A stretch of 64,000 bases of DNA from Glaucostegus cemiculus (taxonomy: Eukaryota): positions 37,386,001 through 37,450,000 of the forward strand of contig CDPCPM010000010.1 of NCBI GenBank assembly GCA_976551045.1. The letters run 5' to 3'. The notes beneath the pieces are model-generated. The model saw only the letters and a program-made list of their open reading frames with translations, had not been told where the DNA came from and ran no database searches. Positions 1 to 64,000 of this stretch are shown in pieces; the first letter of the stretch is position 1; every line of letters begins with the position of its first letter. A program made the position numbers and the translations under genes.

Positions 1-90
1 GGGGCTGTGCAGATCACTAGTCACATCTCAGCTTCTGATTCGTGAACAATGACTGACCAATTAGGATGCAGCTCATTTCTTAAAGCAAGA
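1..90 (-). promoter_or_regulatory. Partial A-type protocadherin promoter module of a variable exon lying off the left edge of the window
   Basis: ggggctgtgcagatcac..tcacatctcagcttctgatt...gaccaattag...tttcttaaagc is collinear with the A-type promoters at 14336-14433, 32606-32702 and 50833-50929. The first CCAAT box is mutated (ATTCG) and the spacer is 11 bp shorter. Confidence 0.8.
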
Positions 91-3000
91 ATTGCTTGAC
101 TTCGGACAAGTTGTTTTATTTATTACTGCACACATGAAATTTCATTCAGCGTTTTCGATTATTTAGATTTTTGTGGAAATTTAGCTCTGGAACCATAGTT
201 TCAGGAACTACAATGCAGTAAATATCTTCGCGATGAAGTGTAACCAAAAGTCTTCAGGAACATGATTAAACTGAACAACCAACTCGTCTTGCTGAGTAAC
301 AAATTGCATGCATGATCCATGTGCATTTATTTTAACGTTGTTTTACAATGGTGGCCATCTGACAATTAATTTTCAGGGAATACTGTCTCCCCCCCCCCCA
401 GAATAGAACCAAATCAAATAAAATACAGATACAATGCCAAGAGGAATATCCTCTTTCTGCTTCATTTCAAACCGAGAGCTCAATGGTCACTTCACTTCTA
501 AAAGAAATATGTTTCTATCCCTGATGTCCACAATAAACCGCCAAGTAACTTTGATTTTATCTATTGCTTTTCATAATTTAAGGGCTAGCACGGTAATACT
601 CTCCATTGTTTTTTTTCTGAAGCAAAATCTGATGTGATTGCCTTTGTTTAAAATCTAAAGCAGATTGCCATCATGTCTACCACTGAATCTCTTTCCAGTC
701 CTGATATTTGACCAGCTCATGAATGATCGCAGCATTAATTTACAGAATACGCATCTACTGTTTCGAAAATCAATACTCTCTCATGCTCTTTAAATTTTTC
801 TGGTGTTATTACTGCTCTCTGTTTAACTTTGACGAGGAATCATACAAGATCTCTTAGAACTTCTGTTGCAATAACTTTATGAGAGATCCATCAGCACAAG
901 GACCACACTAGTTCATGAAGATGTTTTTCCACCACGTTTTTAAGGGCAGCGTGGGATGGGTAAAACACTGACCCAGCCAAGATAAAATAAGCATTACTTT
1001 GGTCATTGGAAACTGCTAATATCCAAAGCAAAGCCTCTCTGCAGGAATTTCTTGGGATTCTGCATGGACTCCTTCATCTCTGACACTTCCTCAAATATCA
1101 GCACGATATTATGTGTGGGAAAGTTTCCTGCTGACCACACGATGTTGATATACCCACTTGGAACAAGCTTTACACAATGTTAATGCTTTGAATCTTAACT
1201 GAGGGAACATTCATATATATCTTAATTGCTCGGCATTGGCCACCCCCAGCAACAGGTATTACCTGTAACAGGTAACAGATAACCTTTTCTCCTCGAATTC
1301 AGTCACAACAGCAGCAGTGAATCAACCTCATATTAACGTGGGGTTTCACCATTTATTAAAAAAAATATACTGAATTCACAACATAAGTACGGTGGTTATG
1401 ACAAGACACCAGAAGTTGACTTTCAAGGGGTTCATCTGGTCTTCTGCCACTTAGAATTCCCAAATCGGTATTTTGTTTGTGTATTTTCCAAATACCTGGA
1501 CGCGTTACTTTACCAACACCAAGAATTCTTAACGCCATTCAGATCAAAGCCTTCAGCTTGATTAGCAGAACAATGATTATATAAGGATGATAACATCATG
1601 TCCTCTTCAGTTAAATCTCACTATTTATCAGAAGCATTTGAACGAGCTACATACATACTTTGACTGCGGAAGGAGACCACATCTTTGGTTTCTATGGGGT
1701 TTGGAAATTCTCCGTGTCATCTCCATCGCTACGAAGGAGGTAATCAGAAGATTGTTAGAATATTTTCCACTTGCTTTTATAGTTAAACCCACCAACACAC
1801 AGGAAGTTGCATGGTGTCCGGAACAAAACTTCCAGACTGATTCACAAAATACTTCAGATATTCATGCAGTCTGCCAGAGAATGCGCTACCATAAATCACT
1901 GATACCACTTCAGAAACGTTTCCAAGGTTTCACACTCTCCTACCAAGAAGTACAAGAGCAACAGCGCGGTGCCAGCACCACAGATTCGTGTCACATACGC
2001 CCCCCACTCCCGAAATCATGTCATTGTTCCTTCATAATCACTGAGTTAAAACCATGGAGCTCACTCCGAGTCATTGGAATGAGCGTACTCTTCTACTCGG
2101 ATCATTATGGGACAAGAGGGCCCTTCAGCACAACGTGCACCGTGGCAATTATCGCCGAGTAAAAAAAAAATTACTGACTTAGTGACACCTATTTCCAAAC
2201 ACATAGATAAAGACAAGCATTTCAAATGAAATTAACTGAATCTAAAAAAAAAAATACGGGTCATTTTGTGTTGAATTGTGGCACCCAGCCCCGTAATGTT
2301 ACTGTACTGGGAGACAATTATGTTGCATAAGTGTTCTGTAGTCTATGATTATCTGCATGCGCAGAGCACTTCCGCATGAACGTCTCAACGCTAAGAGTAC
2401 AGACGATCGCAACGTTATTCAGTATTGCTCCAGTTGAAAGATTTTTGCATTTTCACGGTCATATAGGACATCCCAGTGCATTTTCCAACCGACATCTAAC
2501 TTCTGTATTACTGATGTGATTCAGGAAACATTGCTGGCAATTTGTGCACAACCAGTTTTCCAAACAACATTGTGATACTAGCAACACAAAATGTTTTTGT
2601 TTTGTTTTAAAAAAAAACTGCTAAGTATATTCACTATAGATATCACCTCTGGGTTTCCCCGAAATAGCGGAAATGTGTTACCTCCACCCCAAAGAGAAAT
2701 CATGCCTCCAAATACTATCGCCTCTATAAGACCCTATCTCTTCTATACATAACACTTTTAGTCGAGCAGTGACGCAATAAAAACGCTTTTTGTTGTTCTC
2801 TACTGGTTTCTAGAACACTATTTCAACCCGTAAAGTGTATCTAAAAGAACGACCAGAAAATCTTGGGGATACTCAACATGGAAGGCAGAATCTGTGGAGA
2901 GGGGACCAGTGTTAACTTTTAGGCTCAATGCCCTTAGGTCAGCAATGGAAAAGTGAGAGAATTAAGCAAGTTTTAAGGCACACAGAGTTTGGGTGCGTTG

Positions 3001-3965
3001 GTTGGGGGAGTGGGGGATGGTCACAAAGCAAAGGACATCTCTGTGATAGGATAAAGAAAAGCCTTGATTGTGTTAGTGACATCAATGCTTTTGCTGCCGC
3101 CTAAGAGCCGTATGAAAGACTGTAAGTAGAGGCCGATAAATGAAGGTATTGAGAGGGTATTACAAAAAAAAAGTGTTGGAACAGTGAAGTATAGAGTAAA
3201 GCAGTTGCTGGACACCTGAAACAAAAGATACTGCTGGAATCATTTAGTTGATGAAGCAGCATCGGGAGAGAGAAAAATCAAGTGTGTGTTGCAAATGGAT
3301 CTCCACGTATCAACATTGGTCGGTTCTGAAACACAAAACAGAAGAACAACTGTGTGAAATTGTTGGAATGCATGTTAAATCCGAAGGCGAGGATATGCCT
3401 GGGTGGTGGATGAAATGCTCCTCCCCAACTTTACGCTAAGCTTCATTCAGAGTAAGGGTCCATGAAGAGCCGGAGTGGAATGCAGAGTTAAAGTGAAGAG
3501 AGAGTTAAAGCTCGAGGTGCACGAAAGAACTGGAGAGAAGAATTATGCACTCAGTATACGTTTGTATTCCCCATGGTAACGGAGACCACGCTGTGAGCGC
3601 AGAGCGCAATGAATTCGTTTGGAAGGATTGCAACTCAATTGGCTCCTCGACTGCAAAGACTGAAGTGTTACCAATTGACCTAGAGATAAGAATATTAGAA
3701 AGAAGAATTAAAAATACCACTCAAAACCATGCCGAATTCCAGAACATTAATGAAAAGCTGTTTGGTGATATATATGAATTATATTTAATCATTACCCTAA
3801 AAAGAATCACCACGAGACAAAATCGAAGTCGGGAAACAAATTTAGAGCAGAAAACAGAATTTTCCTTTCAGCAATACCTTTCATCCTGTTTACGTTAATA
3901 TACTGGTTGTTCACCAAAATACTTGCACTTTTAAATCAAACCTGCCAGTGCTTTCTTCTCGACAA

Positions 3966-6435
3966 TCACCTCACCTCAGGAACGCTGTAGTTCTCAGAAT
4001 TCGCCATTGCAATACCGTCTTTTCCGATAGATTCGTTCAGCACAACATTTTTGTCTGCAGAAGACCTACTCGTGTTGGGTTCGGCGAAATTTATCTTGGG
4101 AGACTGCAATGTCGAACACGATTCGTAGCGGACACGTTGAGAGAGAGGGTCGCCCCCAAATACATCAACATAGTTTGGTGGTATCTGAAGGCTTTTACTG
4201 GCCTTCTGAATTACATTCAAAGAATGTCTTGTTTCAAAGCAACACAATCTACTTAAGGAATGATGCTGGTATAGCATACCGTTCCTGTTTTTGTGAACTT
4301 TAACGGCGAGGATGACTAAAATTATGAGGAAAATGCTAGATGTTATTCCCAAGGCCATAACCAAGTGAAGGCTCAGTTCAGGAGTGAACCTCGGATCTGA
4401 GGACGAACTGCTGACACTGGAGAACGTTTCACTGTCAGTCCCAACCACAGATAATACTATAGTCACAGTGGCAGAGAGTGACGGAATTCCATTATCTTTT
4501 ACCACAATCACCAGCCTTTGAATAGAGGCATCGTTGTTCAAAAAACGACGGATAGTCCAGATCGCGCCAGTGTCTGCGGAAACAGCAAAGGGATCATGAT
4601 GGGTGGCTTGAAAAATCTGATAAGATTGTCGAGCATTCTGACCAGAGTCGGCATCAGTGGCCGATACCTTGACAACCAAGGAACCTGGTTCTGTGAACCT
4701 GGATATTGTTTCTGCTGCTGTTGACCTATATTCGGGTAGAGGATGTGTAATCACTGGAGCATTATCATTCTGATCAAGGATAACAACATTTACTGAGGCA
4801 TTACTGTAGAGTGCTGGTGCACCAGAATCCCACATTTGAACTTGCACCTGGATGTTTTTCAATTGCTCGTAGTCAAATGTTCTCCGAGCATATATGACAC
4901 CATTGGTTAAATTAATTGAGACATATGTGGTTACTGACGTATCCTGAACCTGAGACTCCAGGATAGAAAAGTTCAGTCGGGCGTTTTCTCCAATATCTGG
5001 ATCGAAGGCTGTCAGGGAAAATATGGAAGCCCCAACAACGTTGTTTTCCATAATATTTGTCGTGTATACCGGGCGAGTAAACCTTGGTGCATTGTCATTT
5101 ATATCTGAAACCTATACCCGGATGGTTTTTTTTGGAGGTGAGGGGAGGTTCCCCTGCATCCGTACATATTATACTAATATCATACTTGGGGGTGTTTTCG
5201 CGGTCTAGTAAATGTTGTACAAGAATTCTGTAATAGTTTTTTAAAGATGAATCTAGCTCAAAGGGTAGTTGGTTAGAAAGTTGACATTCCACGTGACTAT
5301 TTTGTCCGGAATCTCTGTCTTCTGCACTGAACAGAGCTACTATGGTCCCCAGGGGAGCGTCTTCCTAAACAGTCGTTGACGATGACTGCAATATTATCTC
5401 CGGTGCGTTATCATTCACGTCAACAACTTCAACCAATACGTCACAGTACTCCGGTATAGCGCCCGATCCCTTATCCATCGCCTGTATGTTGATCTCAAAG
5501 ACATTGCTTTCTTCATAGTCTAAGTTCCCTTTGAGTCTGAGTTCACCAGTTTTGGAGTGCAGATCAAAAATTTTACGGGCATTAGAAGAGATATGGCCAC
5601 GGAAAGAATACATTATATCGCCATTGAGGCCATCATCCAAGTCAGTGGCGTTCAATGTGATGATCAGTGTCCCTTTTGGTGCAGATTCCAATAGACTGAC
5701 TTTAAAAGCAGACTGAGAGAAAACATGCGCGTCGTCGTTTACATCCTTCACTATGACTATAATCTGAACCGTTCCCGATCTTGGAGGCAAACCGCCGTCC
5801 CTGGCTGTTAACGTTAAACTATGTGTTGACATTACTTCTCTGTCCAAAGGCTTTTTCAGTAACAATACTGGCCACTTGCCCTTCCCACTGCGCATTTGCA
5901 CATCCAGAGCAAAATATTCGTTCGGCTGCAGCTGGTAGGTTTGCAAGGCGTTAGTGCCAATGTCCGGATCCAGAGCCGATTCAAGAGGAAATCGCATTCC
6001 CGGTGCTGCGAACTCCGAGATTTCAAGGCGAAACTGGCTTTTTGGGAAACTGGGAGCATTGGCATTTACATCAAGAATCTCCACTTCCACCTGGTACAAA
6101 CTCAGGGGGTTTTCAAGCAAAACATCAAACGATAAGCGGCAATCGAGGTTCGACCCACAAAGCAGTTCTCTGTCGATTACTTCCTTCATAAATATAACCC
6201 CATTCTCCAGATTTACTTCAAAATACTGCTTCTTTGGACCGGTCGCGATCCGCAAACTGCGAGCCTTCAGCTGCTTTACATCCAATCCTAAATCGGCTGC
6301 GATGTTCCCAACAAAGGCTCCCAGCTGCAGTTCTTCAGGAACAGAATAACGAATCTGCCCAGACAAAATACCCCACGAGGAGAACACACAGCACAACAAT
6401 TGGCATTTTAGCAACCAATATATTTTATATTTCAT
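3966..6435 (-). pseudogene. Clustered protocadherin variable exon B1, disrupted
   Basis: ORF pieces 5365-6435, 5095-5292 and 3966-5051 align with intact paralogs. Lesions: in-frame TAG at 5365-5367 (Ser in paralogs); +1 frameshift in the T8 run at 5126-5133 (paralogs ttttctt); second TAG at 5112-5114 (CAG/GAG in paralogs). Ca-binding motifs are also decayed (DVNANAP, DVNDDAH). Splice donor at 3975/3974 is intact. Confidence 0.9.
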
Positions 6436-6619
6436 TGCCAGTAGAAGTCATTCCAATGGATTCAGGCCCTGACTGTATTCTTCATTGTCCTTTTAGCAGC
6501 GACTCGACGTTAGTTAGAACAAAAGCGATACAGAAAATACTCGTTCCTTTTGCGAATCTCGAAATATTTCATTTATATGCTAGCATTGTGCATTAAGTTG
6601 TGGGAGCATTCCTGCAGAA

Positions 6620-6790
6620 ATCCCACGGAGCTGCTGGCTCTCCAGTTTTTACTGTGTCTGATCTGATGTGATGGTTGCTGTGTCGTGAAGGGGGCTGTCC
6701 GGATTACTAATCACAGTTCAGCTCCTGATTGGTGGAGACTCTCATTGATATTCGTCCAATCAGGATTCTGCTCGTTTCTTAAAGCTAGAA
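6620..6790 (-). promoter_or_regulatory. B-type cPcdh promoter module (B1)
   Basis: CGGAGCTGCTGGCT; TGAAGGGGGCTG (6686-6697); inverted repeat TCCTGATTGG (6723-6732)/CCAATCAGGA (6756-6765); TTTCTTAAAGC (6775-6785). The module is shared by all paralogs about 190-350 bp upstream of the ATG. Confidence 0.8.
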
Positions 6791-9074
6791 GTACTTAAGG
6801 TTGCGCAGATTTGTTGTATTTATTGTTGTGCAATTAAAATTTCTTTCAGCCTGTGGCTATTTCTTTTCTGTTCTGATCACTGTTATGCCGCTTCGAGTTC
6901 TATGAATCGACCTACCAATTAATATATTAAAGGAAAAGTTTGAAGAAACTCATGAACAAACAGAGGAAAAGATGAATATAAAGAACATGTTGGGCTGAAG
7001 GATGTCATTCCAGTTATGACACGCGTAAGTTATTCTTCCTTGAACTTCCAGAAATTACCTCTTGATGGTGAGTCCAGGAAGCAAAATTATCTGTGTGGAT
7101 TCAAGAAGGAATTATCACTTGGTTTTATTGAGTCGTTCTAGTTTTCGAATGGATAGTTATCTGGTTGATTTACTAGAATGAACAAACTCGAATGTAGAAA
7201 TATGAAGTGTTGGAACTCTGATAGAAAGGCATAAAATGCACGAAGAACTCATTGGGTTGCCAGCATCTACAGGAAGAGAAACGTATCACTTTAAAGAACC
7301 TGTTGAAAACAATAATATTCGAATGCATATCACTAATTTATGGTATATAACTGCCTTCTCTCACTGAATTTATATCTTTCATTAACACCCAATTCTTCAC
7401 TGTGACCAGGTGATTTCCGTTGACTATATCTTATAAACTGAAGTTACCTGTTCGCGATTAAAGGCATGCTCGTTTATTTTTTTAGCAGTTATCAGTGGTT
7501 TTATTAGATGACATTATTCCAAATCACTGCGTTTTTGCTAGGTTCTGTCACCTTACAGCCATCCTGTATTCATGTTTGTCACTGGTCAAGATTCACTGAC
7601 GGTTTAGTTCTGTAGTCAATTTATCTGGCGAATTCTGTGTGGTGCAGAGGTCATAGGCATAAGTTAACTAGCACGAGAATTATTCTCGTATGAATTGATG
7701 AAGTAATTTTCCGTGAATATCTTCATGTAGAGAATTGAGGAAAGTGTTTACGAATATTTGTATTAACTTCAGCTCCCACTGAGTTCAGGATGGTCTATTT
7801 TGGAAAGGAAGGCAAGTACTAACTATTTTATTTTGAAACGAAAGATAGTGTGTGTGGTAAGTGAACAAGTTCTGAAAAAATGCAAACAGACCGAACCTTG
7901 CTGACCAAGTGCTGCCATCTGAACTTGGCATTCATGGCTTGAGTGCTCCCGTGTTTGGGTCTCGAGACTGAAATCGTTTTCTGCTTATCTAAGGTAACTC
8001 GGACACCACGGCTCAGGAGACTCCCCTGAAGTTGAGATGGGCTGTAAAATTTACCATCTGTCATATTTCCCAGGTTTTGTTTTTGTATAGCTATTGGATG
8101 TCTTTGAAATATAGAAGCCTCTAAAAGCAACTTTAATTAAACTGTTTTTTAAAGAACGAAACTTTCAACAAAGACATTGGCAAGCATCCTCAAATAATAA
8201 AAAAAAAACAAAAAAAAAGTGACGTTGAACTGAATCAAAATAATTATAAACCCTGCATGGACAATCCTAAATTTCTTTTGAAATCCATGTCATCTCAGAT
8301 TCGATGGGAGTTCTGATTATTTATCTTCAGGAACTTCACCAGTCCTTGTAAACGTGGATAACTTGTTAATGATCACGGACTATCAGCTTACGATCAGAAT
8401 TCCACTGCAGCAATCAGTATCCATATGCAGTAAGTCCAGACCAATGTTTTGCAAGTATGCCATGACAAATGGCATTCAATCATGGCAAATACTGGGTATT
8501 GGCCACCAGCTAAAGCAGAAGGATATCCCGCTCTCTTGAATTCAGTCATATTACATCCAGTTACATCCTGAGTTTCATTACTGATCAGGAATTTAACCAA
8601 GCCAGTTAGACTAATATATGTAATACGATAGACTGATACGTAGCAATGGCAGTCTCACTTCATGATTTCACATAACTTTTTCACCATCTGCAAAGTACTG
8701 GTCCGTATTGTGAATGAAGAATATTAACTTGCATAAGTGTGTAACTTCAACAACATTTAAAAAGTATTATACTATCGGAACCTTGATTCATGTTTGTTTA
8801 ATCATCAGATATATCTAAAATATTCACTCTACCCTCAGATGAATGCATTGCAGCATCTCCCTCCAGCTGTTTCAAGAGAATCTGTAACCTAGGTGGATCA
8901 CAACAGATGCACAACATTCATGCATCTCCTATGAAGTATAACATCATCGAGCTATCAAAGATTCCTTCCAGCCAGAGTATTCTGACGAAAAACATACAAC
9001 CATCTCAGTGTAATTACTGGCAGGATCTCAGAATAGGTGCATGAGTGTGCTGTCACCACATACATTGTGGTTAG

Positions 9075-9710
9075 TTAAGAAGGTCATCGAGTCACAGAGC
9101 AGGGAAACAGGCCCGTTGTCGCCCATCTTCCATGTCAACCATCAAATATGCACCTACACTAATTCGATTTACACGGACTTCGTCTGTGGTCTTCCGTGCT
9201 TTGGCAATTCAACCGCTCACCTAATTTATTTGCTAAATGTTGTTAGGTACCAATTTCAACCACACAAGCAAGCAGCACATTCCTAATTCCCAAAATCCTC
9301 TGGCTGAAAAATTCTCTCAAATTCCCTCTCGAACATATCTTGGACATGTCTCTTATAGGGAAAACATTCTTCCTACCTAGGCAGTCTATGCTTTGCTTAA
9401 TATTGTACATCTCAATCTTGTCTCCCTCAGCCTCCTCCAATCCAAGGAAAACAAGCACAGACTCTCCAGTCTCTTATCGCTACTGAAACTCTCCACTTCA
9501 GGCAACATCGTGGTGAATCTTCTCTGAAAGCTCGACAGTGAAATGGCGTTCTTACTATTGTGTGCTGACCAGAATTACATTCAGTGCTCCAGATGTGGCT
9601 GAGCCAATGTTGTACAAAGCTCTACTATAACTTATGCTTTTCTACCATATATCCTGGGAAAGGAAGCCGAATATTCCGTATACTTCCTTCATCACTGCTG
9701 CCACATTGAA
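9075..9710 (-). mobile_element. Old, decayed CR1-type LINE 3' remnant
   Basis: Antisense CR1 3' signatures (caggcaacatcgtggtgaatcttctctg, gaccagaattacattcagtgctccagatgtgg). Paralogous copies at ~28.2-29.0, 46.1-47.1 and 63.2-64.0 kb. Confidence 0.6.
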
Positions 9711-9766
9711 TAAGGCAAGACTACCTTATTCATTTATTCAAACCTTTTGCAATAAAGACCAACATT

Positions 9767-10080
9767 GGCACGGTAGCATAATGGTTAGCACAGTGCTTTA
9801 TAGCTCCAGAGACCCGGGTTCAAATCCGGCCACTGTGTATAAGGAGTTTGTATATTCTCCTCGTGTCTGTGTGGCTTTCCTCTGGGTGCTCCGGTTTCCT
9901 TCCGGTGCTCCGGTTTCCTCCCACATTCCAAAGACGTACGGGTCAGGAAGTTAAGGGCATGCTATGTTGGCGCCAGAAGCATGGCAACACTTGTGGGCTG
10001 CCCCCCAAAATCACTACACAAATAATGTATTTCACTGTGTGTTTCGATGTACATGTGACTTAAAGATCTTATCTTATCTA
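9767..10080 (+). mobile_element. tRNA-derived SINE (V-SINE/HE1-like)
   Basis: tRNA-like head with A box (tagcataatgg) and B box GGTTCAAATCC (9817-9827), core 'gggtgctccggtttcctcccacattccaaagacgt', and a (cttat)n tail. Absent from the paralogous site near 28.83 kb. Confidence 0.8.
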
Positions 10081-10278
10081 ATGATTCGACGGATGCAAAG
10101 GTCCCTATGATCCACAATACTCCCTAGGGCACTACTAATTACCATCTGTGCCCTGCCCTTACTTATCCTCTCAAAATGCATATCCTTGCTCCTATTAGGA
10201 TTACATTCCTTCAAATTCTGTTTCTCTGCTTCATTAATGCCTTCTCAAGAGTAAATACTGATATTAAATAAATTAGAT

Positions 10279-10720
10279 CATAGAACACTACGGCACAGTA
10301 CAGGCCATTCGGCCCACAATGTTGTGCCGACATTTTATTCTGATCTTAGAAATATCCAACCCTTCCCTCCCACATATCCCACCATTTCTCTATCATTCAT
10401 GTGTCTATCTAAGAGTCTCTTAAATGTCCCTAATTTATCTGCACCCACAACCTCTGCCAGCAGTGCATTTCACGCACCCACCATTCTCTGTGTTAGTCAT
10501 TGTCACCCTAGGGAAAGGTCTCTGACTGCCCACTCGATCTATGCCTCTTATCATCTTGCACAGCTCTATCAAGTCACCTCTCATCCCCCTTCTCTAAAAG
10601 AGAAAAACCCTAGCTCACTCAACTTATCCCCATAAGACATGCTTTCCAATCCAGGCAACATCCTGTTAAATCTCCCCTGCACCCTCTCTAAAGCATCCAC
10701 ATCCTTTCTGTAATGAGATA
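10279..10720 (-). mobile_element. CR1-type LINE, 5'-truncated 3' end
   Basis: Antisense 3'UTR 'catagaacactacggcacagtacaggccattcggcccacaatgttgtgccga' followed by the ORF2 C-terminal region. Absent from the paralogous site near 29.03 kb. Confidence 0.75.
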
Positions 10721-10879
10721 AGAAGATAAGATTCTGCCCAGTTTGGTGGCACATTCGAAGACGAACTAATAAACAATCACACTACAGTGTCAGCATTGGA
10801 ATTGCATTATGCTGATAGCAATTGCTCTGCATCTAACGATGGTGTTAATGCGAACGCAATGAACATAGACGTCAGTTAG

Positions 10880-11070
10880 CATTTTGTACGAGCTGGTGGA
10901 GAGGAAAACCGTGTTAACGTTTCAAGATGATCACTTTTCATCCAGTTCTGTTGTAAGCTGATCGGCCTGAAACGTTAACTCTTGTTTCTCCCTCCGTGCA
11001 TACTGCCTATCCTGCGCATGTTCCTGCGTTCCATAGTATATTTCAGCTTTCCAGAATCTGCATACTTTTC
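10880..11070. mobile_element. Decayed Penelope-derived short repeat with a hammerhead-like relic
   Basis: 'gtgttaacgtttcaag...gcctgaaacgttaactcttgtttctc...tactgcc' resembles the end of the Penelope element at 36.3-36.45 kb. Paralogous copies at ~29.2-29.35 and ~47.5-47.6 kb. Confidence 0.45.
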
Positions 11071-11614
11071 TTTGCTTTTGGAATACGAAGGGAATTGATC
11101 TACCTGGGATGACCCGATAAAGTAACACTTTACAATAATGAATGGGGAAGACTGCACAGAAAAGATGATGACTGGAAATTAACCAAGAGGTTGAAGCTAC
11201 CTAAACTACTTTCAAAGAAGTATTCATAACGTCTGCAACATGCTTAAGCGATATGCTTGTAAAATTATCACAAGGTAGATAAAGCGTATATTGCAGAAAC
11301 TGTGCGCTAGTTTTAACACAGATAGTATTTCCGTAAATTTTAAATACCTTAGAAAACCGCAAACAAATCATGGCGGTTTCCAGGGCCCTTGGTAAAGTCA
11401 TTATATCAGTGCCATGGAGTTACATACAATTGCAAAGAACGAAATTCTTTGAAACGTCAATCCATAGAGCAATTGGACACCCTGATTCGAAACAGTATGC
11501 TTACTCAAATTGTAACTGTAATGTTCATTTCATCCCAGTACAGAAACTACAATGACCCGAGTTAACCAGATCAATGTACTTATCCAAATTAAATAGCTGG
11601 GGATTTCCTCTCTT

Positions 11615-14092
11615 TCAGAAGCACCTCACCTCAGTAGTTACATTGTAATTGGACACCTCAGGATTCATCATTCCAGGATTTTCTTTACCATCAGGTTTCT
11701 TCAGCGTATAATGCATTGCTGCAGGTAAAACATACGCTTGAGGGGTCGTGAAGTCTCTCTTCACGGACTGCAGTGTTGAACACGACTCGTAACGAAAACT
11801 TTGAGAAAGTGGATCACCTCCGAATACCTCAACATAGTTCGGTGGTATCTGAAGGCTTCTACTGGCTTTTTGGATTCCATTCAAAGAATTTCTTGATTCC
11901 AAACAACAACAGATATTCTGCGAACTGTATTGGCATCCCACACCATTTCTGTTTTCATAAACCTTAACAGCGAGGATAATTAAAATCACGAGGAAAATGA
12001 TAGACGTTGTCCCTAAAGCTATGACCAAGGAAAAGTTCGGATCGGGAGTGAACTCATAATTTTTAGAGAAACCGGTGGCACTGGAGATCGTTTCACTCCC
12101 TTTCACAGATAATTCTATGGTCATGGTTGCAGAGAGAGATGGCATTCCATTATCTCTTACAACAATCACCAGCCTTTGCTTTGAAGTATCCTTGCTCCGA
12201 ATACCACGGATAGTCCAAATTTCCCCCGTGTCTGCTGAAATAGTGAACAGATCTCGATGTGTAGCCTGAAAAATGTGATAGGACAGCTGGGCATTTAGAC
12301 CAGCGTCGGCGTCAGTAGCTGATACCTTGACAACAAGGTATCCAGGTTCTGCAAACCTGGATATTGTCTCCATTGCTGTTGATCCATATTGTGGCAAAGG
12401 ATTCACGATCACTGGGGCGTTATCGTTCTGATCAAGGATAACAATATCTATTGACACGTTACTGGTGAGAGGTGGGAGGCCAGAATCCTGCACCTGAACG
12501 TAAATCTTAAAATCTTTCAGGTTCTCGTAGTCAAAAGATGTCTGAGCAGATATGACACCGGTCTGTGAGTTGATGGAGATATACGAGGCAATGGAGGAAT
12601 CCTGAACCTGAGATGGCAGGATGGAAAAGTTCATTCGGGCGTTCTGTCCTTTATCCGGGTCAAAAGCAGTCAAGGAGTATATGGAAGCCCCAATGACGTT
12701 GTTCTCCATGACGTGCACCGTATGTACCGCCTGCGTAAAGCTCGGTGCGTTGTCATTTACATCTGTAACATCTACATGAATTGTTTCCGTTGATGTAAGA
12801 CTGGGGTACCCTGCATCCATGCATATTATGGTAATGTCATACCTGGAGGTAGTTTCGCGATCCAGCGGATGCTGTATAAGCAGTTTATAAAAGTTTTCCA
12901 CAGACAAATCCAGCCTAAATGGCAGTTTATTTGAAATTTCACATTGTACCTGTCCATTTTGTCCAGAATCTTTGTCATCTACGCTTAGTAGTGCCACTAC
13001 CGTTCCAATTGAGGCATCTTCTGGCAGTGTGCTTGACGTAGTTGTTGACGTTATGTCAGGAGAGTTATCATTCACATCCATAACATTCACCAGCACATCA
13101 CAGTGCTGGGGCATTGAGTCAGGACCATTATCGACTGCTTGTATATTAATCTCAAAAAATTTGCTTTGTTCATAGTCTAAGTGCCCTTTCAGTCTGATTT
13201 CACCAGTTTTGGAATCAATGCTAAACATTTCAAGAACATTTTTCGAACTATAGCTGCTGATCGAGTACGTTATATCTCCATTAGGTCCATCGTCCAAGTC
13301 AGTGGCGTTTAATGTAATGATCAGGGATCGTAAGGGAGCCGATTCCAACAAACTCACCCTATAAACCGACTGCGAGAAAACAGGAGAATTGTCGTTCGCA
13401 TCCTTCACTGTGACTGTTACCTGGACCTTGCCCGATCGCACAGGGACTCCGCCGTCTTCAGCTAAAAGCGTGAACTCGTGACTTGTTACTGCTTCTCGAT
13501 CCAAAGGACTCTGCAGCACCAACACCGGCAACTTTCCTTTCCCACTGCGTTCTTGTACATTAACAATGAAATATTCATTTGGATGTAGCTGATACGTCTG
13601 CAAAGTATTAGTTCCAATATCCGGATCGTGAGCGGCTTCGAGGGGGAACCGCGCTCCCGGTGCAATGATTTCGGAGATTTCCAGGCGGATCACGCTTTTG
13701 GAGAAACTGGGAGCGTTGTCATTTACATCGAGTATCTCCACTTCCACCTGGTGCAGACTGAGGGGATTTTCAAGCACAACGTTGAAGGATAAAACGCAGT
13801 CGGTGCTCGGCCCGCAAAGTTCTTCCCTGTCGATTCTTTCATTCACAAATAAAATCCCTTTCTCTAAATTTACCTCAACATAGCGCTTCCTCGGACTGGG
13901 CGCCACCCGCAAACTGCGAGCCGACAGCTCTTTTAAATCTAGACCCAAATCGATGGCGATATTCCCAACAAAGGCCCCTCGTTGCAACTCCTCGGGAACA
14001 GAATATCGAATCTGCCCAGAAACTAGATTCGAGATGGAGAACAAACAGCAAAACAGTTGGTATTTCAGCAGCCAATATATGTTATATCTCAT
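11615..14092 (-). CDS. Clustered protocadherin variable exon A2 (825-aa ORF; spliced exon ends at 11630)
   Basis: Signal peptide followed by GQIRYSVPEE, EC1 Cys-X5-Cys (LCGPSTDC), six cadherin repeats with DRE/DYE and DxNDNxP motifs, TM helix, cytoplasmic tail. Donor GAG|GTGAGG at 11630/11629. Confidence 0.95.
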   Translation of the reverse strand: MRYNIYWLLKYQLFCCLFSISNLVSGQIRYSVPEELQRGAFVGNIAIDLGLDLKELSARSLRVAPSPRKRYVEVNLEKGILFVNERIDREELCGPSTDCVLSFNVVLENPLSLHQVEVEILDVNDNAPSFSKSVIRLEISEIIAPGARFPLEAAHDPDIGTNTLQTYQLHPNEYFIVNVQERSGKGKLPVLVLQSPLDREAVTSHEFTLLAEDGGVPVRSGKVQVTVTVKDANDNSPVFSQSVYRVSLLESAPLRSLIITLNATDLDDGPNGDITYSISSYSSKNVLEMFSIDSKTGEIRLKGHLDYEQSKFFEINIQAVDNGPDSMPQHCDVLVNVMDVNDNSPDITSTTTSSTLPEDASIGTVVALLSVDDKDSGQNGQVQCEISNKLPFRLDLSVENFYKLLIQHPLDRETTSRYDITIICMDAGYPSLTSTETIHVDVTDVNDNAPSFTQAVHTVHVMENNVIGASIYSLTAFDPDKGQNARMNFSILPSQVQDSSIASYISINSQTGVISAQTSFDYENLKDFKIYVQVQDSGLPPLTSNVSIDIVILDQNDNAPVIVNPLPQYGSTAMETISRFAEPGYLVVKVSATDADAGLNAQLSYHIFQATHRDLFTISADTGEIWTIRGIRSKDTSKQRLVIVVRDNGMPSLSATMTIELSVKGSETISSATGFSKNYEFTPDPNFSLVIALGTTSIIFLVILIILAVKVYENRNGVGCQYSSQNICCCLESRNSLNGIQKASRSLQIPPNYVEVFGGDPLSQSFRYESCSTLQSVKRDFTTPQAYVLPAAMHYTLKKPDGKENPGMMNPEVSNYNVTTEVRCF

Positions 14093-14264
14093 TTCCAGGA
14101 GAAATCATTCCAATGGTTTCAACCCGAGACAAAGCCTTTTAACAGCGATGTAATTTAAATGGGACAGATACGACACAGAAAATATGTATACCTCCTTGCG
14201 ATTTAGTGGAATGTGTTCATTTAAATGCTCTCATGTTGCTGCAATTCGAAGTGAATCGTGCACA

Positions 14265-14435
14265 AATCCTCCGGAGCTGCTGGCTATCCAGTTTTCACGG
14301 CGTCTGATCTTACGCGATGGCGGCTGGGTACTGAAGGGGGCTGTGCAGATCACTTGGCACATCTTAGCTTTTGATTGGTAGACAACGTAACAATCGTATC
14401 TGATCAATCCGAGTGCAGTTAATTTCTTAAAGCAA
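14265..14435 (-). promoter_or_regulatory. A-type cPcdh promoter module (A2)
   Basis: CGGAGCTGCTGGCT; TGAAGGGGGCTG (14332-14343); TGATTGG (14372-14378); degenerate second box (TCAAT); TTTCTTAAAGC. Confidence 0.8.
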
Positions 14436-15942
14436 GAAGTGCACAATCTGGCGCAGACGTGGTAATATTTCTTGCTGCACAATTGAAATTTATTTCCACT
14501 GTTTGGATCTTTCAGATTTTTGAAAAATTTTTGATTTAGAACCGACGGTTCAAGAACAGCAGTCGTGCATAGCTTAATGGTCAAATATAAAGAAATGGCT
14601 TTGACTATCACGACTAAATGAAAGAACGTAACTCAGTATGTTAACAGCCCAGTTACTTTCATGCTCCATGTGTCATTATTCCATCATATTTTTCAAATTC
14701 TAATCATCAGTGAATTACTACTTTCGTAATACTATTGTTGCATCCGAGCAGCAACTATTACAAAAATAATGTATTGACTTGCTTTACCAAAATGAAGAAC
14801 CGGTTTCTGCATCATGCTCAAGTGACCTGTTTTTCATCATACTTTATCATCATTTCTGAAGCGTAATTAGTGTTACTTTATATCACCTAGTGTCCTCAGT
14901 GCTTTAATTAAACTTTATCCATAGTTTTCAATACTTGAAGAGCTTATGCACAAATGTCCGCCATTGTCTTTTCTAAAGCGAAAACGAATGTGACTGTCTT
15001 TCCATAAAATAATAATTTCTACCATTACCTTATTTTCAGTCTTAATATTCGACCGGTCCTGTTGCAGTGTTTTGACTCGAAATTCGACAATTCCCTTCCC
15101 TCCACGGATGCAGCCCGGCCAATATTTTGGCCAATTTTAAAATGTTTCCAAATACTTGAGTTCGCCAACAGATTGTTTGTTGCACTATGTTACATCATGC
15201 TAACTCATCCTGCCATGCGGATTACTAGCTAGGGTCCATACGGCAGCACTACGTCTGTAGATTGATCTTTTGCATTGTTTACTTGGATTCCACTTGAATT
15301 GTTTTTGGAATGGTCTCTGAATGCTGTCGGGGTTCAATATTTCTATCAGTGAGAATCATACAAACGCATTAATGCCAATAAAATAATTTATGGCATGAAA
15401 TATTTGTCTTTTATTAAAGAATAACAATACAAATATCTGAAACACAGAATTAATTGAGAACGTTAAAGGTAAACCAACCTGAACCTTGGTTTATGCTGTC
15501 AGAATATAGTCTCCAATGAAATCAGCGCTAGCTCGGATCATGTATCTGACATGACACAAGAACGAAATGGCTATTCACCTGGATAAATTTCTGTGCCATT
15601 CAGCAAGATACAGCTCAGTGGTTGGAGTCCACGTGGAATCCAGCAGCAATGGGAATTGACAATGTTCTGAATATATCAATAAGATTGAGCTTTATGCTTT
15701 TGAAAATGTGCTGAAAATCTAGGAATGCTTAATCCCACCGTTCTTTTCCAGTCCATTACCGTTTAACAGAGAATCTCACAAAGTCATGTTTATACTATTT
15801 CTAAAACTTACTTTGGAAATTTTAATACTTCTTCTGTTATAAGTAACATCATTTTTATACCAAAGGCATTGTGTCTCATTTCATTCAAGCAATGATTCAG
15901 TACTAAGACTTCCACACAAGAAGCACCAGTAGAGTTACAGCA

Positions 15943-18106
15943 ATCACGGTAACTATAGACTGCTTAACCACACGTCAGAGATAGGGAAGTTATTGAAGAG
16001 ATTTCTTAGGGAGAGGATTTAAGAGCATTTGGAAAATCATAGCCTAATTAGGGTCAGTCAGCATGGCTTTGTTCAGGGCAAGTCATGCCTTACTAACTTG
16101 ATTGAGATTTTTGACGAGGTTACGAGGGTGATTGATGAAGCTAGAACTGTGGATATTGTTTGTATAGATTTTAGTAGGGCGTTTGACAAGATGTCTCATA
16201 GGAGGGTTACTCAGAAGATTAAGATGCATGGTATCCACGGTGAATTGTCCGTTTGGATTCAGGCTGCCTTGCTCATACAGGACAGAGGGTCGTGGTCGAT
16301 GGAACTTATTCTAGCTTGAGCTCTGTGACTAGTGGTATTTCTCGGGGATCCACACTGCGACCTCTGCTGTTTGTGATAAAAGTAAATGACCTAGATGAAA
16401 ATGTACTAACTTGATTGAGATTTTGGGGTTAGTAAATGTGGGTTAGTAAATTTGTGGATAGTACGAAAATTGATGGTGTTATAGATAGCGTAGAAGACTT
16501 GCAAAGGATGCAGCAGGATATAGGTCAGTTGCAGACGTGGATAGAGAGCTGGCAGGAGTTCATCCCGGCGAAATGTGAAGTGCTGCACCTTGGGAGATCA
16601 AATCTAAAGAGACAGTATACGGTTAATGGCAAGTCTCTTAACAGTGTTGGTGAGCTGAGGGATCGGGGGTCCAAGTTCATAGCTCCCTGAAAGTAACTAT
16701 ACAGGTTGATAGGGTGGTAAAGAAGGTACATGGCAATCTTGTAGTCATTAGTCGAGCATTGAGTTCAAGAGTCAGGAAGTTATACTGCAGCTTTATAAAA
16801 CTTTAGTTAGGCCACATCTGGAGTATTGCATTCAGTTCTGGTCATCCCATTATATGAAGAATGTCGAGGCTTTGGCGAGGGTGCTGAAGAGGTTTACCAA
16901 GATGCTGCCTGGATTAGAGGGTGTGTACAATGTTACCGCCCTCACGAAGAAAGCTCAGAAACACCTCTACTTCCTGCGGAGACTGAGGAAAGTGGACCCC
17001 CATCCCTCCATCATGAAAACCTTCTATAGGGGGACCATTGAGAGCATCCTAACTCAATGTATCACTGTTTGGTTTGGAAGCTGCTCAGCTGCTGGGCGGA
17101 AGTCCCTCCAGAAGATAGTTAGGGCTGCGGAGTGGATAATAGGTGTCTCGCTTCCATCCCTCGCAGACATATACAAAGACCGTTGTGTGAGGAAGACCAA
17201 AAGCATAATGGCCGACCCTTCTCACCCCTCCCACCACCTCTTCACAATTTTGCAATCAGGGAGGAGGCTTAAATGTATCAGGGCAAGAACGACTAGGCTG
17301 AACAATAGCTTCTTTCCGCAAGCCATCAGAACTGCAAACTCTCTCATCCCTCCATCTTCCTTTGTTAACACTAAGAGATGCTAGATGCACAGAAATGCAC
17401 CAGCACTTTAAATGCCCGACACCAGCCCGTTCACTTTAATAACTATTTATTTATTTACCGGCCATTTTTAATTTAATCTGCGTACTAATTTAATTTTAAC
17501 TTCCGTAGCTTTTAATGTCTAATGTTTTGTAATGTTTATTCTGTCAAGTGTGTATGTGTGTCTCTGTTGGTTGTTATGTTATTTTATGGGACGAGCACCT
17601 GAGGAGGACGGTATCTCGCTCCTATGCATACTATGTATGTATATGGTTGTGACAATAAAACTGATTCTGATTCTGAGTTTGAACAAACTTGGTTTGTTCT
17701 CTCAGGAGCAGCGGAGGCTGAGGTGAGATCTGACAGAGGTTTGTAAGATTATTAGAGGCATAGTGGACAGCCAGTATCTTTTTCCTAGGCTTGAACTGGC
17801 CAATAACAGAGAACATGCATTTAAGATGATAGGGGGTAAATTCAAAGATGTGCAGGGCAGGTTTTCTTTACCAAGAGTGGGGGGTGCCTGGAATGCGCTA
17901 CGTGGAGTGGTGGTGGAGGCAAATGCGATAGAGGCATTCAGCCAGCTCTTAGATCGGCACATGAATCTGAGAGAAATGGTAGGATATGGACATTGTGTTG
18001 GCAGAAGGGGTTCGTTTAATTGGGCATTTTATTATTACTGTAATTGGTTCGGCACAACATTGTGGGCCGAATGGCCGGTTCCTGTGCTTTATGTCCTATG
18101 TTCTAT
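15943..18106 (+). mobile_element. CR1-type LINE, 5'-truncated and frameshifted, interrupted by a nested Rex-like LINE
   Basis: RT-domain remnants (GNYR..., SQHGFVQGKSCLTNLIEIFDEVT, DFSRAFDK, KCEVLHLGRSN) and a 3'UTR with a tatgtcctatgttctat tail. The empty site is visible in the paralog near 34155 (tacagca|ccagtcttta). Confidence 0.9.
16926..17675 (+). mobile_element. Rex1/Babar-like non-LTR retrotransposon 3' fragment nested in CR1
   Basis: Open frame KKAQKHLYFLRRLRK..FYRGTIESILTQCITVWFGSC..SGRR..RLNNSFFPQAIR, AT-rich 3'UTR, AATAAA and (ctgatt)n tail. CR1 sequence resumes at ~17676. Confidence 0.8.
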
Positions 18107-19067
18107 CGGTCTTTACGTGATACAATGTACAATTGCACAGAAACACTATGTCGATAAGGAGTGGGAAATCCAAATCAACTATTCCCACACCAGTATTTTC
18201 TCAATCATCAATATTGGATTAGCAGCTATTGTCAACGTGCCATCAGGAGACCAATTACACGTATACACAGTTGGTTCCATCAGGACACACAATTCCAGTA
18301 ACACAGCAGTTGTTTATCCAAAATTAACAGTGACAGTGATTGATCTTGACTGTGCATGGCATCAAAGAGCACCAAGAAAGTCAGAAGTGAAACTCTCCAC
18401 TTATCAGAAGTGCTGTTCATACAGAAGCTTAATTTTAACCATTTTGTTTATTGGAAGCAACACTGCATAGCTTGTTGCCCTCCAAGTAACGTGCCAGCAT
18501 GTTTTCGAAATAAACTACAATTTTATCATCATCACTGCATCTAAATCCTGGAATTCTTTTCCTGACGATATTAGTGAGAAATATCACAAGCAGGGCTGCC
18601 ATGGTTGAAGAGGTGTCTCCCCAGTAATCACTTCAAAATTAGAGATAGGTAAAATACAGCTCTGACCTGTGACATTCATGTCACAGAAAAAATGTTCACA
18701 AAGATACTATTAATCGTTAAAGATCTATAACTCTCAAACCAAGACGTCATCACTGCAATTAATCCTTGGAGCAGTGCTAGGTCCATCTCATACGCCAGGT
18801 AGTTTCTTTATGAGCTAGAGATTTGCTTTTAAACAAACCATCCTGATTTGCATTCAGTATTCCCTACATAATGAAGCAGTCTGCGGCCACTTGTTCTAAG
18901 TCCGAGACAATATTCAGGTTTTGACTATGTAGTGATTTAACATTCATCTTTTACGCAAATGTTGTGCAGTATCCATCTCCATAAACATGAAGAATCAAAA
19001 TACATTGCCATCATTGAACCCTCATCCTATTAACATTGAATGTACCTTTTAACAGAAACAACTGAAC

Positions 19068-19170
19068 AACACATTCTGAAAGACGTATGGGTAGGTTAAT
19101 TTGGGGGTTTTAAATGGGCGGCGTAGAAGGGGCCTGCTACCATGCTGTAAATAAAATTTAAATAAAAAAA
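19068..19170 (+). mobile_element. 5'-truncated SINE 3' fragment
   Basis: 'acattctgaaagacgtatgggtaggttaatttggg...gctgtaaataaaatttaaataaaa' matches the 3' half of V-SINE-like elements. Absent from the paralog at ~35.13 kb. Confidence 0.5.
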
Positions 19171-19625
19171 ATAACTTTGTACATAAATGCTATGTTGATG
19201 ACATGAAACCGAACGTTGGATTTCGGTGGGTTTCCTGCCGTCTTTTTGCCTGCAAGAGGGAGTAAATCAGCATTTTTCCAGAACATTCTCCAGTTGTCTG
19301 CATTCGGAACTCTGGCAACACTCACATATCTCAGCAATATTCGGCACAAAGCTCTCAGCAAGTTGAGCTGGGCATAAAATACCCGAAAAGAATTAGGCCC
19401 ACCACAGAATGCATTGGAAATATTCATTGATACTCTTTCAAAGATGTCTCCCAAATCCCTCCATCCAAGGAGTAAAAATAGACTTAACAGCATGATGAAT
19501 CCTATGTGGCATTAAGTATCACCATTTAGTACAAACAAAAACTCACTATTATAAATACTTTGGCTCCGATATGAAATCAGAGACTGTGTTTCTGTGAGTT
19601 TTGCAGCCTTTCTGTAGACTTTAAA

Positions 19626-20940
19626 ACATAGAACGAACACAGAAAGGTACAGTAATCATGTCTGTGCTGTCCATGGTACAAATTGAACAATCCCATCCGT
19701 CTGCACATGGCCCATATCCTCATATACCCTGCCTCTTCCTGAATCTGTTTGCATGCCTCTTAAACATTGTTATCGTATCTTGTCCTACTAGATTTGCATT
19801 CCAAGCATTTTCTGTGCAAAACTTGCCTCGAAAATCTTCTTTAAACTTTACCCATTTCACCTTAAACTAATGCCCTCTGGTCTTTGATATGTCCACCTTG
19901 GGAGCAAGACTCTGACAATCTACCCTATTTATGCCTCTCATAATTTTATTTATTTTTTTTGTCTGGTTTTCTTCCATGCACCAGAGAAAACAAACCAAGT
20001 TTGTCAAATCTCTCTTGCAACTTTTTCACTTTAATCCAGGCAACATTCTGGTAAATGTCTGTTGCATTCTCTCCAAAAACTCCACATCATTCCTGTAGAG
20101 TAGCCACCAGAATTCCATACAGTTTTCCAGATTTTGCCTAATCAAAATTTTACAAGTGGCAACATAGTTTCCCAACTTTTATTTTTATTGCCACAACTAA
20201 TCAATGAGGCAAGCATGTCATAGGGCTTCTTTATCACCATATCCTTCTGTGTTTCCACATGAAAGGAACTATGGACTACTACCGCAAGATCCCTCTATAC
20301 ACCAATAAGGGTCTGCCATTTAATAAACTGCTAAAGGTCTTGCCATTTATTTTGCATTTGACCACCTAAAGTGCAAACTGTCACACTTGTCCAGATTAAA
20401 CTCCACCTTCCATTTCTCAGCACTATTTCCAACTGATCAATATCTCATTGCATCCTTTAACAAACTTCTTCGTTTTCCATGTGTCCATCAATTTTTGACT
20501 CATTTAGAAACTTACCAATTAGACCAACTACCTTTTCATCCAGATGAAGGAAGCCTCAGTATTGATCCTTGCAAAGCACCACTGGTCACAGACCTCAAGT
20601 GGGACAAAGCACCAATCTATTACTGCTATCTTCTGTCTTGTACATCCAAGCCAATTTTCGATCCATTTTCCCAAATCATCGTGAATCTGGCGTGACTTAT
20701 TATTCTGGGCCTACCATGAGGTTTTTTTTCAAATGCTTTACTAAAGTCCATTTAGACAACATCTACTGCTTGCCCGCTTCAACCATCTTCATAATTTCTT
20801 CACAAAACCCAATCAAATTTGTGAGGCAGGACCTCGCCCATACAGAATCATGCTGATTATGCCCACGTTATCAAATGAGAGTAAATCCTGACCATAAGAT
20901 TCTTCTCTAATAATTTTTCACCAGAGATGCAAGGCAACGA
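19626..20940 (-). mobile_element. Old CR1-type LINE remnant predating the cassette duplication
   Basis: Antisense CR1 3' and RT signatures (aatccaggcaacattctggtaaat, aaatgctttactaaagtccatttagacaacatctac). Paralog at 35.55-36.26 kb plus 39.07-39.26 kb. Confidence 0.7.
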
Positions 20941-23116
20941 GCAAATCAGTATTTCGTTTGAATACTCGCCATTAATACTGGATCTAAAACTTCAAACATA
21001 TTCGGAAAACTCAACCATATTCTGGGCAAAACTTCCAACTTAATTCTCAGGGCATGATATTTCTTAGATGATCGTCCACTCCACCCGAGAATGTACCTCC
21101 ATATAGAACTTTTCCAGAGCATAGTCAATACTCCTACCATTTCCTTGCACTTGCAAGAGTAACAATCAACCTGCAGGACGATAAAAATCCATCAGCTTTC
21201 GCGTCATCTAGAAACTTACCAATCAGACCAACTATCTTTTCATCCAGATGACAGCCGCATTTTCCTGGTTTGAAAATGCCCCTTCATAATCACCAAGTCA
21301 AAACTCTGGGAGTCACTCCAAGAAATGAAGATTCGAGCAGCCTTACCATAAAGATTATGGTAGGTCAACAGATAATTCACAATCACTGGATTCTGATAGG
21401 CAATTGTATCTGGGAGAAAAGAAAAGAACTGGCTTTGCAATCCATTTGCAAACGCGGGCTACGAAGAAAAATATTTCAATTTCTGATGGCCCGACAGTAA
21501 GAAGGTTTGGAATATTCAAATGTTAAATCGTGGCATACAAGCCCGTTAAAATGTTTCGACCGGTAGTGAATCATGCTAAAGGCAAGCGCTCTCTACTTAC
21601 ATGGTTAATTGTTTGCGGAGAATTTCTCGCATGTTTATGTAAACATTGAAATTGTGCACGACCATAGTATTTGAGCATTAAACAAATTCATTTAAAGGGC
21701 CGTTGTATTTTGACGTTCCTATCAAGACTATCGTTTCCTCTCAGATCCTATCATTAAATGTTTTAATAAAGGACACCACTATGCCTTCTGCAAACAATAT
21801 TTTGAGGTGTTATCATTACTGTAGTTTGGAAATATCGCAGCCAGCTTCGGCATAGCCAGTCCCTCAAACAACCAGAATGACCAGAAAACCTGTTTTTTAC
21901 CCAAAGTAGTATTGCATTACCATGGATCACCGAGCTGCTTTTTTTCTGGAAAGAATATAAACGTGTTATCATGCCTACCTCGGAGAAGAAACGGTGTGCG
22001 GAAGCACCAACTCACGTAAAAGTCGTTATCTCGTATGGTATCACATTAGTACCAATTGCTTAGATTTTTGTGCTCGTCTCTAGACTAAATTTGAAACCTA
22101 TAATAAAGAAACATTGCGAATACTCAACAGACAAGTCAACATGCATTGATAGGTGAACGGTGTTAATGTTTTGGGCCAATGACACCATGTTGTTGAAAAG
22201 TGAGAAAAAAACATGTTTACGTGCTTAAGTATTGGGGTGAAAGATCGGGTGGGAGATGGTGAGAATAAAGTCAATCTCTGTGATAGAAAAATAATGTTGA
22301 GCATGTGTCAGAAAGCCATGTTGTGCCAAAGTTACGTCTGGATAATCTTAAATATTGCAGAACAAAATGAGGTCAATTGGTAAGAAGAAAAATGGTGGAA
22401 CTGTGAAGTCCAGAAGACACTAGTCTCTGGCAATCTGAAACAAAATAGATTACTGAATATACGTAGTACATCAGGGAGCATCTATTGAGAGAGAAAACAT
22501 GAGTTATTGTTGCAGATGCTATTGTTACGGCCTGCTTTAATACAACATAAAAATGGGAACGGGTTTACATTGCTCAACAGAATATTGAGTAACGAGGCGT
22601 AAAACTCGCAGAGACCAAATATATGGTTTTGTTACTCGAGCTGATGTTAAACTTCGTTGCAATAGTGAAGGTGCTAGTGAAGAATAGTGAAGGAAACTAA
22701 CGGTCACACTGACAGCCTAAACGGGAGTATTCTTCAAAGTGGTCACTCAATCGACATTTAGACCTGTTAATTTAAAAGAGACCACGTCGTGAGCACGGAA
22801 TACACTGCACTAGATTTGACGAAGAACAGGAGAACAATTATCCACCTGGGAGGTCTATTATCAACTGATCTACAGCTCAGGAATATCAGTAAACAGGATT
22901 AAAATGCCTCCAAACAGCCCAGAGATAAATGAAAAAATATTTTTGTTTCAGGATAATTGTATAGTTACTGTCCCATGAAACAACAAAAAAATTATGTAAT
23001 TTTGGAAATATACTGATCACAGAAACTAAAAATCCTGCACCGTATAAATTGATAAATTAATAACGCACAAAATACTTGTGTTTCCAAATAAAATCAATGA
23101 AGATTTGCTTCTCTGT

Positions 23117-25591
23117 TTAATATCTCCTCACCTCGGGCATACTGTATTTTTCAGAATTCACCATTTCAGTATTTTCTTTCCCGAGAGGTTCGTTCAGCAC
23201 AGAATTCTTGTCTGCAGAAGTTCTACACCTGCTGGGCACGATGAAATCTATCTTGGTAGACTGCAGTGTTGAACATGATTCGTAACGGAATCTTTGGGAG
23301 AGAGGGTCACCCCCAAACACTTCAACATAGTTTGGTGGTATCTGAAGGCTTTTACTGGCCTTCTGGATTCCATTCAAAGAATGTCTTGTGCCAAGACAAC
23401 AACAAATATCCAGGGAATGGTGCGGGTGCAGCATACCATTTCTGTTTCTGTGAAGATTAACGGCGAGAATGATTAAAATAATGAGAAAAATGCTAGATGT
23501 TATTCCCAAGGCTATAACCAAGGCAAGACTGAGTTCAGGAGCGATCCTCGGATCTGAGGGCAAATTGCTGACGCTGGAGAAGGTTTCACTGTCAGTCCCA
23601 ACCACAGATAATACTATAGACACAGTGGCAGAGAGTGATGGAATTCCATTATCTTTTACCACAACTACCAGCCTTTGATTAGAGGCATCTTTGTTCAAAA
23701 TTCGACGTATGGTCCATATTTCGCCAGTGTCTGCGGAAATAGTAAAGAGATCATGATGGGTTGCCTGAAAAATCTGATAAGATAGTCGAGCATTCTGACC
23801 AGAGTCGGAATCAGTGGCCGATACCTTGACAACCAAGGAACCTGGTTCTGTGAACCTGGATATTGTTTCTATTGCTGTTGATCCATATTCGGGTAAAGGG
23901 TGTGTAATCACTGGGGCATTATCATTCTGATCAAGGATAACAACATTCACTGACGCATTACTGCTGAGCACTGGAGCACCAGAATCCCAGACTTGAATTT
24001 GAACCTGAAAGGCTTTCAATTGCTCATAGTCAAAATTTCTCTCAGCAGAGATGACACCAGTCGCTGAATTAATTGAGACGAACGAGGCCAAAGAGGAATT
24101 CTGAACCTGAGACTCCAGGATAGAAAAGTTCAGTCGCGCATTTTCTCCAGCATCTGGATCGAAGGCAGACACCGAAAATATGGAAGCCCCAATGGCAGTG
24201 TTTTCCATAACATTTGCCGTATATAGCGGGCAAGAAAACTTTGGGGTGTTGTCATTTATATCTGAAACCTGTACCCGGATGGTTTTCTTGGAAGTGAGGG
24301 GAGGCTCTCCTGCATCCGTGCATATTACAGTAATATCATACTTGGGTGTGTTTTCACGATCCAACTGATGCTGTACAAGTATTCTGTAATAGTTCTTTAT
24401 GGAGGAATCCAGTTTAAAAGGTAACCGATTTGAAATTTGACAATGTATCTGACCATTTTGCCCGGAATCTCTGTCTTCTGCACTGAACAGAGCTACGACA
24501 GTTCCAAGTGGAGCGTCCTCGGAAACTGCAGTTGACGAAGACCGTAAAGAAACCTTCGGCGCGTTATCATTTACATCGACAACTTGAACCAATACATCAC
24601 AGTACTCGGGTATAGCGCCAGAACCCTTATCCATTGCCTGTATGTTAATCTCAAAAGCACGGATTTTTTCGTAGTCCAAATTCCCATTGAGTCTTATTTC
24701 ACCTGTTTTGGAGTTCAGATGAAAGTTTTCCCGAGAAGCTGCTGAAATGTGGCTACGGAAGGAATACATTATCTCTCCATTGGGGCCATCGTCCAGGTCA
24801 GTGGCGTTCAATGTGATGATCAGGGTCCCTTTAGGTGCAGACTCCAACAGACTGACCCTGTAAACCGACTGAGAGAAAACAGGCGCGTTGTCGTTTACAT
24901 CCTTCACTATGACTATAATCTGAACCGTTCCCAATCTCCGAGGCAGACCGCCGTCCTTGGCTGTTAACGTTAAATTGTGGGTTGATATCACTTCTCTGTC
25001 CAACAGCTTTTGTAACAACAATACTGGCCTTTTCCCCTTCCCACTACGCATTTGTACCTCCAGAGTAAAATAATCGTTTGGTTGTAGCTGGTAGGTTTGC
25101 AAGGCGTTAGTGCCAATGTCCGGATCGTGTGCGGGTTCAAGAGGAAATCGCATTCCTGGTGCTGCAAACTCTAAGATTTCAAGGCGAAACTGGCTTTTTG
25201 GAAAAATGGGGGCATTGTCATTTACATCGAGAATCTCCACTTCCACCTGGTACAGACTCAGCGGGTTTTCAAACACAACATCAAACGATAAGCGGCAATC
25301 GAGGTTCGACCCACAAAGCGGTTCTCTGTCGATTATTTCTTTCACAAATAAAATCCCATTATCCAAATTTATGTCAAAATACTGTTTTCCAGGACCGGGC
25401 CCCATCCGCAAACTGCGAGTCGACAGCTGATTTACATCTAAACCTAAATCGGCTGCGATTTTCCCAACAAAGGCTCCCAGTTGTAGTTCTTCAGGAACAG
25501 AATAACGAATCTGCCCAGACACAGTACCCCACAAGGAGAACACACAGCACAACAATTGGCATTTTAGCAACCAATATATTTTATATTTCAT
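23117..25591 (-). CDS. Clustered protocadherin variable exon B3 (824-aa ORF; spliced exon ends at 23132)
   Basis: Intact ORF with signal peptide, EC1-EC6, TM and cytoplasmic tail. Donor GAG|GTGAGG at 23132/23131. Confidence 0.95.
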   Translation of the reverse strand: MKYKIYWLLKCQLLCCVFSLWGTVSGQIRYSVPEELQLGAFVGKIAADLGLDVNQLSTRSLRMGPGPGKQYFDINLDNGILFVKEIIDREPLCGSNLDCRLSFDVVFENPLSLYQVEVEILDVNDNAPIFPKSQFRLEILEFAAPGMRFPLEPAHDPDIGTNALQTYQLQPNDYFTLEVQMRSGKGKRPVLLLQKLLDREVISTHNLTLTAKDGGLPRRLGTVQIIVIVKDVNDNAPVFSQSVYRVSLLESAPKGTLIITLNATDLDDGPNGEIMYSFRSHISAASRENFHLNSKTGEIRLNGNLDYEKIRAFEINIQAMDKGSGAIPEYCDVLVQVVDVNDNAPKVSLRSSSTAVSEDAPLGTVVALFSAEDRDSGQNGQIHCQISNRLPFKLDSSIKNYYRILVQHQLDRENTPKYDITVICTDAGEPPLTSKKTIRVQVSDINDNTPKFSCPLYTANVMENTAIGASIFSVSAFDPDAGENARLNFSILESQVQNSSLASFVSINSATGVISAERNFDYEQLKAFQVQIQVWDSGAPVLSSNASVNVVILDQNDNAPVITHPLPEYGSTAIETISRFTEPGSLVVKVSATDSDSGQNARLSYQIFQATHHDLFTISADTGEIWTIRRILNKDASNQRLVVVVKDNGIPSLSATVSIVLSVVGTDSETFSSVSNLPSDPRIAPELSLALVIALGITSSIFLIILIILAVNLHRNRNGMLHPHHSLDICCCLGTRHSLNGIQKASKSLQIPPNYVEVFGGDPLSQRFRYESCSTLQSTKIDFIVPSRCRTSADKNSVLNEPLGKENTEMVNSEKYSMPEVRRY

Positions 25592-25777
25592 TGCCAGTAG
25601 AAGTCATTCCAACGGTGTCAGGCCCTGACTGTATTCTTCATTGTTCTTTTAATAGCCAGTCGACGTTAATTATAACAAAGAGCGATACAGAAAATACTTA
25701 TACCTTTTGCGAATCTCGAAATATTTCATTCTTCTGCTCGTATTTTGCCTACAGTTGCGAGAGAATTCCTGCAAAAA

Positions 25778-25945
25778 TCCCACGGAGCTGCTGGCTATCC
25801 AGCTTTCACTGTGTCTGATCTGACGTGAGATGGTTGCTGTGTCGTGAAGGGGGCTGGTCAGATCACTAATCACAGCTCAGCTCCTGATTGGTGGAGAAGC
25901 TTATTGATATTCGACCAATCAGGATTCTGCTCGTTTCTTAAAGCT
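25778..25945 (-). promoter_or_regulatory. B-type cPcdh promoter module (B3)
   Basis: TGACGT (25821); TGAAGGGGGCTG (25845-25856); TCCTGATTGG (25882-25891)/CCAATCAGGA (25915-25924); TTTCTTAAAGC. Confidence 0.8.
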
Positions 25946-28214
25946 AGAAGTACCTAAAGTTGCGCCGAATTGCTGGATTTATTGTTGTACAATTAAAATT
26001 TATTTCAGTCTGTGGATATTTCTTTTCCATTAGTGGTTTGCCAATCTGAGTTTTCGGAGTCTACATACGAATTAATATTTCAAAGACTAAGTATGAATAA
26101 ACTTTCCATGATGGGAAAAGGTGAATATAAGCAACATATTGGACTAAAGGAACCCATGCTAGATATGACACACGCACATTATTCTTTCTTGAATTCCCAA
26201 TCATCATGAGCTCTTGATTGTGGGTCTAGAAAACAAAATGACCTCTGTGGATCCAAGGAGAAATTATCAGTTGATTTTTTTCTGAGACGACCTAGCTTTC
26301 GAGTAGTTACTCCCTGGATCCTTTAATGAAATCAACAAATTCCAATGTGGAAATATGAAGTGCTGTAACTCTGAAAGAAAGACAGAAAATGCTAGAAGAA
26401 TCCCGTCGGTTTGGCAGCGACTAAGGGAAGAGAAATGTACCACTTTAAAGAACCTGTTGAAAACAATAACATTCGAATGCACAACATGAATTTGCAGAAT
26501 ATCACTGCGTTCTCTCATGACTTGAAAAAGAAAGTACCTTCATGTACTGAATTTAAAGTTTTCATTAACACCCGAATCTTCACTGTGACCAGTGATTTCT
26601 GCTTACTATATATGGCTTAAGCTGAAATTATCTGTTCGTGATGAAAGCTATGTTAATTTACTTATCTATTAAAACCATATTTATTTAAGTATTTAGTATT
26701 TATCAGTGGTTTTATGAGATGACGTCATTCCAAATCGTTGCATCTTAACTATTTTCTGCAAACTTACAGCAATGGTGGATTATTTTTTGTCAATTGTCAA
26801 GATTCACTGACGGTTTAGTTCTGCAGTCAATTTGTCTGGCGAATGCTGCGTGGTGCAGTGATCATAGGCATGAGCTAAACAGCATGGGACTTATCGTATG
26901 AATTGATCAAGTAATATTCGGTGGTTACCTTCATGCAGAGAACCGGATATATGAATGCCTGTTTCAATTTCAGCTTCCAGTGAATTCAAGATGGTCTGTT
27001 TCGGTAAGGAAGGCAAATACTATTTTATTTTAAAACGGGTGATAATGAGTGTGGTAAGTGAGCAAGTTCTGAAAGTAATGACAGGTTGAATCCTGCTGAA
27101 ACAAGTCCTTGACATTCATGGTCTTAGTGCTCCTCTATTTAGGTCTAGATACCGAAATCTTTCTGCTTATCTGAAGTAACTCGGATGACACTGCTCAAGA
27201 GACTCCCCTGAAGGTTTTGATGGCGGGTAAAACTTTACCATCCGTTATATTTCCCAGGCTTTTTTATGGCTGTTGGATGGCTTTGAAATTTAGTAGCATT
27301 CAAAAACAACTTAAAATGAAGTGTTTATTTTTAAGACCGAACCTTCTTCAAAAGTAATAGGAAATTGGCCAACATACTCAAATAATAAAAATTTAACCGC
27401 AGCATTGAACTAATTTTAAAACGCAAGTCTTGCTTTATATGCACAATCCATTGAAATATATGCGATCTCAGATCCGATGTCATGTCTAACCACACTTCTT
27501 CAGGAACTTCACCAGCCCTTGTAAATGAAGATAACTCTAATGATGACTTACCGTTAACACATGTACAGAATTCCACTGCAGCAATCAGTGCCTACATGCA
27601 GTAAGTCCAGGACCAATGTTTTGCAAGTATTCAATAATAAATGGCATTTCTATCATGACAACTACTCTGTATTGACCCTCACCTAAAGCAAAAAGATATG
27701 CACGTCCCCTTGCATTCAATCACATGACATACAGTTACATTCTGAATTTCAGTACTGATCAAGAACTTAACCAAGCCATCTGGACACATATATGCAAAAC
27801 AATAGAGGGAATCGTTGCAATGGCAGTCTCACTTCACGCTTTCCCACAACTTTTTCACCACCTGCAAAATACGTCCCGGGTTGTGAATGGTCGACATCAA
27901 AAACATTTACAAAGTATCACGCTATCAAAACAAAGCTTCCTGTTTTACTCTGTATATCTAAAATATTCATTCTTTCCTCCAAAGAATGCAGCAAATCCCT
28001 CCCGCTGATTCAAGAGATCCCTCTAAATCTTTGCGAAAGTAACCTGGGTGGATCACCACAGTAGATGGATAACATCATAGCGTGATCAAATATTACATCC
28101 AGCCAGAGTATTCTGACGGGAAATATATCATCGTCTCATAATAATCACTGGCACTATCCCAGAATGTGTGCATAAGCGAACTGTCACTAGATTGACTACG
28201 GTTATTCAAGGTGT

Positions 28215-28980
28215 TCATAGAGACACAGCGCACGGAAATAGGCTCTTTCGCCCTCTGCGTCCATGTCGTCCATCAATGATTCATCCACACTAATTCGAAT
28301 TGCAAGAAGTTGTTCAGTATTATTCTTTGCTTTTGCAATTCAAGTTCTCACCTTGAAATTTATGAAATGTTATTAGATACCCATTTGCACCACCTAATCG
28401 AACAGTGCATTCCAAATACCTATCATCCTCTAGCTGAAAGAATTCTTCCTCAAATTCCCTCTATACTTCTTCGCCATTTCTACAAACTTATATCTTTGAA
28501 TGTTCTGTTATTTTGAAAACGTTTCACCATCTACCCTGTCTATGCTCCCCTTAATTGTGTAGAGCTAAATCTTCCCCCTCAAGCTCTTCCATTCCTAGGA
28601 AAATGCTACCAGACTCTCTAGTCACTAGTGAAACTCTCCGTCCCAGCCCACATTGTGGTGAAATTGCTCTCCACTCTCTCCCGTCGGATAAAGCTTTATT
28701 ATATGGTGACCAGAACTGTATCCAGCGCTTGAATTGTGGCCGAGCCAATGCCTCCATGCTCTAATGTAATATCCCCTGGCAAAGGAAGCCGGGTATCCCG
28801 TATGGCTTCTTCAGCACTGTGCTGCCAACTTGAAGAATGCTTCGACGTATGCCAAGGTCCGCATGTTCCACAAAACTCCCAAGGACACTTATAATTTATT
28901 GTATGCCCTAGTTTACTTGTTCCATCACAGTGCATCTCCTTGCACCTATCAGGAGTAAATTATATCTGCCCTTGCTTTGC
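28215..28980 (-). mobile_element. Old CR1-type LINE remnant (paralog of 9.1-10.2 kb, without the SINE)
   Basis: Antisense remnant translates to CR1-like 'ALARPQFKRWIQFWSPY' and is collinear with 9075-10230. Confidence 0.6.
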
Positions 28981-29889
28981 TTCATTAATGCCTTCTTAAG
29001 AGAAAACACGGATGAAACATAAATTATATCTTATTTGGCGACACTTCTACGGTTGATTAATAACAAATCATACGACAGTATCTGAATTGGAATTGCATTA
29101 TGCTGATCGCAGTTCTGCGTTGTTCACGTCCATTGATAGTTTAAGTGCGAAGGCATTGAACAAGGTTCCAATTAACATTTCTTACGCGCTGGTGGAGAGA
29201 GTAACGGTGTTACCGTTTCAGATTGATCACTTTCCATCCACTTCCGATGTAATTTCATCGACCTGAAACGTTAACTCTTGTTTCTCTCTCCGTGCATGCT
29301 GCCTGTTTTCCAATATTCTCTATTATATTTCAGCTTTCACGCATCTGCATGCTCTTCTTTGCTTTTGGAACACAAACAGAATTGATCAATCTGGGATGAC
29401 CCCATAAAGCAACACTTTACAATAATGAATGGGGAAGACTGCACAGAAAACATGACTGACAATTAATCAAGGAATTACGTTAATTATACTGCCTTCAAAG
29501 GAAGTATTCATAGTGTCTGCAACTTGCTTATAAAGTGGTATGCTCGTAAATTATCACAAAGTAGATAAAAAGTATATTGCAGAAACTGTGCACTCGTTTT
29601 AACACGAATCAGTATTTCACTAAATTCCAAATGCCTCAGAAAGCCACAAGCGAAACATGGTGGGCATCCAGGACACTTGGTAAAGTTAGAGTATCAATGC
29701 CTTGCAGTTACATAAAATTGCAAAGAACGGAACAATTAAACATAAACCTATAAAGCAGTTAGGCACGTTGATTGGAAGCAGTGTGCACACTGAAATTGTG
29801 CCTGTAATATTAAATTAATCCTAGCAAAAAAATTACAATGATCCGAAATCATCAAATGCATGTAAAAATATTTGACGATTTCATTTGAT

Positions 29890-32364
29890 TCAGGAGCACC
29901 TCACCTCGGTATTTATATTGCAAATGGATTCTTCTGGCTTTATCAGTCCTGGAGTTTCATTCACAACAGGATTTTTCTGGACATAATGCATTGCTGCCGA
30001 TAGGCCACACGTCTGAGGGGTCGTCAGGTCTCTCTTCACGGACCGTAATGTTGAACACGACCCGTAACGGAATTTCTGAGAAAGTGGATCACCTCCGAAT
30101 ACCTCAACATAGTTCGGTGGTATTTGAAGACTTCTGCTGGCCTTTTGAATTCCATTTAGAGAATGTCTTGATTCCAAACAACAACAGATATTCTGAGAAC
30201 CGTATTGGCATCCCACACCATTTCTGTTTTTATGTACCTTAACAGCGAGGATAATTAAAACCACGAGGAAAATGACAGACGTTGTCCCTAAAGCTATGAC
30301 CAAGGGAAAACTCATATCGGGTGTGAAATCTTCTTTAGATAAACCGGTGGCACTGGAGATCGTGTCACTCCCTTTCACAGATAATTCTATGGTCACAGTT
30401 GCAGAAAGAGATGGCGTTCCATTATCTGTTACAATAATCACTAACCTTTGTATGTAAGCATCCTTGTTCTCAATACGACGGATGGTCCATATTTCCCCCG
30501 TATCTGCTGAAATAGTGAATAGATCTCGATGCGTAGCCTGAAAAATGTGATAGGACAGCTGGGCATTTAGACCAGCGTCGGCGTCAGTAGCTGATACCTT
30601 GACAACCAGGTATCCAGGTTCTGCAAACCTGGATATTGTCTCCATTGCTGTTGATCCATATTGTGGCAAAGGATTCACGATCACTGGGGCGTTATCGTTC
30701 TGATCAAGGATAACAATATCTACAGAACCGTTACTGGTGAGAGGTGGGAGCCCAGAATCCTGTACCCGAACGTAAACCTTAAACCCTTTCAGTTTCTCGT
30801 AGTCAAAAGATGTCTGAGCAGATATGACTCCAGTCTGTGTGTTGATGGAGATATACGAGGCGATGGAGGAATCCTGAACCTGAGATGGCAGGATAGAAAA
30901 GTTCATTCGGGCGTTTTGTCCTTTATCCGGGTCAAAAGCAGTCAAGGAGTATATGGAAGCCCCAATGACGTTGTTCTCCATGACGCGCACCGTATGTACC
31001 GCCTGCGTAAACCTCGGTGCGTTGTCATTTACATCTGTAACATCTACACGAATTGTTTCTGTTGATGTAAGACTGGGGTACCCTACATCCGTGCATATTA
31101 TGGCAATGTCATACCTGGAGGTAGTTTCGCGATCCAGTGGATGCTGTGTAAGCAGTCTGTAAAATCTTTCCATCGAGGAGTCGAGTATGAACGGCACGTT
31201 AGTTGAAATTTGACATTGCACTTGTCCATTTTGTGCAGAATCTTTATCTTCTACGCTGAACAGTGCTACAGCCGTTCCAATTGAGGCATCCTCTGACACT
31301 GTGCTTGAAGGAGACGTCAACGTCACGTAAGGAGCATTGTCATTCACATCGATTACATCCACCAATACATCACTGTGCTGGGGCATTGCGTAAGGACCAT
31401 TATCGATTGCTTGTACATTAATCTCAAAAAAATTGCATTGTTCATAGTCTAAATGCCCTTTCAGTCTGATTTCACCAGTTTTGGAATCGATGCGAAATAC
31501 TTCAGGAACAGTTTCAGAACTATGGCTACTGATCGAGTACGTTATGTCTCCATTGGGTCCATCGTCCAAGTCAGTGGCGTTTAATGTAATGATCAGTGAT
31601 CCTAAGTGAGCTGATTCCAATAAACTTACCCTATAAACGGACTTGGAAAAAACAGGAACGTTGTCATTCGCATCCTGCACTGTGATTGTTACCTGAACCT
31701 TGCCCGATCTCGCAGGGGCTCCGCCGTCTTCGGCAAGCAGCGTTAACTCGTGGCTTGATATTGTTTCTCTGTCCAAAGAGCTCTGCAGCACCAACACCGG
31801 TAACTTTCCTTTCCCGCTGCGTTCTTGTACATCAAGAATAAAATACTGATTGGGAATGAGCTGGTATGTTTGCAAGGAGTTTGTTCCAATGTCCGGATCG
31901 CGTGCGGCCTCGAGGGGGAATCGCGCTCCCGGTGCAATAATCTCGGAGATTTCCAGGCGGATCTGGCTTTGGGGAAAACTGGGAGCGTTGTCATTTACAT
32001 CGAGAATCTCCACTTCCACCTGGTGCAGACTGAGGGGATTTTCGAGCACAACGCTCAAGGATAAAACACAATCGTTGCTCGGCCCGCAAAGTTCTTCCCT
32101 GTCGATTCTTTCATTCACAAATAAAATCCCATTCTCCAAATTTACGTCAAGATACCGCTTCCTCGGACTGGGCGCCACCCGTAAACTGCGAGCCGACAGC
32201 TCATTTAAATCTAACCCCAAATCAATGGCGATATTCCCAACAAAGGCGCCTCGTTGCAATTCCTCGGGAACAGAATATCGAATCTGTCCAGAAACAAGAT
32301 TCCAGCGGGCGAAAAAACAGCAAATCAGTTGGTATTTCAGCAGCCAATATATGGTATATCTCAT
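29890..32364 (-). CDS. Clustered protocadherin variable exon A4 (824-aa ORF; spliced exon ends at 29905)
   Basis: Intact ORF with six cadherin repeats, TM and cytoplasmic tail; closest paralog of A2. Donor GAG|GTGAGG at 29905/29904. Confidence 0.95.
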   Translation of the reverse strand: MRYTIYWLLKYQLICCFFARWNLVSGQIRYSVPEELQRGAFVGNIAIDLGLDLNELSARSLRVAPSPRKRYLDVNLENGILFVNERIDREELCGPSNDCVLSLSVVLENPLSLHQVEVEILDVNDNAPSFPQSQIRLEISEIIAPGARFPLEAARDPDIGTNSLQTYQLIPNQYFILDVQERSGKGKLPVLVLQSSLDRETISSHELTLLAEDGGAPARSGKVQVTITVQDANDNVPVFSKSVYRVSLLESAHLGSLIITLNATDLDDGPNGDITYSISSHSSETVPEVFRIDSKTGEIRLKGHLDYEQCNFFEINVQAIDNGPYAMPQHSDVLVDVIDVNDNAPYVTLTSPSSTVSEDASIGTAVALFSVEDKDSAQNGQVQCQISTNVPFILDSSMERFYRLLTQHPLDRETTSRYDIAIICTDVGYPSLTSTETIRVDVTDVNDNAPRFTQAVHTVRVMENNVIGASIYSLTAFDPDKGQNARMNFSILPSQVQDSSIASYISINTQTGVISAQTSFDYEKLKGFKVYVRVQDSGLPPLTSNGSVDIVILDQNDNAPVIVNPLPQYGSTAMETISRFAEPGYLVVKVSATDADAGLNAQLSYHIFQATHRDLFTISADTGEIWTIRRIENKDAYIQRLVIIVTDNGTPSLSATVTIELSVKGSDTISSATGLSKEDFTPDMSFPLVIALGTTSVIFLVVLIILAVKVHKNRNGVGCQYGSQNICCCLESRHSLNGIQKASRSLQIPPNYVEVFGGDPLSQKFRYGSCSTLRSVKRDLTTPQTCGLSAAMHYVQKNPVVNETPGLIKPEESICNINTEVRCS

Positions 32365-32534
32365 TTCCAGGAGAAATCATTCCATTGGTTTCAACCCGAG
32401 ACAAAGCCTTTTAACAGCGGTTGAATTTAAATGGGTCAGATACGTCTTAGAAAATGACTGTACCTTGTGAAGTACTGGAATGTGTTCAGTTAAATGCTGT
32501 CATGTTGCTGCAATTCGAAGTGAATCGTGCACAA

Positions 32535-32705
32535 ATCCTCCGGAGCTGCTGGCTATGAAGCTTTCAGGGCGTCTGATCTTACGCGAAGGCGGCTGGGTAT
32601 TGAAGGGGGCTGTGCAGATCACCAGTCACATCGCAGTTTCTGATTGGTAGACAACGTAAAAATCGTATCTGACCAATCAGAGTACACCTCATTTCTTAAA
32701 GCAAA
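32535..32705 (-). promoter_or_regulatory. A-type cPcdh promoter module (A4)
   Basis: TGAAGGGGGCTG (32601-32612); CTGATTGG (32640-32647)/CCAATCAG (32673-32680); TTTCTTAAAGC. Confidence 0.8.
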
Positions 32706-35700
32706 GCTGCACAATTTGGTGCAGAGTTGGTTCCATTTCCTGCTGCACAATTGAAATTTCTTTCAGAAGTTTGAATTTTTCAAATTCTTGCAAAATGTTC
32801 GTTCTCTACCCGAATTTTCAGGAATAACCGTATTGAAAATTTTAAAAGTATCTGAAGCAAGGTAACTGAGCATGATAACAATCCAATAACTTTTATCATC
32901 TATAAATAATTTTTCCATAATTTTAAAATACTGACCACCAATTAATTACCACTTTCATAATAATGTTGATGCATCCCGGGCATCAAAAAGAACAAAAATA
33001 ATACATTTAATTGTTTCATCAAAACGAAGAACTGGTTTCTTCATCATGCTCAAGGTGACTTTTTCTCATCATAATCATGGTGATTTCTTTTCAATTCTGA
33101 AGCGTGATTACTGTTGCGTTTTATTTTAAATCTCATAGTGTCCGCATATTGTGCATTAATTAAACTTTATCCATAGTTTCCGATATTTGACGAGCCTATG
33201 CACTTCGCCATCTTCTTTACTAAAGAGAAACCTAACGTGGCTTTCTTCGCATAAGATAATCAGTTCTTACTTACGTTACAGTTTGAATATTCGACCAGTC
33301 CTGATGCAGCGTTTCAAATGGAAACTCCACAATTCCCATCTCCCCCACGGTTGCTGCTGGACAAATATTCTGACCAATTTCAAAATGTTTCCATATGTTT
33401 TTGAGTTCGTCAGCAGATTGCTTGTTGCTTTTTATTAGATAATGTTAACTCATTCTGTCATCCGGAATTACCATCCACGCTCTCCATACCCCAGCAGTTA
33501 TCATGTTCGGAGATGGTTTCTTTTCTATCTTGTCTACGTAGTTTCCACTTGTATTGTCTATGGGATGGTCTCTGAATGCTGTTGTGTTTAATGCTTCCAA
33601 CAATGAGAATTATATCAACGCATTAATACTAAGCAAATAATTTATCCCATCTGATATTTTCTTTTGCTTAAAGCAGAATAATGGAAACATCTAAAACACA
33701 TAACTAATTAAGAACATTAAAGGTGAACAAATCCTAAACAGTAAAGCGAATTGGCTAATCATCGGAGTGGATTTCTGTGTTACTCAGTAAGATATAGCTC
33801 GGTCTTTGGACTAAATGTGGAATCCAGCCGCATTGGAATTGACATTGATCTGAATATACCAGTAAGATTGAATGAACCTTATGCATTTGAAAACATGCTG
33901 AAAATCCAGGACATACTTTATCCCACTGTTCTTTTCGTGTCCACGGCAACTTCTCGGGGAATCCCACAAAACTATGTTTATAAGATGCAGACTATTTCTA
34001 AAAGTTACTTTGGAAATCTGTAAACCTCCTCTGTCATTAGTAACAGTATTAATATACCAAAGGCTTTGGGTCTCATTTCCTTCAGGCTATCATTCTGAAG
34101 ACGTCTGCAATATGAGATAGTCTTCTGCACCAGAAGCTTTAGTGGATATACAGCACCAGTCTTTATACGATAGTATGTAGCACTACTCCGATATATAATA
34201 TTCATAGAAAGTGAGAAATCCAAATCCAATCAACTATTCTCATAACAGGCTTTTCTCAGTCATCCATATAGGGATGGAAGCTATTGTAAAGATGCCACCA
34301 AGAGACTAATTACAAATATACACAGTTGGTTCCATCAGGACACGCAGTTCCAGCAATACGGCAGTTGTTTACCCAAAAACAATAATGAGAGTGATGCCCT
34401 TGACTTCATAGTAGTGCATGAATGTACGTGACATCAAAGAGCCCCAGGCAAAACCAGAAGGGAAACTTTCCACTAGTTAGAAGTGCAGCTCATACAGAAG
34501 TTTAATTTTAACCATTTAGTTTAATTGGACGAACACGACATTGCTGGTTCCTCTCTAATTAATGTGCCAATGTGACATGGGGCTAAACCACCATTTTTTC
34601 ATTGTCACTGCATCTGTAGCCTGACATTTCAAGCAGGCTGCAGACAAGCAGGAGAGCCATGGTTGAAAAGTCTCCCCAGAAATCTCTTGGACAATTCGGA
34701 ATGCGTCTGATCTGTGACATTCATTTCAAAGAAACAAAATGTTTACAAAGAAGGATACAATTCATGGTTAAAGACTGTTAACGTACAAACCAAGAAATCA
34801 TAACTGAATATATCCTCGGAACAGTGCCTAGCTCTATCGAGCTCAGATGCTGGTACATTTTTATGAGTCAGAGATTTTCGTTTGAGCGCATATTGCTGAT
34901 TTGCATTCAATATTCCTCATATAATGAAAGAGTCTGCGGCCACGTGTACTAAGTCCAAGACAATATTTAGGTATTGACTATGTAGTGACTTAGCATTCAT
35001 CTGTTACACAAATGTTGTACTGTAGCCATCTCCAGCAACAGGAGATTAGCCATTTATACTCGAATTAACTTACATTACCATCATTGAATTCTCATCCTAT
35101 TAACGTTGGTTGCATGTTTTAAGATAAAAAATTGAACTATGTATATCTATGCTGCATTTGTGACATGAAACCAAATGTTGGGTTCCCCGTTGTCCTTGTC
35201 TCCTTGACGGAATAAATCAGCATTTTTCCCGAAACCTTTTCCAGTTGTCTGCATTTGTCACTCTGGAACCACTCAGATATCTCCGCAGGTTGAGCAGGGC
35301 ATAAGATACCAGAAAAGCATTAAGTCCACCACAGAATGCACCGGGACAACTCATAGATACTTTTCAAAAAATTCTGCCAGTTCTCTCCAAACAATGAGTA
35401 GAGGGTAAAATGTTCCTGGCAGCATGACAAATCCCTTGTGGCATTAAGTGTCACCACTTACCACAAACAAGAACTCGCTATATAGACACTTTGGGTGTAA
35501 TGTGAAATCAGAGGCCGCGTTTCTGTGAATATTTCAGGTTTTCTATATTTACAACATAGAAAGAACATCGAACTGTACAGCAATCATGTCTGTGATTGCC
35601 AACCACAATGAAGATTGAATAATCCCATTTGCCTGCAGGTGGTCTGTATCCTTCTATATCCTGCCTGTTCATGTGTCTGTCTCAATGTCTCTTAAACGTT

Positions 35701-36261
35701 GCTATCATGTCCAGTCCCACTACTTCCTCTTACATTGCGTTCTATGTTAAAAAACAATCTTGTTTCAGAAATCTTCTACGAACCCTTCCCCTCTCACCTG
35801 AAACCAATGCCCTCTGGTATTTCATAATTCCCTCTGGGAACAAGGCTCTGACTATCCACCCTATACATGCATTTCACAATTTTATATATTTCTATCTGGT
35901 CGCCCCTCAGCCTTCGACGCGCCAGGGAAAACAATCCAAGTTTGTTGAAACTCTCTTATAGCTCATTCACTTTAATCCAGGCAACATTCTTCCTCGCTAT
36001 CCATAAATTCACTAATTATCATGTCATCTGTAAACTTAAGAATCAGACCAAATACCTTATAATCCAGATGACAGAAAGCATAGGGTTGATCCTTAGAGAG
36101 CTGTTCAAAGACATACAGTCGAAAAGAAAACTGACTACCACTGCTGCCCTCTGTCTTCTATAACCAAGACAATGTTGGATCCAATTTCCCCAAATCACAG
36201 TGGATTCCATGTGACTTATTATTCTGGACCTATCATGATGGGCGTTATCAAATGATTGACT

Positions 36262-39064
36262 CTGTTTATATTTCTCGCTGCCTCGGTAAAGCAGCCTGCA
36301 TAATCAAAGTAGAGAAACAAAGGACTTTAGATGCTTGAATCGACATGAAAAACACGATGATGCTGGAGGAGCTCAGCAGGCCGGGCAGCATCCGTGGCGA
36401 AAAGCTCGCTGTGAACGTTTCGGGTCAGGAGCTTTCTTCAGGACTGAAGATAGGGAAAGGGGAATCCCAACATATAGGAGGGGAAAGCAGAGTACTGATA
36501 GGCGGAAAAAAGAGGGGAGGTGGAGTGGGAACAAGGTGGTGATAGGTAGATGCAGGTATGAGATAGTGATAGGCAGGTGTGGAGAAGGAGGTGAGAGCAG
36601 ATCCACTGGGGGATGGGTCAAAAGTAGGGGAAGAAGGGAAAAAGGGTAGGGGTGCAGAAAAAAGAAAGTTAGGGGCAGAAAAGTAATAAGAGAAGAAACA
36701 TTAAGGGAGTTTGTGGGGAAGTGGGGTGGGCATTACTCAAAGTGGGACAACTCAATGTTCTTGCCGTTAGGCTTTCAGGTTCCAAGACGAAAAATGAAGT
36801 GTTGTTTCTTCAATTTGTGCTTGGAATTCTCCTGGCAGTGGAAGAGGCCGAGGACTGACATATCACTGATAGTGTGGGAGGGGGAGATGAAAAGCACACT
36901 TGGAGCACCGAATGCAGTAGATGATATTGAGGAAGGTGCAGTTGAATCTCCGTCTCATCTGAAACGACTGTTTGGCTTCATGGATAGAGATGATGGATGT
37001 GGAGTAGGGGCAGGTTTTGCAACTGTTGGGGGGGGGCATTGGAAAGTTTCCGGGGTGGGAGCTGGATGGATGGGGAGGGAGGAGTGTACTAGGGAGTCGC
37101 AGAGTACGTAGTCCCTGTGAAAGGCAGAAAGAGGTGGGGAGGGAAAGCTGCTTGGTACTGGGGTCCTGTTGGAGATGGCACAGTGGCAAAAAATGATTTG
37201 TTGGATACGTAGGCTGGTGGGATGAAATGTGACGACAAGGAGGACACTATCACTGTTGGTTCTCGGAGGGCTGAGGGTAACAGTGGAGGTGCAAGAAATG
37301 ACAGACATACAGGTGCGAGCTCTTGCAGCTACATTCGGGGGCAATCCCCAGCTATAAAATAAGTTAGACATCATGGATGTCCTGGAGTGGAAAGCCTCCT
37401 CATGGGAGCAGATGCGGAAGAGATGAAGAAATTGAGATAAAGGGATAGATAACATCCTTGCAAAGGATAGGGTGGAAGGAGCTGTAATCGAGGTGCCTGT
37501 GGGCATCAGTGGGTTTGTAAAAGATGTCGGTGGATAAGGAATCTCCTTAGATGGAGATGGACAGATCGAGGAAGGAGAGAGAGGTGACAGAGATAATGCA
37601 AGTGAATTATCGAGCAGGGTGAAAAATTGTGGTGACATGTATGAAACTGCTGAGTTCCTCACAGGTGCAAGAGGTGGCACCAATGCAATCATCGATATAG
37701 TGGGGAAAGAGTTGAGGAATGGGGATGGAGTAGGCTTGGAACAGAGTCTGTTCAACGTAGCCAACGAAGAGGCAGATATAGCTGGGGCCCATGCAACTGT
37801 CCATAGATACGCCCTTGGCCTGTAGAAAGTGACAGGAATCGAAAGTGAAGTTGTCCAGGATGAGGACAAGTTCAGCAAGGCGAAGAAGAGTGTTAGCGGA
37901 AAGGGACTGGTTCTGCCTCTGGTCAGGAAAGAAGCGAAGGGCAGTGAGGCCGTCATGATGGGGAATGGAGATGTATAGGAACTGGACGTCCATGATGAAG
38001 ATGAGGTTGTACATGCTGAAGAATGTAAATCCACGGAAGAGTTGGAGAGCATGTGATGTGTCATGGAGAGAGTTGGGAAGGGATTCGACCGGGGAGGTCA
38101 GTATTGTGTCCTGGTACGAGGATACGAGCTCCTTGGGACAACAACATGCAGAGACAATAGGTCCGCTGGGACAGTCCTACTTGTGTATTTTGGGGAGGAG
38201 ATAGAAGCGGACAGTCCTAGGTTGCAGTATTATCATGTTGGGAGCTATGGAGGGCAGGGAGTAGGAGATGTCCTGAAGTGATGAGCTCATTGATATTGCA
38301 GGAGATAATGTCCTGGTGGTCCTTGGTGGGGTCATGGTTCAGGGGTAGATAGGAGTCAGTGTCCGAGAGTTGCTGTCAGGCTTCTCCAAGGCAGACGTCA
38401 GTCCACCAGACTACCATGGCACCAACTTTGTCGGCTGGTTTGATGACAATGTCAGGGTTGATGCAGAGTGAGTGAGGAGCTGAGCGTTCAGAAGTGGTAA
38501 AGCTGAAGTAGGTGAGGCGGGTAGAGAAGTCAGGACGGCTGATGTTACGCCGACGGTTGGCTATGAATAGATCCAGGAAGGGTAACAGGCCCGGTGGGGG
38601 AGTCCAGTTGGAAGATTAAGGCTGGATGCAGGAGAACGGGTCATTAGAAAAGGGAGAGGACGCCTTACCAAAAGGAGTCTAGTACGCGAAAAAGGAGTCA
38701 GTATCAAAGTCATCATCTACCCCGAACACTCTCTCTTCCCTGTCCCGTCAGGCAGAATATACAAAAGCCTGAAAGCACTTACCACCAGGCTCAAGGACAG
38801 CTTCTCTCCTGCTGTTATAGGTCTATTGAACAGTCCCCGAGGACGGTAAAATGGAAACTTGACCTCACAATGACCTCGTTATGACCATTCACATTATTGT
38901 ACGCTTGCACTGCACTTTATCTGTAGGTGTGACACTTTACTCTGCATTCTATATTGTTTTACCTCATACTGCCTCAATACAACGTGTAATGAATTGATTT
39001 GTATGAAAAGTATGCAAGTTTTTCACTGTGTAAGTGACAATAATAAACCAATTCCAATTCGAAT
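36262..39064 (+). mobile_element. Rex1/Babar-like LINE 3' fragment, split by a Penelope-like element
   Basis: 36262-36310 encodes SRCLGKAACIIK. 38711 onward resumes with ..PSGRIYKSLKALTTRLKDSFSPAVIGLLN, then a 3'UTR and an aataaa(ccaatt)n tail. Confidence 0.7.
36311..38702 (-). mobile_element. Penelope-like retroelement (RT plus partial GIY-YIG), decayed
   Basis: RT remnants MDVQFLYISIPHHDGLTAL..QAKGVSMDSCMGPSYICLFVGYVE..YIDDCIG; endonuclease remnant FNCTFLNIIYCIRCSKC; terminal hammerhead-like motif. Flanked by the direct repeat ATCAAAGT (36303-36310, 38703-38710). Confidence 0.85.
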
Positions 39065-41348
39065 TCCATTTTAACAACAACTTCGCCTACCCATTTCAAC
39101 CATCTCCATCATTTCTTAAATAAAATCAAATTTGTGAGGCAGAAACTCCCCGTACACAATCATGCCATCACCAACAATCCCTTACTTTTCCCAAATGCTT
39201 GTAAATTCTGACCAAAAGAATCTCCTCCAATAAATTCTCGACTACTCATGTCAGGAAACGAGCAAATCAGTATTTTGTTTGAATATTCTCCATTATTGCT
39301 GGACTTAAAACTCCAAACACATTCAGAAAACTCAGCAATATTCTGTACGAAGTATCCAACTTAATACACAGTACATGTAATGTCTTAGATGTTCGTCAAG
39401 TCCACCCTAGAATGCACCGTAGCATACCGCTTTTCAGGAGCATGCTCACTATACTCTTATCACTTGCTTGCACTTGCAGGAGAAAGAAAGAACTCACAGT
39501 GCCACAAATTCCACGTAACATTTTGCTGACTTGAAAGAATACTGTTGCCCCTTCACCGAGTCAAAATTCTTGGACTCCAAGAAATGAAGATCTGTGCACC
39601 CTTACCTGAAAGATTATAGTGGGTCAAAGGGTCATTTATTACCACGTTCTCAAGCACAACTATTTTTGGGATAAAATAAAAGAACTTGCTCAGTGAACCA
39701 TTTCCAATTGCGGGTAACAAAGACAAATATTTCAATGTCTGATGGTCTGCCAGGTTAAAAGTTCCATATAGTCAAGTGTTAAATCGTGGTATGTAACCCC
39801 GTTGTTTAGTGTTTAGACCGTAACCGAATTATGCTAAAGGCAAGCACTCTCTATTTGCATGCTTAACTGTATGCCTAGAGTTTCTCGCATGGTTATGTAA
39901 ACGTTGTATTTGTGGACAAGGATAACATTTAAACATAAAAAAACCCATTTAAAAGGCCCTTGTATTTTGATGGTCATATCAGGACATCGCAAATGCATTT
40001 TATAAACAATATTTTGAGATGTTATCATTGCTGTAGTTTAGGAAATAAAGCAGGCAGCTAGTGCATTGTCAAGTCCCCTAAAGTGAAACGTGATAATGAC
40101 CAGAAAACCTGTTTTACTAATACTGATTTACCATGGATTATCGATCTGATTTTTCTCGAAAGTGGCAAGATGTTATCATGCCTAGCTCAGAGAAGAAATT
40201 GACTCACGAAAACTTGTTAGCTCGAATGGTATCGCATTTGTACCAATTGCTTCGATTTTTGTGCATACCTCACTAGACTGAATTTTAAACCAATAATAAA
40301 GAAACTGTGAGAATACTCAACAGACAAGTCAACAGACGGTCAGTAACACAATGTTGTTGAAAAATGAGAAAACAAGCATGTTTAGGTGCATAAAGATTGT
40401 GGCGGGAGATCGGGTGAGACATGGTGAGAATAAAGGACATCTTTGTCATAGCAAACTAAAGTTGTCCATGGCCATAAAGATTTCCAGAGGTTCCAAAGTT
40501 ACGTCTGGAGAAGTTTAATTTTGGAAGAAAAGTGAGGATAATTGGCAAGTAGAAAAATGATGAAACTGTGAAGAAAAGGAGACACCAGTCTCTGGCAAAG
40601 TGAAACAAAAAAAGATTGTTGTACATGCTTAGCAGATTAGGTAGCATCGATAGAGAAAGGAAATATGAGTTATTGCTGCAGATGCATCTTGTTAGGACCG
40701 GCGTTGATACATAATAAAGATTGGGAAAGGAGTTTCATTGCTAAACTGCATATTGAGTAACGAAGACTAAACCTTGCAGAGATGAAATATATGGTTTTGT
40801 TAATCGAACGAACGTTAAGCTTTCTTGCAATAGTGGTCTTGCCCAAAGTCAGCTCGGGAGTGGAATACAGAAATAAAGTGAAGGGCGAAGGGAAACTGAG
40901 CGTCACACTGACAGACCAAATGGGAGTATTCTTCAAAGTGGTCAGCCAATTTACAATTTCATCTGTCAATTTAGGGAAGACCACAGTGTGACGACAGAAT
41001 GCAATGGACGGGATTGGAAGACGAATGAAGAAACTGTTTTTCACCTGGGATGGACTGTATTGGTCTTACAGGCGGGTGTGTTATCAATTGACCTACAGCT
41101 GACAGTATTGGTCAGCGGGGTTAAAAATGCTTCTCAATGTCTCAGATACATGGAAAACATTCCTGTTTCAGACATAATATAATTGTATAGTTACTGTCCC
41201 ATAAAGCAGTAGAACAAACATGCAGTTTGGAAATAGAATGAACACAGAAACTTAATTCCTGTGCCGTATACCTCGATAGATTTCTGGCGCAACAATATAC
41301 CCTTGTTTCCAAAACAGAACCGATGAAGATTTCCTTCTCTGTTTAAAA

Positions 41349-43817
41349 TCACCTCACCTCAGGCACACTGTATTTTTCAGAGTTCACCTTTCCAGCATTT
41401 TCTTTCGCAATAGATTCGTTCAGCACAAAATTCTTGTCTGCAGAAGTTCTACACTTGCTGGGGACGATACAATCTCTCTTGGTAGACTGTAATGTCGAAC
41501 ATGACTCGTAGCGGAATCTTTGGGAGAGAGGGTCACCCCCAAATACTTCAACATAGTTTGGTTGTATCTGAAGGCTTTTACTGGCATTCTGAATTCCATT
41601 CAAAGAATGTCTTGATTCAAAGCAACAACAAGTATCCAGTGAATGGTGCTGGTATACAATACCATTCCTGTTTTTGTGAACTTTAACGGCGAGGATGAAT
41701 AAAATTATGAGGAAAATGCTAGATGTTATTCCCAAGCCTATAACCAAGGAAATGCTCAGTTCAGGAGTGAAACTCGGATCGGGCGACGAACTACTGATAC
41801 TTGGGAAACTTTCACTGCCAGGCCCAACCACAGATAATACTATAGTCACAGTGGCAGAGAGTGATGGAATTCCATTATCTTTTACCACAACCACCAGTCT
41901 TTGCTTAGGGGCATCATTGCTGAAAATTGGACGGATAGTCCATATTTCGCCAGAGTCTGTGGATATAGTAAAGAGATCACGATGCGTGGCCTGAAAGATC
42001 TGATAAGAGAGTCGAGCATTCTGACCAGAGTCGGCATCAGTGGCCGAGACTTTGACAACTAAAGAGCCTGGTTCTGTGAACCTGGATATTGTTTCTACTG
42101 CTGTTGATCCATATTCGGGTAAAGGGTATGTAATCACTGGGGCATTATCATTCTGATCAAGAATAACAACATTCACTGAGGCATTACTACTGAGCGCTGG
42201 CGCACCAGAATCCCGCACTTGCACTTGAATGTGGAAGTTTTTCAATTGCTCATAGTCAAAAGACCTCTGAGCATATATGACACCACTCGCCGAATTAATC
42301 GAGGCAAAGGAGATTATTGAGGTATTCTGAACCACAGACTCCAGGATAGAAAAGTTCAGTCGGGCGTTTTCTTCAGCATCTGGATCGAAGGCTGTCACGG
42401 AAAATATGGAAGCCCCAATAACGTTGTTTTCCATAACATTTGCCGTGTAGACTGGGCGAGAAAATATTGGTGCGTTATCATTTATATCTGAAACCTCTAC
42501 ACGGATGGTTTTCGTAGAAGTGAGAGGAGGGTCCCCTTTATCCGTGCATATTATAGTAATATCATATTTGGCGATGTTTTCGCGATCCAGCATATGCTGC
42601 GTGAGGATTCTATAGTGGTTCATCACAGAGGAATCTAGCTCAAAAGGCAAGTGAGTTGAAATTTTACATTGTACTTGACCATTTTGTCCAGAATCGCTGT
42701 CCTCTGCAGTGAACAGAGCCACTGGAGTGCCTGGTGGATCATCCTCCGAAATTACAGATGAAGTAGATCGTAAAGTCACCTCCGGCGCGTTATCATTAAC
42801 ATCAACAATTTCCACCAATACGTCGCTGTACTCGGGTATAGCGCCAGAACCCTTATCTATCGCCTGCACGTTAATCTCAAAGGCACTGCTTTCTTCGTAG
42901 TCCAAGTTCCCTTTGAGTCTGATCTCACCAGTTTTGGAGTTCAGATCAAAAAGGTTCCGTACAGTAGCAGAAATATAGCTGCCGAAAGAATATATTATCT
43001 CTCCATTGAGGCCATCGTCCAGGTCAGTGGCGTTCAATGTGATGATCAGGGTCCCTTTCGGTGCAGACTCCAATAGACTGACGCTGTAAACTGACTGAGA
43101 GAAAACAGGCGCGTTGTCGTTTACATCCTTCACTATGATTATAATCTGAACCGTTCCCGATCTCGGAGGTAGCCCGCCGTCCTTGGCGATGAGCGTTAAA
43201 TTATGGATTGGTATCGTTTCTCTGTCCAAAGGCTTTTGTAACAACAGTACCGGCCGCTTGCCCTTCCCACTGCGGATTTGTACATCCAGACTAAAATATT
43301 TGTTCGGCTGCAGCTGGTAGGTTTGCAAGTCGTTAGTGCCAATGTCCGGATCGTATGCGGGCTCCAGAGGAAATCGCATTCCCGGTGCTGCAAACTCTAT
43401 AATTTCAAGGCGAAACTCTTTCTTTGCGAATCTGGGAGCATTGTCATTTACATCGAGAATCTCCACTTCCACTGGGTGCAGACTCAAGGGGTTTTCAAGC
43501 ACAATGTTCAGGGATAAGCGGCAATCGAGGTTCGACCCACAAATCAGTTCTCTGTCGATTATTTCCTTCACAAATAAAACCCCATTCTCCAAATTTATGT
43601 CGAAATACCGGTTCCTAGGACCGGGCCCGATCCGCAAACTGCGAGCCTTCAGCTGCTTTACTTCTAACCCTAAATCGGCTGCGATTTTCCCAACAAAGGT
43701 TCCCAGTTGTAGTTCTTCAGGAACAGAATAACGAATCTGCCCAGACACAGTACCCCACAAGCAGAACACACAGCACAACAATTGGCATTTTAGCAACCAA
43801 TATATTTTATATTTCAT
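41349..43817 (-). CDS. Clustered protocadherin variable exon B5 (822-aa ORF; spliced exon ends at 41358)
   Basis: Intact ORF with EC1-EC6, TM and cytoplasmic tail. Donor GAG|GTGAGG at 41358/41357. Confidence 0.95.
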   Translation of the reverse strand: MKYKIYWLLKCQLLCCVFCLWGTVSGQIRYSVPEELQLGTFVGKIAADLGLEVKQLKARSLRIGPGPRNRYFDINLENGVLFVKEIIDRELICGSNLDCRLSLNIVLENPLSLHPVEVEILDVNDNAPRFAKKEFRLEIIEFAAPGMRFPLEPAYDPDIGTNDLQTYQLQPNKYFSLDVQIRSGKGKRPVLLLQKPLDRETIPIHNLTLIAKDGGLPPRSGTVQIIIIVKDVNDNAPVFSQSVYSVSLLESAPKGTLIITLNATDLDDGLNGEIIYSFGSYISATVRNLFDLNSKTGEIRLKGNLDYEESSAFEINVQAIDKGSGAIPEYSDVLVEIVDVNDNAPEVTLRSTSSVISEDDPPGTPVALFTAEDSDSGQNGQVQCKISTHLPFELDSSVMNHYRILTQHMLDRENIAKYDITIICTDKGDPPLTSTKTIRVEVSDINDNAPIFSRPVYTANVMENNVIGASIFSVTAFDPDAEENARLNFSILESVVQNTSIISFASINSASGVIYAQRSFDYEQLKNFHIQVQVRDSGAPALSSNASVNVVILDQNDNAPVITYPLPEYGSTAVETISRFTEPGSLVVKVSATDADSGQNARLSYQIFQATHRDLFTISTDSGEIWTIRPIFSNDAPKQRLVVVVKDNGIPSLSATVTIVLSVVGPGSESFPSISSSSPDPSFTPELSISLVIGLGITSSIFLIILFILAVKVHKNRNGIVYQHHSLDTCCCFESRHSLNGIQNASKSLQIQPNYVEVFGGDPLSQRFRYESCSTLQSTKRDCIVPSKCRTSADKNFVLNESIAKENAGKVNSEKYSVPEVR

Positions 43818-44009
43818 TGCCAGTAGAAGTCATTCCAATGGATTCAGGCCCTGGCGATTTTCTTCATTGTCCTTTTTGCAGCGAGTCGGCGTTCAAAAGA
43901 ACAAAAGCGATACAGAAAATACTCATACCTCTTGCGAATCTCTCGAACTATTTCATTCAAATGCTCGCATTTTGACTACAGTTGTTTGATGATTCCTCCA
44001 AAAAAAAAA

Positions 44010-44178
44010 ATCCCACGGAGCTGCTGGCTATCCAGTTTTCACAGTGTCTGATCTGACGTGACGGCTGCTGTGTCGTGAAGGGGGCTGTCGGGATCACTAA
44101 TCACATCTCATTTTCCAATTGGTCGAGACGCTCATTGCTATTCTGCCAATCAGGACATTGCTTGTTTCTTAAAGCTGG
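44010..44178 (-). promoter_or_regulatory. B-type cPcdh promoter module (B5)
   Basis: TGACGT; TGAAGGGGGCTG (44076-44087); palindromic CCAATTGG (44115-44122); CCAATCAGGA (44146-44155); TTTCTTAAAGC. Confidence 0.8.
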
Positions 44179-46069
44179 AAGGATTTAAAGTTGCGCACGA
44201 TTGTTCTATTTATTGTTGCACAATCAAAATTTATTTCAGCGTTATAGATTTTTTTCTGATCTGGTTACTGTCCTGTCGATCTAGTTCTCGGAATTGATCT
44301 TTGAATTAATAAATTAAAGACCAACTATGAAGAATCAGTTTACGCAGGGAAAACAAATATGAGGAGCAAGAATGGTTTCAAGGATCCCCTCCTTTTGATC
44401 CACATGAACTATTTCTTCTTGATTTCCCTTAAACCTTCAACTTTTGATTGTTCTTTTTGGAAGTCATTTTTTCCTCTACGATCCAAGACGGAAAACGCTT
44501 GATTTTGTTGAGGGTTTGTCATTTCTTTTACAACGGCAGTGTACCTGGACGGTTGTTGATACTTGGAGTTTAAATGGATAAACTATTTTTGTGAAAATAT
44601 GCAGGTGTTAGAACTGCGATGTAAGTCATAAAATGCTGGAAATAGTCAGTCGGTCAGGCAGCATCATTAGAAAGAGAAATCTAATGCAGTATCGTGCTTT
44701 AAAGAACCCGTTAGATAAGTAGTGTTGGTATTTAATGCCTATCACTATCTTTTAAAATGGTGCTCATATGCTTTGGGTATACTTCTGTCAACGTTGGCAC
44801 CAGCAGCTTAAGCTGGTAAATCCTGCAAAGGAAGACACACTCAATAGTTTTTTTGTTGTAAAATTAATGGTGAGTGGGTGTAGTAAGTGAGCATGTTGTT
44901 AAACTGTAAAAAAAATAGGCAGAATCTTGCCGGGTGAGTCATACCATCAGGAATTGCGTTCGTGTTCTCCTCACTTCTGAACTTAGCAGGTCCAGATATA
45001 GAAAAATTTCTATGCTTGATCGGGCTCCTCCAACACGACTGCTCACGAAACTCCTCTGAAAACTCTGACGGCAGGTGAAGCTTTACCAGCTGTCATGGAT
45101 GCGTTTGCTATTTAATAGCTGCTGAATATATTTGAAGCTTGAACATAAAAATACACTCGAGAAATGAAATAATATATTTTAAAAGGAAATATTCAATAAC
45201 CTGAAAGAAAATTAGTTCCAAACAACCCCAGGCAGTCAAAAATATTTTTATAAACATTGAACCAAATCAAAGTAATTGAAAAATATCACAACATTTTCTT
45301 TCACCAGCCGTGCACCACACGTTTGAAATGTGCATATTTGCTGATGATCACATAACATTAACCTGATTTCAACATTTCTCTGCAGCAATCAGTGCCCAAG
45401 CGGAGCAAATCCGTGACTAGATTATTTTCAAGTATCTCCTGACAAGTGATTTTCAAACATGGCAACTACTTGACATTGACCTTCACCAACAACAGAATGG
45501 TAGCAAAGCCTTCTTGAATTCCATCAGATTATATGGTTGAAGTTAAGTTGATTTCAATAATTATCAGTATCTTAAATAAGCCAGGTAGATAAATATAGGC
45601 CAAACAATAGGCTAAATTGTGAGTATTTAGCAGTGACAATCCCACCTCTTGATTCCCTAAAACCTTTTCATCAGTTGGAAAGAACGGGTCAGTATTGCAA
45701 ATGAGCAATTTCCAGTTGTTTCGATATGGAACTTCAACAACATTCAAAACTTATGACACCATCGAAGAAAAAGCTCTCCTCTTTTCAATCACCACTTCAA
45801 ATACCAAGTTTGTTTTCTTTCGTTAGAATGCGTTATTGTCACTCCCTATGCTGCTTCAAGAGCATATTCTAAATCTCTGCCTCTGTAACTTCGGTGGATC
45901 TGAGCAACAGGTGAATGACAGCATAGAAATATTTAAGCGACCTTGGAGCCAGACTATTTAGAGTTGAGAAATATTATGATCTCATTATAATCACTGTCAA
46001 TGTTCCAGAATTCACTGCAAACTGCGTTTGTCTGTGAGCCTCCATTGACTAAGAGAATTCAAGGAAGTG

Positions 46070-47150
46070 ATGGAGTCACAGAGCACCGGAACAGGCTCTT
46101 TAGCCAACCATTTCCATGCCAGCAGTCTTCCGCGTTTTTGACAACTCGAGTACTGGCATGCATATTTCTGAAATGTCGTTAGAGACTCAATTTCAACCGC
46201 TCACTCTTGTGTGTTCCTGATTCCCACCACATCCTGGGTGAAAACAGAATACTCCCAGGTTTCCTCTAAACCTCATGACTATCACCATAAACCTGTTCTC
46301 CACTACACTCTCAGTCCTAATGCTGGACCTAGACCCGAAACATTGACGATCCATTTCCCTCATCAAATGCTGCTAGAACCATTGAGCTCTTCCAGCAGTT
46401 TCCTTTTACCCTGGATTCCAACAACTACATTCTCTTGTGTTACTCTGAAGCTATATTCTCTTTTCTTTGACACTTATGTTAATGGGAAAAGTTCCCTGCT
46501 TTTACCCTATTTCCTTCGTATATTTGTTTACCCGAATCAGGTTCTCCTTCACCCCCTTCTGCTCCAAGGAAAACAAATCTAACATCTGTATTCTTTCTTC
46601 ATAAATGGAACTCTCCACCGAAGTCACTCTCTGGTGAATCTCATTTGTCCCAGTTCCATTTCAGTCACATCATTCCAAACTCGTGGTGACCAGTACTGCA
46701 CAGAGTATTTCATTTGTGGTTTAACCAACACTTTATAAAATTGTACCACAACCTCCCTGCTTAAATCCTATGCGCCAGCAAATGAGGGCTCCTATCACAC
46801 AGAAGAGTTTCTGGAAGAAGATGTTGGAATTTGGAGCAACACACACAAAGTGCTGGAGGAACTCAGCAGGTCAGGCAGCATCAGTGGAGGGAAATAGACA
46901 GTCAACGTTTCGGGTCGAGATACGGCCTGGCCTGCTGACTTCTTCCAGCACATTGTGTGTGTTGCTCCTATCACACACGTCTTATTCATCACATATCTGG
47001 CCATGCCGCCGCCTTCAAGGATATTTAGACTGGTACACCAAGGTCCCTATGTTCCACAATACTCCATGAGGTAACACTATTCAATGAGCATGTCCAACCC
47101 TTTTGTCTTCCCAGAGTACATCACCTCACGTTCATCAGGATCTGCATTGC
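46070..47150 (-). mobile_element. Old CR1-type remnant carrying Penelope-derived inserts
   Basis: Collinear with 9.1-10.2 and 28.2-29.0 kb. An extra insert at ~46300-46440 is shared with ~63480-63620. Confidence 0.55.
46801..46963. mobile_element. Penelope-derived fold-back (inverted-repeat) insertion
   Basis: ~44-bp inverted arms at ~46832-46876 and ~46925-46968. Direct repeat GCTCCTATCACAC at 46788-46800 and 46964-46976. Confidence 0.7.
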
Positions 47151-48123
47151 TCTTCCTCATTATGCCTAATGAACACAATTATGAGGAAAGAATAATACTG
47201 TATGATTCAATAACATATCTCACGACTGAATAATAAAAACCTAAAAAATAAATCAGAGATGCATTGAAAAGAATAAAAAATGTATTGCAACAATCATTGA
47301 ATCAAGGTGAGAAAAGTACATCTTGGAAATTACCAAACAAATGACGGGACTGGACTGTAATTAAAATCTGGTGACTGCAATTGTTCTGTGATTATACTCT
47401 TAAGTACACGCACAAGTCACCCTATAATCATTAAAGTGCAACTGCATTGATTATGGGGACCAGTCATCATTTCTTACGCGCGAGTGGAGAGTGAAGTGGT
47501 GAAAACCTTCCAGCTTTTACTGATATAAATTCATCTTCCTGAAACACAAATCTTGTTTTTCCTTCCGTGCATGCTCTCTATTCTGCTGAGTAGTTCCCAG
47601 TAGATTACATTTAGCAATATCTGTATTTATTCTTAGCTTTAGGTATACCTGGTTGAATAATCATTTTGGGATGCGCTGAATACATGGTGATTCGCAATTA
47701 CCCATCAGCTTTAAAGTATCTCTTTTCAAAGGAATTGTGTTGAAAGTCTTCACAGAATTCATGTTCAGTCGCATGTTTGCAACTCGAATTAATGAGCAAG
47801 TATAAATTGCAAAAATGGGAGCCAGCTTTGATACTTGCTGAGTATATCGATAAATTTTAGAAGTCTTATAACGCCTCAAGTAAGTCAAGGGGTTGTCCAA
47901 ATCACTTTGTGAACAGGGATGATAAAGCATTGGACTTACATATAATCGTAAAGAACGAAACATAATAACATAATCAAATTAAACAAATAGGCACGTTAAT
48001 TGGAAACATATGCACGTCGATATTTTGCCTATGTTATTATTTTCATACAAGTCATTTAAATGTTCCGAGTAACCCAAATGCATATATGTAGCAAAACTAA
48101 TTTTATGCTGATGTCGCTTGTTT

Positions 48124-50586
48124 TTAGATGTACCTCACCTCATTATTTACAGTGTAGCTGGAGGCTTCAACCATTATCAATCCCGAATTCTCTTTCCCAA
48201 TACTATTCTTCTGGGCACAATCCATTTTTGCAGATAAGCCGCACGTCTGTGGGTTCGTGAAGTCTCTCTTCACCGACTGCAATGTTGAACACGATTCATA
48301 ACGGAAACTCTGAGAAAGTGGATCACCTCCGAATACCTCAACATAGTTCGGTGGTATCTGAAGATTTCTACTGGCCTTTTGAATTCCATTCAGAGAGTTC
48401 CTTGCTTTCAGACAACAGCAGACATTCTGAGAATCACAATTGTGCCCCACTCCATTTCTGTCTTCACGAACTTTAACAGCCAGAATAACTAAAATCACGA
48501 GGAATATGACAGATGTTGTCCCCAAGGATATGACCAAATAAAGGTTCAGATCAGGTTTGAACTCTGGATTTGTAGACAAACTAGTGGCACTGGAGATCGT
48601 TTCACTTCCTTTGACAGATAACACTATAGTCACAGTGGCAGAAAGGGGTGGCGTTCCATTATCTTTTACGACAATCACAAGCTTTTGCTGAGAAGCATCC
48701 TTGTTCCCAATACGTCGGATAGTCCAAACTTCCCCTGTGTCTCCTGAAATGGTGAACAGATCGTGATGGGTAGCCTGCAAAATATGGTAAGACAGACGGG
48801 CATTCTGACCAGCGTCAGCGTCAGTACCTGAAACCTTGACAACGAGGTATCCCGGTTCAGCCAGCCTGGATATTGTCTCCATTGCTGTTGAGCCGTATTG
48901 GGGTAAAGGATTCAGGATCACTGGGGCGTTGTCGTTCTGATCAAGGATAACAAAATCTATTGTAACGTTACTGGTGAGGGGCGGGACTCCAGAATCCTGC
49001 ACCCGAACTTGAATCTGGAAGTTTTTCAATTTCTCGAAGTCAAACGATCTCTGAGCAAATATGACACCAGTCTGTGAGTTGATGGAGACATATGGGGATC
49101 CGGATGAATCCTGAATTGAAAAATTCAGTCGAGCATTCTGTTCTGTGTCTGGATCGAAGGCTGTCAGGGAGAATATGGATTTCCCAATAACGTTGTTCTC
49201 CATGACCCTTGCCGTGTATACGGGCTGCGTAAACCTTGGTGCGTTATCGTTTACATCCGAAACCTCCACGCGAATTGTTTTCTTGGATGTGAGGGGAGGG
49301 ATTCCTGCATCCGTGCATGTTATAATAACGTCAAATCTGGAGGTAGTTTCACGATCCAGTGCATGTTGGAGAAACAGTTTATAAATCTTTTTCAGAGAGG
49401 AATCTAGTTTAAACGGTAGTTTGTTTGAAATTTGGCATTGTACCTCTCCATTTTGTCCAGAATCTTTGTCATCTACGCTGAGTAGCGCCACAACTGTTCC
49501 GACTGTGGCATTTTCAGGCACTGTATTTGACAAGGATGTCAACATAAGGTCAGGGGCGTTATCATTTACATCTGCGACATCCACTAACACAGCACAGTGC
49601 TGAGGCATAGGGTAAGGGCCATTGTCGATTGCTTGTATATTAATCTCAAAATAATCGTTTTCTTCATAGTCTAAATGCCCTTTCAGTCTGATTTCACCAG
49701 TTCTGGAATTCACGTCAAATAGTTCATGAAATTTTCCTGAATTATGACCGCTCAGTGAATATGTTATCTCTCCATTAGAACCATCGTCCAAATCAGAGGC
49801 GTTTAACGTAATAATCAAAGTTCCTACAGGAGCTGATTCCAACAGATTGACACTATAAACCGACTGCGCGAAAACAGGCGAGTTGTCGTTCGCATCCTGC
49901 ACTGTGATTGTTACTTGGACTTTGCCTGATCTTACAGGGACTCCGCCATCTTCAGCAAACAAAGTTAAATCGTGGGCTGGTATTGTTTCTCTATCTAATG
50001 GTCTCTGCAGCACTAACACTGGCAACTTTCCCTTCCTATTGCGTGACTCTACATCAAGAATGAAATATTCATTCGGAACGAGCTGGTATGACTGTAGGGA
50101 GTTAGTGCCAATGTCCGGGTCGTGAGCGGACTCGAGGGGGAATCGAGATCCCGGTGCCATAATCTCAGAGATTTCCAGGCGGATCTGGCTTTGGGGAAAA
50201 CTCGGAGCGTTGTCATTTACATCGAGTACCTCCACTTCCACCTGGTGCAGACTGAGGGGATTTTCAAGCACAACGTTGAAGGTTAAAACGCATTCGGTGC
50301 TCGGCCCGCAAAGTTCTTCCCTGTCGATTTTTTCATTCACAAATAAAATCCCATTCTCCAAATTTACGTCAACATACTGCTTCTTCGGACTGGGCGCCAC
50401 CCGTAAGCTGCGAGCCGACAGCTGCTTTAAATCTAACCCCAAATCAATGGCGATATTCCCAACAAAGGCGCCTCGTTGCAATTCCTCGGGAACAGAATAA
50501 CGAATCTGTCCAGAAACAAGATTCCAGCGGGAGAACACACAGCAAATCAGTTGGTATTTCAGCAGCCAATATATGTTATATCTCAT
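48124..50586 (-). CDS. Clustered protocadherin variable exon A6 (820-aa ORF; spliced exon ends at 48139)
   Basis: Intact ORF with six cadherin repeats (5-aa deletion in EC5), TM and cytoplasmic tail. Donor GAG|GTGAGG at 48139/48138. Confidence 0.95.
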   Translation of the reverse strand: MRYNIYWLLKYQLICCVFSRWNLVSGQIRYSVPEELQRGAFVGNIAIDLGLDLKQLSARSLRVAPSPKKQYVDVNLENGILFVNEKIDREELCGPSTECVLTFNVVLENPLSLHQVEVEVLDVNDNAPSFPQSQIRLEISEIMAPGSRFPLESAHDPDIGTNSLQSYQLVPNEYFILDVESRNRKGKLPVLVLQRPLDRETIPAHDLTLFAEDGGVPVRSGKVQVTITVQDANDNSPVFAQSVYSVNLLESAPVGTLIITLNASDLDDGSNGEITYSLSGHNSGKFHELFDVNSRTGEIRLKGHLDYEENDYFEINIQAIDNGPYPMPQHCAVLVDVADVNDNAPDLMLTSLSNTVPENATVGTVVALLSVDDKDSGQNGEVQCQISNKLPFKLDSSLKKIYKLFLQHALDRETTSRFDVIITCTDAGIPPLTSKKTIRVEVSDVNDNAPRFTQPVYTARVMENNVIGKSIFSLTAFDPDTEQNARLNFSIQDSSGSPYVSINSQTGVIFAQRSFDFEKLKNFQIQVRVQDSGVPPLTSNVTIDFVILDQNDNAPVILNPLPQYGSTAMETISRLAEPGYLVVKVSGTDADAGQNARLSYHILQATHHDLFTISGDTGEVWTIRRIGNKDASQQKLVIVVKDNGTPPLSATVTIVLSVKGSETISSATSLSTNPEFKPDLNLYLVISLGTTSVIFLVILVILAVKVREDRNGVGHNCDSQNVCCCLKARNSLNGIQKASRNLQIPPNYVEVFGGDPLSQSFRYESCSTLQSVKRDFTNPQTCGLSAKMDCAQKNSIGKENSGLIMVEASSYTVNNEVRYI

Positions 50587-50759
50587 TTCCAGGAGAAATC
50601 ATTCCAATGGTTTCAGCCCGAGACAATATCTTTCAACGGTAGCTTGATTCAAACAGGGAAATTACAACGCATAAAATATCTATACCTCTTTTGCGAATTG
50701 TTGGAACGTGTTCATTTATGTGCTCTCATGTTGTCTCTAATTCGAAGAAGAGCGAGCAC

Positions 50760-50932
50760 AAATCCTCCGGAGCTGCTGGCTCGCCAGTTTTCAGAGCGCC
50801 CGAGCTTCCGCGATGGCGGCTGAGTACTGAAGGGGGCTGTGCAGATCACCAGTCACATCTCAGCTTCTGATTGGTAGACAACGTAACAGTCGCATCTGAC
50901 CAATTAGAGCGCAGCTCATTTCTTAAAGCAAC
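50760..50932 (-). promoter_or_regulatory. A-type cPcdh promoter module (A6)
   Basis: TGAAGGGGGCTG (50828-50839); CTGATTGG (50867-50874)/CCAAT (50900-50904); TTTCTTAAAGC. Confidence 0.8.
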
Positions 50933-51252
50933 AAGTGCATAAATTGGGGCAGAATTGTCATATTTCTTGTTGTACAACTGAAATTTGTTCGATCGTTTTA
51001 GACACTTCAGATTTTTGTGAAATGTTAGCATTATATCACAATGTTCAACAAGAATGGTTCATTTAATTATATTCTATCGAACAAATATGAAATGTATTCT
51101 TTTCGAGACCATTAGCCTCTGTGTATCATCATTCCATCATAATCTACAATTCAATGTACTAGTTCCGTCAAATTATTCGTATGACCAGTGCTGGCATTTC
51201 ATCGACAATGCGGCTGTAACATCTAGACTGGAAAAATACTTAATGGTAAACA

Positions 51253-51470
51253 AATCGGAAAATTGGTTTATCACTGTCACATGCACCGAGATACGTGAAA
51301 AAAAGATGTTTTGCATGCCTTCCATGCGGAGCATTTCACCACATCAGTACGTTGAGATAGTACAAGGGAAAAGCAACAACAGAATGCAGAATGAAGTGTT
51401 ACAGTTACAGAGAAAGTTCAGTGCAGGCAGACAATAGAGGTGCAAGGACATGACGAGGTAACGGCTTTGG
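51253..51470 (-). mobile_element. Rex-like LINE 3'UTR fragment
   Basis: Its reverse complement resembles the Rex-like 3'UTR at ~38870-39060 (gtttttcac..gtgaca..ataaaccaatt). Confidence 0.6.
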
Positions 51471-54400
51471 AAACATAATAGCTTGCAACAAAGACCGCCA
51501 TGTTATTTTTTGCTTCAACAAAAGCGTTGTTCCATTTGATGATGATTTTGTAAATCTTTTTCCATAATTGATCTGTACAATATTATTATGCACGTTGCAA
51601 TTACCGCATTGATCCGTCCCCAACACAAACAAAAAGATAATTGCACCCCAAAATAAAAAAAAATATGTAGATTCTATGTCATGCAGAAATGATCCAATTC
51701 AAACCAATTTCATTCCAATTCTGAAACTTGGCTGATAATTTTTATCTTTATGTTTATATTGCCTGGTATGCAAGATAGGGAGCGAATTAACAATTTATAT
51801 CCAGAGTTTTCCAATTTTAAGGATATTCCGTCGCTTTTGCTGAAGCGAAAAGTCCTTGCTTATCGTCGTTATGTTTATCATTAAATGGCTTTCCATTATT
51901 GATATTAGAGCTGCTTTGCAGGTAAAGTGCCAGAATTGACCACAGGATTAATTTTTACTCTACAGGTATACTGATTTGAATGCCAGTATTCTCCCAGGTA
52001 CCTGTACATGCTTTGCTTTTCATTTTTGCTAATATAGTTAATTGTACCTGGAATATTACAGTATGTACAATCACTCTGGAAATTATATGCATTTGCATTT
52101 TTTTTTAGCGTATGACATTGTTTTGCCGTCTTGTTAAAAAAAGCTAAATCTAAGTTACGTATTCGAGGTATCACAAAGATTTCACTGAATTGGCATGTAC
52201 AATATATAAAACAGCTATGTTTCTCCATTTTCCTCATTTGTCCACATGCGTTATGTCTTTAGGAAAATGAAAGCTTTACACTATGTCCACATGCTTTTAC
52301 AATTAAGGATCCGACAACAGATCAATCAAGAATAGACTGACACGAGGCATTTCTCCCATCTTGGAAGTGACTTATTTATAATAGAGCCAGGAAACGCTAC
52401 TACTGCTCTTTAGCATGTTATTCTGCGCATTTTTGTTATTTTTTAAAGAGTTCTAGTAGGCTGAGACTCACTGGCTCGTCTTTTTATCACAAACTGTGCT
52501 TTCCATGCACGCAGACGTACCGTGGTGTGTTTACCTTGGTGGCCTGGATTCCACTTGAATAGTTTGTAGGATGTCTGGCTCTCTGACAGCAGAGAAGTCA
52601 AACCTGTCAGACATGCTATAACTTTTAAATATATCTGCCAGTCAAATAATACAAAAACATTACAAATAATTAAATATTTGAAATCATGAAATATTATGTT
52701 TTTTTTATGTTGGGCAAAGCAAACGTCTAAAGCACAGAAATGATTAGTAACATTTGAATAAGACCAATCCTCACCTTTTCTCTTGCTCTTTGCCCACAGA
52801 CTTATCATCATAAATAAAATCAACGGGAGCTTAGATCATGCGTTCGATCTTGCATGACGATTAACCAGTGCTAACTCTGAGTAATTTCGCAAGATTGAGC
52901 TCTGTGGTGTGGACTCCCAACACTGATATTGCGTAATTACGCAGAGTCCAAATGGCATCAGAAACTGACAATGTTCTGAATCTGTGAGTATGTTTGAACT
53001 TTTCTTTTTTCAGAACATATCTACAGAAATCTAGGACTTGTTTTCATTTTAAACTCACGGCTCTGTGCTTATGTGCTTCTTTTGCCAGCGAGATCCGGAG
53101 CACTATGTTTATAAGGTGCATGCAATCATTTATATATCTCACTTCTGCCGTCATTAGCAATATGCGCTGTATTCTAAAGTCATTCAGTTAATAAATCATA
53201 AAATCCCTTATACGTAAGAAGCTCTAGTAGAGCTGCAGCTCTGGATTTTACTGGACACTGTGTACCTTTGTACAGATATATGCTGTCCATGAAAACCGGG
53301 TAAATTTATTCCGTCCGACGACTATTCCTCAGTCTTTCCCCAATCATCCATACGGCATTGGAAGCTACTGCCAGCAGTGCCATCAAGAGACAAACATATT
53401 TGCTCATGTGTATATTTGCTTCTAACTATAAGATAGTTTATGATTTATTAACTAAATGTCTTTAATATCTTTAGAATACAGATTGCTAATGACGGCAGAA
53501 GTGAGTTTTATAAATTATTTCATGAACCTCATAAACATAGTGCTCCGGATCTCGCTAGGGAAAGGAAGGACATAAGCACCAAGCCTTAGGTGTAAAAAAC
53601 ACATTTGGTTCCTTCAAAATACTTCCAATGACGTTTAAGTTGTCCAAACATGGAAAAATGCTTAGCCAGTCACTGTGGAGAGTGGAACTGTCTGATTGTG
53701 CATGGCATCAAGTAGTTCCTTTAAAATCACAAGGGAAACTTCGCTGGTTGGAGATGCAGTTCCTACAAATGTTTAATTTGAAAAGTTAAGCTCAAAGGGA
53801 AGAGCACTGCGTGGCTGGTTCTCCTTCAAGTCACATGACAATCTGACATTGAAATATATCACTATTCCTCATTGTTACTGCATCGAAATTCAGGAACATC
53901 CTTCCAAGTAAATGATGGAAGAACAATCAGCATGTAGGCTTCAGTGGTTCAAGAGCTGTCTCTCCACAACTTTGTTCTCAGAAACAGATAAAACACTGGA
54001 GTTGCAAGTGACGCTCACATCCAAGAGAAATTGATACAACGCAAGTTAATATCGATTGTTGAAGCTCAGTGCCAAAATTCCAATTCCAAAACCAAGGAAT
54101 CACTGCAATAGTTCCTCAGAGTATTGCTCAGGCCCACCTATAACAGTCATTTCATGAATAACCATTAGAACACGATTAGCATGTAATTTTACTGATGACC
54201 ACAAAACGTTGATCTGGATTCAATATTTTTCAGATAAGGAAACAGTCACTGGCTACGTACACATGCTCCTGGACAAAACTCGAGGTATATGATAAAAAAG
54301 CAGTAAAGCACTATCACTTTCTCATAGAGTGTGCAACTCTATTCAGGTCAACTTTTCAGATTACTTAACAACGCATGTAATACATTTAAAGTTCATTTAT

Positions 54401-55789
54401 TGCACTGCACATTGCACTGAATAAAAAACTGTCTGATACTTCTTCAAAAACATCTCCGAAATATTTCCAACAAAGAAATAGAAGAACAATAGGGAACGGA
54501 CAGCCCTATGTCAAAGTAGCCTGCTTGTCACCATTTGTCAGAAACAATGGAACTAACCACAAAAATACTTTAGCCATAACAGGGTACCAGAAGCTGGGTT
54601 TCTATTGGTTATCGGGGTTCCACTAGATTCTCTTCCACGTCAATAGTGGAAATCAATATTTTCGAGGGTAGTCTCCCTTCTTCTGCTTAAGTAAACACAT
54701 TAACCCTCATAAAATTCAACTCATTTCAAGACAACGCTTCCAGCTTGCTTAGCCGTGCATAAATTTCTTTGATGCTCATCAGGTCCACCACAGATGCACC
54801 ACGAAGTAGCACTGGTGCCTCTTCAGAAACATCTTCAAATTATGTATCACTCCCTTGCTCTTACAAGAACAACAACAGGAATTGAGAGTGTTACACAATC
54901 CATGTCATATTAATCTTACCTGGAAACATTGTCTATTAATAATTAAGTCAAAACTCTGGAACTCAACCAATACGTGAAAGTGAGAATACCCTCATTACGC
55001 GCATTATTCTGGGTCAAAAATATCGCTCAGTATCGCATTATGAAGGGCAATTATATATGGGAAATGAAGACGTACTGGCTTAGTGACGCCCATTTCCAAA
55101 TATGGTTTAAATAAACAAATATTTAACTTTCTAATAAACACGGATACTTCAATATTAACTAGCTGCATCCAAACTCATTACAATATCTTAATTAGAATTA
55201 CATAATTCTGAAGGTATGTATTGAATACTAGGATGGCTAACTGCATGACCGGAGTTCGTCGCATGAACATGTAAAGTTTTGCAGCGGAGATGGCCGCAAC
55301 ATTTATTACGTATTTGAAAAAAATCCAGGTAAAAGACCTTCAGTTTTAACGTTCTCATTGGGGAATCACAGTGAGTTATTCAACGAATGAAACATATTAG
55401 AAGAGTTATACCTGCTATAGTTCAGGAAATCTAGCAATCAACTTTTGCACAACCAGCTCCCCAAAAATCAGCGTGAGAATGACCTGGTAACCTGCTTTTA
55501 AAAATGCCGATTGAGAACTGAGTATAATGACCATGGATGGCTGCTCTATTAATTTCTCCAAAGACATGCAATTTTCCCCCGTCTCAGAGAAGATATGGTG
55601 TGTCCAAGCACCTTCTCCTGTAAAATACAGCTACCCGGAATATTGAACTTCCACCCAGACTTGCCAGGAGATTTTTGTACCCATGACCACAGAATAGGTT
55701 TTAAACTAGTCATGCATATTTCACGAAAATAAACTTTGAGGATATTTAGCAGGAAAGGCAGCACGTGCAGAGAGGGAAACAGAAGTAAC

Positions 55790-55925
55790 AACCTCCTAAC
55801 CCGCAGGTCTTCGGAATGTGGGAGGTAACCAGAGCACCCAGATGAAACCCACAGAGACACGGGGAGAATCTACAAACTCCTAATAGACAGCGGCCGCAAT
55901 TGAAACCAAACTGCTGGCGCTGGAG
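55790..55925 (-). mobile_element. tRNA-SINE fragment (V-SINE-like)
   Basis: 'ggaatgtgggaggtaaccagagcaccca...ggagaatctacaaactcct' is antisense to the SINE core at 9840-9930. Confidence 0.7.
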
Positions 55926-55929
55926 CTAT

Positions 55930-56270
55930 CTTCCAGTCCTCAGGTACCTCAACCCTGCCTAAGGACGTTCTAAATATTTCTGCCTAGGCCCCTGGAATTT
56001 CTGCACTAGCCACCCGCAAAGTCCGAGGTGACACCTTGTCTGTCCCTAGGGATGTATTTGCCTTCATTCACCTCAAGACATTCAGCACCTCCTCTTCTCT
56101 AATCTGGATACAGTCCATGACCTCACGACAATTTTACCTCAGTTCTATAGCCCTTGGGTCTGTATCCAGAGTAAGTACTGACGCAAAAAAAAAAAAGCTC
56201 TCCCCCATCTCTTTGGCCTCCGTGCAGAGATGGCCATGCTAGTTTTCAAGAGTACCAATGTTGTCCCTTA
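55930..56270 (-). mobile_element. Internal CR1-type LINE fragment
   Basis: Antisense ORF2-like sequence (ccctagggatgtatttgcc, gagtaagtactgacgcaaaa, ctcccccatctct); recognised by pattern only. Confidence 0.5.
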
Positions 56271-56431
56271 CTACACCATGGGTCCTGAGGATTGAGATCT
56301 TCAGAGGCAAATGTTGAGGTGCTGCTCCTTGAGCTTACGTTGAATGAGGGAGTGGAAAAATAAACTGAAGGACGACTGCAAGCGCAGTATCACCGTGAGA
56401 GGCAAAGAAGAAGTATTCTGCAAAGTACTGA

Positions 56432-57762
56432 GGTAAGCCTGACATCGGTAGTGGTAAATTACCGGAGAAAATTCTGAGGGGAAGGATTTTCCAGCACTTG
56501 GATAGTCTAATTAAAAGGTCAGCATGGCTTTGTACGTGGAAAGTTGTGTTTGACGAACCTTTTCATTATCTTGAATAGTTAACCAAAAAGGTAGATGAGG
56601 GTACTTTCTGTCTATATGAACTTCAGCAAGTCCTTAGAAAAGGTCCTGATTGGTAGGCTGGTAAGAAGGATCGGTCCCATGGAATTCAGGGAGAGCTACT
56701 TAGGTGGATTCAAAATTGGCTTGGAGGTAGGAAGCAAAGGGTGGTAGTTGAAGGTTGTTTCTCAGAATAGAGGCCGATGACTAATGGTGTGCTTCAGGGG
56801 TCAGTGTTGGAGCCCTTGTTATTCATTATTTATATAAATAATTTGGATGCAAATACACAAGGCTTGATTAGTAACTTCGCAGATGATGCAAAACTAGGGG
56901 TGCAATTGATAGTGATGAAGGTTATTGCAGATTACGGGAGGATTTGATTTGTTATGAAAGTGGGCTGAATAGTGTCAAATGGATTTCAATTCAGATGAGT
57001 GTGAGATGATGCATTTTGCAAAGTCAAACCAGCATAGGATTTATACTATGAATGATAGAACACCAAGGACTGTAATAGAACATAGTGACCTCGGGGTACA
57101 ACTGCATAGTTCATTGAAAGCAGCATCACAGGTTGACAGGGTGGTGAAAAGGGCACTTAGATCATTGTCCTTCATTAGTCAGGGCATTAGAGTCAGTGTA
57201 TGGAAGTTGAAATATTATGTTGCAGTTGCAGGTCATTGCTGTGGCTGCATTTATACAGTTTTAGTCATCCTGTTGAAGGAAGGATGTGCTTCGTCTGAAA
57301 GAGTATAGTGAATATTTACTCAAGACTAGAAAGGCCTCAGTTGTAGGGAGGGGTTGGCCAGGCTAGGTCTTTATTCCTTGGAAAGCAGGAGAACGAGGAG
57401 TGACCTCATAGAAATGTTTAAAATCATGAGAGGAGAAGAAATGGTCGGCGATAATAGTCTTCCTCCAGGATAGGAGTGTCTAAAGCAAGGGGGCATAGAT
57501 TTTGGATGAGAGGGGTAAAAGTTGAGGTGGCCTGAGGGGTAACTTTTTAACGTCGAGAGTGGTGAGTATATGGATCGATGTGCCAGAGGAAGTGGTCGAG
57601 GCAGATACAATAGTGGCACTTAGGAAGCATTTGGATAGATACATGGAGGGGCAGGGCTCAAGAGGGATATGAGCCAAATATAGGAAATTAGGACTAGCTG
57701 GGTCGGCATTGACTTGTTGGGCTGAAGAGATTGTGTCTTGCTGTATGACTCTGTGACTCTAT
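56432..57762 (+). mobile_element. CR1-type LINE, 5'-truncated and decayed
   Basis: Starts at VSLTSVV..; contains cagcatggctttgt, cagggg tcagtgttggagccc, FADD-like and MDFNSDECEMMHFAKSN motifs; ends in an (atgactct)n-like tail. Confidence 0.85.
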
Positions 57763-58197
57763 TCTCCCAATCTGCATTTATCTTTGTCAATGTATAGAAG
57801 ACCACATCTTGATCACTGAACGCAACGTGTTAGATTAGAAGAAGAACAAGTGAAATGTTTCTTCACCTGGGAGAGCTGTCGGGGTCTTACCAACTGATAT
57901 ACAGCTGAAAATATGAGTAATCAGGATTAAAAATACCTCAATATCACGGAGACTCCCAAACCATTGTTGAGCGAGTCGTCGCAACATCATATCATTACCT
58001 ACAATAATTGTTCGAGGAAAATATCAGCACAAAAACAAAACATTGTCTGGAAATAATTTTAGCACAGAAAACAAAATTTTACGTTACATACCCTGTACGT
58101 TGCGTTAAGACCTACAGGATGCATTGATATATTAGTGTTTCACCAAAGAACTCTGTTTCCAAAGACAGCCTAGCAAAATTTTCTTCTCTCTCTAACA

Positions 58198-60666
58198 TCA
58201 TCTCACCTCAGGAACAATGTATTTTTCAGAATTCGCCATTCCAGTATTTTCTTTCTCAATAGTTTCGTTCAGCACACTTTTTTTCTCTGCAGGTGTTCTG
58301 AACTTGCTGGGGACGGTGAAATCTCTCTTCGTAGACTGCAGTGTCGAACATGATTCGTAGCGGAATCTTTGGGAGAGAGGGTCGCCCCCAAATACTTCAA
58401 CATAGTTTGGTGGTATCTGAAGGCTTTTACTGGCCTTCTGAATTCCATTCAAAGAATGTCTTGAGTCAAGGCAACAACAAATACCCATGGAATGATGCTG
58501 GTGCACCATACCATTCCTGTTTTTGTGAACTTTAACGGCGAGGATGATTAAAATTATGAGAAAAATGCTGGATATAATTCCCAAAGCTATAACCAAGGAA
58601 AGGGTCAGTTCAGGAGTGAACCTCGGATCTAAGGACGAATTGCTGACACTGGAGAAGGTTTCACGATCAGTCCCAACCACAGATAACGCTATAGTTACAG
58701 TGGCATAGAGTGATGGAATTCCATTATCTTTTACCACAACCACCAGCCTTTGATTAGAGGCATCCCTGCTGAAAATTTGACGTATGGTCCATATTTCGCC
58801 AGAGTCTGTGGATATAGTAAAGAGATCATCATGGGTGGACTGTAAGATCTGATAGGAGAGTCGAGCATTCTGACCAGAGTCGGCATCAGTGGCCGATACC
58901 TTGACAACCAAGGATCCTGGTTCTGTGAACCTGGGTATTGTTTCTATTGCTGTTGACCCATATTCGGGTAAAGGGTGTGTAATCACTGGAGCATTATCAT
59001 TCTGATCAAGGATCGCAAAATTCACTAAGGCATTACTGCTGAGCGCTAGCGTGCCGGAATCCCGCACTCGCACTCTAATTTGGAAATTTTTCAATTGCTC
59101 ATAGTCAAAAGTTCTCTGAGCATATATGACACCACTCGCCGAATTAATCGAGACAAAAGAGATTACAGAGGTATTCTGAACTCCAGACTCCGGGATAGAA
59201 AAATTCAGTCGCCCATTTTCTCCAATATCTGGATCGAAGGCCGTCAGGGAAAAAATGGAAGCCCCAATAACATTGTTTTCCATAACATTTGCCGTGTAAA
59301 CCGGGCGAGAAAACTTTGGTGTGTTGTCATTTATATCTGAAACCTCTACCCGGATGGTTTTCTTGGAAGTAAGAGGAGGGTCCCCCTTATCAGTGCATAT
59401 TATGGTAATATCGTACTTGGGGACCTTTTCGCGATCCAGCAAATAGTGAGTGAGGATTCTATAGTAGTTCATTCCAGATGAATCTAGCTCAAAAGGAAGT
59501 TGATTTGAAATCTGACATTGTACTTGACCATTTTGTCCAGAATCTCTGTCTTCTGCTGTGAACAGAGCTACGACACTCCCGGGGGCACTATCTTCGGATA
59601 TTGCAGTTGAGGAAGATCCGGGTATCACCTCCGGCGCGTTATCATTCACATCAACAATTTCGACTAATACGTCGCAGTAACCGGGTATAGCACTAGAACC
59701 TTTATCCGTTGCCTCTATATTGATCTCATAGATGGTGTTCTCTTCATAGTCCAAGTTCCCTTTAAGTCTGATTTCACCAGTTCTGGAGTTTAGATCAAAG
59801 ATCTCACGGGCACTAGCAGAAATATAGCTGCCGAATGAATACATTATCTCTCCATTGAGGCCATCGTCCAGGTCAGTGGCATTTAATTTGATGATCAAGG
59901 TCCCTTTCGGTGCAGATTCCAACAGAATGACCTTGTAAACCGACTGAGAGAACACAGGCGCGTTGTCGTTTACATCCTTCACTATGACTATAATCTGAAC
60001 CGTTCCCGATCTCGGAGGCAGACCGCCGTCCTTGGCGATAAGCGTTAAATTGTGGGTTGGCGTCGTTTCTCTATCTAATGGTTTCCCTAGCAACAAAACT
60101 GGACGTTTTCCCTTCCCACTGCGCAGTTGTACGTCGAGAGTAAAATATTCGTTCGGCTGTAGCTGGTAGATTTGCAAGGCGTTAGTGCCAACATCTGAAT
60201 CCAGTGCCGGTTCAAGAGGAAAACGCATTCCTGCTACGGCGAACTCCAAAATTTCAAGGTGAAACTGGCTTTTTGGGAAAGTTGGAGCATTGTCATTTAC
60301 ATCGAGAATCTCCACTTCCACCGGATGCAGGCTCGGGGGGTTTTGAAGTGCAACGTTCAATGATAAGCGGCAATCGAGGTTCGACCCACAAATCAGTTCT
60401 CTGTCGATTATTTCCTTCACAAATAAAATCCCATTCTCCAAATTTACATCGAAATACTGCTTCCTTGGACTGGGCGCTACCCGCAAACTGCGAGCCTTCA
60501 GCTGCTTTACATCTAAACCTAAATCAACTGCGATTTTCCCAACAAAGTCTCCCAGCTGCAGTTCTTCAGGAACAGAATAACGAATCTGCCCAGACACAGT
60601 ACACCACGACGAGAACACACAGCACAACAATTGGCATTGTAGCAACCAATGTATGTTATATTTCAT
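58198..60666 (-). CDS. Clustered protocadherin variable exon B7 (822-aa ORF; spliced exon ends at 58207)
   Basis: Intact ORF with EC1-EC6, TM and cytoplasmic tail. Donor GAG|GTGAGA at 58207/58206. Confidence 0.95.
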   Translation of the reverse strand: MKYNIHWLLQCQLLCCVFSSWCTVSGQIRYSVPEELQLGDFVGKIAVDLGLDVKQLKARSLRVAPSPRKQYFDVNLENGILFVKEIIDRELICGSNLDCRLSLNVALQNPPSLHPVEVEILDVNDNAPTFPKSQFHLEILEFAVAGMRFPLEPALDSDVGTNALQIYQLQPNEYFTLDVQLRSGKGKRPVLLLGKPLDRETTPTHNLTLIAKDGGLPPRSGTVQIIVIVKDVNDNAPVFSQSVYKVILLESAPKGTLIIKLNATDLDDGLNGEIMYSFGSYISASAREIFDLNSRTGEIRLKGNLDYEENTIYEINIEATDKGSSAIPGYCDVLVEIVDVNDNAPEVIPGSSSTAISEDSAPGSVVALFTAEDRDSGQNGQVQCQISNQLPFELDSSGMNYYRILTHYLLDREKVPKYDITIICTDKGDPPLTSKKTIRVEVSDINDNTPKFSRPVYTANVMENNVIGASIFSLTAFDPDIGENGRLNFSIPESGVQNTSVISFVSINSASGVIYAQRTFDYEQLKNFQIRVRVRDSGTLALSSNALVNFAILDQNDNAPVITHPLPEYGSTAIETIPRFTEPGSLVVKVSATDADSGQNARLSYQILQSTHDDLFTISTDSGEIWTIRQIFSRDASNQRLVVVVKDNGIPSLYATVTIALSVVGTDRETFSSVSNSSLDPRFTPELTLSLVIALGIISSIFLIILIILAVKVHKNRNGMVHQHHSMGICCCLDSRHSLNGIQKASKSLQIPPNYVEVFGGDPLSQRFRYESCSTLQSTKRDFTVPSKFRTPAEKKSVLNETIEKENTGMANSEKYIVPEVR

Positions 60667-60851
60667 TGCCAGTAGAAGTCATTCCAATGGTTTCAGGCCC
60701 AAGTTGTATTCTTCATTTTCCATTTAACAGTGAGTCGGAGTTAAATGAAACAAACACGATACAGAAAATATTTGCACCTCATGCTAATCTCGCGAATGAT
60801 TTCCTTAAAAAAAGATTTTACCCACAGTTGTTGGAGGATCCCTGCAAAACA

Positions 60852-61020
60852 ATCCCACGGAGCCGCTGGCTATCCAGCTTCCACTGTGTCTGACCTGACG
60901 TAATGGTTGCTGTGTTGTGAAGGGGGCTGTCCTGATCACTAATCACAGCTCAGCTCCCGATTGGTGGAGAAGCTCTTTGATATTCAACCAATCAGGACAT
61001 TGCTTGTTTCTTAAAGCTGG
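60852..61020 (-). promoter_or_regulatory. B-type cPcdh promoter module (B7)
   Basis: TGACGTAA; TGAAGGGGGCTG (60918-60929); ATTGG (60960-60964)/CCAATCAGGA (60988-60997); TTTCTTAAAGC. Confidence 0.8.
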
Positions 61021-63242
61021 AAGGACTTAAAGATCAGCATAGCTATTCTATTTACTGGTGCACAACTAAAAATTATTTCAGCCTTGTGGAAATGTTTGTC
61101 TGTTCTGCTTTATGTTCTGTTGATTCAGTTCTCGTAATCGATCTCCTAATTCATATATTAAAGACCAAGCATGAAGAAACAGCGTATGAATGTAAAAGAA
61201 ATATAAGAGACAACAAATGGCTTAAGCATCCATTTCGATTCCTGACACACGTGATCTATCTTTTTGCGATTTTCCGGCATCCTCCAACCTTTGATTATTA
61301 ATCTAGAAACATAGATTCATATTTAATTCAAAACGGAATGATCGCTTGATTTTTTCGAGATTTTTTCGTTTTTCAAACAAACGTTTATTGGGACGATTAT
61401 TAATACTTGGATAATTAAATGAACAAAACATGTTTGTGAAAATTTGCTGGTACTAGATCTGAAATACTGCTGGAAATATTCGGTCAGTCAGGCTGCACTA
61501 GTGAAAAGGAAATCTGCTTCTGTATCACGCTTTAAATAACTTGTTGGAAAGGAAGTGTCAGTGTCTATGTGTTGGACTGTCTTGCAAAATATCACCCTGA
61601 ATGTTGTTTCAAGACATCTCTTTTCATGACTTGAAATGGAATACCTGTCACGAACTGTATATCCAGTTTTCATCAACAATACCCTGAATAGCAACCAGGT
61701 CCTCTTAGCTCTTATTGCATGATCACACCAAAAATCGAATTCTTTTATGGTGTCTGTCTGAAGTACTACAGAGCGATACGATCCAAGTTGCTGCATCCCA
61801 TCTAGTGGACCTCACGCTTTCATTTTCCTCGCCGTCCAAGTTTTCCTTATTATGAAGTTATGAAATTAGTTTCCCTGGCCCACCCTATACAGTCCACAGA
61901 TCATAGAGTTGTACACCGTGGGACTAGCCCTCCCATGTATTGGGAATAATTTTTACAACTTATTCTCCAGCAACGTAAGTTGCTCTGTCTTGCAAAGGAA
62001 GATAGGCACATTCATTTCGTTGTAACCTGAATGGTGGGTGAGTGTAATAAGTGAGAAAGTGGTGAAATAATGCAAACACGCAGAATCTTGCTGGCTCAGC
62101 CTACCATCAGTAATTGCAGTCGCGTTCTCTTCACTCCTGGACTTAGCAGGTCCAGAAATGGAATGCTTTGTTTGTTGAACATGCTTCTCCGACATTTCCA
62201 CCCACGAAATCATCCCGAAAGACTTGATGGCAGGTCAATCTTTGCCAGATGTCGTAGATGTCACTTAATAGCTGTTAAATATATTTGAAGCTAGACCATA
62301 CAAATATCTAAAAAAATAAAGCAATTTTTAAAAACGAAGGGTTGAAAACTGAGCGAAAATTAGTTGCGAACAACCTCAAGCAGCCAAAAAGACATTTTTA
62401 AACACTGAACTGAACCAAGACAATGAAAACATGTTTCAAACATTGCTTTCTCCGGGCGTTTCATCAGCTCATCGCAATAAGGTCGGAAATATGGATATTT
62501 GTTGATGATCATATAGTAATAACCTGTTTTCAAAAGTCCTCTGCAGCAACCAGTATTCGCTTGGTGAAAGTCCAGGACTACTTTCAGGTATGCAGTGAGA
62601 AATAACATTCAATCATAGCAACGATTGGGTACTGGCCATCAGAAACAACTGAAGGGTATTGAACACCTCTTAAATTCCATCACATTATATGGTTGAAGTC
62701 ACATGCAGTAACATCCTGGATTTCAATACGGATTAGGACCTTAAACAAGACAGGTAGATAAATATAAGTAAAACAAAAGGCCAGAGTGCGGATCCTTAGC
62801 ATTGATAGTCCCACTTCCTTATTGCCTGTAACTTTTCTATCAGCTGGAAGGAACTGGTCAGTATTATGATTGAGCAATTTACAGCTGTTTGGATAAGTAA
62901 CTTCAACAACATTCAAACCGTACGGCACCGTCGAAGACAAAGGTTCCCTCTTTTTCATCACTACAAAGACAAAGGTTGCTTTGTCTTCTTGAAGTATATT
63001 GTGGTAAATGCTAGCGGTGCTTCAAGGGCATATTTTAAATCTCTGCATCTGCAACCTTGGTGCATTAGGGCAACAAATTTATGATAGCACAGCAATATGC
63101 AAAGGTCCTTTGAGGCAGATTATTCGGACGAGATATATATTAGTATCTCACTATAATCACTGTCAAAATCCCAGAACTCACAACAAAATGCGTATGTCTG
63201 TGAGTGTACTATCACCACAATGACTACGGGAACTCAGGAAAA

Positions 63243-63990
63243 TCATAGAGTCATAGTTCACAGTACAGTCTCTTTGTCCATGCCAATTTGCAACAATCCA
63301 TCTACATTCATCCCATTTACACGAATATGGCCATTAGTCTTCCGTGTTCTGATAGTTCAAGCACTGGCACGCATATTGCTGAAATGTTGAAACTCTTGCT
63401 GGGTGTTCCTGATTACCACCACACTCTGGGTGAATAAATATTTTTCCAGATATCGTCTAAATCTCTTGCCCATCAAAACAAACAACTCCGCTCTACACTC
63501 TTCTCAGTCCTGATGTAGGGTCTCGACCTGAATACCCTACTATCTATTTGCTTCCACCGATGCTGCTTGACGCACTGAGCCCGTCCAGCAACGTTCTGCT
63601 CCAGATTCCAACATCTGGTGTTGAAACACAAACCTTTGTTCTCTCGTTTTCGACACTTCCGTTAGAGGGAAATGTTTCCACTTATTTCCCCTCTCTGTAC
63701 ACTTTATGACTTTGCATACCTGAATGATGGTCTCCTTTAGACTCTGCTGTTCCAAGGAATAAAACTCCAGCATCTATAGTCATTCTTATAAGTGGAAATC
63801 TCCACTCAAGGCATACCTGGTGAATCTTATTTGTACCATTTGCAGTTGAATTGTGTCATTCCCATCTTCATGTGAGCAATACTACACATAGTACTTCATT
63901 AGTGGCTTAACTAATGTTTTATAAACTTGTAGTATAACCTTCCTGCTTATGTCCTAAGCACCAGCAAATGAGATCTTCCATCACTAACAT
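63243..63990 (-). mobile_element. Old CR1-type remnant with a Penelope-derived insert (paralog of 46.1-46.8 kb)
   Basis: Antisense CR1 3' signatures; the insert carries cagtcctgatgtagggtctcgacctgaa. Confidence 0.55.
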
Positions 63991-64000
63991 CATAACCCCC

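What the first reader, a model, noticed from the sequence alone, without database searches (positions are those of the whole stretch)
1..64000. Strictly alternating two-class protocadherin array built from a two-gene cassette
Seen: the exons alternate B-A-B-A-B-A-B, with a further A-type promoter at 1-90. The classes differ consistently in signal peptide (MKY..CQLL vs MRY..YQL), EC1 (EELQLG/CGSNLDC vs EELQRG/CGPSxxC), EC6-TM linker (VVGTDSETF vs VKGSETI), 5'UTR and promoter spacing. Known: cPcdh variable exons are chosen by alternative promoters and give neurons cis-dimeric identity codes; mammalian gamma-A and gamma-B exons are also interspersed. Inference: this lineage expanded a fixed A+B pair, which could be a paired or heterodimer-favouring identity system, or just a by-product of the duplication unit size.
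Basis: partly seen in the sequence, partly recalled or inferred. Interest (0 to 1): 0.7.

Follow-up and report, generated by a model that had tools for sequence, protein, structure and literature searches.

The report
Ray protocadherin genes copied in pairs
In a ray's cluster of neuron-identity (protocadherin) genes, eleven genes of two types alternate, likely because an old two-gene block was copied several times; the pattern ends just outside the window, so it is probably a duplication footprint like the one known in land vertebrates and not a pairing system.

Summary
The alternation is real. Seven minus-strand variable exons run B-A-B-A-B-A-B, and A and B are two clades (100/100). The window lies in a batoid Pcdh-nu subcluster (Pristis 83-89%; constant exons match elephant shark nu8). 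The spacers are also period-2 (B-to-A 6.2-8.4 kb, A-to-B 3.7-4.6 kb; 27 of 30 cross-type pairs share nothing), as expected from tandem copying of a 16-19 kb two-gene unit. It is not strict or fixed: alternation covers 11 exons, and the promoter at 1-90 starts six single-gene A copies. One A and one B, in different units, are pseudogenes while their Pristis orthologs are intact. Gene models of other rays show B-A neighbours, but also B-B and A-A-A-A. EC6 has 0 of 106 class-fixed positions, and five of seven named cis-interface positions are invariant in both classes. Every exon has its own promoter and splice donor. Interspersed gamma-a/gamma-b genes, explained by block duplication, are published for mammals, anole and coelacanth (PMC2764143). 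Verdict: an ordinary mechanism, probably an independent case in rays. The scan's earlier notes cover ray promoters, not this alternation.

The parts
58207..60666 (-). Variable exon B1 (signal peptide, EC1-6, TM, variable cytoplasmic part), intact, ends at GAG|GTGAG donor
   Evidence: Pristis ortholog P0002 88%
48139..50586 (-). Variable exon A1, intact
   Evidence: Pristis ortholog P0053 92%
41358..43817 (-). Variable exon B2, intact; junction of the two repeat blocks (upstream spacer of block I type, downstream spacer of block II type)
   Evidence: Pfam Cadherin_2, Cadherin, Cadherin_C_2; Pristis P0001 89%
29905..32364 (-). Variable exon A2, intact
   Evidence: Pristis P0136 88%
23132..25591 (-). 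Variable exon B3, intact
   Evidence: Pristis P0004 89%
11630..14092 (-). Variable exon A3, intact
   Evidence: Pristis P0048 89%
3975..6435 (-). Variable exon B4, pseudogene (stop after codon 356, frameshift near codons 428-436)
   Evidence: intact Pristis ortholog P0003 87%
1..90 (-). Promoter of A'1, the first of six single-gene tandem A-clade exons beyond the window
3965..26221 (.). Collinear copy of 23122-44451 at an offset of about 16-19 kb, exons and spacers included (block II repeat)
   Evidence: self-BLASTN; spacer matrix
41304..46798 (.). B2 plus upstream spacer, collinear with 58154-63984 (B1 plus upstream spacer) at about 17 kb (block I repeat, continues beyond the window)
36262..39061 (.). 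About 2.8 kb insertion in the B2-A2 spacer, absent from the B3-A3 spacer; likely a decayed mobile element (not identified)
   Evidence: gap in collinearity; no Pfam hit for its longest ORF

Best explanation
These are variable first exons of a ray's protocadherin-nu cluster, and their A/B alternation is likely the footprint of repeated tandem duplication of a 16-19 kb unit holding one B and one A gene, with no pairing function. Shown: two clades; period-2 spacer homology in two blocks (B6-A6-B5-A5psi-B1-A1-B2 and B2-A2-B3-A3-B4psi); a switch to single-gene repeats of A just 3' of the window; a separate promoter and splice donor for every exon; nu-type constant exons 67-121 kb beyond the window's 3' edge. 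Inferred: once a B-A-B-A arrangement existed, unequal crossing-over between like genes moved in steps of two genes and kept the alternation, whereas at the 3' end it moved in steps of one. The copying predates the split from Pristis. By analogy with mammalian clustered protocadherins, each promoter is chosen separately, each exon is spliced to the shared constant exons, and isoforms mix in cis with little regard to genomic neighbours.
For: Spacers: B-to-A 6.2-8.4 kb and A-to-B 3.7-4.6 kb. Between the two types, 27 of 30 pairs align 0% (others 1, 2, 13%). Within a block, same-type spacers align 45-99%. A'|A' spacers align 89-99% with each other and 52-80% with the B4psi|A'1 spacer, so the monomer run grew from the last A. 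Clades 100/100 on DNA with both pseudogenes placed, and monophyletic in separate EC2-3 and EC5-6 trees (96-99.8). Pristis has distinct best-match orthologs at 85-92% for B1-B4, A1-A3, A5 and four A' genes, plus an A6-B5 fused model at 88-89%. Independent loss of one A and one B. Fused RefSeq models read B-A2-B-B-A'-A'-A' (Hemitrygon), B-A1-B-B and A'x4 (Mobula birostris), B-A2 (Narcine). 0 of 106 EC6 columns are class-fixed among 27 A and 16 B batoid proteins. Positions equal to mouse gammaB7 555, 558, 560, 562 and 595 are identical in 15 of 15 intact A/B genes, and 570 in 14 of 15 (numbering from PMC8901172). The same arrangement and explanation are in print for gamma-a/gamma-b (PMC2764143).
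Against: A and B trees are not significantly congruent in either phase (Mantel 85 of 120 and 20 of 120 permutations; 5 pairs each). Same-type spacers align only 2-18% between the two blocks (0-4% for the B4psi|A'1 spacer), so the common origin of the two blocks rests on weak signal. B-A adjacency is seen in three other batoid orders and 9 of the 11 alternating exons are intact with pairwise dN/dS 0.21-0.28, so selection keeps both classes. Two EC6 positions do differ in this genome: 532 is N in 4 of 4 alternating A and H/Y in 5 of 5 B (but H in 6 of 6 A'), and 554 is Y in 10 of 10 A and S in 5 of 5 B (but Y in two skate B shown). No expression or binding data.
Confidence: 0.82

Rival explanations
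1. The arrangement is a by-product, but A and B have since become functionally distinct subfamilies with a mild preference for cross-class cis dimers, as measured for mammalian subfamilies. The preference would not depend on genomic neighbours.
For: Mouse cPcdhs prefer interfamily cis heterodimers (PMC8901172, passages). A and B are 61-76% identical per domain against 71-89% within class. Positions 532 and 554 differ in this genome. Both classes are kept in skates, stingrays, mantas and sawfish.
Against: 0 of 106 class-fixed EC6 columns. The five other named positions are invariant, and 532 does not track class (A' share H with B). The mammalian residues Y532 and V560 are not kept in these genes, so the mapping is uncertain.
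Confidence: 0.11
2. A selected paired system: each B-A unit is co-regulated or yields an obligate heterodimer, so the array had to grow in pairs.
For: Alternation over 11-12 exons (2/924 for a 6/6 order). B-A adjacency in Pristis, Mobula, Hemitrygon and Narcine models. Class-specific promoter spacing.
Against: Six A' singles follow directly. Partner genes stay intact after loss of A5 or B4. Each gene has a full promoter of the same layout. B-B neighbours appear in two ray models (a model may skip a gene).
Confidence: 0.04
3. The period-2 pattern is maintained mainly by gene conversion between like genes, or arises from an assembly error.
For: EC2-3 and EC5-6 trees differ in where shark genes fall, which can reflect conversion.
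Against: Copies are only 83-89% identical in DNA, there are no Ns, and they have separate orthologs in Pristis. Spacers, not only exons, repeat.
Confidence: 0.03

Closest known systems
Chondrichthyan clustered protocadherin nu subcluster (elephant shark Pcdh-nu; Yu et al. 2008, seen only as cited in PMC2764143, PMC4978886 and PMC7811963; the paper itself was not held)
   Same: 3'-most subcluster of the locus. Constant exons match C. milii nu8 (74, 51 and 80% in three pieces). C. milii nu8, nu9, nu13, nu15 and nu17 are among the hits.
   Different: The A and B clades hold only batoid sequences; the six elephant shark sequences sampled fall outside. No two-class alternation is reported for nu in the passages read.
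Interspersed Pcdh gamma-a / gamma-b genes of mammals, anole and coelacanth (PMC2764143, section 7 part 1 read)
   Same: Two paralog classes interleaved in one subcluster. The paper proposes simultaneous duplication as a contiguous block, the mechanism found here.
   Different: Different subcluster and lineage. The paper calls interspersion a seemingly unique feature of gamma, so this is probably an independent case. Here the run is more regular (11 exons) and the spacers still show the unit.
Mouse cPcdh asymmetric cis dimers with interfamily preference (PMC8901172, passages and section 25)
   Same: Same EC1-6 architecture; EC5-6 align to gammaB7 and gammaA4 structures (5v5x, 5szq).
   Different: No class-fixed EC6 difference between A and B across batoids. 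Positions 560 (S) and 532 (N/H) differ from the mouse carrier residues in both classes.

Membership tests
Clustered protocadherin variable exon | One large exon encoding signal peptide, six EC repeats, TM and short cytoplasmic part | tested here: met
   820-825 aa ORFs; Pfam Cadherin_2, five Cadherin stretches, Cadherin_C_2 below cut-off; six of seven intact
Clustered protocadherin variable exon | Tandem array, same strand, own promoter per exon | tested here: met
   74 exon loci on one strand in the fetched stretches; shared upstream boxes before all 17 A/B exons; promoter activity itself untested
Clustered protocadherin variable exon | Splice donor and shared downstream constant exons | tested here: met
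   GAG|GTGAG at the end of all 17 A/B exons; constant exons with AG/GT ends at C10:37319310, 37307242, 37264898; Pristis RefSeq isoforms of both classes carry the tail
Clustered protocadherin variable exon | CTCF-bound CSE upstream of each exon | tested here: inconclusive
   A recalled CTCF-like 14-mer gave 51 matches against 57 expected, none on the shared boxes near -236; a loose pattern is not a matrix scan
Clustered protocadherin variable exon | Stochastic promoter choice in single neurons; homophilic trans binding | not testable with these tools
   Needs single-cell RNA and binding assays
Pcdh-nu subcluster | Constant region orthologous to elephant shark nu; 3'-most position | tested here: met
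   tblastn with C. milii nu8 tail, E 4e-31 for the last exon; last of three PF15974 hits on C10
Pcdh gamma-a/gamma-b | Orthology of A and B to gamma-a and gamma-b | not tested
   No tree with tetrapod genes was built. A and B nest among chondrichthyan nu genes, which argues against orthology.
Obligate paired / carrier-dependent cis system | Strict 1:1 arrangement and joint retention | tested here: not met
   6 B to 11 A; six A' in a row; unpaired pseudogenes
Obligate paired / carrier-dependent cis system | Class-specific EC6 cis-interface residues | tested here: not met
   0 of 106 class-fixed EC6 columns; named positions shared; the full interface list (Goodman 2017) was not held

The most novel reading that the evidence does not exclude
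Rays independently evolved a gamma-A/gamma-B-like pair of interleaved protocadherin subfamilies in the nu cluster, with complementary cis-dimer roles (the 532 and 554 differences in EC6 as candidates). Interleaved two-class arrays would then be a convergent design of neuronal identity codes, not only a duplication accident.
Probability: 0.07. Interest if true: 0.62.

Novelty: new member of a known kind. Interest (0 to 1): 0.24.

Why it matters
It gives a clean, datable example of how the size of the duplication unit shapes a protocadherin array: two-gene steps and one-gene steps lie side by side, with the unit still readable in the spacers. It probably shows that two-class interleaving is not limited to the gamma subcluster. 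If A and B did prove to be preferred cis partners, it would be a convergent solution to isoform mixing, but the sequence evidence does not point that way.

Tried and rejected
Co-duplication test by Mantel on third-position distances: not significant in either phase; five pairs give little power, and unequal crossing-over need not keep a phase. RNA: no RNA holder listed; the one run was probably DNA of a relative and showed nothing on splicing. Gene order from Pristis accession numbers: isoforms are sorted by length, so uninformative. CTCF-like pattern: no excess. A LINE-like RT query from the neighbouring region found nothing in the window. ORFs at 17826-18470 and 36955-38064: no Pfam family; 31856-32470 is antisense to A2; none treated as genes. 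A second alternating run elsewhere in the locus: none seen among 74 exon loci (60 intact, 14 broken or partial) by nearest-neighbour DNA match; only 504 kb was fetched contiguously, the rest around the hits. A batoid-only origin of the A/B split: supported by the full-length FastTree (99) and weakly by EC5-6 (71), but in the EC2-3 tree one shark gene sits beside A (95) and one beside B (90), so the age of the split is open. Structure and complex prediction were not run: one job cannot compare A-A, B-B and A-B, and a pass would reflect likeness to the solved gammaB7 dimer. Rows left out of trees: proteins over 1100 aa, non-chondrichthyans and several shark species; Hept_P0029 was dropped by the tool and Hemisc_P0038 was 36% filled through my trimming. 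Papers not held: Yu 2008, Noonan 2004, Wu 2001, Goodman 2017, Hara 2018; any of them, Hara 2018 above all, may describe related arrangements.

Full report
Observation. The window holds seven protocadherin variable exons on the minus strand, six intact (820-825 aa) and one broken (3966-6435: stop after codon 356, frameshift near codons 428-436). In the direction of transcription they read B(60666) A(50586) B(43817) A(32364) B(25591) A(14092) B-psi(6435). Upstream regions are 79-81% alike within a class and 65% between classes, with class-typical spacing. A DNA tree of 21 exons gives A and B as clades at 100/100, with both pseudogenes placed. Protein trees of EC2-3 and EC5-6 agree.

What the locus is. 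The window is G000:C10:37386001-37450000, and a search with one EC1 found 78 matches, most in one 1.4 Mb array. The nearest named proteins are from the sawfish Pristis pectinata (89% to B2, 83% to A2), then other rays and skates, then sharks and elephant shark nu genes. So the animal is a batoid (inferred). Constant exons matching elephant shark nu8 and Pristis isoforms lie 67-121 kb beyond the window's 3' edge. All 17 A/B exons end in the same GAG|GTGAG donor and have the same upstream box layout. These are alternative first exons of the Pcdh-nu subcluster.

How far the alternation goes. Full order: X, B6, A6, B5, A5-psi, [B1, A1, B2, A2, B3, A3, B4-psi], A'1 to A'6, Y, six divergent exons, constant exons. 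Alternation extends four exons upstream and stops one exon downstream. The promoter at window 1-90 belongs to the first of six A-clade genes repeated singly every 5.1-5.8 kb. The 12-exon run is unlikely by chance (2/924), but over all 17 A/B genes it is marginal (714 of 12376 orders). No other alternating run was seen among the 74 exon loci in the fetched stretches (coverage upstream of 37.6 Mb was partial).

Mechanism. The non-coding DNA repeats with period two. B-to-A spacers are 6.2-8.4 kb and A-to-B spacers 3.7-4.6 kb, and like genes are 16.0-19.2 kb apart. Of 30 cross-type spacer pairs, 27 share no alignable DNA. Same-type spacers align over 45-99% within two blocks: B6 to B2 (about 17 kb period) and B2 to B4-psi (about 18 kb period). 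Between blocks they align over only 2-18% (dot-plot rows). The B4-psi|A'1 spacer is the same kind as the A'|A' spacers (52-80%), so the last A was then copied alone. Tandem duplication of a two-gene unit is the direct reading of this pattern; unequal crossing-over as its cause is inferred. A Mantel test for matching A and B histories was not significant (85 of 120; 20 of 120). That result is neutral to mildly against a fixed cassette phase.

Age and other species. Pristis has distinct orthologs at 85-92% for B1-B4, A1-A3, A5 and four A' genes, including intact versions of both pseudogenes (14 Pristis proteins tested). So the array is old and two genes have since been lost from different units. 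Pairwise dN/dS is 0.21-0.28. Both classes occur in skates, stingrays and mantas. Mis-fused RefSeq models preserve exon order: Pristis A6-B5; Narcine B-A2; Mobula birostris B-A1-B-B and A'x4; Hemitrygon B-A2-B-B-A'-A'-A' (6 batoid models of 11 examined, one of them outside the A/B region). Such models can skip genes, so B-B is a hint. Whether A and B split before or after sharks and rays parted is unresolved.

Function. Mouse cis dimers are asymmetric and favour cross-family partners, with Y532, L555, K558, V560, V562, A570 and R595 named (PMC8901172, passages and section 25). Mapped through that alignment, positions 555, 558, 560, 562 and 595 are identical in 15 of 15 intact A/B genes, and 570 in 14 of 15. 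Position 532 is N in the four alternating A genes and H/Y in B, but H in all six A'. Neighbouring 554 is Y in A and S in B here, but Y in the two skate B proteins printed. Among 27 A and 16 B batoid proteins, class-fixed columns (85% rule) number 4/100, 4/109, 0/108, 2/105, 3/110 and 0/106 for EC1-6, and 5/113 after EC6. There is no sequence sign of a dedicated A-B cis interface, though the mouse map may not transfer. In mouse, duplicated exons with identical promoters were expressed stochastically, and no sampled cell expressed both copies of one isoform (PMC4151104, passages), which fits independent choice.

Comparison with what is known. PMC2764143 (section 7 part 1 and passages) describes gamma-a and gamma-b genes as interspersed in mammals, anole and coelacanth, proposes block duplication, and calls this seemingly unique to gamma. 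The ray case is the same kind of pattern in another subcluster. Searches (listings, plus passages of PMC4978886, PMC7811963, PMC1852091 and bioRxiv 10.1101/2025.06.08.657570) showed no description of A/B alternation in batoid nu genes. Five key papers were not held, and no supplements were read. The scan's own notes returned nothing on alternation.

Verdict. Real, explained by an ordinary two-gene tandem duplication (0.82), local and not strict, with little support for a paired identity system. New member of a known kind; interest 0.24.

Noticed in passing
Upstream of each exon, e.g. window 50775-50910 (A1) and 1-90 (A'1): Promoters carry an inverted ATTGG...CCAAT pair (28 bp apart in most B, 27-30 in A) and two C-rich boxes; a loose recalled CTCF pattern shows no excess and misses these boxes.
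   Followed up: partly
G000:C10:37264700-37275700 (L037-L038): The nu constant region has two alternative tails: two extra small exons (37275689, 37268272) and a last exon read in two frames, matching two Pristis isoform types.
   Followed up: partly
G000:C10:37306980-37307210 (L002): The second constant exon encodes a run of 4-residue repeats (QREV/QCEV/QRDV type), also present in Pristis and elephant shark.
   Followed up: no
EC5 of A genes (window A1 48124-50586 versus A2, A3): A 5-residue deletion is shared by A6, A1, all A' and two skate A proteins but not A2/A3, marking two old A subtypes that match the two repeat blocks.
   Followed up: partly
window 36262-39061: About 2.8 kb insertion in one spacer, purine-rich on the plus strand; a short frame has a YIDD motif like a reverse transcriptase (likeness recalled); no Pfam hit for the longest ORF.
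   Followed up: partly
window 46800-46920: Very high-copy short repeat (summed contig depth about 38,000 in run X1), SINE-like.
   Followed up: no
P0138, P0149, P0150, P0180, P0202: Several database entries named 'protocadherin Fat 4-like' or uncharacterized are fused runs of variable exons, i.e. likely annotation artefacts; they are useful for reading gene order.
   Followed up: yes
G000:C10:38043000-38166000 and 37507000-37571000: Groups of broken or partial variable exons: 14 in the 74 loci examined.
   Followed up: no

What the first reader, a model, noticed from the sequence alone, without database searches (positions are those of the whole stretch)
6425..6451. Conserved out-of-frame uATG exactly 16 nt before every protocadherin start codon
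Seen: all seven genes have TGGA-ATG(A) 16 nt upstream of the main ATG (A of the uATG at 6451, 14108, 25607, 32380, 43833, 50602, 60682). In six it opens an 8-codon uORF, M-T/I-S-T/P-G-N-E-I-TAA, which overlaps the main start (stops at 6425, 14082, 25581, 43807, 50576, 60656). Position and frame are kept across both classes although their UTRs diverge further upstream. The uATG has a -3 purine like the main ATG. Known: overlapping uORFs prevent reinitiation and leave leaky scanning as the route to the main ORF. Inference: a built-in translational dosage limiter across the cluster. I do not know of it being described, but could not search the literature.
Basis: partly seen in the sequence, partly recalled or inferred. 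Interest (0 to 1): 0.7.

Follow-up and report, generated by a model that had tools for sequence, protein, structure and literature searches.

The report
Conserved decoy start in ray protocadherins
In a ray, 26 of 27 genes of one branch of the protocadherin (neuron identity tag) cluster keep an out-of-frame start codon exactly 16 bases before the real one, better conserved than the bases around it, and it likely diverts part of the ribosomes and would lower protein output, which is a known kind of control that I did not find described for these genes.

Summary
Observation confirmed in 7 of 7 window genes, but those seven come from only two lineages. In the whole genome the -16 ATG is kept in 26 of 27 genes of one subfamily (nu-like) and in 0 of 43 other protocadherin-like genes with an assigned start, so it is not cluster-wide. 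On the gene tree it changes once against about 10 changes expected from its flanks (P 0.001-0.03 by model). Its -3 G never changes, the spacer has no indel, and other leader ATGs change 3-8 times. The peptide and the stop are not conserved: the unit is the start codon. Mammalian reporter data rate its context as strong as the main start (79-98 vs 83-85). Protein models from sharks, rays and a chimaera are compatible with it in 13 of 15 cases. Best reading: an overlapping uORF that damps translation (0.58). Translation and repression are untested; a DNA-binding motif is not excluded. The scan found this before in several other cartilaginous-fish genomes and in the adjacent window of this genome.

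The parts
6425..6451 (-). -16 out-of-frame ATG and 8-codon overlapping uORF (MTSTGNEI), class A gene, broken copy
14082..14108 (-). -16 ATG and 8-codon overlapping uORF (MISPGNEI), class B gene
   Evidence: bridged by a contig of run X1
25581..25607 (-). -16 ATG and 8-codon overlapping uORF, class A gene
32222..32380 (-). -16 ATG and 52-codon overlapping uORF (early stop lost), class B gene
43807..43833 (-). -16 ATG and 8-codon overlapping uORF, class A gene
50576..50602 (-). -16 ATG and 8-codon overlapping uORF, class B gene
60656..60682 (-). -16 ATG and 8-codon overlapping uORF, class A gene
3975..6435 (-). Protocadherin variable exon, broken (premature stop and frame change); end at a putative splice donor
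11630..14092 (-). Protocadherin variable exon, intact: 26-aa signal peptide, cadherin repeats, cytoplasmic stretch; end at a putative splice donor
23132..25591 (-). Protocadherin variable exon, intact
29905..32364 (-). Protocadherin variable exon, intact
41358..43817 (-). Protocadherin variable exon, intact
48139..50586 (-). Protocadherin variable exon, intact
58207..60666 (-). Protocadherin variable exon, intact
14350..14433 (-). Conserved promoter block of the 14092 gene (near-invariant GCTTTAAGAA at -341, CCAAT-like box near -286, GATC near -259); the same block lies 332-369 nt upstream of all 27 starts
   Evidence: its role as promoter is inferred
6462..6485 (-). Second, non-overlapping 7-codon uORF at -50 in class A genes (also starting at 25641, 43867, 60716); less conserved
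   Evidence: 7 of 27 genes, 3 changes

Best explanation
An out-of-frame ATG sits exactly 16 bases before the start codon in 26 of 27 genes of one protocadherin subfamily and changes less than its flanks, and it is likely kept by selection as a decoy start that would take a share of scanning ribosomes into a dead-end frame running past the true start. Shown: position, frame, conservation, restriction to this subfamily, lack of a conserved peptide, stop or RNA structure. Inferred: it lies in a leader of roughly 200 nt; ribosomes start there about as readily as at the main AUG; those that do cannot make protocadherin, so protein comes from ribosomes that leak past it or win the short-range competition between the two AUGs; termination far upstream of the constant-exon junctions might also send some mRNAs to nonsense-mediated decay. 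The net effect would be a fixed, subfamily-wide damper on protein per mRNA.
For: 26 of 27 genes, including members only 58-66% identical in the first cadherin repeat. Changes on the tree: 0, 1, 0 at A, T, G against a mean of 3.2 per column in -27..-1 and 4.4 in -45..-1; empirical P 0.006 and 0.001, the same on trees from the coding region, from signal peptide plus first repeat, and from the promoter; simulation P 0.0004-0.03 by rate model. Fourfold-degenerate sites change 5.2 times on average (55 sites, 23 intact genes). It is the only triplet between -257 and -2 kept in 25 or more of 27 genes; other leader ATGs at -142, -128 and -50 change 8, 5 and 3 times. The pattern mirrors the main start: -3 G 0 changes, -2 and -1 variable (4, 2 vs 3, 2), ATG fixed. 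No gap in -16..-1 against 40 distinct gaps in -170..-28. Context efficiency 79-98 for 8 of 14 contexts (20 of 26 genes) against 83-85 for 2 of 11 main contexts (18 of 27 genes), optimal Kozak 94 (PMC4299517 supplement). One contig of probable-RNA run X1 bridges the site and keeps the ATG and -3 G while differing at -18, -9 and -7. 13 of 15 read-through protein models from other cartilaginous fish have Cys or Trp five codons before the Met, after Glu, Gly, Lys or Gln, as an ATG at -16 requires. Control clade with an ATG at -10: not conserved above flanks (P 0.38), context rated 29.
Against: No direct evidence of translation or repression. One intact gene (L018) has lost the ATG, while all four broken copies keep it. 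Among the 23 intact genes alone P is 0.023 and the A at -17 is as fixed as the ATG, so a GnAATG DNA motif fits too. The whole -27..-1 stretch is slower than the rest of the leader, with other near-fixed bases (-27 A, -11 T, -6 C) that this reading does not explain. ATGs are not clearly depleted in -170..-28 (65 seen, 73 expected), so these leaders tolerate upstream ATGs. Run X1 is only guessed to be RNA. The protein models cannot show the third base of the codon, and the profile that ranked them held the upstream residues. Efficiency values come from mammalian cells.
Confidence: 0.58

Rival explanations
1. The letters are the core of a DNA- or RNA-binding-protein site (GnAATG; on the other strand CATTCC, the TEAD/MCAT core) in the first exon, and the ATG is incidental.
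For: 20 of 27 genes have GGAATG, the reverse complement of the MCAT core (MCAT = CATTCCT in PMC5876656, passages). In intact genes -19 G and -17..-14 AATG are near-fixed. Broken copies keep it. Other near-fixed bases lie around it.
Against: None of 27 has the full CATTCCT. Six changes fall on -18 and -17 and one on the ATG, plus one more at -18 in run X1: the pattern of a start codon context. The palindrome reading (CATT-GG-AATG) fails: the left arm changes 16 times, the right arm 3. The site is fixed to the start codon, while its distance to the promoter block varies by 37 nt.
Confidence: 0.2
2. No function: one ancestral ATG was inherited through tandem duplication and gene conversion, in a slowly evolving stretch next to the start codon, and is tolerated.
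For: The seven window genes are two young lineages. The -27..-1 stretch is slow overall; with strong rate variation among sites P rises to 0.01-0.03. An intact gene lacks it. Leader ATGs are not depleted. A similar inherited ATG at -10 drifts in another clade.
Against: The result holds in 12 divergent genes (P 0.012) and on three different trees. Other leader ATGs of the same genes change 3-8 times. Vertebrate leaders are depleted of AUGs near the start (PMC4890304, passages), so a strong-context AUG there should be lost, not kept. Shark and chimaera models are compatible with it.
Confidence: 0.12
3. The uORF feeds the main start instead of damping it: ribosomes that stop 8-11 nt past the main AUG slide back and restart there, or short uORFs further upstream make an ATF4-like stress switch.
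For: 16 of 26 uORFs stop at +8 or +11, two of them through different codons. Most leaders hold 1-4 further ATGs whose frames close upstream.
Against: The early stop changes 5 times on the tree and 9 genes run 38-52 codons. No consensus RNA structure. The upstream ATGs are not conserved. Review PMC10275272 (passages) states that out-of-frame overlapping uORFs typically repress and are passed by leaky scanning. 16 nt leaves little room for delayed reinitiation to tell the two AUGs apart (inference).
Confidence: 0.1

Closest known systems
Out-of-frame overlapping uORFs of vertebrate mRNAs, passed by leaky scanning (PMC10275272 and PMC4890304, passages read)
   Same: AUG upstream of and out of frame with the main start; frame runs past the main AUG in 25 of 26 genes; peptide not conserved.
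   Different: Sits only 16 nt upstream in a context rated as strong as the main start, where vertebrate leaders are depleted of AUGs and uORF contexts tend to be weak; kept at one spacing in a whole paralog family.
Conserved inhibitory uORFs of 13 Hox paralogs (Ivanov et al. 2022, PMC8892498, abstract and opening read)
   Same: uORF start codons conserved across a tandem gene family of developmental regulators.
   Different: Hox uAUGs are in poor context and were shown by CAGE and reporters to inhibit; here the context is adequate, the spacing is fixed at 16 nt and nothing has been tested.
Competition between closely spaced AUGs (Li et al. 2022, PMC9743702, passages read)
   Same: Two out-of-frame AUGs under 17 nt apart, the range in which that study saw competition and a weaker effect of the upstream AUG.
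   Different: That work used reporter libraries, mostly in yeast; this would be a natural, conserved case in a vertebrate gene family.
Elephant shark protocadherin nu subcluster (PMC2764143 and PMC7811963 passages; the original paper could not be read)
   Same: The signal-peptide profile of these genes hits only cartilaginous-fish proteins among the 118 named rows of 120 listed, including Callorhinchus milii protocadherin nu8.
   Different: The passages read describe promoters and CTCF sites of clustered protocadherins but no upstream start codon.

Membership tests
Out-of-frame overlapping uORF | AUG upstream of and out of frame with the main AUG | tested here: met
   26 of 27 genes at -16
Out-of-frame overlapping uORF | Frame stays open past the main AUG | tested here: met
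   25 of 26; L001 stops at -4
Out-of-frame overlapping uORF | Lies inside the mRNA leader | tested here: inconclusive
   One contig of run X1 bridges it with 37 aligned and 141 further letters upstream; RNA status is a guess and contigs cannot show a start; conserved promoter block lies 260-370 nt upstream
Out-of-frame overlapping uORF | Context good enough to initiate | tested here: met
   79-98 for 8 of 14 contexts in a mammalian reporter table; not measured in fish
Out-of-frame overlapping uORF | Translated in vivo | not testable with these tools
   No ribosome profiling at hand
Out-of-frame overlapping uORF | Represses the main ORF | not testable with these tools
   Needs reporters
Conserved-peptide uORF | Peptide sequence and length conserved | tested here: not met
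   4 to 52 codons; no codon-position pattern in the spacer
ATF4/GCN4 delayed-reinitiation switch | Conserved short uORF upstream of the inhibitory one | tested here: not met
   Other leader ATGs change 3-8 times on the tree; the defining feature is recalled, the class is named in PMC10275272
Stop-start termination-reinitiation (TURBS type) | Conserved stop near the start plus an upstream RNA structure | tested here: not met
   Early stop in 16 of 26, 5 changes; no consensus fold
TEAD/MCAT element | CATTCCT | tested here: not met
   0 of 27 have the 7-mer; 20 of 27 have the CATTCC core; binding not testable
Protocadherin nu subcluster | Orthology to elephant shark nu genes | tested here: inconclusive
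   Signal-peptide profile hits C. milii nu8 at E 5e-9; no tree with delta, epsilon, mu and nu references was built

The most novel reading that the evidence does not exclude
An ancient translational gate on a neuronal identity code: since before rays and chimaeras split, nu protocadherins have carried two equally strong AUGs held inside the ribosome's competition range, so each mRNA is a coin toss between protein and a decay-prone dead end. This would add a post-transcriptional layer that equalises or thins isoform dosage on top of stochastic promoter choice, tunable by start-codon stringency, with one exempt isoform (L018) made at a higher level.
Probability: 0.13. Interest if true: 0.72.

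Novelty: new member of a known kind. Interest (0 to 1): 0.4.

Why it matters
Clustered protocadherin control is described almost wholly at the level of promoter choice and splicing. A conserved decoy start would show that one subfamily also sets protein dose at translation, which matters because recognition depends on the mix of isoforms on the cell surface (own knowledge). It is also a natural test set for the closely-spaced-AUG competition model: 26 genes, one spacing, varied contexts, and one intact gene without it as a built-in control. The mechanism class itself is ordinary.

Tried and rejected
Cluster-wide element: rejected, 0 of 43 other genes have an ATG at -16. Conserved peptide or stop: rejected. 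Upstream in-frame coding extension (the main frame reads LECFxLE-M in divergent genes): rejected, because the ATG itself makes an in-frame TGA in 19 of 27 genes and changes show no codon pattern. Intron removing the ATG: no AG between it and the main ATG in the seven window genes; the apparent 96-nt joint is a divergent paralog stretch of about equal length. RNA structure: none in the consensus. Palindrome: arms unequal. Same-frame ATGs in other subfamilies (-10 in 10 genes, -25 in 3, -13 in 1): only three independent groups; the -10 one is not conserved above its flanks and has a weak context. Sequencing runs: no RNA holder on record; one run guessed to be RNA with a 0.05 share. Its contigs give no cover upstream of about -195 or in the downstream intron, and two contigs end at about -194 and -196 in a block shared by paralogs; this cannot show a start of transcription and is not counted as evidence. 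One search (short-region protein search) found nothing; (17 hits) added no case that I used. The careful protein tree did not finish; the quick one was used. Papers PMC2268768 (elephant shark cluster) and PMC311048 (human-mouse cluster) were not held.

Full report
What is there. The window holds seven protocadherin variable exons on the minus strand, each with a 26-residue signal peptide, cadherin repeats and a putative splice donor. The nearest named proteins are from sawfish and skates (87-89% over the first 130 residues), so the genome is ray-like. All seven have an out-of-frame ATG exactly 16 nt before the main ATG at the stated places; six open 8 codons and one opens 52. One gene (6435) is broken. 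The seven alternate between two young lineages, so by themselves they say little.

Whole cluster. A search of the own genome gave 79 matches (a lower bound). Seven are the window genes, one was a second piece of the same gene and one weak hit on another contig was not fetched; I fetched the other 70. The window lies in a contiguous block of 27 related exons (L001-L020 and the seven) that share a signal-peptide type and promoter; 24 of them form a clade with support 99 in a quick tree, and three truncated copies were left out of that tree. 26 of the 27 have the ATG at -16; L018, which is intact, has AGG. Of the other 50 loci, 43 had an assignable start, and none has an ATG at -16. A profile of the signal peptide hits elephant shark protocadherin nu8, so the block is likely the nu subcluster; I did not build a tree with references.

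More than chance. Counting the fewest changes per column on the gene tree, the A, T and G change 0, 1 and 0 times. The other 24 columns in -27..-1 average 3.2 and the 42 in -45..-1 average 4.4; three random columns do as well with P 0.006 and 0.001. The result is the same on trees from the coding region, from the signal peptide plus first repeat, and from the promoter, which argues against a conversion artefact. For 12 divergent genes P is 0.012, for the 23 intact genes 0.023. Simulation gives 0.0004 with equal rates and 0.007-0.03 with strong rate variation at the scales that match the near flanks. It is the only triplet between -257 and -2 kept in 25 or more of 27 genes; leader ATGs at -142, -128 and -50 change 8, 5 and 3 times; the spacer has no gap against 40 distinct gaps in -170..-28. 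So the site is probably under selection, with moderate rather than overwhelming statistics.

What is selected. The -3 G is fixed and -2 and -1 vary, as at the main start. The peptide is not kept (4 to 52 codons), the early stop changes five times, and there is no consensus RNA fold. In the reporter table of PMC4299517 (supplement rows only), 8 of 14 upstream contexts score 79-98 and 2 of 11 main contexts score 83-85, against 94 for an optimal context. In another clade an ATG at -10 has a pyrimidine at -3, scores 29 and drifts like its flanks, which is a useful negative control. Against this reading: among intact genes the A at -17 is also fixed, 20 of 27 carry the TEAD core, four broken copies keep the ATG, one intact gene does without it, several other bases in -27..-1 are near-fixed for no clear reason, and leader ATGs are not clearly depleted (65 seen, 73 expected).

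Is it in the mRNA, and in other species. Conserved promoter-like blocks lie 260-370 nt upstream. One run, only guessed to be RNA, has a contig that bridges the site, continues about 190 nt upstream without an intron and resembles paralog L016; it differs at -18, -9 and -7 but not at the ATG or its -3 G. Of five contigs laid, only this one informs on the letters. Among 129 signal-peptide matches in the proteins fetched, 15 models read through the leader in the main frame; 13 of 15 have Cys or Trp five codons before the Met, after Glu, Gly, Lys or Gln, which is what an ATG at -16 gives; they come from sharks, rays and a chimaera. The two misses are internal joins of fused models. This is compatible evidence, not proof: the third base is unseen and the search profile held those residues.

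How it likely works. A scanning ribosome meets the -16 AUG first. If it starts there it runs past the main AUG out of frame and makes no protocadherin; overlapping uORFs of this kind typically repress and are passed by leaky scanning (PMC10275272, passages). At under 17 nt two AUGs compete, and the upstream one inhibits less the closer it is (PMC9743702, passages), so partial damping is expected rather than shut-off. Starts at out-of-frame AUGs triggered mRNA decay in that yeast study; here termination would lie far upstream of the constant-exon junctions, so decay is possible (inference). Vertebrate leaders are depleted of AUGs near the start and uORF contexts tend to be weak (PMC4890304, passages), which makes a fixed strong-context AUG at -16 unusual. 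None of these steps is tested in this system.

Known or new. The class is well known; the closest family-wide case is the Hox uORFs (PMC8892498, abstract and opening). Six searches (listings only) showed no paper on an upstream start codon in clustered protocadherins; the library lacks most subscription papers, and the elephant shark cluster paper and its supplements could not be read. Passages of PMC2764143, PMC7811963, PMC3308164 and PMC5876656 were read for cluster names, promoters and the TEAD motif. The scan's own notes report the same element in other cartilaginous-fish genomes and in the adjacent window of this genome; these are unchecked notes, read after my own counts, and I do not count them as support.

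Verdict. A real, probably selected feature of one protocadherin subfamily, best read as an overlapping uORF start that damps translation (0.58). New member of a known kind; interest 0.4.

Noticed in passing
window 3969-6435 (-): The first variable exon is broken by a premature stop after codon 356 and a frame change near 5128-5153 (or an assembly error); it keeps the -16 ATG.
   Followed up: partly
L018 (G000:C10:37494300-37497700): The one intact subfamily member without the -16 ATG (AGG instead); a natural control. Earlier notes often report a single exception per genome; whether it is the same ortholog is untested.
   Followed up: partly
L046, L048, L051-L058; L025-L027; L040: Other subfamilies have out-of-frame ATGs at -10, -25 and -13, all in the same frame as the -16 one. 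The -10 one has a weak context and is not conserved above flanks; the others were not tested.
   Followed up: partly
window, about 332-369 nt upstream of each start (e.g. 14424-14433, -): GCTTTAAG is invariant in all 27 promoters (and the following AA nearly so), far better kept than the CCAAT boxes beside it; the factor that binds it was not identified.
   Followed up: no
L001-L006, about -60 to -70 from the start: Pyrimidine-rich stretch ending in AG that looks like a splice acceptor in the leader of the divergent genes; public fused gene models appear to splice in at about this place. Real use is unknown.
   Followed up: no
window 6485, 25641, 43867, 60716 (-): Class A genes have a second, 7-codon uORF at -50 that closes 13 nt before the -16 ATG.
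   Followed up: partly
window 3969-60666: The two gene classes alternate strictly (A-B-A-B-A-B-A), as from tandem duplication of an A+B pair.
   Followed up: no
window 16752-17381 (+); 36958-38097 (-): Intergenic ORFs: the first hits Pfam PF09004, which I recall as common in retroelement remnants; the second is low-complexity with no Pfam hit.
   Followed up: partly
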